From the NCBI GenBank assembly GCA_963705305.1, contig OY970067.1, positions 5,056,001 through 5,120,000 on the forward strand: a stretch of DNA of 64,000 bases, given 5' to 3'. The DNA comes from an uncultured Methylomirabilota bacterium (GTDB taxonomy: Bacteria; Methylomirabilota; Methylomirabilia; Methylomirabilales; 2-02-FULL-66-22). The position numbers were made by a program, and so were the translations under genes. Shown here in pieces: positions 1-64,000 of this stretch (within the stretch, counting starts at the first letter, position 1; each line of letters opens with the position of its first letter). The notes beneath the pieces are model-generated. The model did not search any database. It worked only from the letters and a program-made list of their open reading frames with translations, and was not told where the DNA came from.

Positions 1-80
1 ACGAAAGCCAGACGGGAAGGCACCGGCCGGCGCTGGCCCGTGGACAGAGCGTGCGGATGAAGCAGTCTTGGTGACGTCAT
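1..80 (-). CDS. 5' part of a gene running off the window edge (MTSPRLLHPH...)
   Basis: ATG at 80, frame open to position 1; sigma70-like promoter upstream on the minus strand. Confidence 0.4.
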   Translation of the reverse strand, partial: MTSPRLLHPHALSTGQRRPVPSRLAF

Positions 81-189
81 GGGGCGAAGAGACAGCGCGG
101 GGGACCCTCGGCTACGCTGCGCGGAATGCCGCTGTCGCGCCTTCCAGTTGCAGGCGGGCCGGCCGACCCGCGGCAGACCGATCGCCCGC

Positions 190-218
190 ACGCTAATCCG
201 CTACCCGCGGGGTGTCAA
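190..218 (-). promoter_or_regulatory. sigma70-type promoter
   Basis: TTGACA-17 nt-TAGCGT on minus strand. Confidence 0.55.
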
Positions 219-258
219 GGGAAAAGCCTCCGGCGGCGAGAACGTCCGGCGCGGCGCA

Positions 259-900
259 TCATCTCCCATCCGGCGTTCCAGGCGGGAGCGGGGGGATCAG
301 CCCGGCCTGGCGCAGCGACGGACCCACCAGCTCCACGAATTGCTTGAGGATCCTGGCCGTGAGGCCCCACACCTGCTGCCCGTCCTGCTCGTAGAAGTAG
401 ACCGGGTACCGGCGGCCATCCCGCTCCCACATCTCTTCGCGGAAGGCGGCCCCGGAGAACAGCGGGATCATGGGCAGGTGGACGAGCGCCTCCACTTCGA
501 ACGGATCCGGTTGAAAGGCATAGGGATATGGCACGCCGGCCACGAAGGGGCGCACCACGTGCCGGCTGCTGGCTGTCAGCGTATCATCCAGGACGCCCAG
601 GATCCGGACGTCCTGGCGCCGCAGCCCCAGCTCCTCCTCCGTCTCGCGCAGGGACGTCGTCAAGAGATCGCCGTCCTCCTCCTTGAACCCACCTCCCGGA
701 AAGGCGATCTGTCCCTTGTGGGTGGGCACCGATTCGGTCCGCTTGACCAAAAGCAGACAGGGCCCCTGCGGCCCCACGTACAGGGGCACCAGGACCGCGG
801 CCCGCCGAAATCCGGCGGGGGCCGCCTGCTGCACCGTCCGCCGGTGCAGGATCGCGGCGATCCGCTCGGACAGGCCTTCAGGCTGTTGCACGCCGTCCAT
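259..900 (-). CDS. Nudix CoA pyrophosphatase
   Basis: AAVLVPL...HKGQIAFPGG...SLRETEEELG Nudix box and VWGLTA motif; GGAGG RBS before ATG 900. Confidence 0.9.
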   Translation of the reverse strand: MDGVQQPEGLSERIAAILHRRTVQQAAPAGFRRAAVLVPLYVGPQGPCLLLVKRTESVPTHKGQIAFPGGGFKEEDGDLLTTSLRETEEELGLRRQDVRILGVLDDTLTASSRHVVRPFVAGVPYPYAFQPDPFEVEALVHLPMIPLFSGAAFREEMWERDGRRYPVYFYEQDGQQVWGLTARILKQFVELVGPSLRQAGLIPPLPPGTPDGR

Positions 901-963
901 CCTCCTTCGCCCGTCCGCTCGAGACCATCTCCGCCCCTGTCCGCGGCCGCGAGGAAAATGCAA

Positions 964-991
964 AGGGGCTCCGGAAGACCCCGAAGCCCCT
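964..991 (-). terminator. intrinsic terminator after tRNA
   Basis: AGGGGCTTCGGG...CCGGAGCCCCT stem followed by TTGCATTTT on minus strand. Confidence 0.7.
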
Positions 992-1003
992 GGCAGAATC
1001 TTG

Positions 1004-1077
1004 TGGAGCGGGTAGCGGGGATCGAACCCGCATCCCAGGCTTGGGAAGCCTGTGCCCTACCATTGGACGATACCCGC
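1004..1077 (-). tRNA. tRNA-Gly(CCC)
   Basis: revcomp GCGGGTA...CAGGC-TTCCCAA-GCCTG...GGTTCGATCCC...TACCCGCTCCA; 74 nt cloverleaf with encoded CCA. Confidence 0.97.
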
Positions 1078-1132
1078 GGCGTGGATTGTTCCTACCAGAT
1101 TGCCGACCGCCTGTCAACAGAAAGGGTCGGCC

Positions 1133-1795
1133 TCATCCCTTGCGGGCATACTCGCAGATGTGGGCCAGCACACAGGTGGGACACAGCGGGCGGCGCGCCC
1201 GACACACCTGTCGCCCGTGCTCCACCAGGTTCAGATGCAAGGCGTGGCGGTTCTCCCGGGGAACCCGCGGCTCCAGGAAGTCGTGGGCCTTTTCCGGATT
1301 TCCGTACCCGTCCAGCAGGCCCAGCCGCCGGCGCACGCGGAAGACGTGGGTATCCACGGGGAAGGCGGGGCGCCCCATGCCGAAGAGCAGGACGCAGGCC
1401 ACGGTCTTGCTGCCGATCCCCTTGAAGCGGCCCAGGAACGCCTCGACCTCCTCGTCGGACAGGTCGCGCAGGAAGCTGAGGTCGAAGTGGCCTTGCGCCG
1501 TCCAGATCTCTTCCAGCAGCGCCTTGATCCGCACCGCCTTGATGTTGGCCAGGCCCCCGCAGCGGATGGCGCGGATCAGATCCCGCAGCGGGGCGCGATG
1601 CACCTGCTCCCAGGAGGAATAGCGGCCCCGCAGGGTGGCATACGCGCGCCCGCTGTTCTCATCGGTGGTGTTCTGGGAAAGCAGGGTCTGGATGAGAGAG
1701 TCCAGCGGGTTGTCCGGCCGGCGCGCGGCTCGCCGGGGGCCGTAGGCCTGATGCAGGAGGGTGGACACTCGGGCCAGCTTGGCTGTGGGACGCAT
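1133..1795 (-). CDS. nth: endonuclease III / HhH-GPD glycosylase with 4Fe-4S cluster
   Basis: LLSQNTTD, GIGSKT HhH, FPVDTHV, C-x6-C-x2-C-x5-C. Confidence 0.9.
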   Translation of the reverse strand: MRPTAKLARVSTLLHQAYGPRRAARRPDNPLDSLIQTLLSQNTTDENSGRAYATLRGRYSSWEQVHRAPLRDLIRAIRCGGLANIKAVRIKALLEEIWTAQGHFDLSFLRDLSDEEVEAFLGRFKGIGSKTVACVLLFGMGRPAFPVDTHVFRVRRRLGLLDGYGNPEKAHDFLEPRVPRENRHALHLNLVEHGRQVCRARRPLCPTCVLAHICEYARKG

Positions 1796-2049
1796 GCGAC
1801 CCCCCGGCGGGAAGAACGAGTCGTACGCTAATGAACCCGCGGGGGAAAGTCAAATCGAAAATCGCAATGTGACGGAGGCCACGCAAGGGCAGGTCTGCCG
1901 CGCGCGCATCGGAGGCGCTGCCCCCCGGATGAAGAAGCTCGCCCCGAGCACCGCGAATGCAGCGGCCCTCCCATGCGTCGCGGACCGCGAATGCTCTCGG
2001 CCGTGCCTGGAGACAGCAAGTCCGATGAGTCAGCAGCGTCCCGCATTGC

Positions 2050-2766
2050 TCAGGATGAGTCTCCCGCGGCGCAGAACGGACACGCGGATCCCGTACATTC
2101 CCGGTTGAGCGGGCTGAACTCGCAGACGATGGGCTGCTCGTCCTCCAGTTCGAGGTGCAGCTCTCTCCGCACGAAAGCCACTGCCGTATGCAGGGCCAGG
2201 AACGTGTCCCGCTTGCAGCAACGGGGACCGCCGTGGTTGGCGATCGTCAAGAGGCTTTCCGCGGTCACGAGGTTGCTGAGGCGCCATTCGGCCTTGGAGA
2301 GCGGGTTCGCCCCCGTGAGCACACTGAGGAAGATCCCAGTTCCCACCGCGGCGCCGCAGGTCCCGCAGAAACCGCAGAACCCGCCCTTGACGTCTTCGGC
2401 CCGTCGCCGGGCGATCTCGATCTTCTTTATCTTTCCTGCCGGGGGAGTGCCTAGCCGATTCAGGGCAGCCGCGAGGAGCACGGCCGGGACCAGGAAGTGG
2501 TGTTCGGGCCCGTGCATCTTGACCGGCGCGCTCCGCATCAGCGTGAGGGCCATTTCGATCGGGGCCGTGGATGCGGTCGCGGAGCAATATCGCTGGATGA
2601 GATCGTTTGCCGAGCCGCTATGGCAGCGATCGCAGACGTAATGGCCCTTCGCACAGGCCACGGTCGTGTCTTCGGCCGCGCCGCAGTAGTAGCAGCGGGA
2701 GGCCGCACTTCGCTCGACGTAGATCAGCTCCTCACCGCAGATCAGGCAGCCGGTCTTCTGCTCCAT
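2050..2766 (-). CDS. Cys-rich DUF5714-family protein
   Basis: CLICG/CYYCG/CAKGHYVCDRCH N-terminus; MHGPEHH, GGFCGFCGTCGAAVG, GGPRCCKR motifs. Confidence 0.8.
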   Translation of the reverse strand: MEQKTGCLICGEELIYVERSAASRCYYCGAAEDTTVACAKGHYVCDRCHSGSANDLIQRYCSATASTAPIEMALTLMRSAPVKMHGPEHHFLVPAVLLAAALNRLGTPPAGKIKKIEIARRRAEDVKGGFCGFCGTCGAAVGTGIFLSVLTGANPLSKAEWRLSNLVTAESLLTIANHGGPRCCKRDTFLALHTAVAFVRRELHLELEDEQPIVCEFSPLNRECTGSACPFCAAGDSS

Positions 2767-2910
2767 TGGTACCGCTCCTCCTCCCGAGACGGGCAAGACC
2801 ATGCAGGATGGCCACAGCCAACCTCATCACGGATTCCAGCTGCTCCCGGGAGCTGAGGACGGAGAATCGGCCCGTTCCGTCTCGGACTGCCTCGACCCCC
2901 GACGGCCGCC

Positions 2911-3405
2911 TCACCGCTTCCCGATGTCCTCAAGTCGGCGTTGGAGCGACATCGCATCCAAGGATTTCAGGGGCAGGTTGAGAAACAGCTCGATCCGACG
3001 CCGCAGAACGGCCGCGACGCCGTGAAACAGCCTGCGCTTCTTGTCTTCGGGACCTTCGAAGGCCGCCGGGTCTTCCACGCCCCAGTGAGCCGTCATCGGC
3101 TGTCCGGGCCAGAACGGGCAGACCTCTCCCGCCGCGTTGTCGCAGACGGTGAACACGAAATCGAGGGGCGGCGCCCCCGGCTCGGCGAATTCGTCCCAGC
3201 TCTTGCTGCGCAAGCCTTCGACGGGCAGGCCCATGCTGCGGAGCGTCTCCAGCGCCATCGGGTTTACGCTGCCGGTCGGATGGCTGCCGGCGGAATAGGC
3301 GCGGAAGTGGCCCCGCCCCAGCTGGTTCAGAATCACTTCAGCCAAAATGCTCCGGGCGGAATTGCCCGTACACAGGAAAAGAACATTGTACACGCGCTCA
3401 GTCAT
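2911..3405 (-). CDS. arsC: arsenate reductase (LMW-PTPase fold)
   Basis: VLFLCTGNSARS P-loop, TVCD, CPFWPG, HWGVEDP. Confidence 0.92.
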   Translation of the reverse strand: MTERVYNVLFLCTGNSARSILAEVILNQLGRGHFRAYSAGSHPTGSVNPMALETLRSMGLPVEGLRSKSWDEFAEPGAPPLDFVFTVCDNAAGEVCPFWPGQPMTAHWGVEDPAAFEGPEDKKRRLFHGVAAVLRRRIELFLNLPLKSLDAMSLQRRLEDIGKR

Positions 3406-3470
3406 CGAAATCTCCTCCCCCGGTCGCCAGCCCTCCCGGCCCCCCGCCCCGCCCGTGGCCGGTCCATCGG

Positions 3471-4553
3471 TCACCCGCGCGCCGCGGCAGGCCGGACGGC
3501 GGTCGCGGGGACGGCGAAATAGCGCCGCTGGAATCGGAAGGCCACGTTCAGGAGGCCGATCAGAACCGGCACCTCCACCAGCGGCCCGATGACCGACGCG
3601 AAGGCGGCCCCGGAGTTCAGCCCGAAGACGCCGACCGCCACCGCGATCGCCAGCTCGAAGTTGTTGCTGGCCGCGGTGAAGGACAGGGAGGCGGCTTGGG
3701 CATAGTCGGCCCCGGCGCGCTTGCCGAGCGCAAACGAGATGAGGAACATCGTGACGAAGTAGACCAACAGCGGCAGGGCGATCCTCAGAACATCCAAGGG
3801 AAGCCGGACGATCACCTCCCCCTTCAGACTGAACATCACCACGATGGTGAAAAGGAGGGCGATCAGCGTGAGGGGGGAGAGCCGGGGAATGAACCGGGTC
3901 TGATACCAGGGCTTCCCCTTCGCCGCAATCAGGCAGAACCGTGTGCTCACCCCGGCGATGAACGGGATCCCCAGGTAGATGAACACGCTCTCGGCGATCT
4001 GGCGGATGGAGACCTGCACGACAGCGCCCTTCACGCCCAGCCACGCCGGCAGGACCGTCACGAAGACGTAGGCAAATCCCGAATAGAACAGTACCTGGAA
4101 GATGGCGTTAAAGGCCACGAGGGCTGCGCAGTACTCCGCATCGCCCCGGGCCAGGTCGTTCCAGACGATGACCATGGCGATGCAGCGCGCCAGGCCCATC
4201 AGGATCAGTCCGACCATGTACTCGGGACGGTCTCTCAGGAACACGATCGCCAGGGTGAACATCAGGACAGGGCCGATGGCCCAGTTCAGCACGAGGGAAA
4301 GAGCCAGCACCCGCACGTCCCGGAACACCCGGCCGATCTCCTCGTACTTCACCTTGGCCAGGGGAGGGTACATCATCAGAATCAGCCCGGCCGCGATCGG
4401 CAGCGATGTCGTGCCGACCTGGGATGCCGAGATCCAGCCCGTGCTCGACGGAAAGAAGTACCCCTGGGCGACTCCGGCGAACATCGCCAGGAAGATCCAG
4501 AGCGTCAGGTACCGATCCAGGAAGGACAGTCGCGTGCCGACGTGGTCCGTCAT
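3471..4553 (-). CDS. acr3: ACR3-family arsenite efflux permease
   Basis: [51 protein letters not shown]. Confidence 0.95.
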
Positions 4554-4989
4554 GGTGGCCTCCATCAGGGAAGGGGACAGATACATATGCTGAAATCAGC
4601 ATGTATTGAGACCAAAAAAAATCAGCCGCCTGGCGTCCGACGGCGCAGGCGCGCGGGCGACGCCCCGCGCGGCGTAACCGGGATTCGTCGGCGCGCGCGG
4701 TGGACTCGGAGGCCAAGTGGACGTCCAGGACCTTGATCAGCTCCCGGTACACGGGCTCGCGATCGATCATGGCAGCCAGCCGGTAGTGCATCCACCGCCC
4801 TTCTCGGCGCGCCTCGACGAGCCCGGCGGCTCGGAGCTGTCGCAGATGCCGGGACACGGCGTATTGGGGCAATTGCACGGCATGCACCAACTCGCATACA
4901 CAGGCCTCTCCGCGCAGCAAGAGACGCAGCAGGCGCAGCCGCACGGGATCGGCGAGCGCTCCGAGTATCACCGTCACCTGCTCCAGCAC
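4108..4989 (-). CDS. arsR: ArsR/SmtB repressor; ArsR domain ends near 4620 but the frame reads on into acr3
   Basis: [49 protein letters not shown] before GTG 4989; no stop until 4108. Confidence 0.85.
4585..4604. promoter_or_regulatory. putative ArsR operator upstream of acr3
   Basis: palindrome ATATGCTGA-AA-TCAGCATGT; matches the site at 5005-5024. Confidence 0.65.
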
Positions 4990-5004
4990 AATCTGATTCT
5001 CCTC

Positions 5005-5051
5005 ATATGCTGCATTACGCATATATTAGCCGCCTTGCCCGCAGCTGTCAA
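5005..5051 (-). promoter_or_regulatory. arsR sigma70 promoter with overlapping operator
   Basis: TTGACA(5051-5046)-17-TAATAT(5028-5023); ATATGC-N8-GCATAT at 5005-5024. Confidence 0.75.
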
Positions 5052-5184
5052 GCCGCTTTCATCACGCGGACTTGTGTGCCGACAAAAATCACCTATTTCT
5101 TGCAGTGCCCGGCTCCTCCTTGATCGGCGAGCCAATGAGGGGTTGAGCTGCGACCCCCCCGCCTGTCGCCGGACTGGTATTGAG

Positions 5185-5213
5185 TTGACACCCACCAGCC
5201 CCTTCGATACGCT
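5185..5213 (+). promoter_or_regulatory. sigma70 promoter for mgsA
   Basis: TTGACA-17-TACGCT. Confidence 0.6.
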
Positions 5214-5316
5214 TCCCAACAAGGTATCCCGCTTTCGTAATTGTCGCGGGGCTCGTTCGACGATATTCCTCGCCCCGTGAAAGCGGTCTCCGTCCCAGAG
5301 AATCGGAGGAGTGTGC

Positions 5317-5808
5317 ATGCCTCACAAGAAAGTCGCCATGGAACATGACAAGAAGATCGCCCTCGTGGCGCACGACAACAAGAAGGCTGATCTGGTTGAA
5401 TGGGCCAAGTTCAATAGCGTGCTCTTGGCGCACCACAGGCTCTACGCCACCGGGACCACCGGCGAGACCTTGGAGCACGAGCTGGGCCTGACCGTGAGCA
5501 AACTGCAGAGTGGACCCCTGGGCGGGGACCAGCAGATCGGCGCCAAGATCGCCGGCAACGAGATCGACTTCCTTATCTTCTTCTGGGATCCGCTGGAGCC
5601 GCAGCCCCACGATCCAGATGTCAAGGCGCTCTTGCGCATGGCGGTCGTGTGGAATATTCCCGTGGCCTGCAACCGCGCCTCCGCCGATTTCATGATCTCC
5701 TCCCCTTTGATGGATGGCGCGTATGATCGTCTGGTGCCGGATTATGACCTGTATCGGTCCCGGAAGCTCCCGCGGGGCGAAGCCGGAGAACAAGGGGCGG
5801 CCGAGTGA
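5317..5808 (+). CDS. mgsA: methylglyoxal synthase
   Basis: [39 protein letters not shown]. Confidence 0.96.
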
Positions 5809-5991
5809 GCCGCGGGAGCCGACTTCATTTAGACGCTCGTTCGACGGGACGCTGCTTCTTTATTTGCTTTGCTCAAAGCGCCTCCAGTCTCCGAGGGAAC
5901 CGCGACAAGCGGCGGGTAGCTCCTCCTGCTCGGCGGTTCAGCTCGTCGGAGAACACAGTGCCTCATTTGGCTATCCCGCTCCAGATTGGCG

Positions 5992-7413
5992 CTAGAACAG
6001 CCCGATGGCCCTCCAGTAGAATGACCCGAGGCCCATCCAGATGACGAGATAGACCAGGGACACGAGGGCGCCCACCCCCCACCACCGCTTCAGGCTGACG
6101 TACCCGGCCCCGAAGTAGACGGGGGAGGGGCCGCCGCCGTAGTGGGTCAGGCACACACACAGGTTGGAGAAGAAGGCAAAGATGAGCGCCGCGAAATACG
6201 GGGGCGCCCCGACCGCCACCGCCACCGTGAGGAACGGCACGAAGAACGCGCTGACATGGGCCGTGAGGCTGGCGAAGAAGTAGTGGGAGTACATGTAGAC
6301 CAGGGCCAGGATGGCCAGGGCCGGCAGCCAGGGCCACCCCTTCACGTAGCTGCCCACGGCCATCGAGAACCACTTGATGAGGCCCAGCTTGGCCAACATG
6401 GTGGCCATGCCTACCAGGCCGCCAAACCAGATCAACGCATCCCAGCCGGCCCGCTCGGCGAGCACGTCCCCCCACCCAATGGCCCCCAGGACCAGCATGA
6501 GGCAGAGGCCGAGGAAGGCGACGACGGTGGCGTCGATGTGGGTCCAGGAGCCCGTGAGCCAGAGCAGCAGGGCCAGGGCGAAGGCGCCCAGCACCACCCA
6601 CTCTTCGCGCCGCATCGGCCCCATCCTGGCCAGCTCCGTCCGGGCCAGCGCGGCGGCCTCCGGGGTCTGGCGAATCTCGGGCTTGACCAGGTGGAAGATC
6701 AGGAACGGGATGAGGAAGAAGGAGAGCACCCCGGGCCCGAGGGCGGCGAGCGCCCAGCCCCCCCAGGTGATCTCCACATTGATCGTCTTCTTGGTCAATT
6801 CGGCGATGAGGGGGTTGGCCGCCATGGAGGTCAGGAACATGGCGCAGGTGACGCCGTGCACGTGGTAGGCGCTCAGCATCAAGAAGTTCCCGATGCGCCC
6901 GGCCGTCGGGCCCGGCTCGGAGCCGTAGGTTGTCGCGAGGCTCTTCACGATGGGGAAGAGCACGCCGCCGGTCCGGGCGGCTCCCGAAGGAATCCCGGGG
7001 GCCAGGACTAGGTCACTCACGGCCAGGGAGTATGCCAGGCCCAGCGTGCGGTGGCCGAAGGTGCGGATGAAGACGAACGCGATGCGGCGCCCCAGGCCGG
7101 TCTGGCTGAACGCCCGAGCAAAGAGGAAGGCGACGACGATCAGCCAGACGGTCCCGTTCATGAAGCCATTCAAGGCCTCGGCGATGGAGAGGGTGCCCGT
7201 GAGGGCGGTGAGGGTGGTCCCGATGAGCACGACGGCGCCCATGGGCAAGGGCTGCAGGATCAGGCCGATGATCGTCCCGAAGAAGATCGCAAAAAGGTGC
7301 CACGCCTTGCCGGTGACGCCTGCGGGCATCGGGAGGACCCAGATGACCGCCGCGACCAACGCGGTGGCTGCCCCCCGCAGGGCTCGGTTCTGCGTCGACT
7401 CATTGGCGCTCAT
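5992..7413 (-). CDS. DASS-family dicarboxylate/anion transporter (2-oxoglutarate/malate translocator-like)
   Basis: QPLPMGAV, TGLGRRIA, PSGAARTGG, SHYFFASLTAH, THYGGGP; many TM helices. Confidence 0.9.
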   Translation of the reverse strand: MSANESTQNRALRGAATALVAAVIWVLPMPAGVTGKAWHLFAIFFGTIIGLILQPLPMGAVVLIGTTLTALTGTLSIAEALNGFMNGTVWLIVVAFLFARAFSQTGLGRRIAFVFIRTFGHRTLGLAYSLAVSDLVLAPGIPSGAARTGGVLFPIVKSLATTYGSEPGPTAGRIGNFLMLSAYHVHGVTCAMFLTSMAANPLIAELTKKTINVEITWGGWALAALGPGVLSFFLIPFLIFHLVKPEIRQTPEAAALARTELARMGPMRREEWVVLGAFALALLLWLTGSWTHIDATVVAFLGLCLMLVLGAIGWGDVLAERAGWDALIWFGGLVGMATMLAKLGLIKWFSMAVGSYVKGWPWLPALAILALVYMYSHYFFASLTAHVSAFFVPFLTVAVAVGAPPYFAALIFAFFSNLCVCLTHYGGGPSPVYFGAGYVSLKRWWGVGALVSLVYLVIWMGLGSFYWRAIGLF

Positions 7414-7541
7414 GGCATCCCCCTTTCACGGGAAACCGGTGATCCGGAATTCTTCGGATCGATTCTCATGGCACGATCAGCCCAACGGCTCCACGAATCT
7501 GCGCCATCGATGAAAGAAGGGGCGGCTACCGCCAGCAAAGG

Positions 7542-7979
7542 TCAAAGGGCAACGGCACTGAGGGGAGAATGGGGTTCGACCGATTCGGGGGATGGTGACC
7601 TCATGATGGAGTGTTTCAGGGCAAGCTGTCTCCGCGGGAGGAGCGGGCTATTGCAAAGCCAGGGGCCTCCGTGGACGTCCCCGCAGAGCGTTCGCCGGAG
7701 ACGGTGTCCATTGGAAACCTCCAGGTCGAGATGGGCGGGAAAGGGGGAGAGGTCGTAGCGAACGGGGCGATGGGGTCCTGTCTGGGCGTAGGAGGCCACA
7801 ACGGAGTGGTGGCCGAGATGTGTCGTGAAATTCGAGCGATCCAGATTCAAGACGTCGAATGCGAGATACGAGCAGAATAGCCCGGCGCCCGGCGCCCACC
7901 ACAAGCCCCACGCGAGCCCGAGCCGCCTCACAGTCCACCTCACCTCATGGTTCCTGCGGACAGCGTAACCACCTATCAT
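7542..7979 (-). CDS. possible hypothetical or degenerate gene
   Basis: 145-aa ORF with hydrophobic N-terminus; no recognised family. Confidence 0.25.
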   Translation of the reverse strand: MIGGYAVRRNHEVRWTVRRLGLAWGLWWAPGAGLFCSYLAFDVLNLDRSNFTTHLGHHSVVASYAQTGPHRPVRYDLSPFPAHLDLEVSNGHRLRRTLCGDVHGGPWLCNSPLLPRRQLALKHSIMRSPSPESVEPHSPLSAVAL

Positions 7980-8139
7980 AGGCCCTGGGCACTGTCAATG
8001 CCGGAACCCTGCACTCGCGAGGAAGTTCGGACAGGAATCCGCGTGCTCCTCACCCCTGCGGGCGGCGGTCACACTTCACAACGGCCTCCCGGTGAGAGGT
8101 CGGCTCTGGCTGTGGACACGTCCCGTCGTATCCTCCAGG

Positions 8140-9659
8140 CCCTAATCTCCGGCTAAGCGGTGGCCAGCCGGGCGATCTTGCGCCGCGCCCGGACGAGCAA
8201 GGCGTGCTGCAGGGCGCCCGAGAGCCGCAAGAGCGTCCGTCGGGCATGCGCGACGACCTTCCCGACGGTGTTGAACAGCAGGAACCGGAGACGCTTCGGC
8301 CGGGCGGTCCGGAGATCTCCGGGTAAGGTCAACCGCTTGAGCGCGGTGAGCAGGTTGTAGGTGAGCACGTTCAGCCGGAACCAGGCGGCGTTCGCCCCGA
8401 ACTTCCCACTGGGCAGCGCGGCGGCCGCCAGCTCGGTCTTGAGGACGTGATGGGTGTGCTCGATGGTCCCTGCTTTCTCCCGGTGCCACCGGAGGATCGT
8501 GAGCCCATCCTCCGGCCGATTGGTGACCACGGCGAAGTACTGCACGCTACTCCCGTCGGCGAAGAGGCTCCCCTGGCGTCGCTGGATACGCACCGCGAGG
8601 TAGCGGCGAACGCACGGCCGCGCCTTCCGGTGATCGCCATCCTCGGGGACGTAGGGGACTTCGGCCCAGGCCCGGATCGCCTCGGGCTCCTCCCGCTCGA
8701 GCTGCCAGGCGGCCGCGGGGAGGCGCCGGATCTCGGCCTGGAGCTGCGCGGACATATCGGCGCTAATCGCGTAGGCGATTTTCTTCTCCTCGCACCAGCG
8801 GAGGACCTCCGTCTCGTAGAGGGCGCTGTCGGCCCGCAGGGAGATGCGGTCCACGCCCTGGGGCAAGTTGGCCACCGCCTGTTCGAGGACGCGCACGTTG
8901 CCGCACCCGGCGGGCACCTGGCCATCGCGGAACTGGTCGTGCACGATGACATCGTGCTCGGCCCAGAGGACCACGACGGGCTGGTAGCCCCGGGTCCCGT
9001 CGTAGGCCACGGTCGCCGCGTCCTTGTGGCTCTCGACGAGCGTCGCGTCCACATCCAGGGTGGCCGTCGCCGCCCGGGCCCCGCGCTGGACGCCCGCGAC
9101 CAGCGTCCGGTTCGCCTGTCCGAGGCCCGCCAAGGGGGCGGACTCCAGGGGGACCGTGGCCGCGGGCCCGGCCACCCAGAGCGGCCCGTCCTCCACGTGG
9201 AAGGCCTCGAGGAAGTCCCGGACCGTGGTCGCGGCCGGCAGGGGGTAGCCGAGCAGCGTGGCCAGGGCCTGATCCTCCCGGAGCGTCGTGAGGTCCTGGC
9301 AGCGGTCCCCGCCGCTCGTCCACAACGCGACGAGACTCTCCACGAGCTGCGAGGGGGGTAATCCGCGCTGCCGCTGCTTGACCGCAACGTGGGTGTCGAC
9401 GGCCTGGGCCACCCCGAGCTGGCGGAACAGCTCGATCACGAGCGGGACCCCGGCCCGGCCCGTGACCAGCGTGGGGTCGATCGCGTCATCGATCTCGAAC
9501 GGCAACCGGGGCGAGGTGTCGGGCATCGCTCTCCTCCTTGTGGTGTTTGCACCCACTGGGTGAAACCAAGCAAGGCCGATGCCAACCCCGCGGGCCGCGC
9601 GCACTGCGGGCCGCTGCGTGATTCGCGATCCCCCTCAACTTCTTAGCCGGAGATTAGGG
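8140..9659 (-). mobile_element. IS1380-family insertion sequence, 1520 bp
   Basis: perfect 18-bp TIR CCCTAATCTCCGGCTAAG (8140-8157 / 9642-9659); flanking direct repeat TCCAGG (8134-8139 / 9660-9665). Confidence 0.93.
8153..9526 (-). CDS. IS1380-family DDE transposase
   Basis: TGRAGV, TLDVDAT, GYQP, LRADSA, EHTHHVLK, PSGKFGANAAW; AAGGAGG RBS; stop codon lies in the TIR. Confidence 0.92.
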   Translation of the reverse strand: MPDTSPRLPFEIDDAIDPTLVTGRAGVPLVIELFRQLGVAQAVDTHVAVKQRQRGLPPSQLVESLVALWTSGGDRCQDLTTLREDQALATLLGYPLPAATTVRDFLEAFHVEDGPLWVAGPAATVPLESAPLAGLGQANRTLVAGVQRGARAATATLDVDATLVESHKDAATVAYDGTRGYQPVVVLWAEHDVIVHDQFRDGQVPAGCGNVRVLEQAVANLPQGVDRISLRADSALYETEVLRWCEEKKIAYAISADMSAQLQAEIRRLPAAAWQLEREEPEAIRAWAEVPYVPEDGDHRKARPCVRRYLAVRIQRRQGSLFADGSSVQYFAVVTNRPEDGLTILRWHREKAGTIEHTHHVLKTELAAAALPSGKFGANAAWFRLNVLTYNLLTALKRLTLPGDLRTARPKRLRFLLFNTVGKVVAHARRTLLRLSGALQHALLVRARRKIARLATA

Positions 9660-9737
9660 TCCAGGGCCGTCGCCTTTACTTCACCGGAGTGGGCATGTAT
9701 ATTTGAAATGAACGGATCTACACCCAAGGAGGCGGCC

Positions 9738-10412
9738 ATGCAGCGAGGCCTGATCGTTGCATCCAGCCTGCTGATCCTGCTCGGCATCTGCACCCCCGCC
9801 CCGGCGGCACAGGAGCCGCCAGCGATCCTGGCCCTGGGCAACATCGGCTTCCTGGACATCCCGGCCATTCAGGCGTCCACCGGCGATGTGGTCGTGCGGG
9901 AGATGGGAACGCGGAAGCTCCGGGGGTTCGTCGCGGTGATTCTGGCCGACATCTCCTATGCGGCGCTGCCCCGCGAGGTGCAGGACGGCCTGGCGGCTTA
10001 CGTGAGCTCCGGCGGCGCGGTCCTGGTCACCGGCGGCGCGCAGTCGTGGGGGGCGGGGGGCTACCAGCCCCTCAGCTCGATTCTCCCGTTCACGATTCGC
10101 GGCTCCCAGGACTGGGGCGCCGTTCCCTTCCGCGAAACGGTGCCCATCCAGCCCGGTCACCCGATCCTGGCCGGCGTTCAATTCGTCCCCATCGGCACCG
10201 TGAACTGGGTGAGCGTGGCGCCCGGGGCGACCGAGATCCTGCGGAGCGCGGGCGGGGGAACCTTTCCCGCCCCCTTGATCGCCGAGATGGGCGTGGGATC
10301 GGGGCTGGTGCTGGGTTTCGCCTTCGATCCCAACCAGCTCACCGGCATGTCCAGCCGTGCCCTCTTCATCAAGAACACGATCACCTACCTGCTGGCCTCC
10401 TCGCGGGTGTAG
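9738..10412 (+). CDS. secreted class I glutamine amidotransferase-like (DUF1355-like) protein
   Basis: signal peptide; VILADI...YVSSGGAVLVTGG..SWGAGGY; AAGGAGG RBS. Confidence 0.7.
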   Translation: MQRGLIVASSLLILLGICTPAPAAQEPPAILALGNIGFLDIPAIQASTGDVVVREMGTRKLRGFVAVILADISYAALPREVQDGLAAYVSSGGAVLVTGGAQSWGAGGYQPLSSILPFTIRGSQDWGAVPFRETVPIQPGHPILAGVQFVPIGTVNWVSVAPGATEILRSAGGGTFPAPLIAEMGVGSGLVLGFAFDPNQLTGMSSRALFIKNTITYLLASSRV

Positions 10413-10601
10413 CCGGGTGGGGTGCAGAAACCGTGGCGGAAGATCGCAGCCGGGAGGGGGCCAGGATGCGAGCAACGGAGGACATGACCCTCCAGACGGC
10501 CCTCACCGGCCTCGCGGCCTCACGGTCCGGCACACCGAGGCGTGGCCCTGCTTCGCGAATACTGCCGATCAGACTCCGTGCGGTTTTCGACCGGGAACCG
10601 C

Positions 10602-11957
10602 TCAGGGCATCGAGCTGTCGGGATTCAGCGGGTTGATGACCAGTCCGCTTGGGACCTTGGGGAAGAAGTAGGTGGATTTCTGGGGCAGGCGCTCCCCGGA
10701 TAAGGCCAGACCGACCACCTGCGCCACCCGCGGCGGCCTCAGAAACAGCGCAACGTGGGCCTCGCCCCTGCGCACGGCGGCCAGGGCCTCCTCCGCATCC
10801 CGCGTGTACCGGACGGCCTCGTCGGCCTGACCCGCCGCCCGCACGCCCAGGATCCCTTCGATGACCAGCCGGTGCAGGATCGCCACGTCGAATCCCGCAT
10901 ACGCAGCCGAGTGCCCGGCAGCGGCGAGCTCCTGCATGCAGGCGTCGCTCGCCAGCTCCACAACCCAGACGGCCTCCCCTCCCGGATAGACGGCAAAGGC
11001 GGCCCGCTCGTCTCCCCGCCTCCCCAGCTCGGCGAGGGCCGAGCGCAGCGACGCCGACACATCGGCCGGGTCCAGCGCGACGTGTCGGATGTGGAAATGG
11101 GCTGCCAGCGCGGCTTCCAGCTCGGCGCCGGAAACCCGGGGCGGCTGGCAGACCAGCCGGTGCGTGGGCAGGACGATCAGGCCGGGATCCTCGACATGGA
11201 CGAGGTTCGCCATCACGAAGTCGTCCGGCCGGCCCGGCCCCGCTTCCCCCGGTATTCCGGCCCGCGCCCGACGCTCGGCTCGGAAGTTGAGCGCGGTCTC
11301 GTACCGATGGTGGCCGTCCGCGATGACCACCGGCCGATCGCGGAGGAGGCCGGCCAGGCCCGCCGTCTCCGCGGGATCCCCGAGAAGCCACAGGCGGTGG
11401 CGACCGTCGTCCTCATCCCGGAAATCCACCTCCGGCCAGCCCGACATGTGCCGGTCCAGCAGGGCGGTCACCGGCGCCGCCGGCCCCGGGTAGATTCCGA
11501 AGATCGGCTCCAGGTTGGCGGGACACGCGCGCATCAGCGAGAGCCGGTCGTCCCGGTACCGCGCGAAGGTCTGCTCGTGCGGAAACACGACGCGGTCCTC
11601 GTAGGGGTGGAGCCGCATCAGCGCCAGCAATCCGCGCCGGCGCAGCCGGCGTCCCCCGCCTGCCGCGAACTCCAGTTCGTAGAGGTACACGGCGGGCTCG
11701 GGATCCCGCCGCAGGACCCCCTCCCCCCGCCAGGCGGCGAAGGCCCGGGCGGCCCGGGCATACCGGTCCTCTCCCGGCGAGTCCGGCTCGGCCTCCTTGG
11801 GCAGGATGAGCCGGACCATGTTGCGGGGATGGCGCGCGTAGTACCGCTCCTGCGCGCGGGGGGAAATCACGTCGTAGGGCGGGGTCACCACCTCGGCGAG
11901 GTCGGGGACGAGTCTGGGATTGTACCGTAAGGCCCGGAAAGGCGCGATCTCCGCCAT
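10602..11957 (-). CDS. DUF1015-family protein
   Basis: PFRALRY, PPYDVIS, PHEQT, IADGHHRYETA, PQKSTYFFPK. Confidence 0.92.
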   Translation of the reverse strand: MAEIAPFRALRYNPRLVPDLAEVVTPPYDVISPRAQERYYARHPRNMVRLILPKEAEPDSPGEDRYARAARAFAAWRGEGVLRRDPEPAVYLYELEFAAGGGRRLRRRGLLALMRLHPYEDRVVFPHEQTFARYRDDRLSLMRACPANLEPIFGIYPGPAAPVTALLDRHMSGWPEVDFRDEDDGRHRLWLLGDPAETAGLAGLLRDRPVVIADGHHRYETALNFRAERRARAGIPGEAGPGRPDDFVMANLVHVEDPGLIVLPTHRLVCQPPRVSGAELEAALAAHFHIRHVALDPADVSASLRSALAELGRRGDERAAFAVYPGGEAVWVVELASDACMQELAAAGHSAAYAGFDVAILHRLVIEGILGVRAAGQADEAVRYTRDAEEALAAVRRGEAHVALFLRPPRVAQVVGLALSGERLPQKSTYFFPKVPSGLVINPLNPDSSMP

Positions 11958-12063
11958 GGAGTCTTCCCCACAATAAAGAGGTCACGCGATCTGCGTCACC
12001 TCGGGGGACAGCCGGTGAGATCATGCTGCTGAAGGGCCGGCTGCGGCATCAGGCACGCACGCG

Positions 12064-12092
12064 AAGCTATCCGGCCTCCCGGGTGGTGTCAA
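12064..12092 (-). promoter_or_regulatory. sigma70 promoter for the DUF1015 gene
   Basis: TTGACA-17-TAGCTT. Confidence 0.6.
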
Positions 12093-12327
12093 GGCAAAAG
12101 CCGGCCGATCGGGGCGGGCGGCCCTCCTGACATCCCGACTTCGTCCTTGCCGCCCGCGCGCCTGGACGCGTATCATGGCCCCGTCCGCCGCTCTGCCTTT
12201 CCCGGGAGGCGGACCCGATGATGATCCTTGCCGGCGGCAGACCCGATCCCTCCGCTGGCCGACGGTCGTTCCGCACACTCCCGAGGGTCCATGGCCGCAA
12301 CCGACCCTCGACAGGCAAGGAGGGATA

Positions 12328-14013
12328 ATGCCAATGCAGGCGAGTCGCCTGGCCGGGAAGCCGGCGCCCCCCGGGATGCTCGTCAATGTCCCAAGGTTAG
12401 TGACCGCGTACTACACCGACCGCCCTGATCCTGCGGCCCCGGAGCAGCGCGTGGCCTTCGGCACCTCCGGGCACCGCGGCTCCGCGTTTCAGCGCACCTT
12501 CAACGAGGCTCACATCCTCGCCATCAGCCAGGCCATCTGCCACTACCGGCGGGAGCACGGCATCGACGGCCCGCTGTTCTTGGGCATGGATACCCACGCG
12601 CTGTCCGAGCCCGCGCTGGCCACCGCCCTGGAGGTGCTGGCGGGAAACGGGGTGGAGGTGATGCTGGACCGAGGGCTCGGGTACACTCCGACCCCGGTCA
12701 TCTCCCACGCCATTCTCTCGTACAACCGCGGCAGGCGGACGGGCCTCGCCGACGGCATCGTGATCACCCCCTCGCACAACCCCCCGGAAGACGGGGGCTT
12801 CAAGTACAACCCGCCGCAGGGCGGGCCGGCCGAGACCGACGTGACCGGCCAGATCGCGGAGCGCGCCAACGCCCTCCTGGCCGCCGGCCTCGACGGTGTC
12901 AGGCGGCTCCCCCTGGCGCGGGCCAAGAGCGCCCCCACCACCCACGCCTACGACTACCTCGGATCCTACGTCGGGGATCTCGCCGCCGTCCTCGATCTGG
13001 ATGCCATCCGCGGGGCCGGCCTCCATATCGGCGTGGACCCGCTGGGCGGCGCCGGGGTCGCCTACTGGGGGGTCATCGCCGAGCGGTACGGGCTGAACCT
13101 GTCGATCGTGAACGAGGCGGTGGATCCCACCTTCCGCTTCATGACGCTGGACTGGGACGGGAAGATTCGGATGGACTGCTCGTCCCCGTACGCCATGGCG
13201 GGGCTCATCGCCCTGAAGGATCGCTTCGACGTCGCCTGCGCCTGCGACACCGATCACGACCGCCACGGGATCGTCACCCGGAGCGCCGGCCTCATGAACC
13301 CCAACCACTACCTCGCCGTCGCGGTCCACTACCTGTTCGGGCGGCGGGACGGGTGGCGACCGAATGCCGGCGTCGGCAAAACCGCCGTCAGCAGCAGCAT
13401 GATCGACCGGGTGGCGGCCCGCTTGGGGCGGCGGCTGCTGGAGGTCCCGGTGGGGTTCAAGTGGTTCGTTCCTGGCCTGCTGGACAGCTCCTTGGGATTC
13501 GGCGGCGAGGAGAGCGCCGGCGCCTCGTTCCTGCGGCGCGACGGGACCGTTTGGACCACGGACAAGGACGGGATCATCCTCGCCCTGCTGGCCGCCGAGA
13601 TCACAGCGCGATCCGGCCGCGACCCGGGCGAGCTGTACCGGGATCTCACCCGCGAGCTGGGAGATCCGGTCTACGAGCGGATCGACGCGCCCGCGACGGC
13701 CGCCCAGAAGGCGATCCTCCAGCGCCTGACCCCGCAGGACCTGCCGGCCACGGAGCTCGCCGGCGACCGGATCGAGGCGGTCCTCACGGCTGCGCCGGGG
13801 AACGGCGCCTCCCTCGGCGGCCTGAAGGTGGTCACCCGGCACGGCTGGTTCGCCGCCCGGCCTTCGGGGACCGAGGCCGTTTACAAGATCTACGCTGAAA
13901 GCTTCAAAAATGAGAGCCACCTGCGACGCATCCAGCAGGACGCCCAGGCACTGATCGGACGTGCGTTCGAGGCCGCGGCACTCACCGGGCGATCCCCACA
14001 GGGCCGGACCTGA
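12328..14013 (+). CDS. pgm: phosphoglucomutase
   Basis: [47 protein letters not shown]. Confidence 0.96.
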
Positions 14014-15212
14014 TGGCGCCCCGGATCATCCTCTGCCTGAACCGCGGCTCTTCCTCTCTCAAGTTCACCCTCTTCGAGCTGGGGGACGGGGTCGAGCGCC
14101 TGGCAGCGGAGGGGGCCGCAGAGGGCATCGGACTCGCGCAAGGACGCCTCTGGGTCCGCGACCCATCCGGCAAATCCCTGCGGGATGCGCGGGACAGGTT
14201 CACCGACCGGCAGGGGGCCGTGCGGACGGCCCTGACCGCCCTGGAGGAGCTCCGGCTCCCGCGCCCGGCGGCAGTCGGCCACCGGCTGGTGCACGGGGGT
14301 CCGGACCACACCGCGCCGGAGCGGCTCACCCCGGCGCTTCTCCAGACCCTGCGGCGGCTGATCCCCCTGGCCCCGCTGCACCTGCCGGGCGAGCTCCAGG
14401 TTATCAAGGTGGTGACGGACCGCCACCCGGACCTGCCGCAGGTCGTCTGCTTCGACACGGCCTTCCACCGGCGCATGCCCGAGTTGGCGCAGCGGCTCCC
14501 CCTCCCCCGCGCTCTCTGGGACGAGGGGGTGCGGCGCTACGGCTTTCACGGGCTCTCCTACGAGTACATCCTGGATCACCTGGGGGTCGCCGCCGCCTCG
14601 GGGCGGCTCATCATCGCCCACCTGGGAAACGGCGCCAGCATGGCGGCGGTCCGCGACGGGCGCCCGCTGGACACCACCATGGGGTTCACGCCGATGGGCG
14701 GTTTCATGATGGGAACGCGGAGCGGGGACCTGGATCCCGGCGTGCTGATCTACCTGCTCACCGCCAAGCGGTACGACACCGAGCGGCTGGAACGGCTGGT
14801 GGAGCACGAATCCGGCCTGCTGGGCGTCTCCGGCATCAGCCCGGACATGAAAACCCTGCTGGACGCGCGGCCGCACGAGCCCTACGCCGCCCAGGCGGTG
14901 GCGATGTTCTGCTACCAAGTCCGCAAGCACATCGGCGCCCTGACCGGGGTGCTGGGTGGCCTGGACGCGCTGGTATTCAGCGGAGGCATCGGCGAGCGGG
15001 CCTCCGCCGTGCGGAGCGAGGTGTGTCGCGGCCTGGAATATCTGGGGATCCGGGTGGATCCCGGGCGGAACACGGCCCACGCCGACCTCATCAGCCCGCC
15101 CGACAGCCCCTGCGCGGTGCGGGTCGTCCGGACCAACGAGGATCTCATGATCGCTCGGCACACCGCCCGGCTCGTCTTCCCCACCCCGGACCGGCGGGCT
15201 GCCGGCCCGTGA
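14013..15212 (+). CDS. ackA: acetate/propionate kinase
   Basis: LNRGSSSLKF, GHRLVHGG, FDTAFH, RRYGFHGLS, HLGNGAS, MGTRSGDLDP, TNED. Confidence 0.93.
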   Translation: MAPRIILCLNRGSSSLKFTLFELGDGVERLAAEGAAEGIGLAQGRLWVRDPSGKSLRDARDRFTDRQGAVRTALTALEELRLPRPAAVGHRLVHGGPDHTAPERLTPALLQTLRRLIPLAPLHLPGELQVIKVVTDRHPDLPQVVCFDTAFHRRMPELAQRLPLPRALWDEGVRRYGFHGLSYEYILDHLGVAAASGRLIIAHLGNGASMAAVRDGRPLDTTMGFTPMGGFMMGTRSGDLDPGVLIYLLTAKRYDTERLERLVEHESGLLGVSGISPDMKTLLDARPHEPYAAQAVAMFCYQVRKHIGALTGVLGGLDALVFSGGIGERASAVRSEVCRGLEYLGIRVDPGRNTAHADLISPPDSPCAVRVVRTNEDLMIARHTARLVFPTPDRRAAGP

Positions 15213-15385
15213 CCGGCGGGGCGGCACGGCGCGTACGGGTTCTCCCGTCTTTCAGAGAAGGATGTCGATTTTCCCGCGGCACTCTTGTGTTCGGATCGTA
15301 GGCATCCGCGGCGATCCCGGCCCGGAGCGGCGAGACCCGAAGAGGCGCCACGGGACGTGATGTCAAACCACCATCGGAGGCAGCC

Positions 15386-16498
15386 ATGAAGATCGCAGAC
15401 CTGCGGGCCGTTCTGGTTCGAATCCCCTTGCAAAACCCGGTGCGCATCGCCACCAGAGAGGTCACCGGGCGGGAGTTCGTCCTGGTGTTCCTGCGGGCGG
15501 AGGACGGAGCGGAGGGATTCGGCTACACCTATGCGGGCACTGTGGGGGGAACCATGGTCCGGGCCGCTATCCAGGATATCCTGGCCCCGCTGCTTGTCGG
15601 CGCCGACGCCGGACTGATCGAGCACCACTGGGCGGCGATGTTCCAGGAGGGGCTGCTGGTCGGCCGTCGGGGCGCCCTGCTCCGGGCCATCTCGGCCGTG
15701 GATATCGCCTTGTGGGACCTGGCGGCCAAGCGGGCCGGCCTGCCGCTCTACCGCCTGCTGGGAGGCTATCAGGCCGAGGTCCCGGCCTATGCCTCGGGGG
15801 GCTACTATCTGGCGGGCAAGGGCACCAATGGCCTGGCCGCAGAGATGGAGCGATACCTCCACGCCGGCTTTCAGAGTGTGAAGATCAAGGTCGGCGGGGC
15901 TCCCCTGGCGGAGGACGTGGCGCGCGTCCAGGCCGCCCGGAAGGCGATCGGTCCCGGCGTACGCCTGGCCCTGGACGCCAACAACGCCTACCGCAGCGTC
16001 GCCGAGGCCATCCGGGCGGCGCAGGCGTTCGAGCCGTTCGACATCTGGTGGTTCGAAGAGCCGCTGGCCCCCGACAATATCCCGGGGCATGCCGAGGTCG
16101 CAGCCGCCACGTCGATCCCCGTGGCCACCGGCGAGATCCACGCCAGCCGCTGGGATTTCCGCGACATCATCCTGGACGGGGCCGCGCAGATCCTCCAGCC
16201 GGATGCCGGCGTCCTGGGAGGCGTCAGCGAGTGGATGAAGGTCGCCCACGCCGCCGCGGCGTTCGATCTGCCCGTCGCCCCCCACTGGCACGCCGATCTC
16301 CACGCCCACCTGGTCGGGGCTGCGGCCAATGCCCTCACCGTGGAGTACTTCTTCCTGGAGGAGGACATCTACAACTTCGAGCGCATTCTTCGCGAGCGGC
16401 TCAGGCCCACGGCCGACGGCCGCTTGCCCATCCCCGACCGCCCCGGGCTGGGCCTGGTCCTGGACGAGGCGGCCATCGACCGGTTCGCGGTCCGCTAA
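15386..16498 (+). CDS. mandelate racemase/muconate lactonizing enzyme family protein
   Basis: SAVDIALWDL, KIK, LDAN, WFEEP, ATGE, LQPD. Confidence 0.9.
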   Translation: MKIADLRAVLVRIPLQNPVRIATREVTGREFVLVFLRAEDGAEGFGYTYAGTVGGTMVRAAIQDILAPLLVGADAGLIEHHWAAMFQEGLLVGRRGALLRAISAVDIALWDLAAKRAGLPLYRLLGGYQAEVPAYASGGYYLAGKGTNGLAAEMERYLHAGFQSVKIKVGGAPLAEDVARVQAARKAIGPGVRLALDANNAYRSVAEAIRAAQAFEPFDIWWFEEPLAPDNIPGHAEVAAATSIPVATGEIHASRWDFRDIILDGAAQILQPDAGVLGGVSEWMKVAHAAAAFDLPVAPHWHADLHAHLVGAAANALTVEYFFLEEDIYNFERILRERLRPTADGRLPIPDRPGLGLVLDEAAIDRFAVR

Positions 16499-16699
16499 GT
16501 GCTTAGCGGCCTAAATTCTACGACGTATCCATTGACCGCTTAACCTCCCGGTCCCCCGGGCCGGACCCGGGCTCGCCGGGTACCCATCCGGAGGATGGGT
16601 GTGGCGCGGCGTCTCGGGGCGGCCTGGGGGACCGGGATACGTCGCCGCGATTACGGCCAGGAGTACTAAGCGGGCGCTCGGGACGAGCCGGCCGACGCC

Positions 16700-17002
16700 T
16701 CACACCCCCAGCTTGGCCTGGACGCTGCGGACCTTGTCGGTCATCGTCTGCTCCCGGTCCGTGCGTGTGCCCAGCTTGATGACCGTCGAGATGCGGGGCG
16801 CGCCCATGGCGTGGACCGCCTCGTGGCAGCGCTTGATGGCGGCAAAGACGGCGTCCCACTCTCCCTCGACGTTGGTCCCGTAGGCGTGCAGCTGGGTCGT
16901 CAGACCGGCCTCGGCGAGAATCCGCTCGCACGCCGCCACGTAGGACGACACCGAGACGCCCACGCCCAGCGGAACCACGCACAGATCCACGATCGCCTTC
17001 AT
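16700..17002 (-). CDS. MTH1187/YkoF-like thiamine-binding family protein
   Basis: VDLCVVPLG, SVSSYVA, HAYGTNVEGEWD, GAPRI, GTRTDR. Confidence 0.9.
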   Translation of the reverse strand: MKAIVDLCVVPLGVGVSVSSYVAACERILAEAGLTTQLHAYGTNVEGEWDAVFAAIKRCHEAVHAMGAPRISTVIKLGTRTDREQTMTDKVRSVQAKLGV

Positions 17003-17012
17003 GCCGTTCTCC

Positions 17013-17537
17013 TCATGCTGTGGATGGATGGCTGGTCCCGGCGGTGGGGGGCGAAATCCACCGCACCACCCGGACCGGCGCCTGCCCGGGGCAGGCGGCG
17101 TGAAGCCGCCGCCGGAAGATCGAGGACGACGGCCGCCGGGGAAAGAAGACGAGATGCGCCCGGCACGCGCAGTCCGAGGCGCCGAAGTGCGGAACCGGAA
17201 TCGCGGCGCCGGGAGCCCGGCGAAACACCTCCGCCCAGGCGTGCTCGCGACGGATCGGATCGCGCGAGATCCAGGCCTCCCGCACCTCCGCCGCCGTGCG
17301 GAGATAATCGATGTGCCAATGCCGCCGCCGCAGCGTCCGGCGGTGGTGCGCGATCCTCGCCTCGATTCCGCCCGGTCCGAATGCACTCCCCACGTACACG
17401 TAAAAGCCCGGCCGGACCTCCATCACCCCCAGCCGGCCAATCTCGATCCGTGCGGCGGCAGGCGCGTGGAGAATCAGGGCGTACGTCCCGGTCCGGCTCG
17501 CCGCCGCGCGGACGGCCTCCTTCCCGGCACGCGGCAC
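17013..17537 (-). CDS. DUF123 / GIY-YIG (Uri) family nuclease
   Basis: GTYAL, GFYVYVGSAFG, HWHIDYL, FGASDCAC.AHL. Confidence 0.85.
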   Translation of the reverse strand: MPRAGKEAVRAAASRTGTYALILHAPAAARIEIGRLGVMEVRPGFYVYVGSAFGPGGIEARIAHHRRTLRRRHWHIDYLRTAAEVREAWISRDPIRREHAWAEVFRRAPGAAIPVPHFGASDCACRAHLVFFPRRPSSSIFRRRLHAACPGQAPVRVVRWISPPTAGTSHPSTA

Positions 17538-17540
17538 TTG

Positions 17541-17894
17541 CTACTCCTTCCGCATGGCCTCGATTTCGTTCAGGAATTCCAGGAGGTGCTCCCGGACGAT
17601 CACGAACGCCGGCCCGCCGCCAAATTCGACGCCGATGGCCGCCGCCTCGATCACCTCGTCCCGTTTGGCCCCGGCCGCGATGGCGTTGTAGGCATGGTTG
17701 GCCAGGCACTCCACGCAGCGCGTAGCGACCGAGGCCCCCACCGCCACCAGTTCCTTGTGCTTCCGCTGCAGGCTCCCGCAGCCGTAATACCGCTTCATGA
17801 GCTCGTTAAAGCCGTGGTACAGCGTTGGGGTTTCTTGCTCGAGGCGCTTCCAATCCTCCGCGCGCTGCCTGAGAATATCCCTCGCTTTTCTCAT
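17541..17894 (-). CDS. carboxymuconolactone decarboxylase/AhpD-like protein
   Basis: KHKELVAVG...RCVECLANH...GA..DEVIEA...FGGGPA; GGAGG RBS. Confidence 0.88.
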   Translation of the reverse strand: MRKARDILRQRAEDWKRLEQETPTLYHGFNELMKRYYGCGSLQRKHKELVAVGASVATRCVECLANHAYNAIAAGAKRDEVIEAAAIGVEFGGGPAFVIVREHLLEFLNEIEAMRKE

Positions 17895-18071
17895 GTGCGC
17901 CACCTCCCTGCCCCCCGACCCGTCCGGAACGTCGACCCGGGACACTGCCGCTCTGCCGTCCGACCCCGATGCTACTACAAAGCCCTCACGCTTTTCCAGT
18001 GGCATCGGCCGATCGTCCTCGCCTGCCGACCGACGGCTCGTCAACCCGGAGTATTCACGGCCGCGGCTCCC

Positions 18072-18132
18072 AGCCTTGAACCGAAAGAACTGTTGATCGC
18101 CATGACGCCAAGGGCACCCCTTTCAATTTCGA
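18072..18132 (+). repeat. copy of palindromic intergenic repeat, inverted relative to 20222-20283
   Basis: CGCCATGACGCCAAGGGCACCCCTTTCAATTTCGA identical to revcomp of 20222-20256, with further partial match. Confidence 0.85.
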
Positions 18133-18143
18133 AAGCGGTAATC

Positions 18144-19568
18144 TTACCCCCTCAGACTGCTGTCGAGGGCCGCCAGCGCCGCTCGGTACCCGCACATGCC
18201 GTGCACCCCGCCGCCGGGGGGCGTCGAGGCCGAGCACAGGTACACGCCTCCCAGCGGGGTCGCGTAGGGAACCGCCCGCAGCACGGGCCGCGCCAGGAGC
18301 TGGGAGAGATCCTGGAGACCGCCTCCGATGTCGCCGCCCACGTAGTTGGCGTTGTAGCGCTCCAGGTCGCACGGGAAGAAGGCGTGCCGGGCCAGGATCC
18401 GGCCGTGGAACCCGGGGGCAAACCGTTCGATCTGCGCCTCGATCCGAGAGGTCATGTCCACGGTCGATCCGTTGGGCACGTGACAGTACGCCCAGGCGGT
18501 CTGCTTTCCCTGGGGCGCCCGCCCGGGATCGAACAGGCTCGACTGGGCCAGGAGGACGAAGGGTCGCTCCGGGTGCTCTCCGCGGCTTACCGCCCCCTCG
18601 GCGGCGGCGATGTCGCGGAGCGTCCCGCCCAGATGGACCGTGGCCGCTCGCAGGCACTCGGCCGCCGCCCAGGGAATCGGCCCGTCCAGCGCGTAGTCCA
18701 GCTTGAACACGCCGGGCCCGTGCCGGTAGCGCGACAGCCGGCGCCGGTACTCCAGGGGCAGCCGATGACCCGCTAGCGAGAGGAACTGACCGGGCGACAC
18801 GTCGAGGAGCGCGGCCTGCGCGCCGGCCAGTTCGTCCAGCGACTCCACCCGCTTTTCGAAGACGACCTTGCCCCCCAGCGCGGAGAGGTACCCTGCCAGG
18901 GCGTCGGCGATCCGCTGCGATCCGCCGCGGGCCACCGGCCAGCCCGCGACGTGGCCGAGGATGCCCAGCACCAGTCCGCAGGCGGCGCTGAGCGGCTGCT
19001 CCAGCGAGAGCATGGAATGCGCGGCCAGACCCGCGAAGAGCGCTCGAGCCGGCTCATCTCGGAAGCGTCCCTCGGCCAGGCCCCGTGCGGATCGGATTCC
19101 CCGGACGCCGAACCGGGCCAGAGCCCAGGGATGGCGCGGCGGGCGCAGGAGGGGACCGAAGAGCATATCCGACAGCCGCTGCCAGGCGGCCGCCAGGGGC
19201 GCCATCAGTCGATGGTAGGCGGCGCCGTCCCGCCCCAGTCCCTGGGCCGTGGCCTCCACCGACGGCTTCAGCACCACCGCCGTGCCGTCATCCAGCGGAT
19301 GGGCCAGCGGCACGGGGGGATGGATCCACTCCAGTCCGTACTCGCGGAGGGGAAGACTGCGGAAGAAGGGCGAGGCCGCTCCTAGGGGGTGCACAGCGGA
19401 GCAGACGTCGTGGACGAACCCGGGCAGGGTGAGCTCCGCCGAGCGCATCCCGCCGCCGATTCGCTCGGCGGCCTCGTACACCAGGACCGAGCGCCCCGCG
19501 CGCGCCAGCGTGATGGCCGCCGCCAGCCCGTTCGGACCCGAGCCCACGACTACCGCTTCCGGTCGCAC
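18144..19568 (-). CDS. phytoene dehydrogenase-like FAD-dependent oxidoreductase
   Basis: VVGSGPNGLAAA, HDVCSAVHP, AWAYCHVP, STPPGGGVHGMCG. Confidence 0.9.
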   Translation of the reverse strand: MRPEAVVVGSGPNGLAAAITLARAGRSVLVYEAAERIGGGMRSAELTLPGFVHDVCSAVHPLGAASPFFRSLPLREYGLEWIHPPVPLAHPLDDGTAVVLKPSVEATAQGLGRDGAAYHRLMAPLAAAWQRLSDMLFGPLLRPPRHPWALARFGVRGIRSARGLAEGRFRDEPARALFAGLAAHSMLSLEQPLSAACGLVLGILGHVAGWPVARGGSQRIADALAGYLSALGGKVVFEKRVESLDELAGAQAALLDVSPGQFLSLAGHRLPLEYRRRLSRYRHGPGVFKLDYALDGPIPWAAAECLRAATVHLGGTLRDIAAAEGAVSRGEHPERPFVLLAQSSLFDPGRAPQGKQTAWAYCHVPNGSTVDMTSRIEAQIERFAPGFHGRILARHAFFPCDLERYNANYVGGDIGGGLQDLSQLLARPVLRAVPYATPLGGVYLCSASTPPGGGVHGMCGYRAALAALDSSLRG

Positions 19569-19723
19569 CCGCCCGACCCCTTCCCTCTCCGACGGAGAGA
19601 TAGACGCCTATCCCGCCGCTTTCTCCCCTTCGACAGGATGCCACTGGAGAGTCTCGGGAATCAACGGATATTTCGGGCGCCCCTGCCCGGGGATCAGCGG
19701 ACGGGCGCCCTGCCGCGAACCGC

Positions 19724-20125
19724 CTACGCCGCGAGTGCCCGGCCCGGCCGGTGCGCCGCCGCCCGCTCCGCGCGCAGCCTGGTCCCCCCGGAGTCTGGGT
19801 CCGGCCTGGGCGTCAGGATGACCTGGTACGTCTCCCCGTCGGAAAACACCCCGCACGCGGCGGCCAGGATGCCCGCAGTGATGTCCGGCCGGCTGAAGGG
19901 GACGCCAATCCGGACTCGCCAGGGGCCCCGGAGCGGCTTCTCTACCCACGGCGAGGCGACGGCGCCGAATCGTTCCTGGATTACGTCGGTCAGCGCGATC
20001 TGCCGACGAATCGCATCCTCCCGCCGCTTTCGACGGCTCCGGACCGCCAGCATCGGCAGGCCGATCCACAGGAACGCGTACAGCGACACAAGCATGATCC
20101 CGAACACGATCGAGCCGATATGCAT
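19724..20125 (-). CDS. hypothetical membrane-anchored protein
   Basis: N-terminal TM helix, GGAGGAG RBS. Confidence 0.6.
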   Translation of the reverse strand: MHIGSIVFGIMLVSLYAFLWIGLPMLAVRSRRKRREDAIRRQIALTDVIQERFGAVASPWVEKPLRGPWRVRIGVPFSRPDITAGILAAACGVFSDGETYQVILTPRPDPDSGGTRLRAERAAAHRPGRALAA

Positions 20126-20186
20126 GACCGCTCTCCTCCCCGCGCGGGTTCAGCCGACAGCGAATCCCAATCCGAGAACATCTCTC

Positions 20187-20283
20187 CGCCAAGGCACCAA
20201 GGGAAAATCCGAATTTCGAAATCGAAATTGAAAGGGGTGCCCTTGGCGTCATGGCGGTTGAGGAGCTCTTTCGGTGGAAGGCT
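20187..20283. repeat. hairpin repeat element
   Basis: CGCCAAGGCACCAAGG...CCTTGGCGTCATGGCG arms around a heptamer-rich loop. Confidence 0.75.
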
Positions 20284-20297
20284 CACGTCACCCGGTA

Positions 20298-20326
20298 TGA
20301 CACCGCGGGCAGGCTAGTGTGAAATG
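20298..20326 (-). promoter_or_regulatory. second copy of putative ECF promoter
   Basis: CATTTCACAC-N12-GGTGTCA; both boxes and spacing identical to 21816-21844. Confidence 0.6.
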
Positions 20327-21285
20327 GGATGAAGATCCGGCCGGCAGGTGGTGCAGGGGGTGAGGCCCGCCGCCTCCGCGTGTCCGCGGGACGCGAAGCG
20401 GGCGAGGGGGACGGATCGGCGCCCGGCGAGCGAGGGGCACGTCGGCAGGCAATATTCCCGGTCTCCCGGCACGAGGACGTACATCGCCTCGGAAACGATG
20501 CCAAGCCCGCCGCCGTGCCCGGTGGTGGGGACGCCCTCCATGGCCAGCAGCCGGCGCTTCAGGTCCACCTTGTGGCCGGCGTACCCGGTCAGGGCGCCGG
20601 AGCTTCCGATCACCCGGTGGCACGGGATCACGATCGGCAGGGGGTTCCAGCGAAGCGCCTGGGCCACGGCCCGCACGGCCGATGCTCGGCCGATTTCCTG
20701 GGCGATCCCGGCGTAGGATATCACGGCCCCGTACGGGAGGGCGGCCGTGGCCTGCAGGACCCGCCGGTGAAAGTCGCTCCGCACCAGGCGCAGGTCCAGC
20801 GACCAGTCCAGGTGCCGACGCCGGCCGTGCAGGTACTCCAGCAGATCCCGCTGGAGGGTCTCCAGCTCCCCGCCCCCTTCGACCATCTCCACGCCGGGCT
20901 CGCGGCCGAGGCGCGAGGAGCGCACACCCGCCCCCCGCTCGAGATACTCCACCAGCGCAATCCCCGTCTCCGACTGGGCGATCAGGATGGGCCCCAGGGG
21001 TGACGGGAAGATGCGATAGGCCAGCAGACGGCGGCGGAGGTCCGCCAGGCGCGTATCGAGCTGCTCGCGGGTCCGAGCCAGCGTCTCTTCCGGCAGCCGC
21101 GCCTCCCGAAGCGCGGCAACCGCCCCGTCCACCGCGCGGTAGGCCTGGTATTCCCGGCGGCAGGGGCCGCAGGTCTCCAGGTGCCTCTGCACCCGCTCGA
21201 CCGCGCCCGGCGGCGCCTCGCCCATGGCCGCGGCCAGCAGCTCCTCTGCAATTCGCCCGCATCCCGCCGGCTTCTTGCCCATCAT
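20314..21285 (-). CDS. fusion: zf-HC2 anti-sigma domain + methylated-DNA-protein-cysteine methyltransferase + C-terminal Ada-type Zn domain
   Basis: HLETCGPC (HxxxCxxC); SPLG, AVRAVAQAL..NP.PIVIPCHRVI; YCLPTC...AEAAGLTPCTTCRP. Confidence 0.9.
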   Translation of the reverse strand: MMGKKPAGCGRIAEELLAAAMGEAPPGAVERVQRHLETCGPCRREYQAYRAVDGAVAALREARLPEETLARTREQLDTRLADLRRRLLAYRIFPSPLGPILIAQSETGIALVEYLERGAGVRSSRLGREPGVEMVEGGGELETLQRDLLEYLHGRRRHLDWSLDLRLVRSDFHRRVLQATAALPYGAVISYAGIAQEIGRASAVRAVAQALRWNPLPIVIPCHRVIGSSGALTGYAGHKVDLKRRLLAMEGVPTTGHGGGLGIVSEAMYVLVPGDREYCLPTCPSLAGRRSVPLARFASRGHAEAAGLTPCTTCRPDLHPISH

Positions 21286-21806
21286 TGCGACTCCTCGGGA
21301 AGCAATCCATGGCCGTCCAGGGCCTGGCGGATCTTGCGCAGCGCCTGGAACACGTGCGCCCGGGCGCTCTCGGCCGAACAGCCCAGACTCCGTCCGATCG
21401 CCTCGTACTCCTGGCCGTGGACCTTCCGCTGCACGAAGGCCAGCCGCTGCTTGAGCGGCAGGCGCCGGATGACCCCCTCGGCCAGCGCGCCCGCCTCGCG
21501 GGAGAGCAGCCGCGCCTCTGCCCCGCCATCCCCCGACTCGCGAGTGGAAACGCGCACTGCGTCGTAGGCCCGGCGCCGCCGCGTCTCCGACCGGAAGTAA
21601 TTCTTGGCCAGGTTGGTGGCGATGGAGAACAGCCAGGCCCGGACGTTGGCACCGCTGGGGAGCGACCCGTACGCCCGAAAGGCGTGCAGGAAGGTCTCCT
21701 GTGACAGATCGTCGGCGTCCCCCGCCCGGCCGATCGCCCGCCGGAGATACCGGCAGATCTCCTCGTGGTGCGCCGATACAATGACTTCAAACGTCTCCTG
21801 GCCCAT
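21282..21806 (-). CDS. ECF sigma-70 factor
   Basis: DADDLSQETF, RAWLFSIATN, LPLKQR, YEAIGRSLGCSAESARAHV; 4-nt ATGA overlap with downstream gene. Confidence 0.92.
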   Translation of the reverse strand: MGQETFEVIVSAHHEEICRYLRRAIGRAGDADDLSQETFLHAFRAYGSLPSGANVRAWLFSIATNLAKNYFRSETRRRRAYDAVRVSTRESGDGGAEARLLSREAGALAEGVIRRLPLKQRLAFVQRKVHGQEYEAIGRSLGCSAESARAHVFQALRKIRQALDGHGLLPEESQ

Positions 21807-21815
21807 TATCCTGTG

Positions 21816-21844
21816 TGACACCGGACCTGCCCCGGTGTGAAATG
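21816..21844 (-). promoter_or_regulatory. putative autoregulatory ECF promoter, near-leaderless transcript
   Basis: CATTTCACAC-N12-GGTGTCA ending 9 nt before the sigma ATG. Confidence 0.65.
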
Positions 21845-21891
21845 AGGGGATGAAAAGCGCTCTCGACGTGCCTCGCCCGCCGGCCGGAACG

Positions 21892-23091
21892 TCAGGAAAG
21901 CAGGCGTGCCGCCGCGAGGGCATAAACGATGGTATGCGAATAGACCTCCTCCATCTCGACCCACTCGTCCGGGCCGTGGGATACCTCCAGGCGGCCCGGT
22001 CCGTACGCGAATGCCGGGATTCCCCGGCGCGCGTACCAGCGGGTCTCCAGGATGCCCGGGCACATGGCGAAGGCCGGCCGCGCGCCGGTCGCCGCCTGGA
22101 TGGTCTCGGCCAGAGCTGCGGCCGCCGGGTGATCCTCCGGGACGCCGCTGGAGTCCCCCTCCTGGAGCATCTCGATCTCCAGCGCGATGCCGCGGCGCCG
22201 GCTCTCCTCCAAGACCTCGAGAAGCCGCGCCTTTTCGGTGGCGAGATCCTCCTCGGGATTGAACCGCCTTTCCACGGTGAAGGAACAGCTCTCGGGGACC
22301 ACGTTGAAATTGGTCCCCCCCTCGACCCGCCCGCCCAGCATGAGGATCGATCCGGCCGCCTCGGGCGCGATGCGGTAGCCGGTCCGGCGGGTCTCCACCT
22401 CGGCCTTAACGGCCAAAAGATCCGTCGCCACGCGCAGCATCTGCTCGAACGCGTTGACGCCCTGGTGCTGCAGCCCGACGTGGGCCGCCCGGCCTTTCAC
22501 GGTGACGCGCAGGCTGACGGCCCCCCGGTTGGCGTTCCAGATGACGCCCCCGGTGGGCTCCGGCGTGAGCATGGCGACGGCGTCCCGTCCCAGCAGCCCG
22601 AGCCGATCCAGGTGGCCCGACCCGGCCCGGCCTCCGGTCTCCTCGTCGGCCACGATGCACAGGCCGATCCGGCCCTGCAGGGGAACCCCCAGCCGCTGCA
22701 GGAGGTGGGTTGCGTACAGCATGGCGGCCAGGCCCAGCTTCATGTCGGCGGACCCCCGGCCGACCAGCCGTCCCCCTTCCAGGCGCGGCTCGAACTGGTC
22801 GCGGCGGTGGGCCGGCACCACGTCATAGTGGCCGTGGAAATAGAGCGTGCGCCGGCCTTCGCCGGCGAAGCCGAGCAGGTTGTAGCCGGGGCGCCCGGGA
22901 GAGCCGGGCGCCTCGATGATCTGATACGCCAGCCCAAGGCGACCCAGCTCCAAGCGGATCCGGTCCGCGCACTCGCGGTAGCGGTTGCCCGGCGGATTCT
23001 CGCTGGCGATGCGGATGAGGTCCTGCCCCAGCGCCAGCAGGGGCTGCTTGCAGGACTCCAGGGCCTGCCTCAGCGCGCGTTGGAGGTCCAT
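21892..23091 (-). CDS. M20 ArgE/DapE-family deacylase
   Basis: HGHYDVVP, GRGSADMK, ADEETGG, GRAAH, NVVP, HGPDE. Confidence 0.9.
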   Translation of the reverse strand: MDLQRALRQALESCKQPLLALGQDLIRIASENPPGNRYRECADRIRLELGRLGLAYQIIEAPGSPGRPGYNLLGFAGEGRRTLYFHGHYDVVPAHRRDQFEPRLEGGRLVGRGSADMKLGLAAMLYATHLLQRLGVPLQGRIGLCIVADEETGGRAGSGHLDRLGLLGRDAVAMLTPEPTGGVIWNANRGAVSLRVTVKGRAAHVGLQHQGVNAFEQMLRVATDLLAVKAEVETRRTGYRIAPEAAGSILMLGGRVEGGTNFNVVPESCSFTVERRFNPEEDLATEKARLLEVLEESRRRGIALEIEMLQEGDSSGVPEDHPAAAALAETIQAATGARPAFAMCPGILETRWYARRGIPAFAYGPGRLEVSHGPDEWVEMEEVYSHTIVYALAAARLLS

Positions 23092-23098
23092 ACTGCTG

Positions 23099-23455
23099 TC
23101 ACCTCACCCGCCGGCGGCGCGCCGGGGATTTCGTGCCCGGCGCCCCCGCCGGACTCTTTCGCCTGCGACGCCGGGTGCTGGCCCGCTTGGCGGGCCCGAC
23201 CTTCCAGGCCACCACGCCCAGCACGAACAGCAGCCCGTAGGCGGCGCGGACGAGCGTCCACGTCTCCCAGCGGAGCGAATACTGCGCCACGATCGCCACC
23301 GCCCAGACCAGGAGGAACTGCAGCGCGGCCGCCACACCCACGAACGGATGGCCGGCAACCGACCGCAGGGCCAGCCGGATCCCGACCCATCCGAGCAGTG
23401 CGACGACGAGGCTCTCGCCGAGCAGTTCCAGGAGCTGCCAGGTCACGTCTGCCAC
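23099..23455 (-). CDS. hypothetical membrane protein
   Basis: three hydrophobic segments and a basic tail (...TWQLLELLGESLVVALLGW...); start uncertain. Confidence 0.6.
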   Translation of the reverse strand: MADVTWQLLELLGESLVVALLGWVGIRLALRSVAGHPFVGVAAALQFLLVWAVAIVAQYSLRWETWTLVRAAYGLLFVLGVVAWKVGPAKRASTRRRRRKSPAGAPGTKSPARRRRVR

Positions 23456-23679
23456 CTCGTCCCTCGCTTGCCAGGGTGACGCAGTTGCTCTTATTACCCT
23501 TTCGGGTCCCCCAGGCCTGCGGGCCTTGTCTGCCCTCGACCTTCCGGGAGGAGGCGCCGCCGGGGGGAACGCCCCCTGCCGCAAGGCGGCGGGGGGCGCC
23601 GGAGTCTTTGGATGACGGCTGGTCAGGGGCTCGGGCGTTTCTCTCGAGAAGGAGCAGGACCGGTCCTGCCGGGCGCTCC

Positions 23680-24639
23680 CTACTCCTCCTCGAACACCCC
23701 CATGCGCCGGAATTTTCGGTAGCGCTCTTCCAGGAGCGTGTCGGTGGGAACCGCCAGCAGGCGCTGGAAGGCCGCGACGAGGACCTCCTTGAGGGTGGCC
23801 GCCATCTCTTGATGGTTGCGGTGGGCGCCGCCCACCGGCTCGGGCACGATGGCGTCCACCAGCCCAAGACGCTTGAGGGTGTCGGCGGTGATGCCCATGG
23901 CGGCGGCCGCTTCGGGGGCCTTGGCCGGGTCCCGCCAGAGGATGGAGGCGCATCCCTCGGGCGAGATGACCGAGTAGATGGCGTACTCCAGCATCAGCAC
24001 GGTATCCCCCACGGCGATCCCCAGCGCGCCCCCCGAGCCCCCCTCTCCTGTGATGGCGACCACCACGGGCGTGCGGAGCAACGTCATCTCGCGGAGGTTC
24101 CGGGCGATGGCCTCGGCCTGCCCCCGCTCCTCCGCGCCGATGCCGGGGTAGGCGCCGGGCGTGTCCACCAGGGTCAGGATCGGCCGGTGGAACTTTTCCG
24201 CCAGCTTCATGAGCCGCAGGGCCTTGCGGTAGCCCTCGGGGTTGGCCATGGCGAAGTTCCGGGCCAATTTTTCTTTGGTGTCTCTTCCCTTCTGCTGTCC
24301 GATCACGACCAGGGGCATGCCGTCCAGGCGGGCCGGCCCGCCGACGATGGCCCGGTCGTCCCGGAAGGCGCGGTCCCCGTGCAGCTCCAGGAAGTCGGTG
24401 AGGAGCAGCCGGATGTAATCCATGGTGTACGGCCGCTGAGGGTGCCGGGCGATCTGGGTGCGCTGCCAGGGGCTGAGGCGGGCGAAGATCTCCTGCTGAA
24501 GGCGCGAGACCTTGCGCTCCAGACGCGCGATCTCGCCGGTGAAGTCCACCTGCTCGACCTGGGCGACCTGCTTCAACTCCTGGATCTTCTGCTCCAGCTC
24601 CAGGATCGGCCGCTCGAACTCCAGCGTGTAGGTCGGCAT
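23680..24639 (-). CDS. accA: acetyl-CoA carboxylase carboxyltransferase alpha
   Basis: [43 protein letters not shown]. Confidence 0.97.
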
Positions 24640-24660
24640 GGGCTCGTCCTCGTCGCCGGA

Positions 24661-27600
24661 TCAGCGCAGGGTGAGGCACCCCGCGCCGAACTCCGCCTCC
24701 AGCGCCTGGCGCAGGTTGTCATCGGCCGCCACCGTGAGGGTGGAAGCCGGCGCGATGGTGACCTGCCCGCCCTCGGGCAGCCGGAGGCGCACCCGGAGCG
24801 CCGCCTCGCCGGGGTGGGCCTGGAGGAGCTCCCGCAGGCGTCGGAGGCCGTCGGAGCTCGCCGCCGTCCCCGCCAGGGTGACCTCCACCAGCGGCGGGCT
24901 GCCGTTGCCCGACAGGCTCAGCGGCCGGACCTCGCTCAGCAACAGCTTCACGGTCTCTTCGGACACGTCCACCTGTCCTTTCACCAGGACGGCGGAGTCC
25001 TTGGCCAGATTGAGCATGCTGGACCGGTACACGTCCGGAAAGACCACCGCCTCCACTGACCCCACCAGGTCCTCCAGCGTGACGAAGGCCATCCGCTCCC
25101 CGCTCTTGGTGCTGATCTCCTTGACCGCGGTGACGATGCCCGCCAGCTTTACCGTGGACTTGTCCGCCAGGGACGGCAGATCCTCCGTCGAGGCCGTGGC
25201 CAGCCGGGCGATCTGCGCCCGGTGCTCGGCCAGGGGGTGGCCCGTGATGTAGAACCCCAGCGTCTCCTTCTCCGCCGCCAAAAGCTGCATGCGCTCCCAC
25301 TCCGGCAGCTCCGGCAGGGTCCCGCCCTGGGGCGCGGCTGTCTCGCCCGCCCCCAGCATGTCCAGCAGCGAGACCTGCCCGCGGGCCCGGTCCCGCTGCG
25401 TCGAGGCGGCCGCCTCCATGGCCTTGTCGACCACGGCCATGAGCTGGGACCGCCGCGCCCCCAGCGAGTCGAAGGTGCCGCACTTGATGAGGCTCTCCAC
25501 TACCCGCTTGTTGACCAGGCGCAGATCCACGCGCTGGCAGAAGTCGAAGAGATCGCGGTAGCGGCCCTGGTCCCGCCGCGACGCCAGGATGGACTGGATG
25601 GCCGCCTCTCCCACATTCTTGACCGCCACCAGACCGAAGCGGATCTTGTCCCCCACCACGGCAAAGTCGCTGCTGGACTCGTTGACGTCCGGCGGCAGCA
25701 CCTCGATCCCCATGGCCCGGCACTCTTCGATGTACTTCACGATCTTGTCCGTGTCGGCCATCTCCGAGGTGAGGAGGGCGGCCATGAACTCGACCGGGTA
25801 GTTAGCCTTGAGGTATGCGGTCTGGTAGGCGATGAAGGCGTAGGCCGCCGAGTGGGACTTGTTGAAGCCGTACCCCGCGAACTGCTCCATGAAGCCGAAG
25901 ATCCGCTCCGCCTTCTTCTCCGGTACCCCACGGGCCATCGCCCCGTCCACGAACTTCTTCCGCTGCTCGGCCATCAGCTCGGGGTTTTTCTTGCCCATGG
26001 CCCGCCGCAGGATGTCCGCCTCGCCCATGCTGAAGCCGGCCAGCTCCGAGGCGATCCGCATCACCTGCTCCTGGTAGACCATGATGCCGTACGTCTCTTT
26101 CAGGATGCTCTCCATCAGCGGGTGGTCGTAGACCACCTTAGTCCGGCCGTGCTTGCGCTCGATGAAATCCGGGATGAGCTGCATGGGGCCCGGCCGGTAG
26201 AGGGCCACCAGGGCGATGATGTCCTCGATCAGGCTGGGGCGGAGCTGGCGCAGCAGGTCCCGCATCCCCGAGGATTCGAACTGGAACACGCCGAAGGTCT
26301 TGGCCTCCCCCAGAAGCTGATAGGTGGCGGGATCGTCCTGCGGGATGGTCTCGATCTCCAGGCTGACGCCGCGGCTCTCCTTGATCAGCCGGAGGGTGTT
26401 GGCGATGACCGTCAGGGTGCGGAGCCCGAGGAAGTCCATCTTGAGGAGGCCGATCTTCTCGATGGCCCCCATGGCGTACTGGGTCGTGATTTCGCCCTTG
26501 GCCCCCTTGTACAGCGGGACGTGCTCGATCAGGGGCTCGCTGGAGATCACCACCCCGGCTGCATGGGTCGAGGCGTGGCGCGTCAGCCCCTCCAGGACCC
26601 GGGCCGTCTCTATCAGCTCCGTGATCTCGGGCCGCTTCTCCACCGCCTGGCGCAGGGGGGCCGAGTCCTTCAGCGCGTCGTCCAGGGTGATGTTCAGGGT
26701 GTTGGGCACCATCTTGGCGATCTTGTCCACATCGGCGTAGGTCATGCCCATGGCCCGGCCCACGTCCCGGATGACCGCCTTGGCGCCCAGGGTCCCGAAG
26801 GTGATGATCTGGGAGACGTTCTCCGCCCCGTACTTCCGGGTGACGTACTCGATGACCTCGTCCCGGCGCTCGTAGCAGAAATCGATGTCCATGTCCGGCA
26901 TGCTGATGCGCTCGGGATTCAGGAAGCGCTCGAACAGCAGGCCGTAGCGCAGGGGGTCGATGCTGGTGATGCCCAGACAGTAGGCCACCAGCGAGCCCGC
27001 GGCCGACCCCCGCCCGGGGCCCACGGGAATTCCCCGCGAGCGGGCGTAGCTGATGAAGTCCCAGACCACCAGGAAGTAGCCGGCGAAGCCCATCTTGGCA
27101 ATGACCGCCAGCTCGCCCTCCAGCCGCTCCAACACCGCTTTCCCCGGGCTGCTGTACCGCTTGCGCAGCCCGGCCTCGGCCAACTCCCGCAGGTAGGAGT
27201 CCAGCGTGTGCCCCTCGGGCACCGCATACCGGGGCAGCCGGAACTGCCCGAACTTCAACTCCAGGTTGCAGCGCTCGGCGATGGCGATGGTGTTCTGCAG
27301 GGCCTCCGGGACCTCGCCGAAGACCTCCTGCATTTCCGCCGGGGACTTGAAGTAGAACTGCTGGGAGCTGAACTGCCAGCGGTCCGGATCCTTGAGGGTC
27401 TTGCCGGTCTGGACGCAGAGCAGGACCTCGTGGGCCTTGTGGTCCCCGGCGTTCAGGTAGTGGACGTCGTTGGTGGCCACCACCGGGATGCCCAGCCGCT
27501 TGGCCAGGGGCAGGACGCCCCGGGTCATGGTGCGCTGGTCCTCCAGGCCGTGGTCCTGGATCTCCAGGTAGTAGTTCTCCTTCCCCACCGCGTCCATGTA

Positions 27601-28095
27601 GAAGGCGGCGATCTGGGCGGCCCTGGCCTCGTCCTTGTCCACCAGCGCGTGCCCCAGCTCGCTGTTCAGGCAGCCGGAGAGCACCACCAGTCCCTCGCCG
27701 TGCTGGGCGAACAGCTCGCGGTCGATGCGGGGCTTGTAGTAGAACCCTTCCAGGAAGCCGGCGGTGGCCAGCTTGATCAGGTTCTTGTAGCCGGTCGCGT
27801 CCCGGCACAGGAGGGTGAGGTGGTTGGCCCCCTCGTACTGGCCGTCCTGCGGCGTCCGCTCGAAGCGGCTGCCCGGAGCGATGTAGACCTCGCAGCCGAC
27901 GATGGGCTTGATCCCCTCTTTCATCGCCGCGGTGTAGAAATCGATGGCGCCGAACAGGTTCCCGTGGTCGGTCATGGCCAGGGCCGGCATCCGGTACTCT
28001 TTGGCCTTGGCGATCAGCCGATCCAGCTGGCACGCCCCGTCCAGAAGGGAGTACTGGGTGTGCAGATGCAGGTGAACGAATTCCGCACGCGACAT
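24661..28095 (-). CDS. dnaE: DNA polymerase III alpha subunit
   Basis: FVHLHLHTQYSLLDG PHP domain, GRGSAAGS, MPDMDIDF, KMDFLGL, FNKSH; no intein seen. Confidence 0.98.
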   Translation of the reverse strand: MSRAEFVHLHLHTQYSLLDGACQLDRLIAKAKEYRMPALAMTDHGNLFGAIDFYTAAMKEGIKPIVGCEVYIAPGSRFERTPQDGQYEGANHLTLLCRDATGYKNLIKLATAGFLEGFYYKPRIDRELFAQHGEGLVVLSGCLNSELGHALVDKDEARAAQIAAFYMDAVGKENYYLEIQDHGLEDQRTMTRGVLPLAKRLGIPVVATNDVHYLNAGDHKAHEVLLCVQTGKTLKDPDRWQFSSQQFYFKSPAEMQEVFGEVPEALQNTIAIAERCNLELKFGQFRLPRYAVPEGHTLDSYLRELAEAGLRKRYSSPGKAVLERLEGELAVIAKMGFAGYFLVVWDFISYARSRGIPVGPGRGSAAGSLVAYCLGITSIDPLRYGLLFERFLNPERISMPDMDIDFCYERRDEVIEYVTRKYGAENVSQIITFGTLGAKAVIRDVGRAMGMTYADVDKIAKMVPNTLNITLDDALKDSAPLRQAVEKRPEITELIETARVLEGLTRHASTHAAGVVISSEPLIEHVPLYKGAKGEITTQYAMGAIEKIGLLKMDFLGLRTLTVIANTLRLIKESRGVSLEIETIPQDDPATYQLLGEAKTFGVFQFESSGMRDLLRQLRPSLIEDIIALVALYRPGPMQLIPDFIERKHGRTKVVYDHPLMESILKETYGIMVYQEQVMRIASELAGFSMGEADILRRAMGKKNPELMAEQRKKFVDGAMARGVPEKKAERIFGFMEQFAGYGFNKSHSAAYAFIAYQTAYLKANYPVEFMAALLTSEMADTDKIVKYIEECRAMGIEVLPPDVNESSSDFAVVGDKIRFGLVAVKNVGEAAIQSILASRRDQGRYRDLFDFCQRVDLRLVNKRVVESLIKCGTFDSLGARRSQLMAVVDKAMEAAASTQRDRARGQVSLLDMLGAGETAAPQGGTLPELPEWERMQLLAAEKETLGFYITGHPLAEHRAQIARLATASTEDLPSLADKSTVKLAGIVTAVKEISTKSGERMAFVTLEDLVGSVEAVVFPDVYRSSMLNLAKDSAVLVKGQVDVSEETVKLLLSEVRPLSLSGNGSPPLVEVTLAGTAASSDGLRRLRELLQAHPGEAALRVRLRLPEGGQVTIAPASTLTVAADDNLRQALEAEFGAGCLTLR

Positions 28096-28101
28096 GACTG
28101 T

Positions 28102-28231
28102 CTAGCCCTCAGCCCTCAGCGGTCAGCCGTCAGCCCCCTGTCCTTCCGCCGTCCGTCCTCTTCCCTTCGCCCTTGGCCCTGTGCCCTCTGCCCTGTGCGT
28201 ACTGCCTACTGCCTTCTGCTTACTGCCTACC
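28102..28231. repeat. degenerate heptamer tandem repeats
   Basis: (TCAGCCC)n, (xTGCCCT)n and (ACTGCCT)n blocks between guaA and dnaE. Confidence 0.8.
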
Positions 28232-28289
28232 CTGCTCTGACCTGTCGCGAACCGCCGCACCGCAAACCGCAGCACGACGGCGCCGCCAC

Positions 28290-29822
28290 TCACTCCCACT
28301 CGATGGTGCTGGGGGGCTTGCTGCTCACGTCGTAGACGACGCGGTTGACCCCCTTCACCTCGTTGGCGATGCGGCTGCTGATGACGGCCAGCACGTCGTA
28401 GGGCAGGCGCACCCAGTCGGCCGTCATCCCGTCCTGGCTGTGCACGGCCCGCAGGGCGACGACGTGCTCGTAGGTCCGCTCGTCTCCCATGACGCCGACC
28501 GTCCGGATGGGCAGCAGGACGGCGAAGGCCTGCCAGATGTCCCGGTACAGGCCGGCCTTGCGGATCTCCTCCTCCACGATCACGTCGGCCTTCCGCAAGA
28601 GGTCCAGCCGCTCGCGGGTGATGTCGCCGATGCAGCGCACCGCCAGGCCGGGCCCGGGGAAGGGCTGGCGCCACAGGATCGTGTCGGGCAGGCCCAGCTC
28701 CCGCCCCACCTCCCGCACCTCGTCCTTGAACAGCTCGCGCAGGGGCTCCACCAGCCGGAAGCCCATCTTCTCGGGGAGACCGCCCACGTTGTGGTGCGTC
28801 TTGATGGTGACGGAGGGCCCTTTCACCGACACGCTCTCGATCACGTCGGGATACAGGGTCCCCTGCACCAGATGCCCGATTGTGCCCAGGCGGCCGGCCT
28901 CCTCCTCGAAGACGGCGATGAACTCGGCCCCGATGATCTTCCGCTTGCGCTCGGGGTCCTCCACGCGGGCCAGGCGGGCCAGGAAACGGTCGCCGGCATC
29001 CACGGCCACGAGGTTCAGCCCCAGGTGGGTCCCAAAGGTGTCCACCACCTGGGCCGCCTCGTCCATGCGCAGCAGGCCGTTGTCCACGAAGACGCAGGTC
29101 AGCCGGTCCCCGACGGCCCGGTGGGCCAGCAGGGCGGCCACCGACGAGTCCACCCCCCCGCTCAGGGCGCAGAGGGCGCGGCCGGTCCCCACCTGCTGCC
29201 GGATGCGCTCCACGCTGCTGGCCACGAACGAGCGCATGGTCCAGTCCGCGCGGCAGCCGGCGACGCGAAACAGGAAGTTGGCCAGGATGGTCTTGCCCTG
29301 CGGGGTGTGCACGACCTCGGGGTGGAACTGGACGGCGAAGAAGGGCCTCTCCCGGTGGCGGAAGGCCGCGTAGGGCGAGTTGTCGGTGTGCGCCAGCACC
29401 TGGAACACACCGGGCAGAGCGGCCACCTTGTCGCCGTGGCTCATCCACACGGGGAGCCCTCGCGGCAGATCGGCGAACAGATTCTCCGCCGAGTCCACCA
29501 CCAGATCCGCCGGCCCGTACTCCCGGCGCGCCGCTCGCAACACCTCCCCCCCGCAGAAGTCCGTCAGGACGCAGAGCCCGTAGCAGATGCCCAGGATCGG
29601 CAGCCCCAGATCCAGGATCCCCGGGTCGGGGCGGGGGGCGTTCGGCTGGTAGATGCTGGCCGGGCTCCCCGACAGGATCAGCGCCGTGGGCTGGAAGGCC
29701 CGGATGTCTGGCAGCGGCATGTCAAAGGGGTGAATCTCGGAATAGACGTGGAGCTCGCGCACTCGCCGGGCGATCAGCTGCGTGTACTGCGAGCCGAAAT
29801 CCAGGATGAGGATTTTATCCAT
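28290..29822 (-). CDS. guaA: GMP synthase (glutamine-hydrolysing)
   Basis: [51 protein letters not shown]. Confidence 0.98.
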
Positions 29823-30136
29823 GGCCGACAACCCACTCTATTGAGCATTGCCTAGAGGATGCACTGTCCGAATGGTGGTCGGGCTGGGCCGGCGCACCCT
29901 GTCGACGCCTGGCGCCTCGTCGAAGACTGCCCGGCCTTGCTCCGGCGCCACCGGCCCTCCGGGCCGCGTCGCGCCGCGGGACGTACACCCATAAGGCCTT
30001 ATGGTTCCTGCTAGGCCGCGGCGACCGAACCCGGCCGGGCCGCGGGCGCGGCGCTCCATGATACGCCGGCCCAGCCCCAATCGGTCGATAGCATTACTTC
30101 TGCGAGATTCAATAATGCGGACGCCCCTCACGCCGG

Positions 30137-31612
<1,476 letters not shown>

Positions 31613-31672
31613 TGCCTCTCCCTCGCTCGCGGCCCCTGCGGGCCGTGTGTGCTCGGCCACCCCGTGAATCCC

Positions 31673-32659
31673 TCAGAGTCCCATCGCCGTCTTGGCCTCT
31701 GCCAGGGTCTCGCCGGCAACCTTGCGCGCCCGCTCGGTCCCCTCCTCCAGGATGTCCAGAACCGTGGCGGGGTTGCCGGCCAGCTCTGCCCGCCGCTCGG
31801 CGACCGGCTGCAGGATGGGCAGGGCGTGCTTCAGCAGGATCTGCTTGCAGTCCAGGCAGCCGATCCCGGCCGTGGTGCAGCCGGGGACGATGACGCCCTC
31901 CCGCTCGGCCTGAGGCGTGAACACCCGGTGTAGGTCGTATACGGGACACACCTCGGGATTGCCGGGATCGGTCCGGCGCTTGCGCGCCGGGTCGGTGACC
32001 ATCGGCTTGATCTTGGAAGTGACCACATCCGGGGGGTCGGCCAGGAAGATGGCGTTGTCGTAGCTCTTGCTCATCTTGCGGCCGTCGGTGCCGGGGATCT
32101 TGGCGAATTCGGTGAGCAACGCCTCCGGCTCGACGAACACCGTCCGGTACAGGAAGTTGAACCGGCGGGCCACCTCGCGGGTCAGCTCGACGTGGGGCAC
32201 CTGATCCACGCCCACGGGCACGTAGTGCGCCTTGTAGATGAGGATATCCGCCGCCTGGAGCAGCGGGTACCCCAGGAACCCGTACGTCCCCAGGTCCTTG
32301 TCGGTGATCTGCTCGCGCTGCTCCTTGTAGGTCGGCACCCGCTCCAGCCAGGCCAGGGGGGTGAACATGGAGAAAAGCAGGTGCAGCTCGGCGTGCTCGG
32401 GCAGCCGGGACTGGACGAAGAAGGTGGCTTTGGCGGGATCCAGCCCTGCGGCCAGCCAGTCCAGGACGACCTCGATGGTGTAGGTCTTGATCTGGGAGGG
32501 GTCTCCGTAATCCGTCGTCAGGGCGTGCCAGTCTGCGATGAAGAAGAAGCAGTCGTACTGCTCTTGCAGCGCGCGCCAGTTGTCGAGAGCCCCGAACAGG
32601 TGCCCGAGGTGCAGCCGTCCAGTGGGACGCATCCCACTCAATACGCGTTTCCTGGTCAT
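31673..32659 (-). CDS. trpS: tryptophanyl-tRNA synthetase
   Basis: SGMRPTG.LHLGH, YPLLQAADIL, VGVDQ, KMSKS. Confidence 0.97.
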   Translation of the reverse strand: MTRKRVLSGMRPTGRLHLGHLFGALDNWRALQEQYDCFFFIADWHALTTDYGDPSQIKTYTIEVVLDWLAAGLDPAKATFFVQSRLPEHAELHLLFSMFTPLAWLERVPTYKEQREQITDKDLGTYGFLGYPLLQAADILIYKAHYVPVGVDQVPHVELTREVARRFNFLYRTVFVEPEALLTEFAKIPGTDGRKMSKSYDNAIFLADPPDVVTSKIKPMVTDPARKRRTDPGNPEVCPVYDLHRVFTPQAEREGVIVPGCTTAGIGCLDCKQILLKHALPILQPVAERRAELAGNPATVLDILEEGTERARKVAGETLAEAKTAMGL

Positions 32660-32820
32660 GTGATCTCCATCTACGGAACTGCCGTCGGGCCGCGCCGGCC
32701 CGGTTTCTTCGCGCCGCTCGAATGTTCCTGCTTGCTCGTCGACGCGCCCGCGTTCCCTCCCCCGGCCCCCCGCCGGGTGGTCCGACGCGCGGCGCGCAGG
32801 ACCCGGCTCTTCCCCCTCCC

Positions 32821-33459
32821 CTACCCCCACATCCGGAACAGGGCCAGCGTCAGCGACCGCACCGCTCCGCCGAACAGCGGATCCATGACGCCGCTGAAGA
32901 ACAGGACGAAGATGATCAGGAAGCCGTACGGCTCGAGCCGGCTGAAGGTGATCGCTTGCCGCAGCGGCAGGAGGCCGGTCACCACCCGGCTGCCGTCCAA
33001 GGGGGGAATGGGAAGGATATTGAAGACGGCTAGCAGGACGTTGACCCAGACGCCGGTCCGCAGCATGACCCGGATCGGGATGATCAACCAAGCCCAGCTG
33101 AAGCCCAGCACCTCCCAGGGAAGCATGCGATAGCAGAACGCGGCGAGAGCGGCCATTAGGAGGTTGCTCAACGGACCGGCCAGGGCGACGGCCATCATGT
33201 CGCGCTGCGGGTTCCGGAAGTGTCTGGCATCGACCGGAACCGGCCGGGCCCAGCCGAACCCTATCAGGACGATGGCGATCGTCCCGATGGGATCGAGGTG
33301 CGCCAGCGGATTCAGGCTCAGGCGCCCCTGCAGCCGGGCCGTGGGGTCCCCCAGGCGGTTGGCCACCCAGCCGTGCGCGTATTCATGAATGGTGAGGGCG
33401 AGGAGGAAGACCGGGATGGTGACGGCGAGTTCCTGGATCTTGGAGGTCAGATCAAACAT
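32821..33459 (-). CDS. site-2 protease (M50)
   Basis: HEYAH, AGPLSN, FNILPIPPLDG. Confidence 0.94.
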   Translation of the reverse strand: MFDLTSKIQELAVTIPVFLLALTIHEYAHGWVANRLGDPTARLQGRLSLNPLAHLDPIGTIAIVLIGFGWARPVPVDARHFRNPQRDMMAVALAGPLSNLLMAALAAFCYRMLPWEVLGFSWAWLIIPIRVMLRTGVWVNVLLAVFNILPIPPLDGSRVVTGLLPLRQAITFSRLEPYGFLIIFVLFFSGVMDPLFGGAVRSLTLALFRMWG

Positions 33460-33502
33460 TGCAGCCTTTCTCTTACATCCGGGGTCCTGAGGGGATTAGG
33501 GA

Positions 33503-33531
33503 ACCGTACCCGATCCCTCCCGGTTTGTCAA
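33503..33531 (-). promoter_or_regulatory. sigma70 promoter for the site-2 protease-trpS-guaB run
   Basis: TTGACA-17-TACGGT. Confidence 0.55.
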
Positions 33532-33849
33532 TCGCAGACTGCCTCGGACGGTCGAAATAGCGGGAACTTAGAGGGTTTTTAGGTTGCGGAAGATGGCATT
33601 TCTTACCACGGGATCCAACCCGCGCGTAACCGGAAACGGCGAGAGCCCCCCGGGGCGTGTGGTCTCCTCGACGCCGGGTCTTGCGGAATGGCGCTTGTGG
33701 ATTCACCCTAACAGACACGCCCAAACGCCTGTGGCGCGTTTTGCAAGTAGATTGGCGCGATCGGCTAGTGACCGGCAGGGCCTAGCGGCGTAAAGTCGCG
33801 CATGAAAGTTGGGGTCAACGAGGTGAGTCGAGCAAGGAGGAACACGAAC

Positions 33850-34965
33850 ATGAGCGAAGGAACGCAACTGACGGCGGTGCAGGAAGGCAACGTCCCCCAC
33901 GGGACAGGAAGATATTCGGCCAGAGCCTATGCGGCGGGCAGCGCAACGGCGGGCCTCGCACCCTTTTCGATTCCACGGCGAGCGCCCGGGGCCCGCGACG
34001 TGCAAATCGAGATTCTCTACTGCGGCGTGTGCCATTCGGATCTGCACCAGGTGCGCAACGAGTGGCAGAACGCCATGCCGACGGTGTATCCCTGCGTGCC
34101 GGGCCACGAGATCGTCGGGCGCGTGGTGCGAGCCGGCAGCGCGGTGAAGAAGCTCCGCGAGGGCGACCTCGCGGCGGTCGGCTGCATGGTGGACTCGTGC
34201 GGCACGTGCCCCCAGTGCCGGGCGGGCCTCGAGCAATACTGCGAGAGCTTCCCCACGCTCACCTACAACTCTCCCGACACCCATCTTGGCGGGGTCACCC
34301 ACGGTGGGTACTCGGAGAGCATCGTCGTGGACGAGGCCTTCGTGCTGCGGGTCTCCGAGAAACTGGATCTCGCCGCGACGGCGCCGCTCCTGTGCGCAGG
34401 CATCACCACGTACTCCCCGCTGCGGCACTGGAACGTGCGCAAGGGGCAGAAGGTCGGCATCGTGGGGCTGGGCGGACTGGGCCACATGGGCGTGAAGTTC
34501 GCCCACGCGTTCGGCGCCCATGTGGTGCTGTTCACCACGTCGCCGAACAAGACCGTGGATGCCCTGCGGCTCGGCGCGCACGAGGTGGTGGTCTCGAAGG
34601 ACGACGCGGCGATGCGGAAGCACGCCGGGAGCTTCGACTTCATCCTGGACGCGGTGTCCGCCAGGCACAACGTGGGGGCGTATCTGAATCTGCTGAAGCG
34701 GGACGGGACGCTGACGATGGTCGGCGCGCCGCAGGAGCCGCTGCCGGTGGAGGTGTTTAACCTGCTTTTCAACCGCCGCCGGCTTGCCGGCTCCTGCATC
34801 GGGGGCATCCAGGAAACGCAGGAGATGCTCGACTTCTGCACCGAGCACGGCATCGTCTCGGACATCGAGCTGATCCGGATCCAGCAGATCAACGAGGCGT
34901 ATGAGCGGCTGCTCAAGGGAGACGTGAAATACCGCTTTGTCATCGACATGGCCTCGCTGAAGTGA
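33850..34965 (+). CDS. Zn-dependent NAD(P) alcohol dehydrogenase (cinnamyl-ADH-like)
   Basis: CGVCHSD, PGHEIVG, C-x2-C-x2-C-x7-C, APLLCAG, GLGGLG, YRFVID. Confidence 0.94.
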   Translation: MSEGTQLTAVQEGNVPHGTGRYSARAYAAGSATAGLAPFSIPRRAPGARDVQIEILYCGVCHSDLHQVRNEWQNAMPTVYPCVPGHEIVGRVVRAGSAVKKLREGDLAAVGCMVDSCGTCPQCRAGLEQYCESFPTLTYNSPDTHLGGVTHGGYSESIVVDEAFVLRVSEKLDLAATAPLLCAGITTYSPLRHWNVRKGQKVGIVGLGGLGHMGVKFAHAFGAHVVLFTTSPNKTVDALRLGAHEVVVSKDDAAMRKHAGSFDFILDAVSARHNVGAYLNLLKRDGTLTMVGAPQEPLPVEVFNLLFNRRRLAGSCIGGIQETQEMLDFCTEHGIVSDIELIRIQQINEAYERLLKGDVKYRFVIDMASLK

Positions 34966-35016
34966 GCCGCGCCGGGAGCCGCCTCTGGCGCTCCCCAGAA
35001 TGTTGGGTTATTCTCC

Positions 35017-35173
35017 TAACAGGGTGCTGAATAGCCCGCTTTTCCCCAGGCTGCTCAAAAAGGTCCAGATGCAAGGCGGTGCGCAAAGGGCCGAGTGAGG
35101 CGTACTTCCGGTACGCCGCAGCGAGTGCCCGAGCGGACCAACGCAGCAGATGGGCCTTTTTCAGCAGCCTGCC
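35017..35173. repeat. MITE-like repeat, copy 1
   Basis: CAGGCTGCTCAAAAAGGTCCAGATGC...GCAGATGGGCCTTTTTCAGCAGCCTG terminal inverted arms. Confidence 0.88.
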
Positions 35174-35182
35174 AGGTGCGCC

Positions 35183-37499
<2,317 letters not shown>

Positions 37500-37715
37500 T
37501 AACAGGATGCTGAAAGACCCGTCTTCACCCAGGCTGCTCAAAAAGGTCCAGATGTCCCTCGACATCGCTCGGGACCGTGAGCCTGTCGAACGGCAAGGCG
37601 GCGCGGGATCCGCGGGGCACCCACCGGAGGTGGGTCGGAGGCGTACTTACGGGTACGCCGCAACGTCGCGGGAGCGCGCCAACGCTGCAGATGGGCCTTT
37701 TTCAGCGGCCTGCTA
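37500..37715. repeat. MITE-like repeat, copy 2 (with nested inserts)
   Basis: same termini as 35017-35173 plus inserted hairpin modules. Confidence 0.88.
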
Positions 37716-37729
37716 AAGGAGTCCAGAAA

Positions 37730-38128
37730 ATGGACATCACACGCAGTGGCTCGCAGCCGTCCGGCAAGGGACCGGCCGACTGGTTTACCGGCACCGTCCG
37801 GATCGACCCTTTATTTCAAGTGAAGGCCCCGGCCCGCGTGGCCGGCGCCAGCGTCACGTTCGAGCCCGGCGCCCGGACCGCCTGGCACACCCACCCGCTA
37901 GGCCAGCACCTGATCGTGACCGCGGGCTGCGGCTTGGTCCAGCGCTGGGGCGGCCCGATCGAGGAGATCCGGCCGGGGGACGTGGTCTGGTTCCCGCCGG
38001 GCGAGAAGCACTGGCACGGCGCCACGGCCACCACGGCCATGATGCACATTGCCATTCAGGAGCAGCTCGACGGCAAGACCGTCGATTGGCTGGAGAAGGT
38101 CAGCGACGAACAATACCAGGCCCGATGA
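37730..38128 (+). CDS. cupin-domain protein
   Basis: [39 protein letters not shown]. Confidence 0.92.
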
Positions 38129-38275
38129 GTCAACTTGCCCCCTTCGATTGCGCGGCATGAATCTGCGCGCTCCGGATGCCCGGCGTTGCCGAATTCCAGG
38201 CGAGGCATGGCGAGGTGCATTGGCGAGCGCTGACAAAACTTGCAACGCCCCAGATTTTTGCCAGCCAGAGTCATC

Positions 38276-38513
38276 TAGCGCGGTGCTCAAGAACTCATGT
38301 TGACCCAGGCTGCTCAAAAAAGTCCAGATGTCCCTCGACATCGCTCGGGACCGTGAGCCTGTCGAACGGCAAGGCGGCGTCACCCATCCCTTGGGATGGA
38401 TACCCGCCGCGGGGTACCCACCGGAGGTGGGTCGGAGGCGTACTTACACGTACGCCGCAGCGAGTGCCCGAGCGCACCAACGCCGCAGATGGGCCTTTTT
38501 CAGCAGCCCATTA
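38276..38513. repeat. MITE-like repeat, copy 3 (additional nested insert)
   Basis: same termini; extra CACCCATCCCTTGGGATGG hairpin. Confidence 0.88.
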
Positions 38514-38523
38514 GGAGGGAGCG

Positions 38524-38811
38524 ATGGCAGCATATTTTATTGTGAACATCGACGTGCAGGATGCGGCTGGATTCGAGGCGTACCGGAAGGCAGTCCCCCC
38601 CACCCTCGCCCAGTACGGCGGGCGGTACCTCGTGCGGGGCGGCTCGCACGAGACCCTGGAGGGCACCTGGCGGCCGACCCGCCTCGTGGTGCTGGAATTC
38701 CCCACCATGGCCGCGGCGCGGCAGTGGTACACATCCGAAGCGTACCAGAAGATCAAGCCCCTCCGCCTCCAGGCTGCCAAGGGCGACATGGTCCTCGTCG
38801 AGGGTGTTTAG
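38524..38811 (+). CDS. DUF1330-family protein
   Basis: YGGRYLVRGG, LEG.W, VLEFP, WY.S.AYQ, VLVEG. Confidence 0.92.
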   Translation: MAAYFIVNIDVQDAAGFEAYRKAVPPTLAQYGGRYLVRGGSHETLEGTWRPTRLVVLEFPTMAAARQWYTSEAYQKIKPLRLQAAKGDMVLVEGV

Positions 38812-39876
38812 GCAAAGAGGCCGGCCCATTCGCCCCCACGAAGTTGGCGGTGTGAAAGATCATATAGCTTGGTGCGTGGGCCTGGCCGGAAGAACAGGGC
38901 AGCCGGGAGGCAGCAGTTGAGCGGATTGCGATAAATACTCTTTGGGGTGCCGATTTGTACTTGGGGAGGCTGGGTGAAGCGACTCTTTTCAAGATATGAC
39001 AGATAATGCAACGTCCCCTAGACGACGATTTAGATATGGAAAATAACTGGGCCTAGCGGCGGACCCCCCCGTCTCGGACGTAAGCTAGGTGGGAACGGAT
39101 CGAGACCGACCTGCCTGCCTGATGACGCCACCAATCCTCTGCCTCAGCGTTGTACTGGCCTAAGAACAACCGATTCCCCTCCGCCTTGACAAGCATACCT
39201 GCCCTCTTTAGGTTACCCTCGCAATCGTCGGGATTGGGTATCGGGGTCTCATCATGGGGCTCGTCAAGGTGCGGCGCGTGCGGCTACCAGTCTGGCGACG
39301 CGCCGCTTTTCCCACCTCCTTTGGGCCTTCTCACCTCACCTTGGGGGTACCTGACCCTGAGTACGTGTACGCGACAGCCCTGCTCGCCGGTGGGACGGCA
39401 GCAGTTGATACAAGCCAGGTGCACACGGAAAGCGCCTTGCGCCCGCATTGGGCGCTCTCCGTCGAGGTGGGGGGGCCGGTTCACCTCCCGAGATGCTGTG
39501 CCATCCTCGAGCGCTTCCCCCACTCCGCGAAAAAGTTCGGCGATTTCCTTCTGGCCATCTGGATTCCATCGGCCATGCAATCTGGTTTCAAGGCAATTGG
39601 GGGGGAACGACAGGCCGCGGAATCCGTGGGGAGAACGCACCCGCGCCGATGACGGATCCCGGCGAGCGCAGAATAGAGCGGTAGGGGCGACCATTCCGCG
39701 TGTAGCCAGAGCTTCCGGGATAATCGGGGAGGGTGGGCAAGAACAATTGACAAACAACCGCGATCCTCTGTCCTCTTTGGACGATCCCTGCAAGCGCACC
39801 TCGTGTGGCGCGTGGTTGCTGGAGGGTCTTTCTAAGCCTCATGGTGGAAACCGGTATTGTGAAAAGGAGGGCGACC

Positions 39877-41262
39877 ATGTCGGGAGATAGGGGCAAACTT
39901 CCGCGGAAGTCGGCTGCTAAGCCAAGTGGGAGGTCCATCACTCGGCGCGGATTTCTCGCAGGGCTCGCCGGGGCCACCGCAGGCGCCGTGGCCCTCGACT
40001 CTCTTGTCCGGCCCTCGCTGGCACGTGCGGCAGCGCCCGTGAAATCCAGCGAGCCCATCGAATTCATCTATTGGAGTGTTTTCGGCCAGTCCCCGCCATT
40101 CGTCACGGCTTTTGGGGAGGTAGGCACCAAGTTCCTTCGAGCCAATGGGTTTCCGAATGCGACGGTGAAGGCGGAAATCGCGAGCTTCGAAGGGTACGAG
40201 CAGAAGTACCTGAGCGCCTTCGCCAGCGGGAAGGGGCCGGACATCTTCGTCGGAATGGCTCCGGCATGGGGCATGGATGGCGGCCTGAATCCGGTAGCCG
40301 TCCTGCTCCCGCAAGATCTGGCGAAACTATACGACAGCAAGCTGGCGCCTTTCCTTGCCTCGTGGGGCACATACAAAGGCAAGCGGTATGGCTTTGCGGT
40401 GGAAGGGCTCATGCAGATGCTGTACATCAACACCGATCATTTCAAGGAGGCCGGCCTCGACCCCAACAAGGCCCCGCGGACCTCGGAAGAATTCGTCGAG
40501 GCTGCGCAGAAGCTGACGAAGCGTGATGCCTCGGGAAAGATCATCCGATCAGGGTATCACCCGCGCTACCTGGGGCAGGGATTGGGCGTCGCGGACAAGT
40601 TCCTCCCGATTGTCCACATCTTCGGTGGGCGGATGCTCTCTGAGGACATGAAGAAGGCCGACGGGTACATTAACAGTCCGAACTCCATCGCCGCATTCCA
40701 GTTCTATTACGACCTGGTGTACAAGTATAAGGTCGTCAACTTGGACTTCGGCATGCCGGAGCGCGCATTCGAGCAGGGCCTGACCTCCATGGTGTTCCGC
40801 GAAGGGTACCTCGCGGGGGATATTCTGGAGAAGGCGCCGAATATCCATTTCAAGGTCTTCCCCTACATCGTTGCAACGAAAGACTACGCACCGAGTAACC
40901 TGCTCACCTGGGCCAATATGGTCAGCAAGAACTGCAAGCATCAGGATATTGCTTTTGAATTGTTCCGCCTCTTGGCCTGCGTCGAGGCCGATGTGGGCTT
41001 GCATAAACCGGCCCTGTACGAACCGGTCCTGACGGACAGCTACAAGCCGCCGACCAATGAGTACCTCAGGAGCCTGCCGTACGGACAAGCCCTGATGGAG
41101 TCCCTCAAGAAGAAGATCGGACCAGAGTATATCCATCCGAAGCTCGATGCCATTGCGTATGTCGTCGGCGAAGAACTGACCGCCTGCGTGAAAGGAACAG
41201 CGCCGAAGGTCGCTGCGGACCGGGCGGCCAAGCGGATTGAAGAGGCCCTTGCGAGCTTCTAG
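39877..41262 (+). CDS. carbohydrate ABC transporter substrate-binding protein with Tat signal
   Basis: ITRRGFL twin-arginine motif; GPDIF, LYIN.D.FKEAGLDP. Confidence 0.88.
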   Translation: MSGDRGKLPRKSAAKPSGRSITRRGFLAGLAGATAGAVALDSLVRPSLARAAAPVKSSEPIEFIYWSVFGQSPPFVTAFGEVGTKFLRANGFPNATVKAEIASFEGYEQKYLSAFASGKGPDIFVGMAPAWGMDGGLNPVAVLLPQDLAKLYDSKLAPFLASWGTYKGKRYGFAVEGLMQMLYINTDHFKEAGLDPNKAPRTSEEFVEAAQKLTKRDASGKIIRSGYHPRYLGQGLGVADKFLPIVHIFGGRMLSEDMKKADGYINSPNSIAAFQFYYDLVYKYKVVNLDFGMPERAFEQGLTSMVFREGYLAGDILEKAPNIHFKVFPYIVATKDYAPSNLLTWANMVSKNCKHQDIAFELFRLLACVEADVGLHKPALYEPVLTDSYKPPTNEYLRSLPYGQALMESLKKKIGPEYIHPKLDAIAYVVGEELTACVKGTAPKVAADRAAKRIEEALASF

Positions 41263-41276
41263 CGGTTACAAGCGAA

Positions 41277-41314
41277 TCCGGCCGAGGCGATCCCCCATCC
41301 TGCCTCGGCCGGAT
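41277..41314 (+). terminator. hairpin after SBP gene (attenuator or mRNA stabiliser)
   Basis: TCCGGCCGAGGC...GCCTCGGCCGGA stem. Confidence 0.55.
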
Positions 41315-41349
41315 TCGTGGAAGTAGCCTTCTGCCTCGGAAGGACAGAA

Positions 41350-42333
41350 ATGTTCAGGACCGATCGGTACTCTAAGTACGGATTTTTCTTCGTCCTTCCA
41401 TCCGTCATTTACTTTGGACTTGTCTTTTTTTACCCTCTCGTCCTCGCCTTCTGGAATTCCTTCCGGAACGTCAACATCATGCTGGGGACAAGCGAGTGGG
41501 TGGGTCTGGACAAATTCAGCAAGGTGGTGCATCACGCTGGCTTTCAAGGCAGCGTGGCCACGACCTTTGTGTATGTGCTGATAGTCGTCCCTGCACTCCT
41601 GGTGTTCTCCCTCGCCTTGTCCGCAATCATCGTTAATTTGCGCGAAAAGGTCTATAGCGATGCTGCCTCGACCATCTTTTTCCTCCCGGTAATCACGTCG
41701 CTCGTAAGCGCGGGCATCATCTGGCAATGGATTTTCGACCCCACCCTGGGGGTGGTGAATAACGTCCTCAGCTCTCTCGGTGTCCACCACCTGCCGAGCT
41801 GGCTCCAGAGTCCGACCCTGGCTCTGCCGACCGTCTCGGTTATTGGCTTCTGGGCGCGGCTCGGCTTCGATGTCGTAATCTTCGTCACCGCCATGAACAG
41901 CGTCCCGGGATCGTACTACGAGGCCGCAAAAATCGACGGCGCGTCCGAGCTTCAACAGTTCCTCCGCATCACTCTCCCGCTTCTCAATCCTCAGATCTTC
42001 ATGGTCTCGACGATTGAATTTATCTTTGCATTCAAGGTGTTTGACCAAATTTTCGTGACAACCCGCGGAGGCCCTTCCGGGGCTACCAAGACGGTGATGG
42101 TGTTCCTCCTGAAGGACGTCTTCAATTATGACTATGGGGCGGCATGCGCCATCACCGTGCTTCTCCTCTGTTTCCTTTTCGCGATTAGCTTCCTGCAGTG
42201 GAAAGTCTTTAGCGCCATGAACGCAACGGAGGGCTCGGTTCAACGGCCACGTGGCAAGAAGGCGAACGTCAGGATTGCTTCGGGACGGACTATTCCAAAT
42301 CGAACCACCATTTCAGGTCGGGTCGATCCGTAA
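41350..42333 (+). CDS. carbohydrate ABC permease
   Basis: FFLPVITS, YEAAKIDGA, ITLPLL, FKVFDQI..TT.GGP. Confidence 0.9.
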   Translation: MFRTDRYSKYGFFFVLPSVIYFGLVFFYPLVLAFWNSFRNVNIMLGTSEWVGLDKFSKVVHHAGFQGSVATTFVYVLIVVPALLVFSLALSAIIVNLREKVYSDAASTIFFLPVITSLVSAGIIWQWIFDPTLGVVNNVLSSLGVHHLPSWLQSPTLALPTVSVIGFWARLGFDVVIFVTAMNSVPGSYYEAAKIDGASELQQFLRITLPLLNPQIFMVSTIEFIFAFKVFDQIFVTTRGGPSGATKTVMVFLLKDVFNYDYGAACAITVLLLCFLFAISFLQWKVFSAMNATEGSVQRPRGKKANVRIASGRTIPNRTTISGRVDP

Positions 42334-42414
42334 TTCCTGCAGTTGTCAGGGGCTTCTCCTGACAGGCTGCCCGACAGAACATTGGCCCTTCATCAGGCGA
42401 TTGGGAGAGAGACC

Positions 42415-43290
42415 ATGGGAGGCGTCAGGCTCGGGCGGAGACTGCCGTGGCTTGGGAGTCGGATGTTCTTGTTGCTCATGCTGCTGTTTATGCTTCTCCC
42501 ATTTCTGATGATGGTTGTGACTTCATTCAAGAGCGCGCCAGAGATCAACGATGTGGCCAGCCGAGGGCTGCTCCAGCGGACGTTTCCGGACAACTGGCTC
42601 AACTTCGAAAACTACCGGGCGGTTATCACTGGAACGTCCCCCATGCTACATGGCGTGTCCTTCTTGATATTTATCCGGAACTCCCTCATCATCACCCTGG
42701 GCAGTTTGGTCCCGGCCCTCCTGCTCGCCGTCACGGCAGGCTACGGATTCGCCAAATTTACCTTCCCAGGGAAGAATGTCTTTTTCTTTCTGCTGCTCGG
42801 TCTCCTCATGGTCCCCATTGAGTCGATCAGCATTCCCCTCTACCTGGTTGTCGCCCGCCTAGGGCTTGTCGACACGTACCTTGGAATCATGCTGCCCTTC
42901 ATGATATCCGCCTTCGGGATGTTCATGATCAAGCAAGCCGTGGAGGATATCCCCCAGGACTATATTGACGCTGCCAGAGTGGATGGATGCGGGGAATTCT
43001 GGATCCTATTCAACGTCATCCTGCCGATGATCCGCCCCACGGTGGTGACCCTGGTCGTCATCAAGTTCTTGTGGACGTGGAACGAGTACTTCTGGCCCTA
43101 CCTCGTTACGAACGCGGATGAGATGAAACCTATTACTTTGGGGTTGGCCAAATTCACCAATGAGCTTTTTCAAGATTACGGTCCCCTGACAGCCAGCGTT
43201 GTGCTGACGATCATCCCAACCCTCATTATCTTCATTCTCTCTCGGCGGTTCATCGTTCGAAGTATCACGGTCTCCGGACTAAAGGCGTAG
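42415..43290 (+). CDS. carbohydrate ABC permease
   Basis: AGYGFAK..FPGK, DAARVDG, WTWNEYFWP. Confidence 0.92.
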   Translation: MGGVRLGRRLPWLGSRMFLLLMLLFMLLPFLMMVVTSFKSAPEINDVASRGLLQRTFPDNWLNFENYRAVITGTSPMLHGVSFLIFIRNSLIITLGSLVPALLLAVTAGYGFAKFTFPGKNVFFFLLLGLLMVPIESISIPLYLVVARLGLVDTYLGIMLPFMISAFGMFMIKQAVEDIPQDYIDAARVDGCGEFWILFNVILPMIRPTVVTLVVIKFLWTWNEYFWPYLVTNADEMKPITLGLAKFTNELFQDYGPLTASVVLTIIPTLIIFILSRRFIVRSITVSGLKA

Positions 43291-43481
43291 CGGACCATGG
43301 AAGTACTTTGTACGAGTCCGCCCGAGTCCCCGCCAGCCTTGGTGTCTACACTGGGGGCTCACGGATCAGCCGTTTCCAGAGTCGCTATTCACGAATCCTC
43401 CCATGATGAAAGGCACCGCTCTTTCTTGAACACGAGACCGTTCCCTTTAGACTCGGCCCCCGATGTTGGACGGAGGCAACA

Positions 43482-44624
43482 ATGAACTGCCGTGAGCGGG
43501 CGTTGGCCGCCCTCAACCACACTGAACCCGACCGCGTTCCCCTCGATTTCGGTGGGCGCCAGACCACATTGCATATGTACGCGCATGAGGCCCTGATGCA
43601 TCATCTCGGCCTCACGGGGCCAAAGCCCACGATCCGGAACTACCACACATATCTGGTCGATCCCGACCCGCAGCTCCTGCAGCGCTTCGAGCGGGTGAGC
43701 ACCTTCTTCCTCCCGAAGCCTCCCTCAGGCTACGTATTCAAAATTGACCCCGCCACAAATTCCTACGTGGATGAATGGGGGACGACCTTTCACATGCCGC
43801 CAAACGGCTATTATTACGACATCGCCGCGGTCCCCCTACCCGATGCAGAGACGGAAGCTGACCTGGAGAAGTACCGCTGGCCGAACCCGACTGACCCGGC
43901 ACGGATCGAAGGGCTGCCCGAAAAGATTGCGGCAGCCTATCAGGCTGGCGAGAAGGTCATCATGATGTGCACACCCACGCAGGGGCTCTGGGAACAGGCA
44001 TGGTACATGTTCGGGCTGGAGCAGGCGTTCATGAACCTGGCCGGCAACCAGCCGCTCATGGAGGCCTTCACCCAGCGGATCATGGAGTGGCAGATGGCTT
44101 TCTGGACCATGGCCCTGAGTCAAGTGGGTGACTACCTCGACGTAGTGCAGATCAATGATGACCTGGGAACCCAGCACGGGCCGATGATGGCCCCCGCCAC
44201 CTTCCGGAAGATCTACAAGCCCCGGCTCCGGCAGCTCGTCGCGGCCATCAAGCAGCGGACCAAGGCCCGCGTGTATCTCCACTCCTGCGGCTCCATCTAC
44301 CGGCTCATCCCCGACCTGATCGAGGTCGGCGTGGACATCCTGAACCCCGTGCAGGTCAACGCGGCCGAGATGGACTCGGCGCGGCTCAAGCGGGAGTTCG
44401 GCAAAGACCTGACCTTCTGGGGCGGCGGCTGCGACCCGGTCGTCATGGGGACGGGGACGGTTGCCCAGGTGGTGGAGGACGTCAAGCGCCGCATCCACGA
44501 CCTGGCGCCCGGCGGCGGGTTCGTCTTCGGCTCGGTGCACAACATCCAGGCCAACGTCCCGCCGGAGAACATCGTGGCCATGTTCGAAGCTGCGCAAGCA
44601 TTTGGCCGATATCCAGTGAGTTAG
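43482..44624 (+). CDS. uroporphyrinogen decarboxylase / MtaA-CmuA superfamily protein
   Basis: EPDRVPLD, DEWG, DDLGTQ, LHSCG, ILNPVQ, FWGGG, VHNIQ..VPPEN. Confidence 0.88.
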   Translation: MNCRERALAALNHTEPDRVPLDFGGRQTTLHMYAHEALMHHLGLTGPKPTIRNYHTYLVDPDPQLLQRFERVSTFFLPKPPSGYVFKIDPATNSYVDEWGTTFHMPPNGYYYDIAAVPLPDAETEADLEKYRWPNPTDPARIEGLPEKIAAAYQAGEKVIMMCTPTQGLWEQAWYMFGLEQAFMNLAGNQPLMEAFTQRIMEWQMAFWTMALSQVGDYLDVVQINDDLGTQHGPMMAPATFRKIYKPRLRQLVAAIKQRTKARVYLHSCGSIYRLIPDLIEVGVDILNPVQVNAAEMDSARLKREFGKDLTFWGGGCDPVVMGTGTVAQVVEDVKRRIHDLAPGGGFVFGSVHNIQANVPPENIVAMFEAAQAFGRYPVS

Positions 44625-44689
44625 CGCTGACCCGAAAATAGCTCCGGCGACCAGCGCATGCGCAGCCCGTAATAGGGGACCCGGCCGTT

Positions 44690-44980
44690 TCTGCGCTGTC
44701 AAGGCACATTCCTCCTCGCGATGCCGAGTCCTGAACGCATCTCACACCTGCTGCCTGCCGTCGTTCCCCCGGGACCGCTCCCGGATGGTCTCTCACGCCC
44801 CACCGTAGTGGTCGCATCCGGCCTGCTCGCTGCCACCCGAGCGGCCTACCCGGCCTCGTCCGGGCTGCTGAGAGCGGGAGCGGCGCGCCAGGGTCCCCCG
44901 GCGGTCCCACCGGGCCGCCACGTTGCATGAATCGCGCTGCCAGCTCCCCGGGGAAGACAGACGCTGTCCCGCCGGCCGGC
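44690..44980 (-). ncRNA. candidate IS110 bridge/seek RNA region (3' non-coding end)
   Basis: ~290 nt structured non-coding stretch right after the IS110 recombinase stop; long-range GGGACCGC/GCGGTCCC stem; boundaries uncertain. Confidence 0.5.
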
Positions 44981-46186
44981 TCAGCGGACCTGCCGCTGGA
45001 GCCCGCCCGTCCGGCGTGGGTCGTACGGGGTCCCGCTCCGCCACACGCCCCAGACGACCCGGAGCACTTTCGCCGCCAGTTCGACGATCGCCTTGAAGCC
45101 AGCGAAGCGGTCCCCCTGGCGCTTCGCTTTCAAGGCGGCGAGCCGGGCCCGCCCCGCGGCGGTCCGCGCCAGTCCCAGCGCCGCGTGGTACAGCGCCCAA
45201 CGCAGAAGGCTGCGCCCGCACTTGGAGATTCGCGCCTGCCCCGCGAACTGCCCGGATTGCACCCGCACGATGTCCAGCCCCGCGAGCTTCCGGAGCTGGG
45301 AGAACTTCGTGAACCAGGCGATGTCCCCGATCTCGGCCAGGAGGATCGCGGCCACGGTCGGCCCGACCCCCGGGATCGTCCGGAGGAGCGCGTAGGCCGG
45401 GAGCCGCTCGGCGAGGGGCGTCAGGGCCTGCTCGACCGCGGCGGTGCGGGCCTGAACAGCATCGACCTGGGCCCCGAGGTCCGCACAGGCCGTGGCGAGC
45501 CCGACCGGCAGCCGTCCCTTCGCCACCGCTGGGCGCCCGGGGGCCGCCGGCTCCCAGGCCTGGAGCACCGCCGGCAGCTCCGCCCGCAGGCGGTTGGGCA
45601 GGGGCTCCCCCATCGGCCCGAGGGCCGGGCGGAGGGTCGTGCGCCAGCGCGCCTTGCAGGCCGCCAGCTCGCTCCGGGCCCGGCGGAGGCACTTGACCAA
45701 GTGCCGCAACTCGACGCGGGGGCCATCGGGCCGGCTGTAGAACAGCACCTTCCCCTGTTCGAGGAGGTCGGCGCAGTTGGCGGCGTCCTTCCGGTCGCCC
45801 TTGTCCCAGGTCCCGTCCTGGGTCCGGCGGTTCCAGTAGGCCACGCTGCTGGAGAACAGGACAACGTCGGCGCCCTGCGTCTCCAGGAACACCGCGAGGG
45901 CCTGGTGGTAGGTCCCCGTGGGCTCGAGGCCACAGACCACCTCGCGGCACCCGGTGCTCCGCTGGGCCTGCTGGATCCGCGCCCAGAGCTGGGCGAAGCC
46001 CCGGGTGGTGTTCGGGATCGTGAGGGTGGGCACGACCACCCGGGTGTGGGCCTGCCGGAGGTGCACCACGTGTTCGACTTGGGCAACGTCGATCCCGACC
46101 AGGAGGCGCTGGCGGTTGATGCGTAAGGTGGCCTTCAGCTCCCGGAACCGCTTGACACGCGTGGCATTGTCTCGCATCGTAGCCAT
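44981..46186 (-). CDS. IS110-family recombinase/transposase
   Basis: VGIDVA, GLEPTG.Y, KGDRKDA (DEDD RuvC); TIPGVG..AEIG, AGL....QSG (catalytic Ser), ISKCG..LLRWALY. Confidence 0.94.
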   Translation of the reverse strand: MATMRDNATRVKRFRELKATLRINRQRLLVGIDVAQVEHVVHLRQAHTRVVVPTLTIPNTTRGFAQLWARIQQAQRSTGCREVVCGLEPTGTYHQALAVFLETQGADVVLFSSSVAYWNRRTQDGTWDKGDRKDAANCADLLEQGKVLFYSRPDGPRVELRHLVKCLRRARSELAACKARWRTTLRPALGPMGEPLPNRLRAELPAVLQAWEPAAPGRPAVAKGRLPVGLATACADLGAQVDAVQARTAAVEQALTPLAERLPAYALLRTIPGVGPTVAAILLAEIGDIAWFTKFSQLRKLAGLDIVRVQSGQFAGQARISKCGRSLLRWALYHAALGLARTAAGRARLAALKAKRQGDRFAGFKAIVELAAKVLRVVWGVWRSGTPYDPRRTGGLQRQVR

Positions 46187-46335
46187 GGGGTTCTTCCTCC
46201 TCTGTACGGGGTGAGTGGATGGCTCTCTGCACACCCCTACCAATAGCGAGGAAGAACCCCTTTTGGAACCTGCCATTTTCACCAGAAGGGGCCCAGACTG
46301 TGGGAGTCTAGTCGCTGGTACCTGGTTCATGCGGG

Positions 46336-46462
46336 TAATACTACGCTGCAAGTTTCGTCGTCTTGGAGCTGGGGACCCTGCCGGAATCCGGGCCTGGGAA
46401 AAAGGTCTCCCCGGCGGGGGCATATCAACCCAGGCCGAGAGAGTCTGAAGGGTCCCCGATTT
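46336..46462 (+). repeat. ~128-bp TIR element, copy A (diverged)
   Basis: CGCTGCAAGTTTCGTCGTCTTGGAG...AGGGTCCCCGATTT. Confidence 0.8.
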
Positions 46463-46474
46463 CGAACACGCCCT

Positions 46475-46732
46475 CTACGCCTTCGGCTTCGCCCTCCCTG
46501 CCCGCCGCTTCGCCCAGTAGACCTTCATGCGCTGGCTCACGGCCTTCCGGGCCGCCGCGCTCATCGGCCTGCGTCCCTTGGCCCGCCTCTTTGCAGGAAC
46601 ACGCCTTGCTTGCCCAAGTTGATCTCCAGCCAGGATCTGCCGGATTCCGGCAATCTGGCGGTCCAGCCGGGCGCGCTCGCTCTCCAGTTCGGCCAGGGCT
46701 TTCCGAAGGGTGGTGTTGAGATTCGTCAGCAT
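46475..46732 (-). CDS. small basic coiled-coil protein, candidate nucleoid-associated protein
   Basis: GGAGGAG RBS; LAELESERARLDRQIA coiled coil; RRPMSAAARKAVSQRMKVYWAKRR tail. Confidence 0.8.
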   Translation of the reverse strand: MLTNLNTTLRKALAELESERARLDRQIAGIRQILAGDQLGQARRVPAKRRAKGRRPMSAAARKAVSQRMKVYWAKRRAGRAKPKA

Positions 46733-47387
46733 GAGCGTGTCTCCTCCCATAAGTAAGGGGGTGAGTGGAACGGCTAGCAACATATTGTGGCTTGCCGCCC
46801 GAGTTAATTGGAGTGCTCAAAGATTACTATAGCATAGCAGGAGTGATTACTAGGTTCCAGTGAATCTAGAAAGCCGTGGTTCCCACTGACCATAGAGAGC
46901 AAACTAGCACGTGCGTCGATCCACCCCCAGCCAACCGTGAATCTTGACTCTTCCCCAGGCAAGGAGTAGGCTCCTACCCGGTCGCCAACGACTACCACCT
47001 CCATGGGCGGCTCCACCACCTCTACCGATGCGCACCCCGGGCCATCCGGCCCTTGTACCACTTGGATGACCAATTCCGCATTGCACTGTTGCCGGATCGT
47101 GTGGGGGCGGCGGCAAATGGATCCTGGGACGTTGGGTTAGGGTGGACAATCCTCATCGGCCACCCGTATTCTTCGCCGATCGTCAGAGCCCGTCCACATC
47201 TACCTCTCGCGGAGGCGGCCACCTGCGCGGGGAAGATGCCCTTCCAGTGCGGCAGCACCGCCCCGGCCTACGAGCTTCTCGCCCAGGTGCTCGACCAGCT
47301 CGGCCGGCTGGAGTCGGTGCAACATAGAGGGTGAATCCGGCGTACGGAATGCTCGTCTTAGGGACAGGCGCAAAGCGGAAGAAAAAA

Positions 47388-48173
47388 ATGCACGATGTGC
47401 CAACTGAAGAAGAGTCGGTGTCCTCCCAGCAACGGCGGACAACCCGTACCGAGATACTCCTCGTACTGGGGGTATCTCTCGGATACAGTACTGTCTACTC
47501 GGTAATCGACCTCATTGGAAAGTTGACCTCACACCTGGCGCTCTCGGCGCAGATGACGACACTCAATCCATCGCGAGCAACCGGTCGCCCATTGCTCGAT
47601 CTGTCGTTTCAACTCGCAAGAATTCTGTTTGGCTTCGTTCCAGCCTTGCTCGCTCTTCATTTCCTGGAACGCAGTGGTCGGCACGACCACATGGGGTTCC
47701 GAACGCCCCGTCGCAGCTTCGACATCGGGTCGGGCACTGCGCTCGCGGCATTGATTGGGATCCCCGGGCTGGCCTTCTACGTTGCCATGCGCGCAATCGG
47801 CTTGAACACAACGGTGATCCCGGAGGCATTGCCTTGGGTCTGGTGGACCGTTCCTGTTCTCGTGCTGTCTGCCGTTCAGAATGCCTTTCTGGAAGAGGTG
47901 GTCGTCGTTGGATACCTGATTCCCCGTCTTCGCGAGATGCCCTGGGGGGTAGGGGCGGCGGTGGCAGCGAGCGCGCTGCTTCGCGGCTCCTACCATCTCT
48001 ATCAAGGTTTCGGCGGCTTTATTGGGAATGTCGTCATGGGAATTGTCTTCGCCCTATTCTTCCTTCGTTACAAGCGGGTGAATCCCTTGATTATCGCTCA
48101 TGCCATCCTTGATACCGTGGCATTCGTCGGATACGCCCTCCTCCACAATCTTCTGAGCGCTCATATCCTGTAA
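47388..48173 (+). CDS. CPBP (CAAX/Abi) intramembrane metalloprotease
   Basis: NAFLEEVVVVGY, RGSYHLYQG, IIAHAILD; start uncertain. Confidence 0.9.
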   Translation: MHDVPTEEESVSSQQRRTTRTEILLVLGVSLGYSTVYSVIDLIGKLTSHLALSAQMTTLNPSRATGRPLLDLSFQLARILFGFVPALLALHFLERSGRHDHMGFRTPRRSFDIGSGTALAALIGIPGLAFYVAMRAIGLNTTVIPEALPWVWWTVPVLVLSAVQNAFLEEVVVVGYLIPRLREMPWGVGAAVAASALLRGSYHLYQGFGGFIGNVVMGIVFALFFLRYKRVNPLIIAHAILDTVAFVGYALLHNLLSAHIL

Positions 48174-48299
48174 TTGGAGTCGCTGCAATTTTCGTCGTCT
48201 TGGAGTTGGGGGGCCGGCCAGAATCTAGATCTGGCAGAATAGCCTCTCCAGCAGGGGCGCGTTAGCACAAGCTGACTATACTTGCAACGTCCCCCATTT
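48171..48299 (+). repeat. ~128-bp TIR element, copy B
   Basis: TAATTGGAGTCGCTGCAA...TTGCAACGTCCCCCATTT; about 90% identical to copy C by eye. Confidence 0.9.
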
Positions 48300-48392
48300 G
48301 ACTTTCAAGCATCACGCACGAAGGACTTCCTTTTCTCTGCCGCCACACTCACATTTCATGGCATATTGAGGAGTACCACCAGCCCTCTCCCA

Positions 48393-49685
48393 TTAAGGAC
48401 CAACATACCCCCCCAGCAGTCGCGGCAGGGCCAGGGAAAACCAGGGCACGTAGGCAAGCAGCAAGATCGTCCCGAACATTATGGCGATGAAGGGCCACAT
48501 CGGACTGAACAGGCTCCGCATTTCGACCCGGGCAATGGATGTCACGACGAAACAGGCGCTTCCAAGCGGCGGCGTTACGAGCGAGATGCCAGTGACAGCC
48601 AGCGCGAAGATCGCAAAATGGATCGGCGACATACCAACCCGACCCGCCATCGACATGAACAGCGGGACCAGTATTACTAGGGCCGGTATGCCATCCAACA
48701 GCGCCCCCATTAGCCAGAACAAGAGCATCAGCAGCGTGATGAACATTAAGTGGTGGTCAATGATGGATCCTGCAAAATCCGCTATGGCAAGCGACACCTG
48801 CGTGTATGCCATAAAATAAGCAATAGCTGAAGCTGCCCCAATGAGCCCGACGACAACGCCGGTCAGGCGAGCCGTGGAGACCAGCATCCTTCTTGCTACG
48901 TCCCAGGTAATTTCCTTATACACGACTACCCCGAGCAGTCCTGCATACACCACGGAGACTGCCGCTGCTTCTGTGGCTGTAAACACTCCGGAGAGGATGC
49001 CCCCGATGATAATCAGGGGGGCCAGGAGCGCAGGGATGGCCTGAATGGAAGCCTTTGCCACTTCCCTGAGCGAGAACTTGATGTCTTCGTTGCTGCGCTC
49101 CCGACCTGTTCTCGCCTTGTACCATATGACAATCGCTTTGCCGATGCCGATCAGAAGAGCCGGGAGGAGAGAGGCGAGGAATAGTTGCTTAATCGACAGG
49201 CCTGCAATGGTCCCTAAGACGATCATCGTTATCGATGGCGGGATCAGCACGCCGGTCCCGGCAGACGCGGCAACGATGCTCGACGCCCACTCCTTTCGAT
49301 AGCCTGCTTTCACCATGAGCGGGATCATGACTGACCCGATGGCCGCGGCATCGGCATTGACGGAGCCGGAGATGCCGGAGAACAGCATCGTGCCGAGCAC
49401 CACGGATATGCCCAGACCCCCAGACAGCCATCCTACGAGCACGATGACGAAGTTGGCAAGTCGGCTGGTAATGCCGCCCTTGTCCATGATCTCGCCGGCA
49501 AGCACGAAGAGGGGAATTGCGAGGAAGGTAAACGCGCTTATCCCGTGGAAGCACGTCAGCGCAAGGAGATTACCCGCCTGACCATTGAGGATCAGCGCCA
49601 CCCAAGTGCTCACGCCCATCGCTGCAAGGATCGGCGCCCCAAGCAGCAACAGAGCTGCAAAGATCAACAGCAGGATCAGCACCAT
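48393..49685 (-). CDS. dctM: TRAP transporter large permease
   Basis: LAIPLFVLAG, SGISGS..ADA, LIPPSI, GVFTATEAA, TPPLG. Confidence 0.93.
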   Translation of the reverse strand: MVLILLLIFAALLLLGAPILAAMGVSTWVALILNGQAGNLLALTCFHGISAFTFLAIPLFVLAGEIMDKGGITSRLANFVIVLVGWLSGGLGISVVLGTMLFSGISGSVNADAAAIGSVMIPLMVKAGYRKEWASSIVAASAGTGVLIPPSITMIVLGTIAGLSIKQLFLASLLPALLIGIGKAIVIWYKARTGRERSNEDIKFSLREVAKASIQAIPALLAPLIIIGGILSGVFTATEAAAVSVVYAGLLGVVVYKEITWDVARRMLVSTARLTGVVVGLIGAASAIAYFMAYTQVSLAIADFAGSIIDHHLMFITLLMLLFWLMGALLDGIPALVILVPLFMSMAGRVGMSPIHFAIFALAVTGISLVTPPLGSACFVVTSIARVEMRSLFSPMWPFIAIMFGTILLLAYVPWFSLALPRLLGGYVGP

Positions 49686-50182
49686 TGCTGGTCGCCCTCC
49701 TCTTGGCGACGTGCCATCGGCGTGGCCAAGGAGAGGTGCCATATGCCAAGTAAGCCCCCAACAGGCAGCCCGCTCAGGACGACCCAAATGGGCACGCCTA
49801 ATGCCGGTGAGTGTTCCACAGAATGGATCATTGCCAAATCGAGGCCGCCAAGACCCAACGCGAGGAATAAGCCGGCCATCGCGGCCCAACGGAGCCAGGC
49901 AACCATCTGCTCCCCAAGTCCCTTGAGTCTCGGCAGAACGTCCATGGTCACGTGGGCCCGCTCCCGCTGGGCAATGGCCATCCCAACGAAGGTGAGCCAC
50001 ACGAGGATATACGTGCACGCCTCTCCAGACCAAGAGAGCGGCCGGTCCAGAAAGAACCGAAACACGATTTGAAGCATTACGAGGCAGGTGACGACCGTGA
50101 GGAAAGCGATGGCGAGAGCGTTCTCAAGCTTGGTGACCTGACGATCGATCCATGCGGTGATCCGCCGATTCGATTCTCTCAT
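49676..50182 (-). CDS. dctQ: TRAP transporter small permease
   Basis: QIVFRF...LSWSGE, WLTFVG, HVTMD, SPALG. Confidence 0.9.
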   Translation of the reverse strand: MRESNRRITAWIDRQVTKLENALAIAFLTVVTCLVMLQIVFRFFLDRPLSWSGEACTYILVWLTFVGMAIAQRERAHVTMDVLPRLKGLGEQMVAWLRWAAMAGLFLALGLGGLDLAMIHSVEHSPALGVPIWVVLSGLPVGGLLGIWHLSLATPMARRQEEGDQQWC

Positions 50183-50273
50183 ATGCCAGCTTAGCGCGCT
50201 CAAGCAATCCTCCTTCCGCGAAAGGATTCCTCCTGGGGCAGGGGCCATTGCCCCTGCACCAGGGAACCTGGAT

Positions 50274-51314
50274 CTACTGGCTGTTCTTCAGAATCGTATA
50301 CAACTCGCCCAACGCCGGGCCGTACTTGTCCCACACCGGTCGCGTCGCCTTCTGGAACGCTGCGGCGTCCGTGTCGTTGATTTTCACGCCGGCGCGAACA
50401 GCGAGGGCAAAATTCTTAGCGTCGCCTTCCACCCAGGCCTTCCTCTCGTATGGAATGGTCTCCTTCCCCGCCTGCAGGATCGCCCTCTGTGCCTCGGGCG
50501 GCTGCGCATTGAACCACTTCACACTGACGAGGAAGGGGTCGACGCTGAAGAAATGATTTGTCTTCGAGAAGAAGGGCGCCACCTCGTTGTGCTTAGTCGT
50601 CAAGTAGTAGGTTATGGAATTCTCGGCCCCATCCACCACCCCTTGCTGAATCGCGTTATAGGTCTCCGCTGCTTCCAGGGGCGTGGCCTGGGCACCCATG
50701 GCGTTCAGCGTGTCAATCATGACCGCGTCCGGGATCGACCGGAGCCGCAGGTTCATCCGCTTGATGTCGTCGGGGGTGTGGATCGGGCCCTTGCGATTGT
50801 AGATGCTTCGCGATCCGGAGTAGAGGTAGCCGAGGACCTTAAATCCGTACTTCTCGCAGATGTCGGCGTAGGCCTTTCCGAGCGTGCCATCCTGTGCCGC
50901 AAAGAGCTTTTCGGTGCTGGTGAATTCAAAAGGCAGCCCCCAGAGTGCCAGACGCTTGTCGAAGCTGCTCAGGAACGAGGCTCCGGTTTCGGTCATTTCC
51001 AGCGATCCGGCTCGCACCTGCTCGTTCAGCTGCGTGTGCCCACCGAGGACACCGTTCATGAACGTCTTTACCTGGTACTCGCCGTTGGTGAGTTCGGAGA
51101 GCCGCTTGGCAAAGAATTGGTAGCCGAGGTACTCGGGGTTGTTTTCCGTAACTACATCCCCGATCCGAACGATCTTCACTTCCTTGGTTGCCGCTTGGGC
51201 CGTCGATTGCGGTCCGAAGACAAAACCGGGCATGAGGACCGCCACCAACGTCAGAACGGCCAGCGTGAGAACCAGTCTCCGTCGATCACCGCTCCTCCCT
51301 GCTCGCATCGTCAT
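50274..51314 (-). CDS. dctP: TRAP transporter substrate-binding protein
   Basis: LRLR, MGAQATP, YNAIQQGVVDGAEN. Confidence 0.93.
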   Translation of the reverse strand: MTMRAGRSGDRRRLVLTLAVLTLVAVLMPGFVFGPQSTAQAATKEVKIVRIGDVVTENNPEYLGYQFFAKRLSELTNGEYQVKTFMNGVLGGHTQLNEQVRAGSLEMTETGASFLSSFDKRLALWGLPFEFTSTEKLFAAQDGTLGKAYADICEKYGFKVLGYLYSGSRSIYNRKGPIHTPDDIKRMNLRLRSIPDAVMIDTLNAMGAQATPLEAAETYNAIQQGVVDGAENSITYYLTTKHNEVAPFFSKTNHFFSVDPFLVSVKWFNAQPPEAQRAILQAGKETIPYERKAWVEGDAKNFALAVRAGVKINDTDAAAFQKATRPVWDKYGPALGELYTILKNSQ

Positions 51315-51476
51315 CTCCTTTCTCCTGGCACCCTCAAGGTATCGGGATCGTCTCAGCTCCCGTGTTGCAGAGACATGGCGGTCACTCAGCGAACGCCGGG
51401 CGCGCCGAGACCCTTCCGTTCTGGGGAGTAGGCGCCCGGTGCGCCGCCGAAGTGAAACTGGGACATTGCGGATGGG

Positions 51477-52283
51477 CTAGGCATCGAGACGATAAAGCCG
51501 ACGCGGATTATCCCAAACGACCGTTCGGATCACATCCTCGCTCAGCCCCATTCTCCTCATTTCAAATACTGCCTTTGGCACGGCCAACGGATCAGATTCG
51601 AGGAGAGAACAATCGCTGTCAACCAGAATGTGCCTCGGATCGCCCCCCTTCACCGCCTCCGCAGCGTCCACCGGCCGCACCTTTCTCCACGGCTGCAGCG
51701 TGAGGGCAGCCATCGCCCCCAGATCCGTGATCATCGACACGACGGACGGCTGGCAATGATCGAAGATTACCTGATCAAATCGCACGCCGTGCTCCTTGAG
51801 TATCGGCACGTACCGTCCGATCCACGCTGCCTTATCGACCGGCGGCGTATGCAGCACAACGGGTTTCGAGAACTCCCGGGCCATGTCAAGTTGGGCGCGA
51901 AAGACTCTCTCCTGGACCTTCAGGTCCGGGCATGTCATGGAGGTGGGTTCGATGCCGATCTCGCCAATGCCCAGAATCTCCTTGTCATGCTCCTTCAGGT
52001 ACTCGTGCATCTTGGCAAGGCCAGCCTCGTAGTCCAGCGGCACCCCCACCATCGAAATCCCGAGGCATGCGTACGTCGTGATGCCAAAGTAGTACTGGGT
52101 CCGCCAGGCGTGATACGTTCGCACCCGGTCGCAGTGCTCGAAAATCACATGGGAACGGTAGTCTTTTTCGGCTTCCGGCACCGCGACCATCGAAATGACG
52201 GCCTCAACACCGGTAAGAGCCATGAGCTCCAGCGAGTGGTGGTTCAACGCGTCCACGTGCAGATGCGGGTCAATGAACCTCAT
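51477..52283 (-). CDS. TatD-like metal-dependent TIM-barrel hydrolase
   Basis: IDPHLH, GIGEIG, AQLDMA, VVLHTP, FDH, VDSD. Confidence 0.85.
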   Translation of the reverse strand: MRFIDPHLHVDALNHHSLELMALTGVEAVISMVAVPEAEKDYRSHVIFEHCDRVRTYHAWRTQYYFGITTYACLGISMVGVPLDYEAGLAKMHEYLKEHDKEILGIGEIGIEPTSMTCPDLKVQERVFRAQLDMAREFSKPVVLHTPPVDKAAWIGRYVPILKEHGVRFDQVIFDHCQPSVVSMITDLGAMAALTLQPWRKVRPVDAAEAVKGGDPRHILVDSDCSLLESDPLAVPKAVFEMRRMGLSEDVIRTVVWDNPRRLYRLDA

Positions 52284-52331
52284 CGTTTGGTCCTCCGCCC
52301 CAAAGCTCGACAATCGTTGTTACCCCGTGCC

Positions 52332-53510
52332 TCATAGCGCAGCCTCGTAGATTCGGCGAAGGTCGTCCCGCGTCGCATCGCGGGGGTTGTTCTCCAGACC
52401 GTAGCCCTGAAACGCAAAGAGGAACTCGAGGGCCGGCGCGATGTCGCTCGCCTGGAATCCGATCTCCGTCAGTCGCTCCGGCATCCCCAGATCGCGGCAG
52501 AGACCTCGCACGGCCGCGCTCGCTCTCCTGGCAGCCTCCATCGGCGCCAATCCTTCGATCCGCTCGCCCAGGAGTTGGGCGATGCGCCCGTACCGTTCCG
52601 GGCAGGCAACCAGATTGAACTCGATCACGTGGGGAAGAAGCAGGGCCAGCGCGGTCCCGTGGGATACATGAGCCTTCGCAGTCAGCGGATAGTTCATCGC
52701 GTGAATCAGCCCCGCGGATGAGCTCGTGTGCGCGGCCATGGCCAATGCCGCAGCCAACAGCATGTTGTATCGCGACTCGATGTGCTTTCTCCCCTTCGCA
52801 TAGGCGGTCCGGAGATTCCGGCCGACCAACTCAATCGCCTTCTCCGCATACATATCCGAGATCACGGTGGACTTCCATGCCCCATAGGCCTCAATAGCAT
52901 GGGTCAGGGCATCAATCCCGGTCTCCGCGGTCTGCCGCGGCGGCAGCTCCATGGTCAGGACTGGATCCAGCAGGACAAGATCGCAGCACATGAACCGGCT
53001 GAAGATCGGCTTCTTGAGGGCGTCACGGGCGTCCGTGATGATCGCGGACGTTGACCATTCGCTCCCCGTTCCCGCCGTGGTCGGGATCGCAACCTTGAAG
53101 AGCGCCGGTGTCTTGATTCGGTCTCTTCCTATCAGCTCATAAATGTCTCCCTCGTTCGTCACCAGCGCACTCGCCGCCTTGGCAATGTCGATGGAGCTCC
53201 CGCCGCCCACCGCGATCAACACATCCGCCGCTTCCTTGCGTGCGACCTCTGCACACTCTTCGACGACCTCTGTGGGACCGTTGGGAAGGGATCCGCCAAA
53301 GACTCCGAACGGAAGTGCGCATGCCTGGAGGGACTTCTCAACGTCTTCGAGCAGCCCGTGCTCGCGTACGGCCTTATCCGTCACGATGAGGGCGCGACAA
53401 AAGCCGCGCTCATGGAGCATCGGCCCGATTTGCTTGCGAACATCAACCCCGATCCACGTCTCGGGGACAAAGGCCAGAAAGATCCGACCGAGCTCCTCCA
53501 TACGCTTCAT
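52332..53510 (-). CDS. iron-containing alcohol dehydrogenase
   Basis: GGGSSIDIAK, PTTAGTGSE, DALTHAIE, H...HG metal ligands. Confidence 0.93.
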   Translation of the reverse strand: MKRMEELGRIFLAFVPETWIGVDVRKQIGPMLHERGFCRALIVTDKAVREHGLLEDVEKSLQACALPFGVFGGSLPNGPTEVVEECAEVARKEAADVLIAVGGGSSIDIAKAASALVTNEGDIYELIGRDRIKTPALFKVAIPTTAGTGSEWSTSAIITDARDALKKPIFSRFMCCDLVLLDPVLTMELPPRQTAETGIDALTHAIEAYGAWKSTVISDMYAEKAIELVGRNLRTAYAKGRKHIESRYNMLLAAALAMAAHTSSSAGLIHAMNYPLTAKAHVSHGTALALLLPHVIEFNLVACPERYGRIAQLLGERIEGLAPMEAARRASAAVRGLCRDLGMPERLTEIGFQASDIAPALEFLFAFQGYGLENNPRDATRDDLRRIYEAAL

Positions 53511-53811
53511 TCCTCCTTCCTGGCGAGGCGCCCGTCCCGAGACTCTGGGTGGCCTCACACCGAGCTTCGTCCCGGCACGGACACATCGTGCCGGGGCCGC
53601 CGGGCACCGTCATCGGGCCCCATTACACACCGCGGCGCGTCGGAGTCTCCTTGCCCGGCACCGGCGACGCGTCCAGCCGCCGACCGGACCCCCACCCGGC
53701 TGAGTGCCCGACGCCCCTGCCGTTTGGGCCGCTGGCCGTCTTTTCGACATGGCCGGGGGCGCGCCTTCCCGGTCCAGCCTCCTCCTCTCGAAGAGCGTGC
53801 CTCACTGATTG

Positions 53812-54516
53812 TCAGCGAGCGGGATCATGTGCCGAAACGGACTCCAGATGCCTCTGAAGCGCGGCCTCTTGCGTCCGATATGCGTTCTCCAGATGGTCAA
53901 GCAACACTGATTTGGCCTCTGTATATTGGCGAGCGCCGACCAGTGCGAGGATTTGGTGATGGGTTCCAGTAGGTCGCTCATATCCCTGCGGCACATTGAG
54001 CTTGATGTGCAGGTATTGGTATCTCGCCAGGCTGAAGTAGAGCGTCTGATAATAATGGCTCAGACGCGCATTCCTCGCCTCCATGACCAGGCGGGCATGG
54101 AAGTCGGTGATCTTCTCCCGGAAGACGAGAAACTCCTCTTGATCGCTATCGCTTGGTATTCTCAAGGTTTCCGCTTCTTGCAGGGCTTTTACGGCACTCG
54201 GAAGTTCTGTAACTCCTTTCTCCTCGAGAAGATCCAGAGCGGTGAGCTCTATCATCCTTCGAACCTGGTACACCTCGGTTAAGTCTTCTCGCGAAAGAGA
54301 GGTGACGAAGGTCCCTTTTCTGGGAAGATTTATAACAAGACGCTCTTCCTCCAGAATCCGGAATGCTTCCCTAAGGGGCCCTCTGCTTAGCTCGAGCTTT
54401 GCCGCAAACTCATTTTCGTGGATCTTTCGGCCACCAGGCAGTTCGCCACTGATTATCTGCCCCCGGATGTATCCCAAGAGCCTGCTGGGAAGATTATGTA
54501 CCTCCAGGAAATCCAC
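53812..54516 (-). CDS. GntR-family regulator (FCD)
   Basis: SRGPLREAFRILEEE, PRKGTFV, FH...N. Confidence 0.9.
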   Translation of the reverse strand: MDFLEVHNLPSRLLGYIRGQIISGELPGGRKIHENEFAAKLELSRGPLREAFRILEEERLVINLPRKGTFVTSLSREDLTEVYQVRRMIELTALDLLEEKGVTELPSAVKALQEAETLRIPSDSDQEEFLVFREKITDFHARLVMEARNARLSHYYQTLYFSLARYQYLHIKLNVPQGYERPTGTHHQILALVGARQYTEAKSVLLDHLENAYRTQEAALQRHLESVSAHDPAR

Positions 54517-54538
54517 GATACAACCTCTCTCATTTTAG

Positions 54539-54566
54539 TTGACAGTTGACAATCGACTATTGATCA
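54539..54566. promoter_or_regulatory. putative GntR operator (7-nt direct repeats)
   Basis: TTGACAG-TTGACAA-TCGACTA-TTGATCA just upstream of the regulator. Confidence 0.5.
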
Positions 54567-54957
54567 TAAATATGGCACATAGATTTTCAGTGTCAATACA
54601 AAAAATAAGAGACGATTCAACTCCGAAATAACGCCTACCTGACAAGTGCCAAGTGATTCGTTACACGAGGATGTGCCAACAGATCCGTGACAGCCCCTTA
54701 GAAACCGCCAATCCCAAGGGCCGGCCTGGGGTACAGGTATCAGGTGGCACACCGTGATTGGCAGGGGGATAGCTTGCGGACGCCAGAGACTGAGACTCGA
54801 GCATTGTCAGCTTCCAGGTGTGCGTGTAACGGATCTTATGGCACTTTTCGCTGTCACGGATCTGTTGGCACTTGTCACCTACCACTTCAGAGGGACTACT
54901 GACGGTCGTGCTGCCCCCACTCTTCTCAACTCTGCGCTCGTGATGCATCCTGGCGAA

Positions 54958-55086
54958 TAATCGGAGACGCTGCAATTTTCGTCGTCTTGGAGTTGGGGGG
55001 CCGGCCGGAATCTAGATCTGGCAGAATAGCCTCTCCAGCAGGGGCGCGTTGGCGCAAGCTGACTAAACTTGCAGGGTCCCCGATAT
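54958..55086 (+). repeat. ~128-bp TIR element, copy C
   Basis: TAATCGGAGACGCTGCAA...TTGCAGGGTCCCCGATAT. Confidence 0.9.
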
Positions 55087-55170
55087 CGGAACTCGGCAGG
55101 TCAGCCGCTCCCAGTTGGCACTCGCGAATTTCTCCCTGCCGGCCTCGTCGAGGGCTGTCTGTTCCAATCA

Positions 55171-55380
55171 TAATTGGGGACGTTGCCAATTTCGTCAACT
55201 TTCGGCGGTAACGACACCCCGCACCCCCACCCTCTTAACCCTCGGGGGCATCGGCCCCCATAATTGGGGACTCATGCAACTTTCGTCGTCTTTGAACTGG
55301 GGACCCAGGCGGAATCCGGGCTTGGCAGAAAGCTCTCCCTGGCGGAACAAGGTCAGCGCAGGCTGCCAGAACGCACCCCC
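55171..55380 (+). repeat. two further tandem diverged units of the same family
   Basis: TAATTGGGGACGTTGCCAATTTCGTC at 55171; TAATTGGGGACTCATGCAACTTTCGTCGTC at 55261. Confidence 0.75.
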
Positions 55381-55383
55381 TCC

Positions 55384-56484
55384 TCACCAGGCGGCGATGC
55401 CGTAGCTGGTGTTCTTGCTCCCCCCGGGATTGCGGACGAGGATCCCGCGATCCACCAGGTCCTTGAGGTCGCGCTGCGCCGTCGGCAGGGAGCACTTCAC
55501 CATGGCCTTCCACTTGGGCGCGGTCAGCTTGCCCTCGAACTCCCCGAGGAAACGGTCGAGCACGCTGCGCTGCCGCTCGTTGAAGGGCGTCAGGGGATGG
55601 TGCTGCCAGAACTCCGCCCGGCGGAGGACCCCGGCCGCCGCCTGCTCTGCCGCATCGATGGCCCTCGAGAAGCACTCCGTGAACCAGAGCAGCCGCGCCG
55701 TGACATCGAGATCGCCCCTCTGCGTCTGCTCCAGAGAGGCATAGTACTCCGGCCGCTCCCGCCGGATCTGGCTGGAGAGGCTGTAGAACCGCACCGGGGA
55801 ATTCTCCGAGCGCGCCAGGGCCATATCGGCCAGCGTGCGCGCGATCCGGCCGTTGCCGTCTTCGAGCGGGTGAATGGTAACGAACCAGAGATGCGCCAGC
55901 GCCGCGCACACGATGCCGTCCAGCCGGGGCGGCTCGTTGAACCAGGTCAGGAATGCCGCCATCTCCGCCTCGACCCGGTCGGCGGGTGGGGCTTGATAGT
56001 GCACGCGTTCTTGCCCGACGGGGCCCGAGCGGACCTGCATCGGGCCTTCCGTATCGTCTCGCCACCCGCCCACCTTAATCCGGCGCAATCCCGTGTATTC
56101 CGCTGGAAATAGGGCCGCGTGCCAGCCGAACAGGCGCTCGCGGGTTAATGGCACCCCGAAGTTCTTCGTCGCGTCCAGGGTCATCTCGACCAGCCCTTCC
56201 ACCCGCCGGTCCTCGGGACCGAGCGCCGCATCCGGCACCCCCAGGCGGCGCGCCACCGACGAGCGCACGCTTTCGCGCCGCAGGATCTCCCCCTCTATCT
56301 CTGCGTTCTTCACGGCCTCTTCCGTCACCGCATCCAGCTCGGCCTGGCATCGGAAAGCGGATCCGAGTCGCTCCATCCGCCCAAGGAATCGCCCCTGTTT
56401 TAAGTGAGCGGTTTCCAAAGGTCCTGCCAGCTTGCCAGCGTCCCATCGGAATTTTGGCCAGCCTGGCCGCTCCCATATGTACAT
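55384..56484 (-). CDS. Fic-family protein with N-terminal DUF4172 and C-terminal HTH
   Basis: YIWE..GWP.F, IEGE, SVRSS, HLWFVTIHPLEDGNGRIAR, TAQRDL. Confidence 0.92.
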   Translation of the reverse strand: MYIWERPGWPKFRWDAGKLAGPLETAHLKQGRFLGRMERLGSAFRCQAELDAVTEEAVKNAEIEGEILRRESVRSSVARRLGVPDAALGPEDRRVEGLVEMTLDATKNFGVPLTRERLFGWHAALFPAEYTGLRRIKVGGWRDDTEGPMQVRSGPVGQERVHYQAPPADRVEAEMAAFLTWFNEPPRLDGIVCAALAHLWFVTIHPLEDGNGRIARTLADMALARSENSPVRFYSLSSQIRRERPEYYASLEQTQRGDLDVTARLLWFTECFSRAIDAAEQAAAGVLRRAEFWQHHPLTPFNERQRSVLDRFLGEFEGKLTAPKWKAMVKCSLPTAQRDLKDLVDRGILVRNPGGSKNTSYGIAAW

Positions 56485-56582
56485 ATTCACCTCACTAACT
56501 GATGTGAATATAGATGGATTCGCATCAAAAGGCAATGATATTTACATCACTGTATGATGCGAATAGAGAGAGATTCATCTCA
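56485..56582. promoter_or_regulatory. repeated operator-like boxes upstream of fic
   Basis: about six ATTCRCATCA-like boxes in both orientations. Confidence 0.55.
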
Positions 56583-56739
56583 AGGCAGGAGGACGAAAGC
56601 GCAGAATGGTTCGAGATTGGGTGTGAGAGGCCCGCTCGACCGGCCTGTCAACAGACAGATGTATTCATAGCCGTCCGTGGTCCGGCGCCATCCCGCCCAA
56701 GGTCCCGCGGGTGATGCGAGCCGCCAGCCTCTTCCCCTA

Positions 56740-58059
56740 CTACTTCTCGGTTTCGGCCATGATGCGCTTGGTCTCGGCGGCGGCCTTGTTCACCGCGGCC
56801 CGGACATCGCCACCTTGGATCGAGGTCACGATGGCCGCGCCGATGGCGTCACGCACCTCGGCCGCGGCCAGCACGGGCGGGTTCCAGAGCGGCAATCCGA
56901 CCTTGGAGCCTTGCATCAGCGACTCGGCCAGGTCGGCAGGGACCTTGGCCTTCCCCTTTGGGTCGTTCCAGACAGACTCACGGCAGCCCAGGATCCCTTT
57001 CTCGATCTGGACGCTCAGCACCTGGGCCTTGCTGGTGGCCCACTGTAGAAAGAGCCAGGCGGCTTGCTGGTTCTTGCTGGTCTTGGGAATGGCCAGGCCC
57101 CATACGTACACCATCGATCCGTAATGTCCCTGGGGGCCACGCGGGAACATGGCATAGCCCACCCTGCCGAGGACCTTGGATTTCTGCGGATCCTCGACGA
57201 CCGACCACAAGCTGTTCGCCTCGGGGTACAGGGCCGCCTTGCCCTGCGAGAAGATGGACGAGGCTTCGTACCAGTGGTTGTTCTCCGAGCCCGGCGGCCC
57301 GTAGAGGCGGAGGAGGCGGCCCCACATGTCGAAGGCCTGAATTCCTTGTTCGCTGTTGAAGGCCGGCTCGCGGGTGGGTATGAGCCAAGTAGCCCCCATG
57401 GCGTGGAGCATGCCGGCGAACACGGAGGTGGCCGCGGCCCGCTTCCCCCTGGCCACAATGCCGAATCCGGGCTGGCCGTCATCGGTCATGGGCTTGCCGT
57501 TCAACGCCTTGGCGGCCGCCTCCAGCTCGGCCAGCGTGGTTGGGACCTTCACGTTATACTTCTGCAAGATGTCCTTCCGGTACATGAGGCCCATGGTCTC
57601 CGACTGGATCGGCGGGCCGATGAGCTTGCCCTCGACCGTCATGGCCTCCCGAGGTCCAGCCAGGAAGTCGGCCCAGTTGTAATCCGGCGCGGTGAGCGTG
57701 GGGTCTTTGAGGAAGGCGTCCACGGGCTGGTACCAGCCCGCCCGCATGTACTTCAGGCCCTCCTGCCCCGGCATGGTCATGAACACGTCGATGCTGCTGG
57801 CCCCCGAGGTGAGTTCGACCAGCGTCTTGGCGCGGAACTGATCCTCGGGGTAGACCTCGATGACAAGCTTGATGCCGGTGAGGGCCTCGAAGTCCTTCAG
57901 GTGGGGCTCAATTGCCGCCTGCCAGGGATGCTTGTTGAGCAGGACCCGGAGCTGCATCCCCTTGAACTGCTGCCAATTGAACTCGGCCGCCTGGGCCACC
58001 GAGGCATACGCCAACCCGAGCAGCAAGGTAGCGGCCAATAGTCTTCGCGTCATCCGCAT
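56740..58059 (-). CDS. orphan sugar ABC substrate-binding protein
   Basis: signal peptide; FEALTGIK, YRKD, PTTL.EL, FSQGKAA, AAWLFLQWATS. Confidence 0.9.
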   Translation of the reverse strand: MRMTRRLLAATLLLGLAYASVAQAAEFNWQQFKGMQLRVLLNKHPWQAAIEPHLKDFEALTGIKLVIEVYPEDQFRAKTLVELTSGASSIDVFMTMPGQEGLKYMRAGWYQPVDAFLKDPTLTAPDYNWADFLAGPREAMTVEGKLIGPPIQSETMGLMYRKDILQKYNVKVPTTLAELEAAAKALNGKPMTDDGQPGFGIVARGKRAAATSVFAGMLHAMGATWLIPTREPAFNSEQGIQAFDMWGRLLRLYGPPGSENNHWYEASSIFSQGKAALYPEANSLWSVVEDPQKSKVLGRVGYAMFPRGPQGHYGSMVYVWGLAIPKTSKNQQAAWLFLQWATSKAQVLSVQIEKGILGCRESVWNDPKGKAKVPADLAESLMQGSKVGLPLWNPPVLAAAEVRDAIGAAIVTSIQGGDVRAAVNKAAAETKRIMAETEK

Positions 58060-58675
58060 GGCACATCCTCCTTTACTATTCGCTGGCCTCAGAACCCGTC
58101 CCTGCGCCGCTACCGCTCGTCACGATGCCCCTTTGGGTCACACCGTCCTCGGAACCTATCATCAAGTGTCCCGCCCGGGACAGCAATGCTCTCGCCGGCT
58201 CGTCCAGTGAGAGCATTGAGAATGTGGTCGACCGAGGCGTCTGCACGATCCCCCCACCGCACGAACACGTCCATCGGGTCTGCCGATCATTGCGGTGTCT
58301 CATACCCGATCGGACGGCTTGCTGTGAAGGAGGATCCTCCCGTTGTCATAAAAGCAGGACGTTCCCCCGTGAGAGTCCTGGACATGACGCTTGCGGTGCC
58401 CGGAGGGCGATAGCCCTCATGCAGGGGGGACACATACAAAGGGAGTAGGCTTAATAGACGTAGGAGGCGGTATCTACCGAAGATATGAAACTGGATCGGC
58501 TGACCCGGCCAGGCGGCAGTTCGCGCGCTCCCTCCGGAATTGCGTATCCAAGCAGGAGGCCTCCCGAAAAGCTGTATCACTCGGCCGGAGGACTTGGTCA
58601 GGCGGAGGCGGTGCCGGCTAGGTAGTGGCTGAGGGGTTATGCTGGAGGGTCCCCGGGGCGCCACCTCCGGGCTTC

Positions 58676-59557
58676 TCACCGCATGCGCCTGGCAAGGCGC
58701 GGGTCCAGCAGGTCTCGCAGGCCGTCCCCCACCAGATTGATGGACAGGACCGTGGTCGCGAGGAACAACCCCGGGAAGAGCAGCAGCCAGAAGTCCACCC
58801 GGACGTATGAGCGCGCCTCGGCCATGATGTTGCCCCAGCTCGGAATCTCCGGAGGGGTTCCGGCCCCCAGGAAGCTCAGTCCTGCCTCGATCAGGACGGC
58901 CGACGCCATCACGTAGGTGGCCTGCACGATGAGGGGGGCAACGGTGTTTGGCAAAAGATGCCGCAGCAGCACGCGGGGCACGCGACTCCCCAGGGCCTGC
59001 GCGGCCTCGACGTAGGGCTGTTCGCGCAGGATCAGCACGATCCCGCGCACCAGGCGCACCATCCGAGGGATCTGGGGGATAACCAGAGCGATGATGACGT
59101 TTCGCACGCTGGCCGCGGTAAGCGCCACGAACGAAATGGCCAAGAGAAGATCCGGCAGGGCCATGATCCCATCCATGGCCCGCATGATGAGGTCATCCAG
59201 CTTCCGGAGAAAGCCGCTGATGAGGCCGACGGCGAGGCCGACGCCCGAGGTGATCAGCCCCACCACCAGGCCCACGAAGAGAGATACCCGGCTGCCGTAG
59301 ACGACCCGGCTGTAGGAATCCCGCCCGTACATGTCGGTGCCGAACCAGTGGGAACCGCTCGGCATGCGCAAGCGTTGGGCGGGATTCATATCGAGCGGAT
59401 CCACCGTCCCGAGGTACGGCGCGAAGACGGCGAGGAGGACCATGAGGAGCAGCAGGAGACCACCCGCCACCATGGTCGGATTGCGCCGGATGAAGCGCCG
59501 CCCCTTCTGCCATGACGTCAACTGATCGTAGGGGATGCCGCCCGGCTCGTCGCGCAT
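58676..59557 (-). CDS. peptide/nickel ABC permease (DppC-like)
   Basis: HWFGTD.YGRD, YVEAAQALG, HLLPN, EAGLSFLG, SWG. Confidence 0.93.
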   Translation of the reverse strand: MRDEPGGIPYDQLTSWQKGRRFIRRNPTMVAGGLLLLLMVLLAVFAPYLGTVDPLDMNPAQRLRMPSGSHWFGTDMYGRDSYSRVVYGSRVSLFVGLVVGLITSGVGLAVGLISGFLRKLDDLIMRAMDGIMALPDLLLAISFVALTAASVRNVIIALVIPQIPRMVRLVRGIVLILREQPYVEAAQALGSRVPRVLLRHLLPNTVAPLIVQATYVMASAVLIEAGLSFLGAGTPPEIPSWGNIMAEARSYVRVDFWLLLFPGLFLATTVLSINLVGDGLRDLLDPRLARRMR

Positions 59558-59594
59558 TTGGGCATACCTTCGGGGACGCCCCGGTCCGGCTGGC

Positions 59595-60536
59595 CTAATA
59601 GCGGATGCGGGGGTCGAACAGGGTGTAGGCGATGTCCACTGCCAGGTTGACCAGGGCGTACATGAAGGCGAAGATCAGCGTCACTCCCTGGATGATCGCG
59701 TAGTCCCGCTGCAGCACCGCGTCGACCACCAGGCGACCAAGTCCCGGAAGCGCAAACACGCTCTCCGTGATGACGACGCCGCCAATAAGCAGGGCGAACC
59801 CTACGCCGATCGTGGTGAGGACGGGAACGGCGGCGTTCTTCAGGGCGTGCAAAAAAAGCACGCTGGTGGGCCGCAGCCCCTTGGCGTAGGCGGTGCGGAT
59901 GTACTCTGATTGCAGCACCTCGAGCACACTGGCGCGGGTGATGCGCGCAAGGAGCGCCACGTAGGCCATCCCCAGGGCGAGCGTCAGGAGGACCAGGTGC
60001 TTGGCGAATGGGATGAATCCTTGGCGGAAGCTCACGTAGCCCTCCACCGGGAGCAGGTCGAGCTTCACCGAGAAGACGAAGATGAGGAGGAAGCCCAGCC
60101 AGAAGATGGGAACGGAAAAGCCCCCTACCGCGAAAACCATGACCGCCCGGTCGATCAGCGAGCCGGCCTTCCAGGCCGCGAGGATGCCCAGCGGGATGGC
60201 TACCAGGATCGCGAAGGTGATCGTGCTCACCGCCAGGGCTATCGTGGGCTCGGCCCGCTGCAGGATGAGCTGGCGGACGGGCAGCCGCGAGTGCAGCGAG
60301 ACCCCCAGGTCTCCCTTGACGAGGCTCGTCACGTACAGGGCGAACTGCACATGGATCGGCTTGTCCAGGCCGAGCCCGGTGCGGATCTTCTGGATAGTCT
60401 CCGGGGTGGCGTAATCGCCGGCGATGATGGCTGCCGGGTCTCCGGGGGCGATGCGCACCAGGAGGAACACAAACACCACCACGACGCCCATGACAGGCAA
60501 GGTTGCCAGGATGCGTCGTAGGATGTACGCCAGCAT
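59595..60536 (-). CDS. peptide/nickel ABC permease (DppB-like)
   Basis: PGDPA, GLDKP, GDLG.S, EYIRTAYAKG, HALKNA, DPRIR. Confidence 0.94.
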   Translation of the reverse strand: MLAYILRRILATLPVMGVVVVFVFLLVRIAPGDPAAIIAGDYATPETIQKIRTGLGLDKPIHVQFALYVTSLVKGDLGVSLHSRLPVRQLILQRAEPTIALAVSTITFAILVAIPLGILAAWKAGSLIDRAVMVFAVGGFSVPIFWLGFLLIFVFSVKLDLLPVEGYVSFRQGFIPFAKHLVLLTLALGMAYVALLARITRASVLEVLQSEYIRTAYAKGLRPTSVLFLHALKNAAVPVLTTIGVGFALLIGGVVITESVFALPGLGRLVVDAVLQRDYAIIQGVTLIFAFMYALVNLAVDIAYTLFDPRIRY

Positions 60537-60616
60537 GGAGAACCCCTTCGACCGGAGACCGGGGCTGCGGGGACCGGCAGTCCAGCCGTCAGCCCCCGCA
60601 GCGAGGCGAGTCCCGC

Positions 60617-62215
60617 CTATTGCTTCACCATGTTCCAGAATACAGTAAAGGGCGTCTCGATGATGTGGCTGAGACGGTCCTTCCGGTAGGCAGCGTACTG
60701 GAAGAACTCGCCGACCGGGACGTACGGGATATCCTCCATCAGGGCGCTGTGGTACTCGGCCAGCCCTTTCTTGAACGCGTCGGTGCCCGGGGTCAGATCG
60801 GCCAGCTCATCCAGCGCCTTGCTCGCGCGGGGCGAGCAGGCCCAGCCGAACCAGGCTTTGTCACAGGCCGTAGAGATATTGGCATGCCCCCAGGGATCCT
60901 TCACCGCGGCGGAGGGAGACGTGGTGTGAAAGATGTGCCAGCCGGCCGGGTTCTTGGAGGGTGGGTCCTTGATCGGCCGGCGCGAGGTGAGCGTTCCCCA
61001 ATCCATAATCTGCAAGTCCACGTTCACTCCCAGCTTTCTGAGCATAGCCGCGGTGGTGAGGGAGGCCGCGTAGATGGCGAGAAAGTCGCTGGGGGCCATG
61101 ACCACGATCTTCTCCCCCTTGTAGCCCGCCTCGGCAAGGAGCTGCTTCGCTCGGCCCAAGTCCTGCTTTTTCAGCAGATCCGCGCCGATATCCGTCTCGA
61201 GCCAACTCTTGCAGCCCAGATAGGAGTAGCAGGTCCGCCAGTTCTGCGAATCCCCGGCGATGGCCTGCAGGTAGTCCGGTTGATTCACCATCAGCATGAG
61301 GGCCTGGCGAGCCTTGACGTTGTCGAAGGGCGGCACCAAGTGGTTCGGGTGGATCTGCATCTGGTAGACATCTTCCAGATACATGCCCACCGCGGGGTCT
61401 TTGCGCAGCAGCAGCCACTGGTCAACCTGTGGGCGCTGGAGGTAGTCCACCTCCCCCTTTTCCAGGGCGGCCACGGCGGTGGACTGGTCGGGGATGACGA
61501 TCCACTCGACGCGCTCGACGTTCACCTTCTTGCCGCCCGCGTAATAGCTGGCCGGCTCCTTGCGGGGCACGTAATCCTTGAATCTTACATAGACGGCCTT
61601 CGCACCCGGCACCCATTCGTTCTCCACGAACATGAAGGGACCCGAGCCGATCTTCGGCCCCTCGAAGGGTTTCGAGGGATCCTGCACCGCCTCCTGCTCG
61701 GGCAGGATGAAGGGCACATAGCTGTACTCCTTGGCCAGCGCCCGGATGGTGAGCCCATAGGGCTCCTTGAGCTTGAGGACGAACGTCCGGTCATTCGTCG
61801 CCTCGAGCGAGGCGGTGCGGGCGAAGAGCTTCTGACCCGCTGCGTCCTTCACCCCCCAGCGCTTGAGGGAGGCGACGGCGTCGGCCGACCGCACCGGCTT
61901 GCCGTCGTGCCATTTGAGCCCGGGACGCAGGGTGAAAGTGTAGGTCAGCTTGTCCGGACTCACCCGATAGTTGTCCACCATCTGCGGCTGCGGCTGGCCC
62001 TTCGCGTCCAGCGCAAACAGGGTGTCGTAGATCATGTAGCCGTGATTCTGCGTGATGTCCGCAGTCGTGAAGAGCGGATCGAAGAACTTGAGATCGGCAT
62101 GCATGACGGCGCGCACCGTCTGCGCCTTGGCCTGGCCGACCACAGGCGGAGCGAACGCAAGACATCCTAAGATCAGCAGTGCCAGGATTCCCCTTGCGAC
62201 CGTGCGTCTTCGCAT
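60617..62215 (-). CDS. ABC substrate-binding protein, family 5
   Basis: IYDTLF, YTFTLRPGLKWHDG, GSGPF, PPFDN.KARQA; AGGAGG RBS. Confidence 0.93.
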   Translation of the reverse strand: MRRRTVARGILALLILGCLAFAPPVVGQAKAQTVRAVMHADLKFFDPLFTTADITQNHGYMIYDTLFALDAKGQPQPQMVDNYRVSPDKLTYTFTLRPGLKWHDGKPVRSADAVASLKRWGVKDAAGQKLFARTASLEATNDRTFVLKLKEPYGLTIRALAKEYSYVPFILPEQEAVQDPSKPFEGPKIGSGPFMFVENEWVPGAKAVYVRFKDYVPRKEPASYYAGGKKVNVERVEWIVIPDQSTAVAALEKGEVDYLQRPQVDQWLLLRKDPAVGMYLEDVYQMQIHPNHLVPPFDNVKARQALMLMVNQPDYLQAIAGDSQNWRTCYSYLGCKSWLETDIGADLLKKQDLGRAKQLLAEAGYKGEKIVVMAPSDFLAIYAASLTTAAMLRKLGVNVDLQIMDWGTLTSRRPIKDPPSKNPAGWHIFHTTSPSAAVKDPWGHANISTACDKAWFGWACSPRASKALDELADLTPGTDAFKKGLAEYHSALMEDIPYVPVGEFFQYAAYRKDRLSHIIETPFTVFWNMVKQ

Positions 62216-62356
62216 GGTTCGACCTCCTCCTGTTTGAGGACAAGCCACGAGGACTCGGATCCTCCGATACCCGCGAGCTCTGGTTATGCGAAACAAGGCG
62301 CTCTGCGTCGCTGCCGGGTCCTCCTGCGTCGCCATCTTCGTCCAGTGGCGACCCGT

Positions 62357-63085
62357 TCACTGCTGTCTCGAAGCCGCTGTGCGCTGTAATCGCCCCCCAG
62401 CTTGGTCGAGGTGCTCCTTCATGGCGGCGCGCGCCCTCATGGGATCGTGCCCCCTGATCGCTTCGACAATCGGGATGTGCTCGTGGAGCGAGGAGGGCAT
62501 TCCCTCAACCTCTCGGATGCTCTTGAAGATCCAATTACGAATGATGTGCTGAAGCGTCTCCAGCAGATCAAGAAGAACCTCATTATGGGCGCCGCGCGCG
62601 ACGGCCAGATGGAACCGAATATCGGCCTCGGCGTACCGTTCAACATCTTCTTGGCGCAAGCGCATCTCGAAAAGCCCCTCTTCTATCGCGGCCACTTCCT
62701 CGGCGCTGGCCCGCTGGGCCGCGAGCCCGGCCAACTCCACTTCCAGCAGGTGCCGCGCCTCGATCAATTCGGCCGTGCCGCGCCCTCCCATCAAGAAGCC
62801 GAGCGAGAGGGGTTTCGCCAGAAGGGAGAGGTTGCCGTTCCCCACGAACATCCCGGCCCCGGGAACGATCTGTACGACGCCGATCGCATTTAGTATCTTA
62901 ATAGCTTCACGTATAGACGAACGACCGACGGAAAACCTGGTAACGAGCTCCCGTTCTGTGGGAAGCTTGTCGCCCGGCCTCATCCCCAGGTCTGTGATGA
63001 TGCTGAGGATTCGTTTGATAATCTCTTCGGTGAGATTTGCTCGATGGATGGGGGAATAATGGTCGGTTTCAGCCACCGGGACCAC
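62357..63085 (-). CDS. FadR/GntR-family regulator
   Basis: PGDKLPTEREL, VGRSSIREA, D.RFH, H..I.EAI. Confidence 0.93.
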   Translation of the reverse strand: MVPVAETDHYSPIHRANLTEEIIKRILSIITDLGMRPGDKLPTERELVTRFSVGRSSIREAIKILNAIGVVQIVPGAGMFVGNGNLSLLAKPLSLGFLMGGRGTAELIEARHLLEVELAGLAAQRASAEEVAAIEEGLFEMRLRQEDVERYAEADIRFHLAVARGAHNEVLLDLLETLQHIIRNWIFKSIREVEGMPSSLHEHIPIVEAIRGHDPMRARAAMKEHLDQAGGRLQRTAASRQQ

Positions 63086-63110
63086 CTATGGTGAATCTGG
63101 AAGCTGATTC

Positions 63111-63141
63111 CATCAGACAACAGACAGCAGATCAACTGATG
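63111..63141. promoter_or_regulatory. putative FadR operator
   Basis: CATCAG...CTGATG palindrome enclosing CAGACAA-CAGACAG-CAGATCA repeats. Confidence 0.5.
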
Positions 63142-63414
63142 TCCGGAAATATATGTCAGACTTTACCCATGTCAAGATCTAGTATAGAACCATAGAGGTT
63201 TCAGCGGGGACCTGCAATCCCTGGCGCCGTTGAGCTGGCGGCCCAGGTTGATACGCAAGCCCGGCAGAAAGGCTTCCGCGACGGGAGGAAACGAGTGCGA
63301 ACTGACGGAATTTATGGCGTCCCCGATTTCTGGCGGCCTGCCTGTCGGTTGACCTGGTAAAATAGATTTGGTATGCAGTGGACGTGAGCCACCGCCGACG
63401 AAGGACGCCGAGAA

Positions 63415-63936
63415 ATGCGATCACGGGACATCCGCTGGGCATATGAGGTCCTGGGTCTCCCTTTTGGAGCCTCGCCCGCCGACGTGCGGGAGGCCTACCG
63501 GGATCTCATCGCCGTCTGGCACCCCGACCGGTTTCAGGGGAATGCCCGCCTGGTGGAGCGCGCCACCCAGAAGACGCAGGAGATCAACGCGGCATATGCG
63601 TTGATTCGCCGCTACGAGCAATCGGCCCCTTCCCATTCCGCGCCTCCGCCCCCGCCGCGCTCCGAGAAGACGAACGGCGGACGAACAACGCAGGCCGGCC
63701 AGCCGCCCTTCTCGGGGTGGCCTGGCCAGGGCCAGCCCCCCTGGATGCGGCGCGGAACGCTCTCCGGGATCGTTTACGGCATCCTCATCGTCGGCCTGAT
63801 TCTCTACTTCCTCGCCGATGTCGAATTCGCGGCGCTGGCCATGGGGGAGATCCTGGACACGCTCGGGGTGGTCGCCGTCGTGGCGTGCGGAGTCTGGCTT
63901 GCGCTACGGGCCCTCCGCGGCACGCCGAAGCGATGA
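63415..63936 (+). CDS. J-domain protein with C-terminal membrane anchor
   Basis: AYEVLGL, AYR, WHPDR, INAAY; two TM helices. Confidence 0.88.
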   Translation: MRSRDIRWAYEVLGLPFGASPADVREAYRDLIAVWHPDRFQGNARLVERATQKTQEINAAYALIRRYEQSAPSHSAPPPPPRSEKTNGGRTTQAGQPPFSGWPGQGQPPWMRRGTLSGIVYGILIVGLILYFLADVEFAALAMGEILDTLGVVAVVACGVWLALRALRGTPKR

Positions 63937-64000
63937 CCTGACCCTCAAGGGCGGACGGCGTCTCCCGCGGCTGGCCTCCCGCGGGACCCTGCTCGAGAAG

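Follow-up and report, generated by a model that had tools for sequence, protein, structure and literature searches.

Within the 64,000-nt stretch of DNA analysed here (the window), downstream of an ECF sigma factor gene lies the gene for a 323-aa protein in which a predicted zinc anti-sigma domain (ZAS), a complete Ogt-type alkyltransferase and a truncated Ada-type zinc domain are fused. On balance, the reading favoured is that suicide alkylation of this anti-sigma protein would free the sigma factor, which would then replace the spent repair protein; we infer both the binding and the release. Together with the gene for a 133-aa membrane protein (TM133), the sigma and fusion genes form a three-gene cassette that is new with the present analysis. 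Both genes, the predicted promoters P1 and P2, a palindromic repeat and TM133 are all located on the minus strand, as follows (evidence in brackets).

21816..21842, minus strand: P1, predicted ECF-type promoter (exact pattern match, conservation, PWM)
21282..21806, minus strand: ECF sigma factor gene, 174 aa plus stop codon (Pfam, NCBIfam, upstream orthologs)
20314..21285, minus strand: fusion gene, 323 aa, apparently soluble product (ORF and domain profiles)
21028..21285, minus strand: fusion residues 1-86, predicted zinc anti-sigma domain C9-x25-H35-x3-C39-x2-C42, four helices (profiles, AF2, conservation)
20527..21027, minus strand: fusion residues 87-253, complete Ogt/AGT alkyltransferase, N and C domains (PF02870, PF01035, TIGR00589)
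20314..20526, minus strand: fusion residues 254-323 plus stop codon, truncated Ada-type Zn domain with C279, C283, C311 and C314 (PF02805, 1adn)
20298..20324, minus strand: P2, second copy of the predicted promoter motif (exact pattern match, PWM)
20170..20283, minus strand: dispersed palindromic repeat, leader between P2 and TM133 (genome matches, hairpin)
19724..20125, minus strand: TM133, 133-aa single-pass membrane protein (synteny, hydropathy)

The ORF list and the sequence place the end of the sigma ORF at 21282 and the start of the 323-aa ORF at 21285, so the two genes overlap by the 4-nt ATGA, as a preliminary description of this DNA had stated. The longest sigma frame extends to 21923; the ATG at 21806, from which the description had begun the 174-aa protein, was upheld by ortholog alignments and by the position of the promoter motif. 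Pfam identified Sigma70_r2 and Sigma70_r4_2 on the sigma factor and nothing else, and the NCBIfam model sigma70-ECF (TIGR02937) gave 72.8 bits (cut-off 42.9).

The proposed linkage of this architecture to an ECF sigma factor held in every locus in which it could be tested. In 12/12 loci from relatives the gene just upstream of the fusion is a sigma ortholog (65-79% identity), a sigma gene stands immediately 5' of the fusion in 17/17 named three-domain loci, and one is found directly upstream in all five metagenomic ZAS-bearing loci with upstream DNA (four ZAS-Ogt, one three-domain). The cassette is common in Rokubacteria/Methylomirabilota (88 of the 151 genomes sampled), and synteny among same-genus loci is restricted to sigma, fusion and TM133. 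An Rfam search of 16000-24000 found nothing at E values of up to 1, and a scan of 19500-22100 for sigma-70 promoters and terminators returned 0 promoter-like and 0 terminator-like sites.

The central part of the fusion carries what is, by its sequence, a complete Ogt and predicted alkyltransferase. Pfam Methyltransf_1N (PF02870) matched residues 89-165 (E 1.7e-4), DNA_binding_1 (PF01035) matched residues 171-252 (E 3.5e-29), and TIGR00589 scored 95.2 bits vs 46.4. Profile matches in the PDB included M. tuberculosis Ogt (3.7e-41) and E. coli Ada-C (2.8e-40); Foldseek aligned the fusion model with 1sfe (2.9e-11, TMt 0.85), and VIA gave Z values of 17.1-17.7 to alkyltransferases over 150-163 residues. 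The PCHR codons occupy 20614-20625, with Cys222 at 20620-20622. An intact PCHR methyltransferase had been proposed for the centre of the protein, and both Ogt profiles agree with this; PCHR is kept in 36/36 three-domain relatives, in which N214 and E250 are also invariant and Y191 and R205 are kept in 35 of the 36.

The N-terminal domain is predicted to be a zinc anti-sigma domain. The motif described there earlier was recovered as C9, H35, C39 and C42, with Pfam zf-HC2 (PF13490) on residues 9-43 above its cut-off by a marginal 22.9 vs 22.2 bits. Profile matches were obtained to RsiW (a likewise marginal E of 9.5e-4), DdvA, ChrR (E 0.057 over residues 15-83), RslA and RsrA, and the RsrA NCBIfam model matched weakly. 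In the AF2 model of the fusion (pLDDT 90.2) the domain comprises four helices (7-20, 26-36, 40-61 and 66-86), directly followed by the first strand of the Ogt N-domain. Immediately behind the Ogt/AGT/ATL chains, the structural search ranked four anti-sigma domains solved together with their sigma factors, at VIA Z values that are middling for helical folds (RslA 6.2, MucA 5.9 and 5.5 for two entries, RsiW 5.7); the RsiW alignment covered 69/69 residues. It is through this modelled domain, we infer, that the fusion would bind its sigma factor. The protein looks soluble, as had been suggested, with a maximum Kyte-Doolittle 19-residue mean of 1.26 vs 2.24 for TM133.

Twelve motif residues do not vary in any of the 36 three-domain relatives, even at 30% identity: the ZAS ligands, the PCHR residues and the four cysteines of the Ada-type site. 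Because of this invariance the architecture is not due to chance, and both acceptor sites are therefore maintained by selection, together with the anti-sigma motif. Relatives bear the names Rokubacteria, Methylomirabilota or Binatia.

RsrA senses through its zinc thiols and is released when thiols are oxidised or alkylated, and the ZAS cysteines of the fusion could themselves be the sensor by analogy. The ZAS would then respond to oxidants or electrophiles via C9, C39 and C42, and the Ogt and Ada-type domains would be co-expressed repair cargo. The full C...H-x3-C-x2-C motif is invariant, and the N-terminal domain aligns with RsrA cysteine for cysteine and matches the RsrA NCBIfam model weakly. 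RsrA-SigR of Streptomyces coelicolor (5frf) likewise has a soluble ZAS with these ligands; RsrA is, however, a single domain, whereas in the fusion the ZAS is followed by repair domains of some 240 residues. In many ZAS domains, RsiW and ChrR among them, the zinc is purely structural, and the ZAS ligands of the fusion are no more strictly conserved than PCHR and the Ada-type cysteines. Pairing of sigma with Ogt also persists in relatives that lack the zinc ligands: homologous sigmas precede an Ogt with a zinc-ligand-less or single-helix N-terminal extension in 37/80 metagenome and 12/62 named loci, and PCHR is retained in every one of these sigma-linked Ogt proteins. Since the sigma factor stays paired with Ogt when the zinc ligands are lost, its constant partner is Ogt and not the zinc site. 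An RsrA-type thiol switch is accordingly considered unlikely, although it is the strongest of the alternatives weighed here.

The C-terminal domain matched Pfam Ada_Zn_binding (PF02805) over residues 276-317 at 23.8 bits (cut-off 23). Profile positions 25-65 of 65 are covered, against 23-65 when the whole genome was searched, the first third being missing, and the 1adn (N-Ada10) profile matched at 4.4e-7. C279, C283, C311 and C314 align to C38, C42, C69 and C72 of Ada and are invariant in 36/36 relatives; the Ada-type zinc domain proposed earlier is thus present with its four cysteines, in truncated form. Pfam domain positions likewise agree with the ZAS, Ogt and Ada-Zn order previously described as reversed relative to Ada, and the reported lack of an AraC HTH was confirmed by Pfam and NCBIfam scans, which found no HTH family on the fusion. 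The Ada equivalog match covers only the C-terminal half of that model (95.7 bits against a cut-off of 345). A whole-genome search found no Ada_Zn domain joined to an HTH, and both Ada_Zn matches in the genome sit C-terminal to Ogt domains.

In Ada, Cys38 and Cys321 are the methyl acceptors, self-methylation is the signal and the protein's own gene is induced. Escherichia coli Ada (1adn, 1u8b, 1sfe) and the fusion have both methyl-acceptor modules in common, the zinc site with four cysteines and the PCHR domain of Ogt type; the fusion differs in the reversed domain order, the absence of the AraC HTH and the loss of the first third of the zinc domain. The output differs as well, since Ada activates promoters directly whereas the fusion would act via a sigma factor. 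An Ada-like DNA switch was nevertheless considered, in which methylation of Cys279 would raise the DNA binding of the fusion, which at P1 and P2 would serve as activator or as tether for bound sigma/RNAP. The alignment of the four cysteines with those of Ada speaks for such a switch, as does weak structural similarity to 1u8b, a complex of methylated N-Ada with DNA. It is made very improbable by the missing HTH and first third of the Ada domain, and by the ZAS-Ogt relatives without an Ada-type domain, which are also sigma-linked (4/4 two-domain loci with upstream DNA). In addition, P1 and P2 resemble ECF promoters and not the Ada box consensus.

P1 has the sequence TTTCACAC-N12-GGTGTCA, i.e. 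TTTCAC-N17-GTC, and its 3' end lies some 10 nt upstream of the sigma ATG. It is an exact pattern match where 0 were expected by chance. The motif occurs upstream of sigma in 11/11 same-genus loci and was read by eye in all 16 of the named three-domain loci checked (L032 not included). P2 is also an exact match, with its -35 within the last fusion codons and its -10 just past the stop codon; it is kept in 10/11 same-genus loci and lost only where TM133 is also missing. No further exact copy of the motif exists in the genome. A PWM derived solely from relatives also ranked P1 and P2 above every other site of the 5.6-Mb genome, P2 scoring 33.2 bits (best) and P1 27.5 bits (second); other sites reached at most 20.5 bits, the top two of them lying within high-GC3 reading frames. 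From these sequence data P1 and P2 are predicted to be promoters of the adjoining sigma factor. The PWM scan of the genome placed no alkA- or alkB-type or other alkylation-repair target in the predicted regulon. The regulon is predicted to feed back onto the sigma-fusion operon, which, like the sigma gene immediately upstream and the invariant acceptor and ligand cysteines, is consistent with an alkylation-sensing anti-sigma factor. Newly described here is the recurrence of a single ECF-type motif, once ahead of the sigma gene and once at the fusion stop codon.

TM133 is predicted to be a second target of the sigma factor. It lies downstream of the fusion in 10/11 same-genus and 12/17 named loci, and in one same-genus genome P2 and TM133 have been lost together. 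The TM133 genes have GGAGG ribosome-binding sites, and residues Q42, T46, D47, G54, P59, V61 and W69 are invariant. The hydropathy maximum of 2.24 (Kyte-Doolittle 19-residue mean) is at residue 3. No Pfam family matched TM133, the Atlas gave hypothetical clusters only, from Methylomirabilota, and a word-based homolog search returned 5 proteins. Foldseek gave no match to the TM133 model (pLDDT 86) at E <= 0.001. The palindromic repeat at 20170..20283 has 42 matches in the genome, with an inverted copy at 18072-18132, and is predicted to fold into a hairpin of -49.7 kcal/mol (z -3.6). It is missing from the equivalent position in orthologous loci and is an insertion outside the conserved cassette.

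According to PMC10779285, alkyl transfer destabilises alkyltransferases, disrupts the interface of the N and C domains and leads to degradation in several organisms. In the favoured reading, in which alkylation frees the sigma factor, sigma and fusion would be co-transcribed and the fusion would hold sigma through its N-terminal domain. Irreversible alkyl transfer to Cys222, and possibly also to Cys279, would likely destabilise the fusion, and unfolding or proteolysis of the Ogt part would release sigma. Once free, sigma would transcribe from P1 and P2, promoters of nearly identical sequence (TTTCAC-N17-GTC). Since P1 fronts sigma's own operon, the used-up repair protein would be replaced, and induction would end as fresh, unalkylated anti-sigma built up; P2, at the fusion stop codon, would drive the small conserved membrane protein TM133. 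The circuit would measure consumption of a stoichiometric repair reagent, without an Ada/AraC-type activator. Against this reading count the marginal profile scores and middling Z values behind the anti-sigma assignment, the loss of the first third of the Ada-type domain, and a predicted regulon in which no further alkylation-repair gene appears.

Plain dosage feedback would have the anti-sigma only titrate sigma to a steady level of repair protein, alkylation leaving binding unchanged. Predicted autoregulation of the operon and translational coupling of sigma and anti-sigma through the ATGA would fit such an arrangement. A 1:1 co-translated inhibitor without a release signal would, however, keep sigma permanently off, and unchanged binding seems unlikely because alkylated alkyltransferases are destabilised (PMC10779285). 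Dosage feedback is therefore regarded as improbable.

Release by modification of a sensor domain has a counterpart in ChrR, in which modification of the C-terminal sensor domain, a cupin responsive to singlet oxygen, leads to loss of the anti-sigma. ChrR-RpoE of Rhodobacter sphaeroides (2q1z/2z2s), like the fusion, has a soluble cytoplasmic ZAS followed by a C-terminal sensor domain; where the sensor of ChrR is a cupin, that of the fusion would be a suicide DNA-repair enzyme.

The preliminary description knew of no characterised example. None has been characterised, and this part stands; the linkage of ECF sigma factors to Ogt and to Ada_Zn is nonetheless already catalogued as groups ECF122 and ECF203, in which the gene for an O6-methylguanine methyltransferase is at +1 to the sigma gene (Casas-Pastor et al. 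2021, PMC7826278). In the supplement of that paper the context of ECF203 also includes Ada_Zn_binding, and both groups are 100% Actinobacteria and described without an anti-sigma factor; in PMC8999054 they are filed under 'unknown mechanism'. The present locus shares with them the Ogt gene at sigma +1. It differs from their supplementary description, which has no anti-sigma, in carrying ZAS, Ogt and Ada-type site in one chain and in its host, a member of Methylomirabilota. The ECF-Ogt link is in print in these sources. No paper on an anti-sigma-alkyltransferase (Ogt) fusion was found in literature searches of journals other than subscription journals.

The promoter motif given for ECF122 in the same supplement has CTCAC at -35 and CGTCTAC at -10. 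Both elements are similar to those of the predicted TTTCAC-N17-GTC(A/T)TA here, the spacing of which is one base shorter. The published motif was seen upstream of Actinobacteria-type sigma-Ogt loci, in which the sigma-linked Ogt has no anti-sigma domain. At such loci Ogt may be a mere output of the sigma factor, and the same is possible for the present locus. A quick tree of 83 sigmas, with four outgroup paralogs only, had a basal support of 13 and neither joined nor separated the Rokubacterial and actinobacterial Ogt-linked sigmas. A sigma paralog from the window's own genome scores 2.2e-39 with the same profile as these sigmas.

More tentatively, and a little short of probable, the anti-sigma may be a suicide enzyme in the strict sense, each alkyl group irreversibly spending one anti-sigma and freeing one sigma. 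Repair events would then be counted and the used protein rebuilt exactly, without an Ada-type activator, and the 'missing' anti-sigma of ECF122 and ECF203 would be accounted for in the same way.

If the favoured reading is true, self-inactivating catalysis would be the signal, a new input logic for anti-sigma factors that contrasts with membrane-initiated proteolysis, partner switching and thiol oxidation. The two ECF groups filed as 'unknown mechanism' (ECF122 and ECF203) would gain a testable mechanism, and the system is small, with two proteins and a 27-nt promoter, and should be tractable in E. coli. It would also provide bacteria with a second, Ada-independent route to an adaptive alkylation response, and would explain the regulation of alkylation repair in a widespread, uncultured soil phylum.

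The preliminary description had placed an ECF sigma factor gene in overlap (ATGA) with the gene for a 323-aa soluble protein, here called the fusion, with an N-terminal HxxxCxxC zinc anti-sigma (ZAS) motif, a central methyltransferase with intact PCHR, a C-terminal Ada-type zinc domain and no AraC HTH. The gene overlap, the Pfam and NCBIfam content and the hydropathy confirm this in every particular. The features are:

21282-21806, minus strand: sigma gene, 174 aa counted from the conserved ATG
20314-21285, minus strand: fusion gene, 323 aa, ATGA overlap with the sigma gene
Fusion residues 9-43: zf-HC2 (Pfam), 22.9 bits against a cut-off of 22.2
Fusion residues 89-165: Methyltransf_1N (Pfam)
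Fusion residues 171-252: DNA_binding_1 (Pfam, 3.5e-29), containing PCHR
Fusion residues 276-317: Ada_Zn_binding (Pfam), 23.8 bits against a cut-off of 23, profile positions 25-65 of 65

Sigma70_r2 and Sigma70_r4_2 are the only Pfam domains of the sigma factor, which passed the NCBIfam sigma70-ECF model. The four Pfam matches in the fusion were all above cut-off, and no HTH family was listed for it in the Pfam scan. Its hydropathy maximum was 1.26 versus 2.24 for the adjoining membrane protein (threshold for comparison, 1.6), by which the fusion looks soluble.

PDB sequences were searched with a profile (A5) built from 36 three-domain relatives. Residues 87-249 matched M. tuberculosis Ogt (3.7e-41) and the E. 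coli Ada C-terminal domain (2.8e-40), residues 269-318 matched N-Ada10 (4.4e-7), and residues 7-83 matched the anti-sigma factors RsiW (9.5e-4), DdvA (0.012), ChrR (0.057), RslA (0.078) and RsrA (0.12). In pairwise alignments Ada C38, C42, C69 and C72 corresponded to C279, C283, C311 and C314 of the fusion, and the RsrA ligand positions to C9, H35, C39 and C42. All eight of these residues, together with P221-C222-H223-R224, N214 and E250, were invariant in 36/36 relatives at 30-74% identity, while Y191 and R205 were kept in 35 of the 36. The roles of N214, E250, Y191 and R205 are presumed from human AGT.

The AlphaFold2 model of the fusion was confident (pLDDT 90.2, pTM 0.74). It begins with four helices (7-20, 26-36, 40-61 and 66-86), and the Ogt N-domain follows with its first strand without a break. 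Using VIA-align, the Ogt part gave Z 17-18, and after the alkyltransferase (Ogt/AGT/ATL) chains the next four matches were RslA (Z 6.2), MucA (5.9 and 5.5) and RsiW (5.7, aligning 69/69 residues). All four fell within model residues 6-83 and are anti-sigma domains solved with their sigma factors; Z values of 5.5-6.2 are middling for a helical domain.

The nearest database proteins were about 322 aa long and bore no name beyond methylated-DNA-protein-cysteine methyltransferase; where an organism was tagged, it was a member of Methylomirabilales or NC10, 'Candidatus Acidoferrum' or, once, a Zetaproteobacteria MAG. Among 21 genomes of the same genus, own genome included, 11 had full-length orthologs, and a phylum-wide sample of 151 genomes had them in 88 (E <= 1e-40), distributed by family as f9 76/93, f10 10/11, f1 1/7 besides the own genome, f7 0/18 and f4 0/12. 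The titles of 17 named three-domain records were Rokubacteria or Methylomirabilota, except for two Binatia, one Baltobacteraceae and three without a taxon. Linkage of the architecture to ECF sigma factors was examined, and the sigma gene was the immediate upstream neighbor in 12/12 relatives' loci and 17/17 named loci. The gene for a 133-aa membrane protein (TM133) came next after the fusion in 10/11 same-genus and 12/17 named loci. Only sigma, fusion and TM133 are syntenic, forming a clade-wide cassette; the flanking M20 peptidase, FAD oxidoreductase, carboxymuconolactone-decarboxylase-family (CMD) and DUF123 genes were not conserved in relatives. The DUF123 and CMD genes lie downstream of the cassette (17013-18044, minus strand), without synteny in relatives.

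19724-20125, minus strand: TM133 gene
20170-20283 (minus) and 18072-18132 (plus): palindromic dispersed repeat, about 110 nt

The TM133 family comprises hypothetical proteins restricted to Methylomirabilota. Its members have a single membrane helix near the N-terminus, share the invariant motif RQI.(L/V)TDA and contain a small beta-alpha-beta domain. The C-termini end in LAA, AAA or IAA, alternatively in SWT, which we take to be reminiscent of protease degrons. The repeat looks MITE- or REP-like: it matched the 5.6-Mb genome 42 times and Rfam not at all, and its fold is a long hairpin (-49.7 kcal/mol, z -3.6). In the leader, a copy separates promoter P2 (see below) from TM133, and an inverted copy lies 2.1 kb away; the pair flanks TM133 and the FAD oxidoreductase gene.

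The motif TTTCACAC-N12-GGTGTCA occurred twice in the window (chance expectation 0), with no further copy elsewhere in the 5.6-Mb genome.

21816-21842, minus strand: predicted promoter P1, ending about 10 nt ahead of the sigma start codon
20298-20324, minus strand: predicted promoter P2, -35 within the last fusion codons and -10 directly past the stop

TTTCAC-N17-GTC stood at the P1 position in 11/11 same-genus loci, and the P1 arrangement was read by eye in 16/16 named three-domain loci checked (locus L032 left out). P2 was retained in 10/11 same-genus loci, the sole loss being in a genome also without TM133. A weight matrix built from the core positions of relatives alone ranked P2 first in the genome (33.2 bits) and P1 second (27.5 bits); the third-best site (20.5 bits) lay within a high-GC3 reading frame. 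A scan of 19500-22100 gave neither a promoter of sigma-70 type nor an intrinsic terminator. We infer that P1 and P2 are the sigma factor's own predicted promoters, and therefore that the predicted regulon is the sigma/anti-sigma operon plus TM133.

Pairing of sigma with Ogt is broad and already catalogued, as seen from ECF122, plain-Ogt loci and metagenome loci. In the ECF reclassification (PMC7826278) the ECF-Ogt link is absent from the main text and present in the supplement, where ECF122 is 100% actinobacterial and lacks a putative anti-sigma factor; its conserved +1 gene encodes a 6-O-methylguanine methyltransferase, and its promoter is predicted to contain CTCAC and CGTCTAC. A 2022 review (PMC8999054) lists ECF122 under 'unknown mechanism'. 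Both systems place Ogt at +1 of sigma, whereas the fusion adds a ZAS domain and ECF122, as described there, has no anti-sigma factor. A quick sigma tree, poorly supported at its base, neither joined this sigma to ECF122 nor set it apart, and the sigma profile also gave a good score to an ordinary paralog in the own genome (see below). The actinobacterial arrangement was seen in 12/62 named plain-Ogt loci, from Solirubrobacterales, Saccharomonospora, Flexivirga and others: the gene just before an Ogt that has no HxxxCxxC encodes a homologous sigma (29-38% identity), and CTCAC(G/A)-N16-17-CGT(C/T) preceded the sigma in 11 of these 12. Among 80 metagenome Ogt loci a homologous sigma was upstream in 42 and HxxxCxxC present in 7; of the latter, all five with upstream DNA had the sigma and two start at a contig edge. 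Sigma-linked Ogts without zinc ligands carried a degenerate anti-sigma-like N-terminal extension or a single helix matching helix 4, and all kept PCHR. In the sigma-linked Ogt of metagenome locus L115 (1839-2525, plus strand) the region of the ZAS motif can be aligned to the extension, with W/K/Q for H/C/C, and the extension appears to be a zinc-free anti-sigma-like domain. The literature that could be searched does not describe an Ogt with a bona fide ZAS domain, an arrangement by which Ogt would be the anti-sigma factor; the accessible text of a 2023 alkyltransferase review (PMC10779285) gives EndoV and histone-like fusions and does not use the word 'sigma'.

Another Ogt of the own genome also ends in an Ada-type zinc domain but has no ZAS (C1:129150-130010; L027 793-1656, plus strand), with no sigma gene in the roughly 800 nt read upstream; Ogt followed by AdaZn therefore exists in this lineage as a module that stands by itself. 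The representative library holds similar proteins, about 270 aa long (P0175, P0215, P0220, P0222 and P0242). The closest paralogous ECF sigma also scores 2.2e-39 with the sigma profile (C1:3104476-3105650; L191 677-1850, plus strand) and has as its downstream partner a ZAS anti-sigma factor of the ordinary, membrane-anchored kind (HLDRCPRC), in contrast to the soluble fusion.

Beyond anatomy and conservation, we infer the mechanistic steps, namely binding, promoter use and release. On balance we lean towards the fusion being a consumption sensor, in which alkyl transfer would free sigma. Sigma would be held by the N-terminal domain; alkyl would pass irreversibly to Cys222, and perhaps a phosphotriester methyl to Cys279. 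Alkylated alkyltransferases lose stability, open the N/C-domain interface and are degraded, according to the 2023 review (PMC10779285). Unfolding or proteolysis of Ogt could plausibly free sigma, since helix 4 of the anti-sigma domain runs on into the Ogt N-domain in the AlphaFold2 model. An RsrA-type thiol switch at the zinc site, whose ligands are invariant, is unlikely; Ogt is favored as the sensor because invariance is equally complete at the acceptor cysteines and sigma-Ogt pairing outlives the loss of the zinc ligands. Ogt is favored also because no Ada_Zn domain is joined to an HTH in the own genome, its only two Ada_Zn matches, in the fusion and in the stand-alone paralog, both being C-terminal to Ogt; an Ada-like DNA switch, despite the Ada-aligned cysteines, we consider highly improbable. 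As a counter-point, in Actinobacteria Ogt may simply be a product of sigma. Plain dosage feedback of the operon on itself seems distinctly improbable. Under the consumption sensor, freed sigma would transcribe its own operon and the spent protein would be replaced. The cassette would thus be an ECF/ZAS anti-sigma pair with a suicide repair enzyme as its predicted sensor domain, and its promoter logic is predicted to be self-replenishing.

Follow-up and report, generated by a model that had tools for sequence, protein, structure and literature searches.

The 64-kb window analysed here, which is the whole stretch of DNA under study, carries between its genes a recurrent TAATYGGRG motif together with inverse ends in GTCCCC, and the locus raises the question of whether these sites serve to capture gene modules or are the traces of other mobile DNA. 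The original prediction favoured an accessory island partitioned by seven co-oriented sites in the manner of an integron. Recurrence of the motif is real: TAATYGGRG occurs six times in the window, 6/6 on the + strand and at the positions originally given, whereas 100 dinucleotide shuffles averaged 1.04 occurrences, with no more than 4 in any and none reaching six. Also present are the 44670 variant and the inverse GTCCCC ends close to 39010, 46450, 48288 and 55076. It is likely that the sites are ends of miniature derivatives, or solo ends, of Y1 transposons, together with the target of an IS110-family element, and not cassette recombination sites.

Five of the seven + strand sites and all four inverse ends are termini of a Y1/HUH transposon family, with the terminus consensus AATAGGGGACGTTGC and its inverse GCAACGTCCCC, and within the window these termini delimit miniature elements of about 127 nt, named R1 to R6, and one solo end (Table 1). 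A 27-nt weight matrix trained on 94 genomic GGGGACG[TC]TGC sites gave 12.6, 20.0 and 26.7 bits to the + strand sites at 48171, 54958 and 55171, respectively. The low score at 44670 (7.7) arises because an insertion sequence (IS) interrupts the site, and that at 55261 (-6.5) because of a 1-nt indel, nhmmer nevertheless assigning the latter copy to the R family (E 1e-30). The two remaining sites, 39721 and 46805, scored -4.9 and -18.6 and are therefore not members, so that the proposal of one family of seven stands for five. The inverse ends reached 30.2 (39000-39026), 27.3 (48276-48302) and 18.7 bits (55063-55089), and the one at 46452 was recognised by nhmmer as the R1 tail. Scanned across the genome, the matrix placed the sites well above chance, with 137 at 16 bits or more versus three in a block-shuffled genome, and GGGGACGTTGC was found at 72 genomic places versus about 8 expected from base composition.

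Table 1. Features of the locus, in window coordinates, with the evidence on which each assignment rests.
Feature	Coordinates	Strand	Evidence
Strain-specific island, ~31.1 kb	33535..64000, on to ~64635 (genome ~5120635, just beyond the window)		Congener comparison
Solo terminal inverted repeat of another Y1-element subfamily (type at genome 481051/502081); the inverse end near 39010	38990..39026	-	Matrix 30.2 bits
R1 head, TAATAGGGGAC, severed from R1 body by the IS	44670..44680	+	Sequence reading
IS110-family insertion sequence, 1664 bp, CCGGCCG...ATACTAC	44681..46344	-	Genomic copies; junctions
Predicted bridge RNA, downstream of transposase gene	44790..44950	-	Candidate guides match flanks and IS ends; LTG/RTG covary with flanks
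Candidate LTG	44928-44920	-	Complementarity
Candidate RTG, GGGGGAC	44899-44893	-	8-letter motif searched, CGGGGGAC at 44900-44893
Candidate LDG	44855-44848	-	Complementarity
Candidate RDG	~44809-44805	-	Complementarity
IS110-family (DEDD) transposase gene, start codon approximate	44981..46189	-	Pfam DEDD_Tnp_IS110 and Transposase_20; NCBIfam
R1 body and tail	46345..46461	+	nhmmer E 2.8e-32; alignment
R2	48171..48301	+	Repeat search (family D2); nhmmer E 1.3e-36; ORF end at 48173
R3	54958..55089	+	Repeat search, nhmmer; 93% identity to R2
R4, short, degenerate	55171..55260	+	Head strong (matrix 26.7 bits), tail decayed; nhmmer E 0.15 only
R5, head and body	55261..55388	+	nhmmer E 1.2e-30; alignment
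R6, diverged, full-length R-family member	63198..63337	+	nhmmer E 2.5e-28

The source of the ends was found in an intact Y1 element at genome 6953-8024, which has both of its ends in common with the R elements. A Y1 gene at 6975-7994 is bordered by the match to the R head (genome 6953-6985) on one side and the match to the R tail (7979-8033) on the other, and at the intact element the head overlaps the final Y1 codons K-T-T-stop; the R elements retain about 33 nt of each end. The Y1 protein (first member) scored 30.4 bits against Pfam Y1_Tnp, whose cut-off is 23, and 11 of 12 paralogues match this family, with H65 and H67 of the HUH motif and Y107 invariant in the alignment of the 12; no direct sequence match to a solved structure was obtained. 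The protein has 25 matching places in the genome, 13 of them full length, and by reading of the flanks examined, inverted GGGGACG.../...CGTCCCC ends lie on both sides of 12 of these 13, while for the paralogue at 3087958 only the upstream end falls within view.

R1, R2, R3 and R5 can be aligned across some 127 nt, the R5 tail being decayed and overlapping the 3' end of fic. All R elements of the island share one orientation. BLAST with the solo end gave about 14 genomic matches, 29-34 nt long; among them are the right ends of the Y1 elements at 481 and 502 kb. A second-round nhmmer search of the genome returned 11 R-family matches at E <=1e-3, seven in the island (one just beyond the end of the window), three at 2.108-2.113 Mb and one at the intact element, and head-tail pairs less than 400 nt apart number only six in the genome. 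Such clustering of 7/11 matches in one 31-kb island is not accounted for by the proposed mechanism itself. Copies of the R repeat were found neither in 60 relatives nor in 32 pattern hits, and the history of R therefore cannot be traced; the contigs of a public sequencing run holding DNA of the locus are only 250-340 nt long and carry no informative joints.

Recombinases had been thought absent from the window, which in fact encodes an IS110-family transposase on the minus strand (Pfam DEDD_Tnp_IS110, E 4.8e-17; Transposase_20, E 9.6e-22; NCBIfam transpos_IS110, NF033542, 210.1 bits against a cut-off of 140). Four copies of its insertion sequence reside in the same genome, three at 99.9-100% and one at 82%. 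Within R1 the IS lies at the AC of GGGG-AC-GYTGC (crossover core 44679-44680), and when 44681-46344 was excised in silico, joining the head to 46345 onwards, the R head was made whole and again in register with those of R2 and R3. The four own copies and 12 congener copies with both junctions readable (from G001, G006, G007, G008, G017, G018 and G020) all lie between ...GG(G/C)AC and G(T/C/A)(T/A)G..., with AC at both junctions in 14 of the 16 and CC at one junction in L090 and L078. An intact copy of the IS target adjoins the IS in L045, and the sequence to the right of L043 corresponds to the inverted repeat of the own-genome Y1 element at 4483021. The suggestion of mobile-DNA ends that serve as a genuine insertion site is thus borne out, as one of the sites holds an IS110-family element whose homologues occupy the same sequence in at least five congeners, and RAYT/Y1 and IS110, among the enzyme families suggested for a search, are precisely the two found.

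The IS has non-coding ends of about 300 nt downstream and 155 nt upstream of its gene, and a search within 80 nt of its ends found no terminal or subterminal inverted matches of at least 6 nt. In the alignment of the downstream end, ATGCAACGT and GGGGGAC stand on either side of a conserved hairpin and are followed by GGCCGGGT and ACTAC, an arrangement in which a bridge RNA may be encoded. Complementarity, and covariation of candidate LTG and RTG with the flanks across IS homologues of three target classes, suggest that these guides would direct insertion. By reading, the LTG ends in CAACGT in 9/9 lineages of the GTTGC class, and in the four GTAG-class lineages it reads CCTACGT in two and TTACGT and TAACGT in the remaining two; the single GAAGC-class copy (L073) has the LTG AGCTTCGT and an RTG, GGGCAC, matching its flank GGGCAC. 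The match is imperfect in places: each of the three near-identical own copies has one internal mismatch (site GCAGC-GT versus LTG GCAAC-GT), only four letters of the LTG match in L075, and the RTG of L084 and L078 is mismatched at the fifth letter.

Comparison with congeners confirmed that the region is an accessory island, larger than originally reported. In G020, G006 and G005 the homologue of genome 5120636-5124227 begins 43-650 nt after that of window 31161-33532; since these three congeners join window ~33535 straight to genome ~5120640, about 31 kb has been inserted. The lower GC described for the cargo was also reproduced, at 0.51-0.64 for 39-44 kb and 46-55 kb versus 0.66-0.72 for the core at 8-31 kb, and the gene content had been named correctly (sugar ABC with URO-D, a CAAX protease, a TRAP module and fic), as had the stop codon of the CAAX protease gene, a TAA supplied by the TAAT head of R2 (48171-48173).

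In the proposed explanation, the transposons concerned form a family in which a single Y1 (HUH, IS200/RAYT-like) transposase gene is enclosed by terminal inverted repeats starting (A)ATAGGGGACGTTGC, and the TAATYGGRG/GTCCCC sites would be the outer termini of its non-autonomous miniature derivatives or else solo ends of its members. The R elements would be deletion derivatives of the intact element at genome 6953-8024, whose transposase may move them in trans, and would have accumulated in the intergenic spacers of the island; their single orientation is what could be expected of strand-specific, replication-coupled Y1 transposition. The same terminus would be the programmed target of the IS110-family element, with guides of the putative bridge RNA matching TGCAAC-GT-CCCC. 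The IS has entered R1 at the AC/GT core of its head, where the junctions are seen in the sequence. Being accounted for as Y1 ends and an IS target, the sites show where transposons end and where an IS lands. The locus is ordinary mobile-DNA debris and no gene-capture machine, and the reported module boundaries are no more than the intergenic placement of the sites.

A gene-accretion platform, in which a dedicated enzyme inserts and excises modules singly at the sites as an integron does at attC, would fit with co-oriented, intergenic sites, one of them overlapping a stop codon, with a truly accessory island of mosaic GC, and with two direct repeats of 93% identity, R2 and R3, enclosing the 6.7-kb TRAP module. 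It is nevertheless very unlikely. Phage_integrase (PF00589) was absent from the 30 ORFs scanned in window 35150-63933, and its 26 genomic places come no closer to the island (genome 5089535-5120635) than 4890365 and 5385-5519/5451273, more than 190 kb off, so that a tyrosine recombinase for integron-like cassette capture is missing for about 190 kb around. The modules comprise several genes apiece, occur on both strands and bring regulators of their own, with five genes on the - strand between R2 and R3 (GntR regulator included) and four on the + strand preceding R1; the outer island breakpoints against the three congeners coincide with no site; the repeat occurs in 0 of the 60 relatives and 0 of the 32 pattern hits; and the sites are fully explained by a transposon with a known intact copy, the ends of whose deletion derivatives they form. 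A variant that dispenses with the integrase holds that Y1 termini act as landing pads nucleating island growth, where Y1 elements and bridge-RNA-guided IS110 elements home, R pairs such as R2/R3 mobilise the genes enclosed and accessory DNA accretes at co-oriented termini in several hot regions of the genome. If true, this would be a transposon-end-based, integron-like platform, and we consider it very unlikely.

More restricted is the reading that the outer ends of R2 and R3 moved the TRAP module as one unit with a Y1 transposase acting in trans, in which case at least this module would really be delimited by the sites. R2 and R3 are mutually closest (63-78% identity to other copies) and, 6787 nt apart, exactly flank dctM-dctP-tatD-like-Fe-ADH-gntR, but their likeness is equally well explained by local duplication of R. 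Neither a second copy of the unit nor an empty site was found, 12 same-genus genomes gave no DNA match, the sole close relative of the TatD-like protein (the only module protein searched) sits on a 2-kb metagenome contig without context, and the TRAP operon adjoining the intact Y1 element is unrelated (29-31% protein identity); this composite is very unlikely. It is also very unlikely that the elements are chiefly REP-like and host-serving, kept between operons as terminators, mRNA stabilisers or protein-binding sites with a secondary mobile origin. Their intergenic position, frequently right after a stop codon, and the long end-to-end hairpin of R3 (z -3.6 with RNA and -2.3 with DNA parameters) would suit such a role, but R2, R4, R5 and R6, the other four of the five elements tested, fold no better than shuffles, Rfam holds no matching family, the roughly 11 copies form only three clusters, and copies are decaying, the tails of R4 and R5 having been lost.

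Transposon ends and an IS target being the preferred reading, the locus can be placed among known systems. It resembles integron arrays, and attC clusters lacking an integrase, in the co-oriented imperfect palindromes, some 60-140 nt long, that separate genes of an accessory region; attC is also a known insertion site for IS1111-type elements. However, no IntI is present, the repeats are transposon-derived, and the ends read (T)AATYGGRGAC and GTCCCC(G/C)AT by letter, unlike the RYYYAAC/GTTRRRY of attC; an integron cassette is mostly a single promoterless ORF, oriented like its neighbours, whereas the 'cassettes' here are operons on either strand, such as the (-) unit at R2-R3 and the (+) unit before R1.

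As far as the parts of the REPIN/RAYT reports drawn on here go (Bertels & Rainey 2011, PMC3116915; PMC3337134; PMC5581495), the R elements are alike in being short and non-autonomous, with two inverted ends in common with the flanks of a Y1 gene possibly acting in trans. They differ in that their ends are without a GTAG-tagged REP hairpin, and in numbers, with 13 full-length paralogues and about 11 R copies against roughly one RAYT and hundreds of REP/REPIN copies; the Y1 protein, moreover, scores 59.8 bits on the NCBIfam RAYT model (REP_Tyr_transpos, NF047646), below its cut-off of 80.

Nearest among described systems are TIRtrons/TIRYT and the repeat-targeting IS110 elements. TIRYT, the tyrosine transposases associated with terminal inverted repeats, comprise four groups in the portion of the report considered (Di Nocera, De Gregorio & Rocco 2013, PMC3733652), one TIRtron group having an inverted repeat that starts GGGGWSAS. 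Shared with them are a RAYT-like Y1/HUH gene between terminal inverted repeats without REP hairpins, moderately abundant solo and paired ends within the same genome, and a GGGG motif at the repeat start, where GGGGACGT agrees with that consensus at 6/8 positions. Relative to that portion of the report, the present family differs in comprising at least 13 diverged, full-length paralogues with an inner repeat particular to each, and in carrying a C-terminal helix-turn-helix resembling DnaA domain IV. For the IS, the sections of the literature consulted describe ISPpu9 in Pseudomonas putida REPs (PMC12288879, PMC8450116), IS4321/IS5075 in Tn21-family inverted repeats and IS1111-attC elements (cited in PMC11208160), and the bridge RNA mechanism of IS110 elements (Durrant et al. 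2024, PMC11208160). Within that scope, the likeness extends to the DEDD transposase, the lack of own inverted repeats, oriented insertion into a single position within the repeat of another element, a core dinucleotide common to both junctions and a guide-like LTG-RTG-LDG-RDG order around a hairpin in the non-coding end. The long downstream end in which the RNA is predicted agrees with the IS1111 group, whose subterminal inverted repeats of 7-17 bp have no counterpart of 6 nt or more here; the core is AC/GT and not CT as in IS621, and the target, unlike those of the repeat-homing IS110 elements described there, is the terminus of a Y1 transposon.

The motif TAATYGGRG occurs six times in the window, exclusively on the + strand and where the original prediction had placed co-oriented sites, against a mean of 1.04 in dinucleotide shuffles, none of 100 of which reached six. 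It can be seen from reading of the flanks that the sites at 48171, 54958, 55171 and 55261 and the variant at 44670 continue into a common longer sequence (GAC-N2-3-TGCAA-N-TTTCGTCGTCTT...), and that the GTCCCC "inverse ends" are the opposite ends of units headed by TAATYGGRG-type sites. Repeat search followed by two nhmmer rounds defined these units as a family of ~127 nt, termed R. End-to-end hairpin folding holds for R3 alone, and an Rfam scan of 38000–57000 with E up to 1 returned no match.

Coordinates of the R copies in and beside the window (window numbering unless marked as genome)
Copy	Coordinates	Remark
R1	head 44670-44680, body 46345-46461	
R2	48171-48301	
R3	54958-55089	
R4	55171-55260	short, degenerate copy
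R5	55261-55388	
R6	63198-63337	
R tail fragment	genome 5120017-5120082	just beyond window end

A 27-nt weight matrix for Y1 transposon termini was built from 94 genomic termini. Among the + strand sites proposed as related, those at 44670, 48171, 54958, 55171 and 55261 belong to the family, whereas those at 39721 and 46805 were left out because of their low matrix scores (-4.9 and -18.6 bits, respectively) and because both lack a repeat partner in the genome. Near 39010 lies a solo end that belongs to another Y1 subfamily, one of ~14 copies. Two further candidates, GCAACGTCCCC at 33887 and a matrix match at 42623-42649, lie within coding sequence and are probably chance occurrences. The original description holds for the gene content of the region, for the TAA that one site has in common with the CAAX protease gene, and for the reduced GC of the cargo. 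The 3' end of the Fic/DUF4172 gene (55384-56532) overlaps the decayed R5 tail.

The source of the R elements can be traced to genome 6953-8024, a segment of ~1 kb that carries one R head on one side and one R tail on the other, and encodes on the - strand a protein of 340 aa, the last codons of which are overlapped by the R head. The protein matches Pfam Y1_Tnp, and the NCBIfam model of the REP-associated tyrosine transposase below its cut-off. It has 25 matches in the genome, 13 of them full length at 47–69% identity, and 12 of these 13 full-length paralogues display, on reading of the printed flanks, the same inverted-end architecture: an outer end of the form ...(A)ATA-GGGGACGTTGC followed by 10–14 element-specific letters, which are repeated inversely before GCAACGTCCCC at the other end. 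H65, H67 and Y107 are invariant in an alignment of 12 paralogues. The C-terminus, with its helix-turn-helix, resembles DnaA domain IV; Pfam Bac_DnaA_C matches 4 of 12 aligned members (genome 6975-7994 and 11 paralogues), and DnaA domain IV was the sole match of the Y1 profile among solved structures (E 0.0018, for the C-terminus), while phmmer with the single protein found no match in the same set. To our knowledge, Y1 elements that combine terminal inverted repeats with a DNA-binding tail resembling DnaA are a kind of HUH transposon that has not been explored experimentally.

At the genome scale GGGGACGTTGC occurs 72 times against ~8 expected from composition, and the matrix scan proposed along with the original prediction yielded 137 sites of >=16 bits, compared with 3 after shuffling of the genome. 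Only six short head-tail pairs of <400 nt exist genome-wide, R2 and R3 among them. The ends that R shares with the intact element at 6953-8024, together with the family-wide architecture, argue that the R elements arose by internal deletion, as miniature derivatives, from a single member of a multi-copy family of Y1 transposons, and the TAAT...GGGGAC and GTCCCC...ATT letters are, on this sequence evidence, simply their inverted ends. The window TRAP module was also considered as a copy of the TRAP operon adjoining the intact Y1 element, and this was rejected at a protein identity of 29–31%. Upstream of the Y1 genes at genome 2525725, 481051, 502081, 738532 and 770017, one or two partial tandem copies (AATAGGGGACG-like) precede the outer inverted-repeat end; insertion may have recurred beside an existing end and left them as footprints.

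The original prediction had found no tyrosine/serine recombinase or HUH transposase in the window, which nevertheless holds a recombinase, an IS110-family transposase gene at 44981-46189 on the - strand, with matches to Pfam DEDD_Tnp_IS110 and Transposase_20 and to NCBIfam transpos_IS110 (210 bits, cut-off 140). Of the enzyme families suggested for a co-occurrence check, Y1 (genome-wide, with ends matching the motif) and IS110 (in the window) were found. The other copies of this insertion sequence (IS) in the genome are at 2109476 and 4385375 (99.9% identity) and at 2414142 (82%). The first reading of the ends, (A)ATAGGGGAC...CTACGCTGC around an AA/GA core, was dropped since diverged homologues in congeners conserve CCGGCCG...ATACTAC alone, the letters outside varying with the flank. 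As conservation ends there, the IS is delimited to 44681-46344 (1664 bp), and AC stands at each junction. Its removal joins TAATAGGGG-AC to GCTGCAAGTTTCGTCG..., restoring the R2/R3 head without any shift in register, which places the insertion within R1.

All four copies in the genome, and 12 homologues in which the two junctions could both be read (from G001, G006, G007, G008, G017, G018 and G020, congener genomes), sit between ...GG(G/C)AC and G(T/C/A)(T/A)G.... The flanks of copies C and D read on into the inverted repeat of the Y1 element at 1466834, the flank at locus L043 reads on into that of the Y1 element at 4483021, and at locus L045 an uninterrupted copy of the target adjoins the IS. 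These flanks tie the insertion sites to Y1 ends, pointing to the Y1 terminus as the probable target of the IS110 element. A second, different IS110-family gene with a DEDD domain match only (genome 2107036-2108241; L002:7036-8241) adjoins an intact head of Y1 type that belongs to a sister repeat subfamily (L002:8225-8260), and copy B of the IS sits in a head of the same sister subfamily.

In the aligned homologues, the non-coding end of 300 nt that follows the transposase gene shows the series ATGCAACGT, a conserved hairpin (GGCGGCC...GGGACCGCC) and GGGGGAC, followed further along by GGCCGGGT, corresponding to IS end plus core, and by ACTAC, which complements the core plus IS start. Durrant et al. 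(2024, PMC11208160) describe the left target guide (LTG) of a bridge RNA as the top strand of left target plus core, and the right target guide (RTG) as core plus right target in reverse complement; the candidate order here would be LTG-RTG-LDG-RDG, the last two being the donor guides. CAGCGT at 44966 was the first guess for the LTG and was replaced by ATGCAACGT after the homologue alignment. By reading, the LTG ends in CAACGT in all nine lineages with GTTGC-type targets; the four with GTAG-type targets have CCTACGT (2), TTACGT (1) or TAACGT (1); in the one copy with a GAAGC target (L073) the LTG is AGCTTCGT, and the RTG GGGCAC matches the unusual flank GGGCAC. The candidate guides thus appear, by reading, to covary with the target across three classes, and a bridge RNA is predicted in the downstream end of the IS. 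Misfits were also noted: the three clonal copies in the genome have one internal mismatch each (target GCAGC vs guide GCAAC), the LTG of L075 matches over four letters only, and in L084 and L078 the fifth letter disagrees with the RTG.

Five congeners, searched at the DNA level, keep synteny up to window ~33532. Conservation resumes 43–650 nt further along in G020, G006 and G005, with a gene homologous to genome 5120636-5124227, and this direct junction means that ~31.1 kb carried here (window ~33535 to ~64635) is lacking in those three; the 16-kb accessory region originally delineated is contained in this island. Module breakpoints had been expected at the sites, and the outer borders of the island were instead found in ordinary intergenic DNA, with ~540 nt between the right border and the closest R fragment on its inner side; the congeners, being species-level relatives, resolve these outer borders and not inner-module variation at R ends. 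Tyrosine recombinases are absent within ~190 kb of the island. Against 12 same-genus genomes, the 36–56 kb stretch has no DNA match except the IS, the URO-D-like gene and two repeat families. The URO-D-like gene (43479-44614) has an 86% paralogue at genome 871484-872619 and 74–80% homologues in relatives and congeners, the similarity being confined to the gene.

Several other repeats were observed in the window. A repeat of ~100–160 nt at 35016-35169, 37499-37715 and 38275-38517 is unrelated to Y1 termini; the stretch 38401-38530 has ~110 BLAST matches listed in the genome, no Rfam match, and copies of 85–93% identity at many places in congeners and in G022, which comes from a different family of the order. 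A miniature element in high copy number and an unknown RNA are both conceivable. An inverted repeat of 35 nt without mismatch (18098-18132 / 20222-20256) encloses 2089 nt and might mark the termini of an IS or other mobile unit. A 53-nt inverted repeat, 75% complementary (54640-54692 / 54825-54877), lies in a spacer of 51% GC on the upstream side of the TRAP module's GntR gene and could be a small mobile element or operator region.

A closer strain was not found among relatives, GTDB representatives, metagenome contigs or public runs. BLAST of the R repeat against 60 relatives gave two weak matches, and an 18-nt R pattern gave 32 single matches in unrelated taxa among GTDB representative genomes; none of these candidates fitted the R-repeat HMM. 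A 22-nt R pattern had no match in metagenome contigs, where the TatD-like protein of the TRAP module retrieved one 2-kb contig at 88% identity without usable context. Public run X1 held 22% of the sampled words, as identical contigs of 250–340 nt, and runs X2 and X3 almost none; the joints listed for these runs had sides of 20–25 nt with low likeness and were therefore uninformative.

Cumulative GC skew places the origin near 1.25–1.85 Mb and the terminus near 4.1 Mb. Among R copies long enough to orient, five in the window and the intact element are on the + strand and two at 2.11 Mb on the - strand; as the two groups sit on opposite replichores, 8/8 share one orientation relative to fork movement, a faint hint of co-orientation with the fork given that the eight copies amount to three clusters only. 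IS200/IS605-type Y1 transposases are described as targeting the lagging-strand template (PMC6006769), and such targeting may underlie the R co-orientation. Termini cluster across the genome, neighbours being <5 kb apart in 60/136 cases against ~15 expected, part of these being the two ends of single elements. The DNA around termini is slightly lower in GC (0.649 vs 0.660), and the island is among the richer 30-kb windows for termini, though not the richest. The terminus motif is a useful annotation marker of variable regions in this genome.

Overall, the repeat family and the island are real, yet they are ordinary mobile-element biology of known kinds. In every respect that could be tested the array departed from an integron, and the integron-like platform, a tempting false lead, is removed and replaced by a concrete anatomy: a multi-copy TIRYT-type Y1 family, its miniature derivatives, and an IS110 lineage with a predicted bridge RNA directed against the terminus of a different transposon. 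Of most interest in what remains are the IS110 guides as a natural series of retargeting, along with the accumulation, in variable regions, of Y1 relics that are co-oriented; homologues of one genus with three target classes and matching guide letters offer a small natural data set on bridge RNA reprogramming. The Y1 elements fit TIRtron/TIRYT as described by Di Nocera et al. (2013, PMC3733652), in which a RAYT-like gene lies between inverted repeats starting with a GGGG motif, and resemble it also in that ends, both solo and paired, are dispersed over the genome. They differ from RAYT/REPIN in having no GTAG hairpin, in being multi-copy and in scoring below the NCBIfam cut-off. The IS has a layout similar to that of IS1111, with a long downstream end, and no subterminal inverted repeat of at least 6 nt was found in it. 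In its behavior it is comparable to ISPpu9, an IS110-family member that homes to REPs, and to the likewise repeat-homing IS4321/IS5075, found in Tn21 inverted repeats, and IS1111-attC elements.
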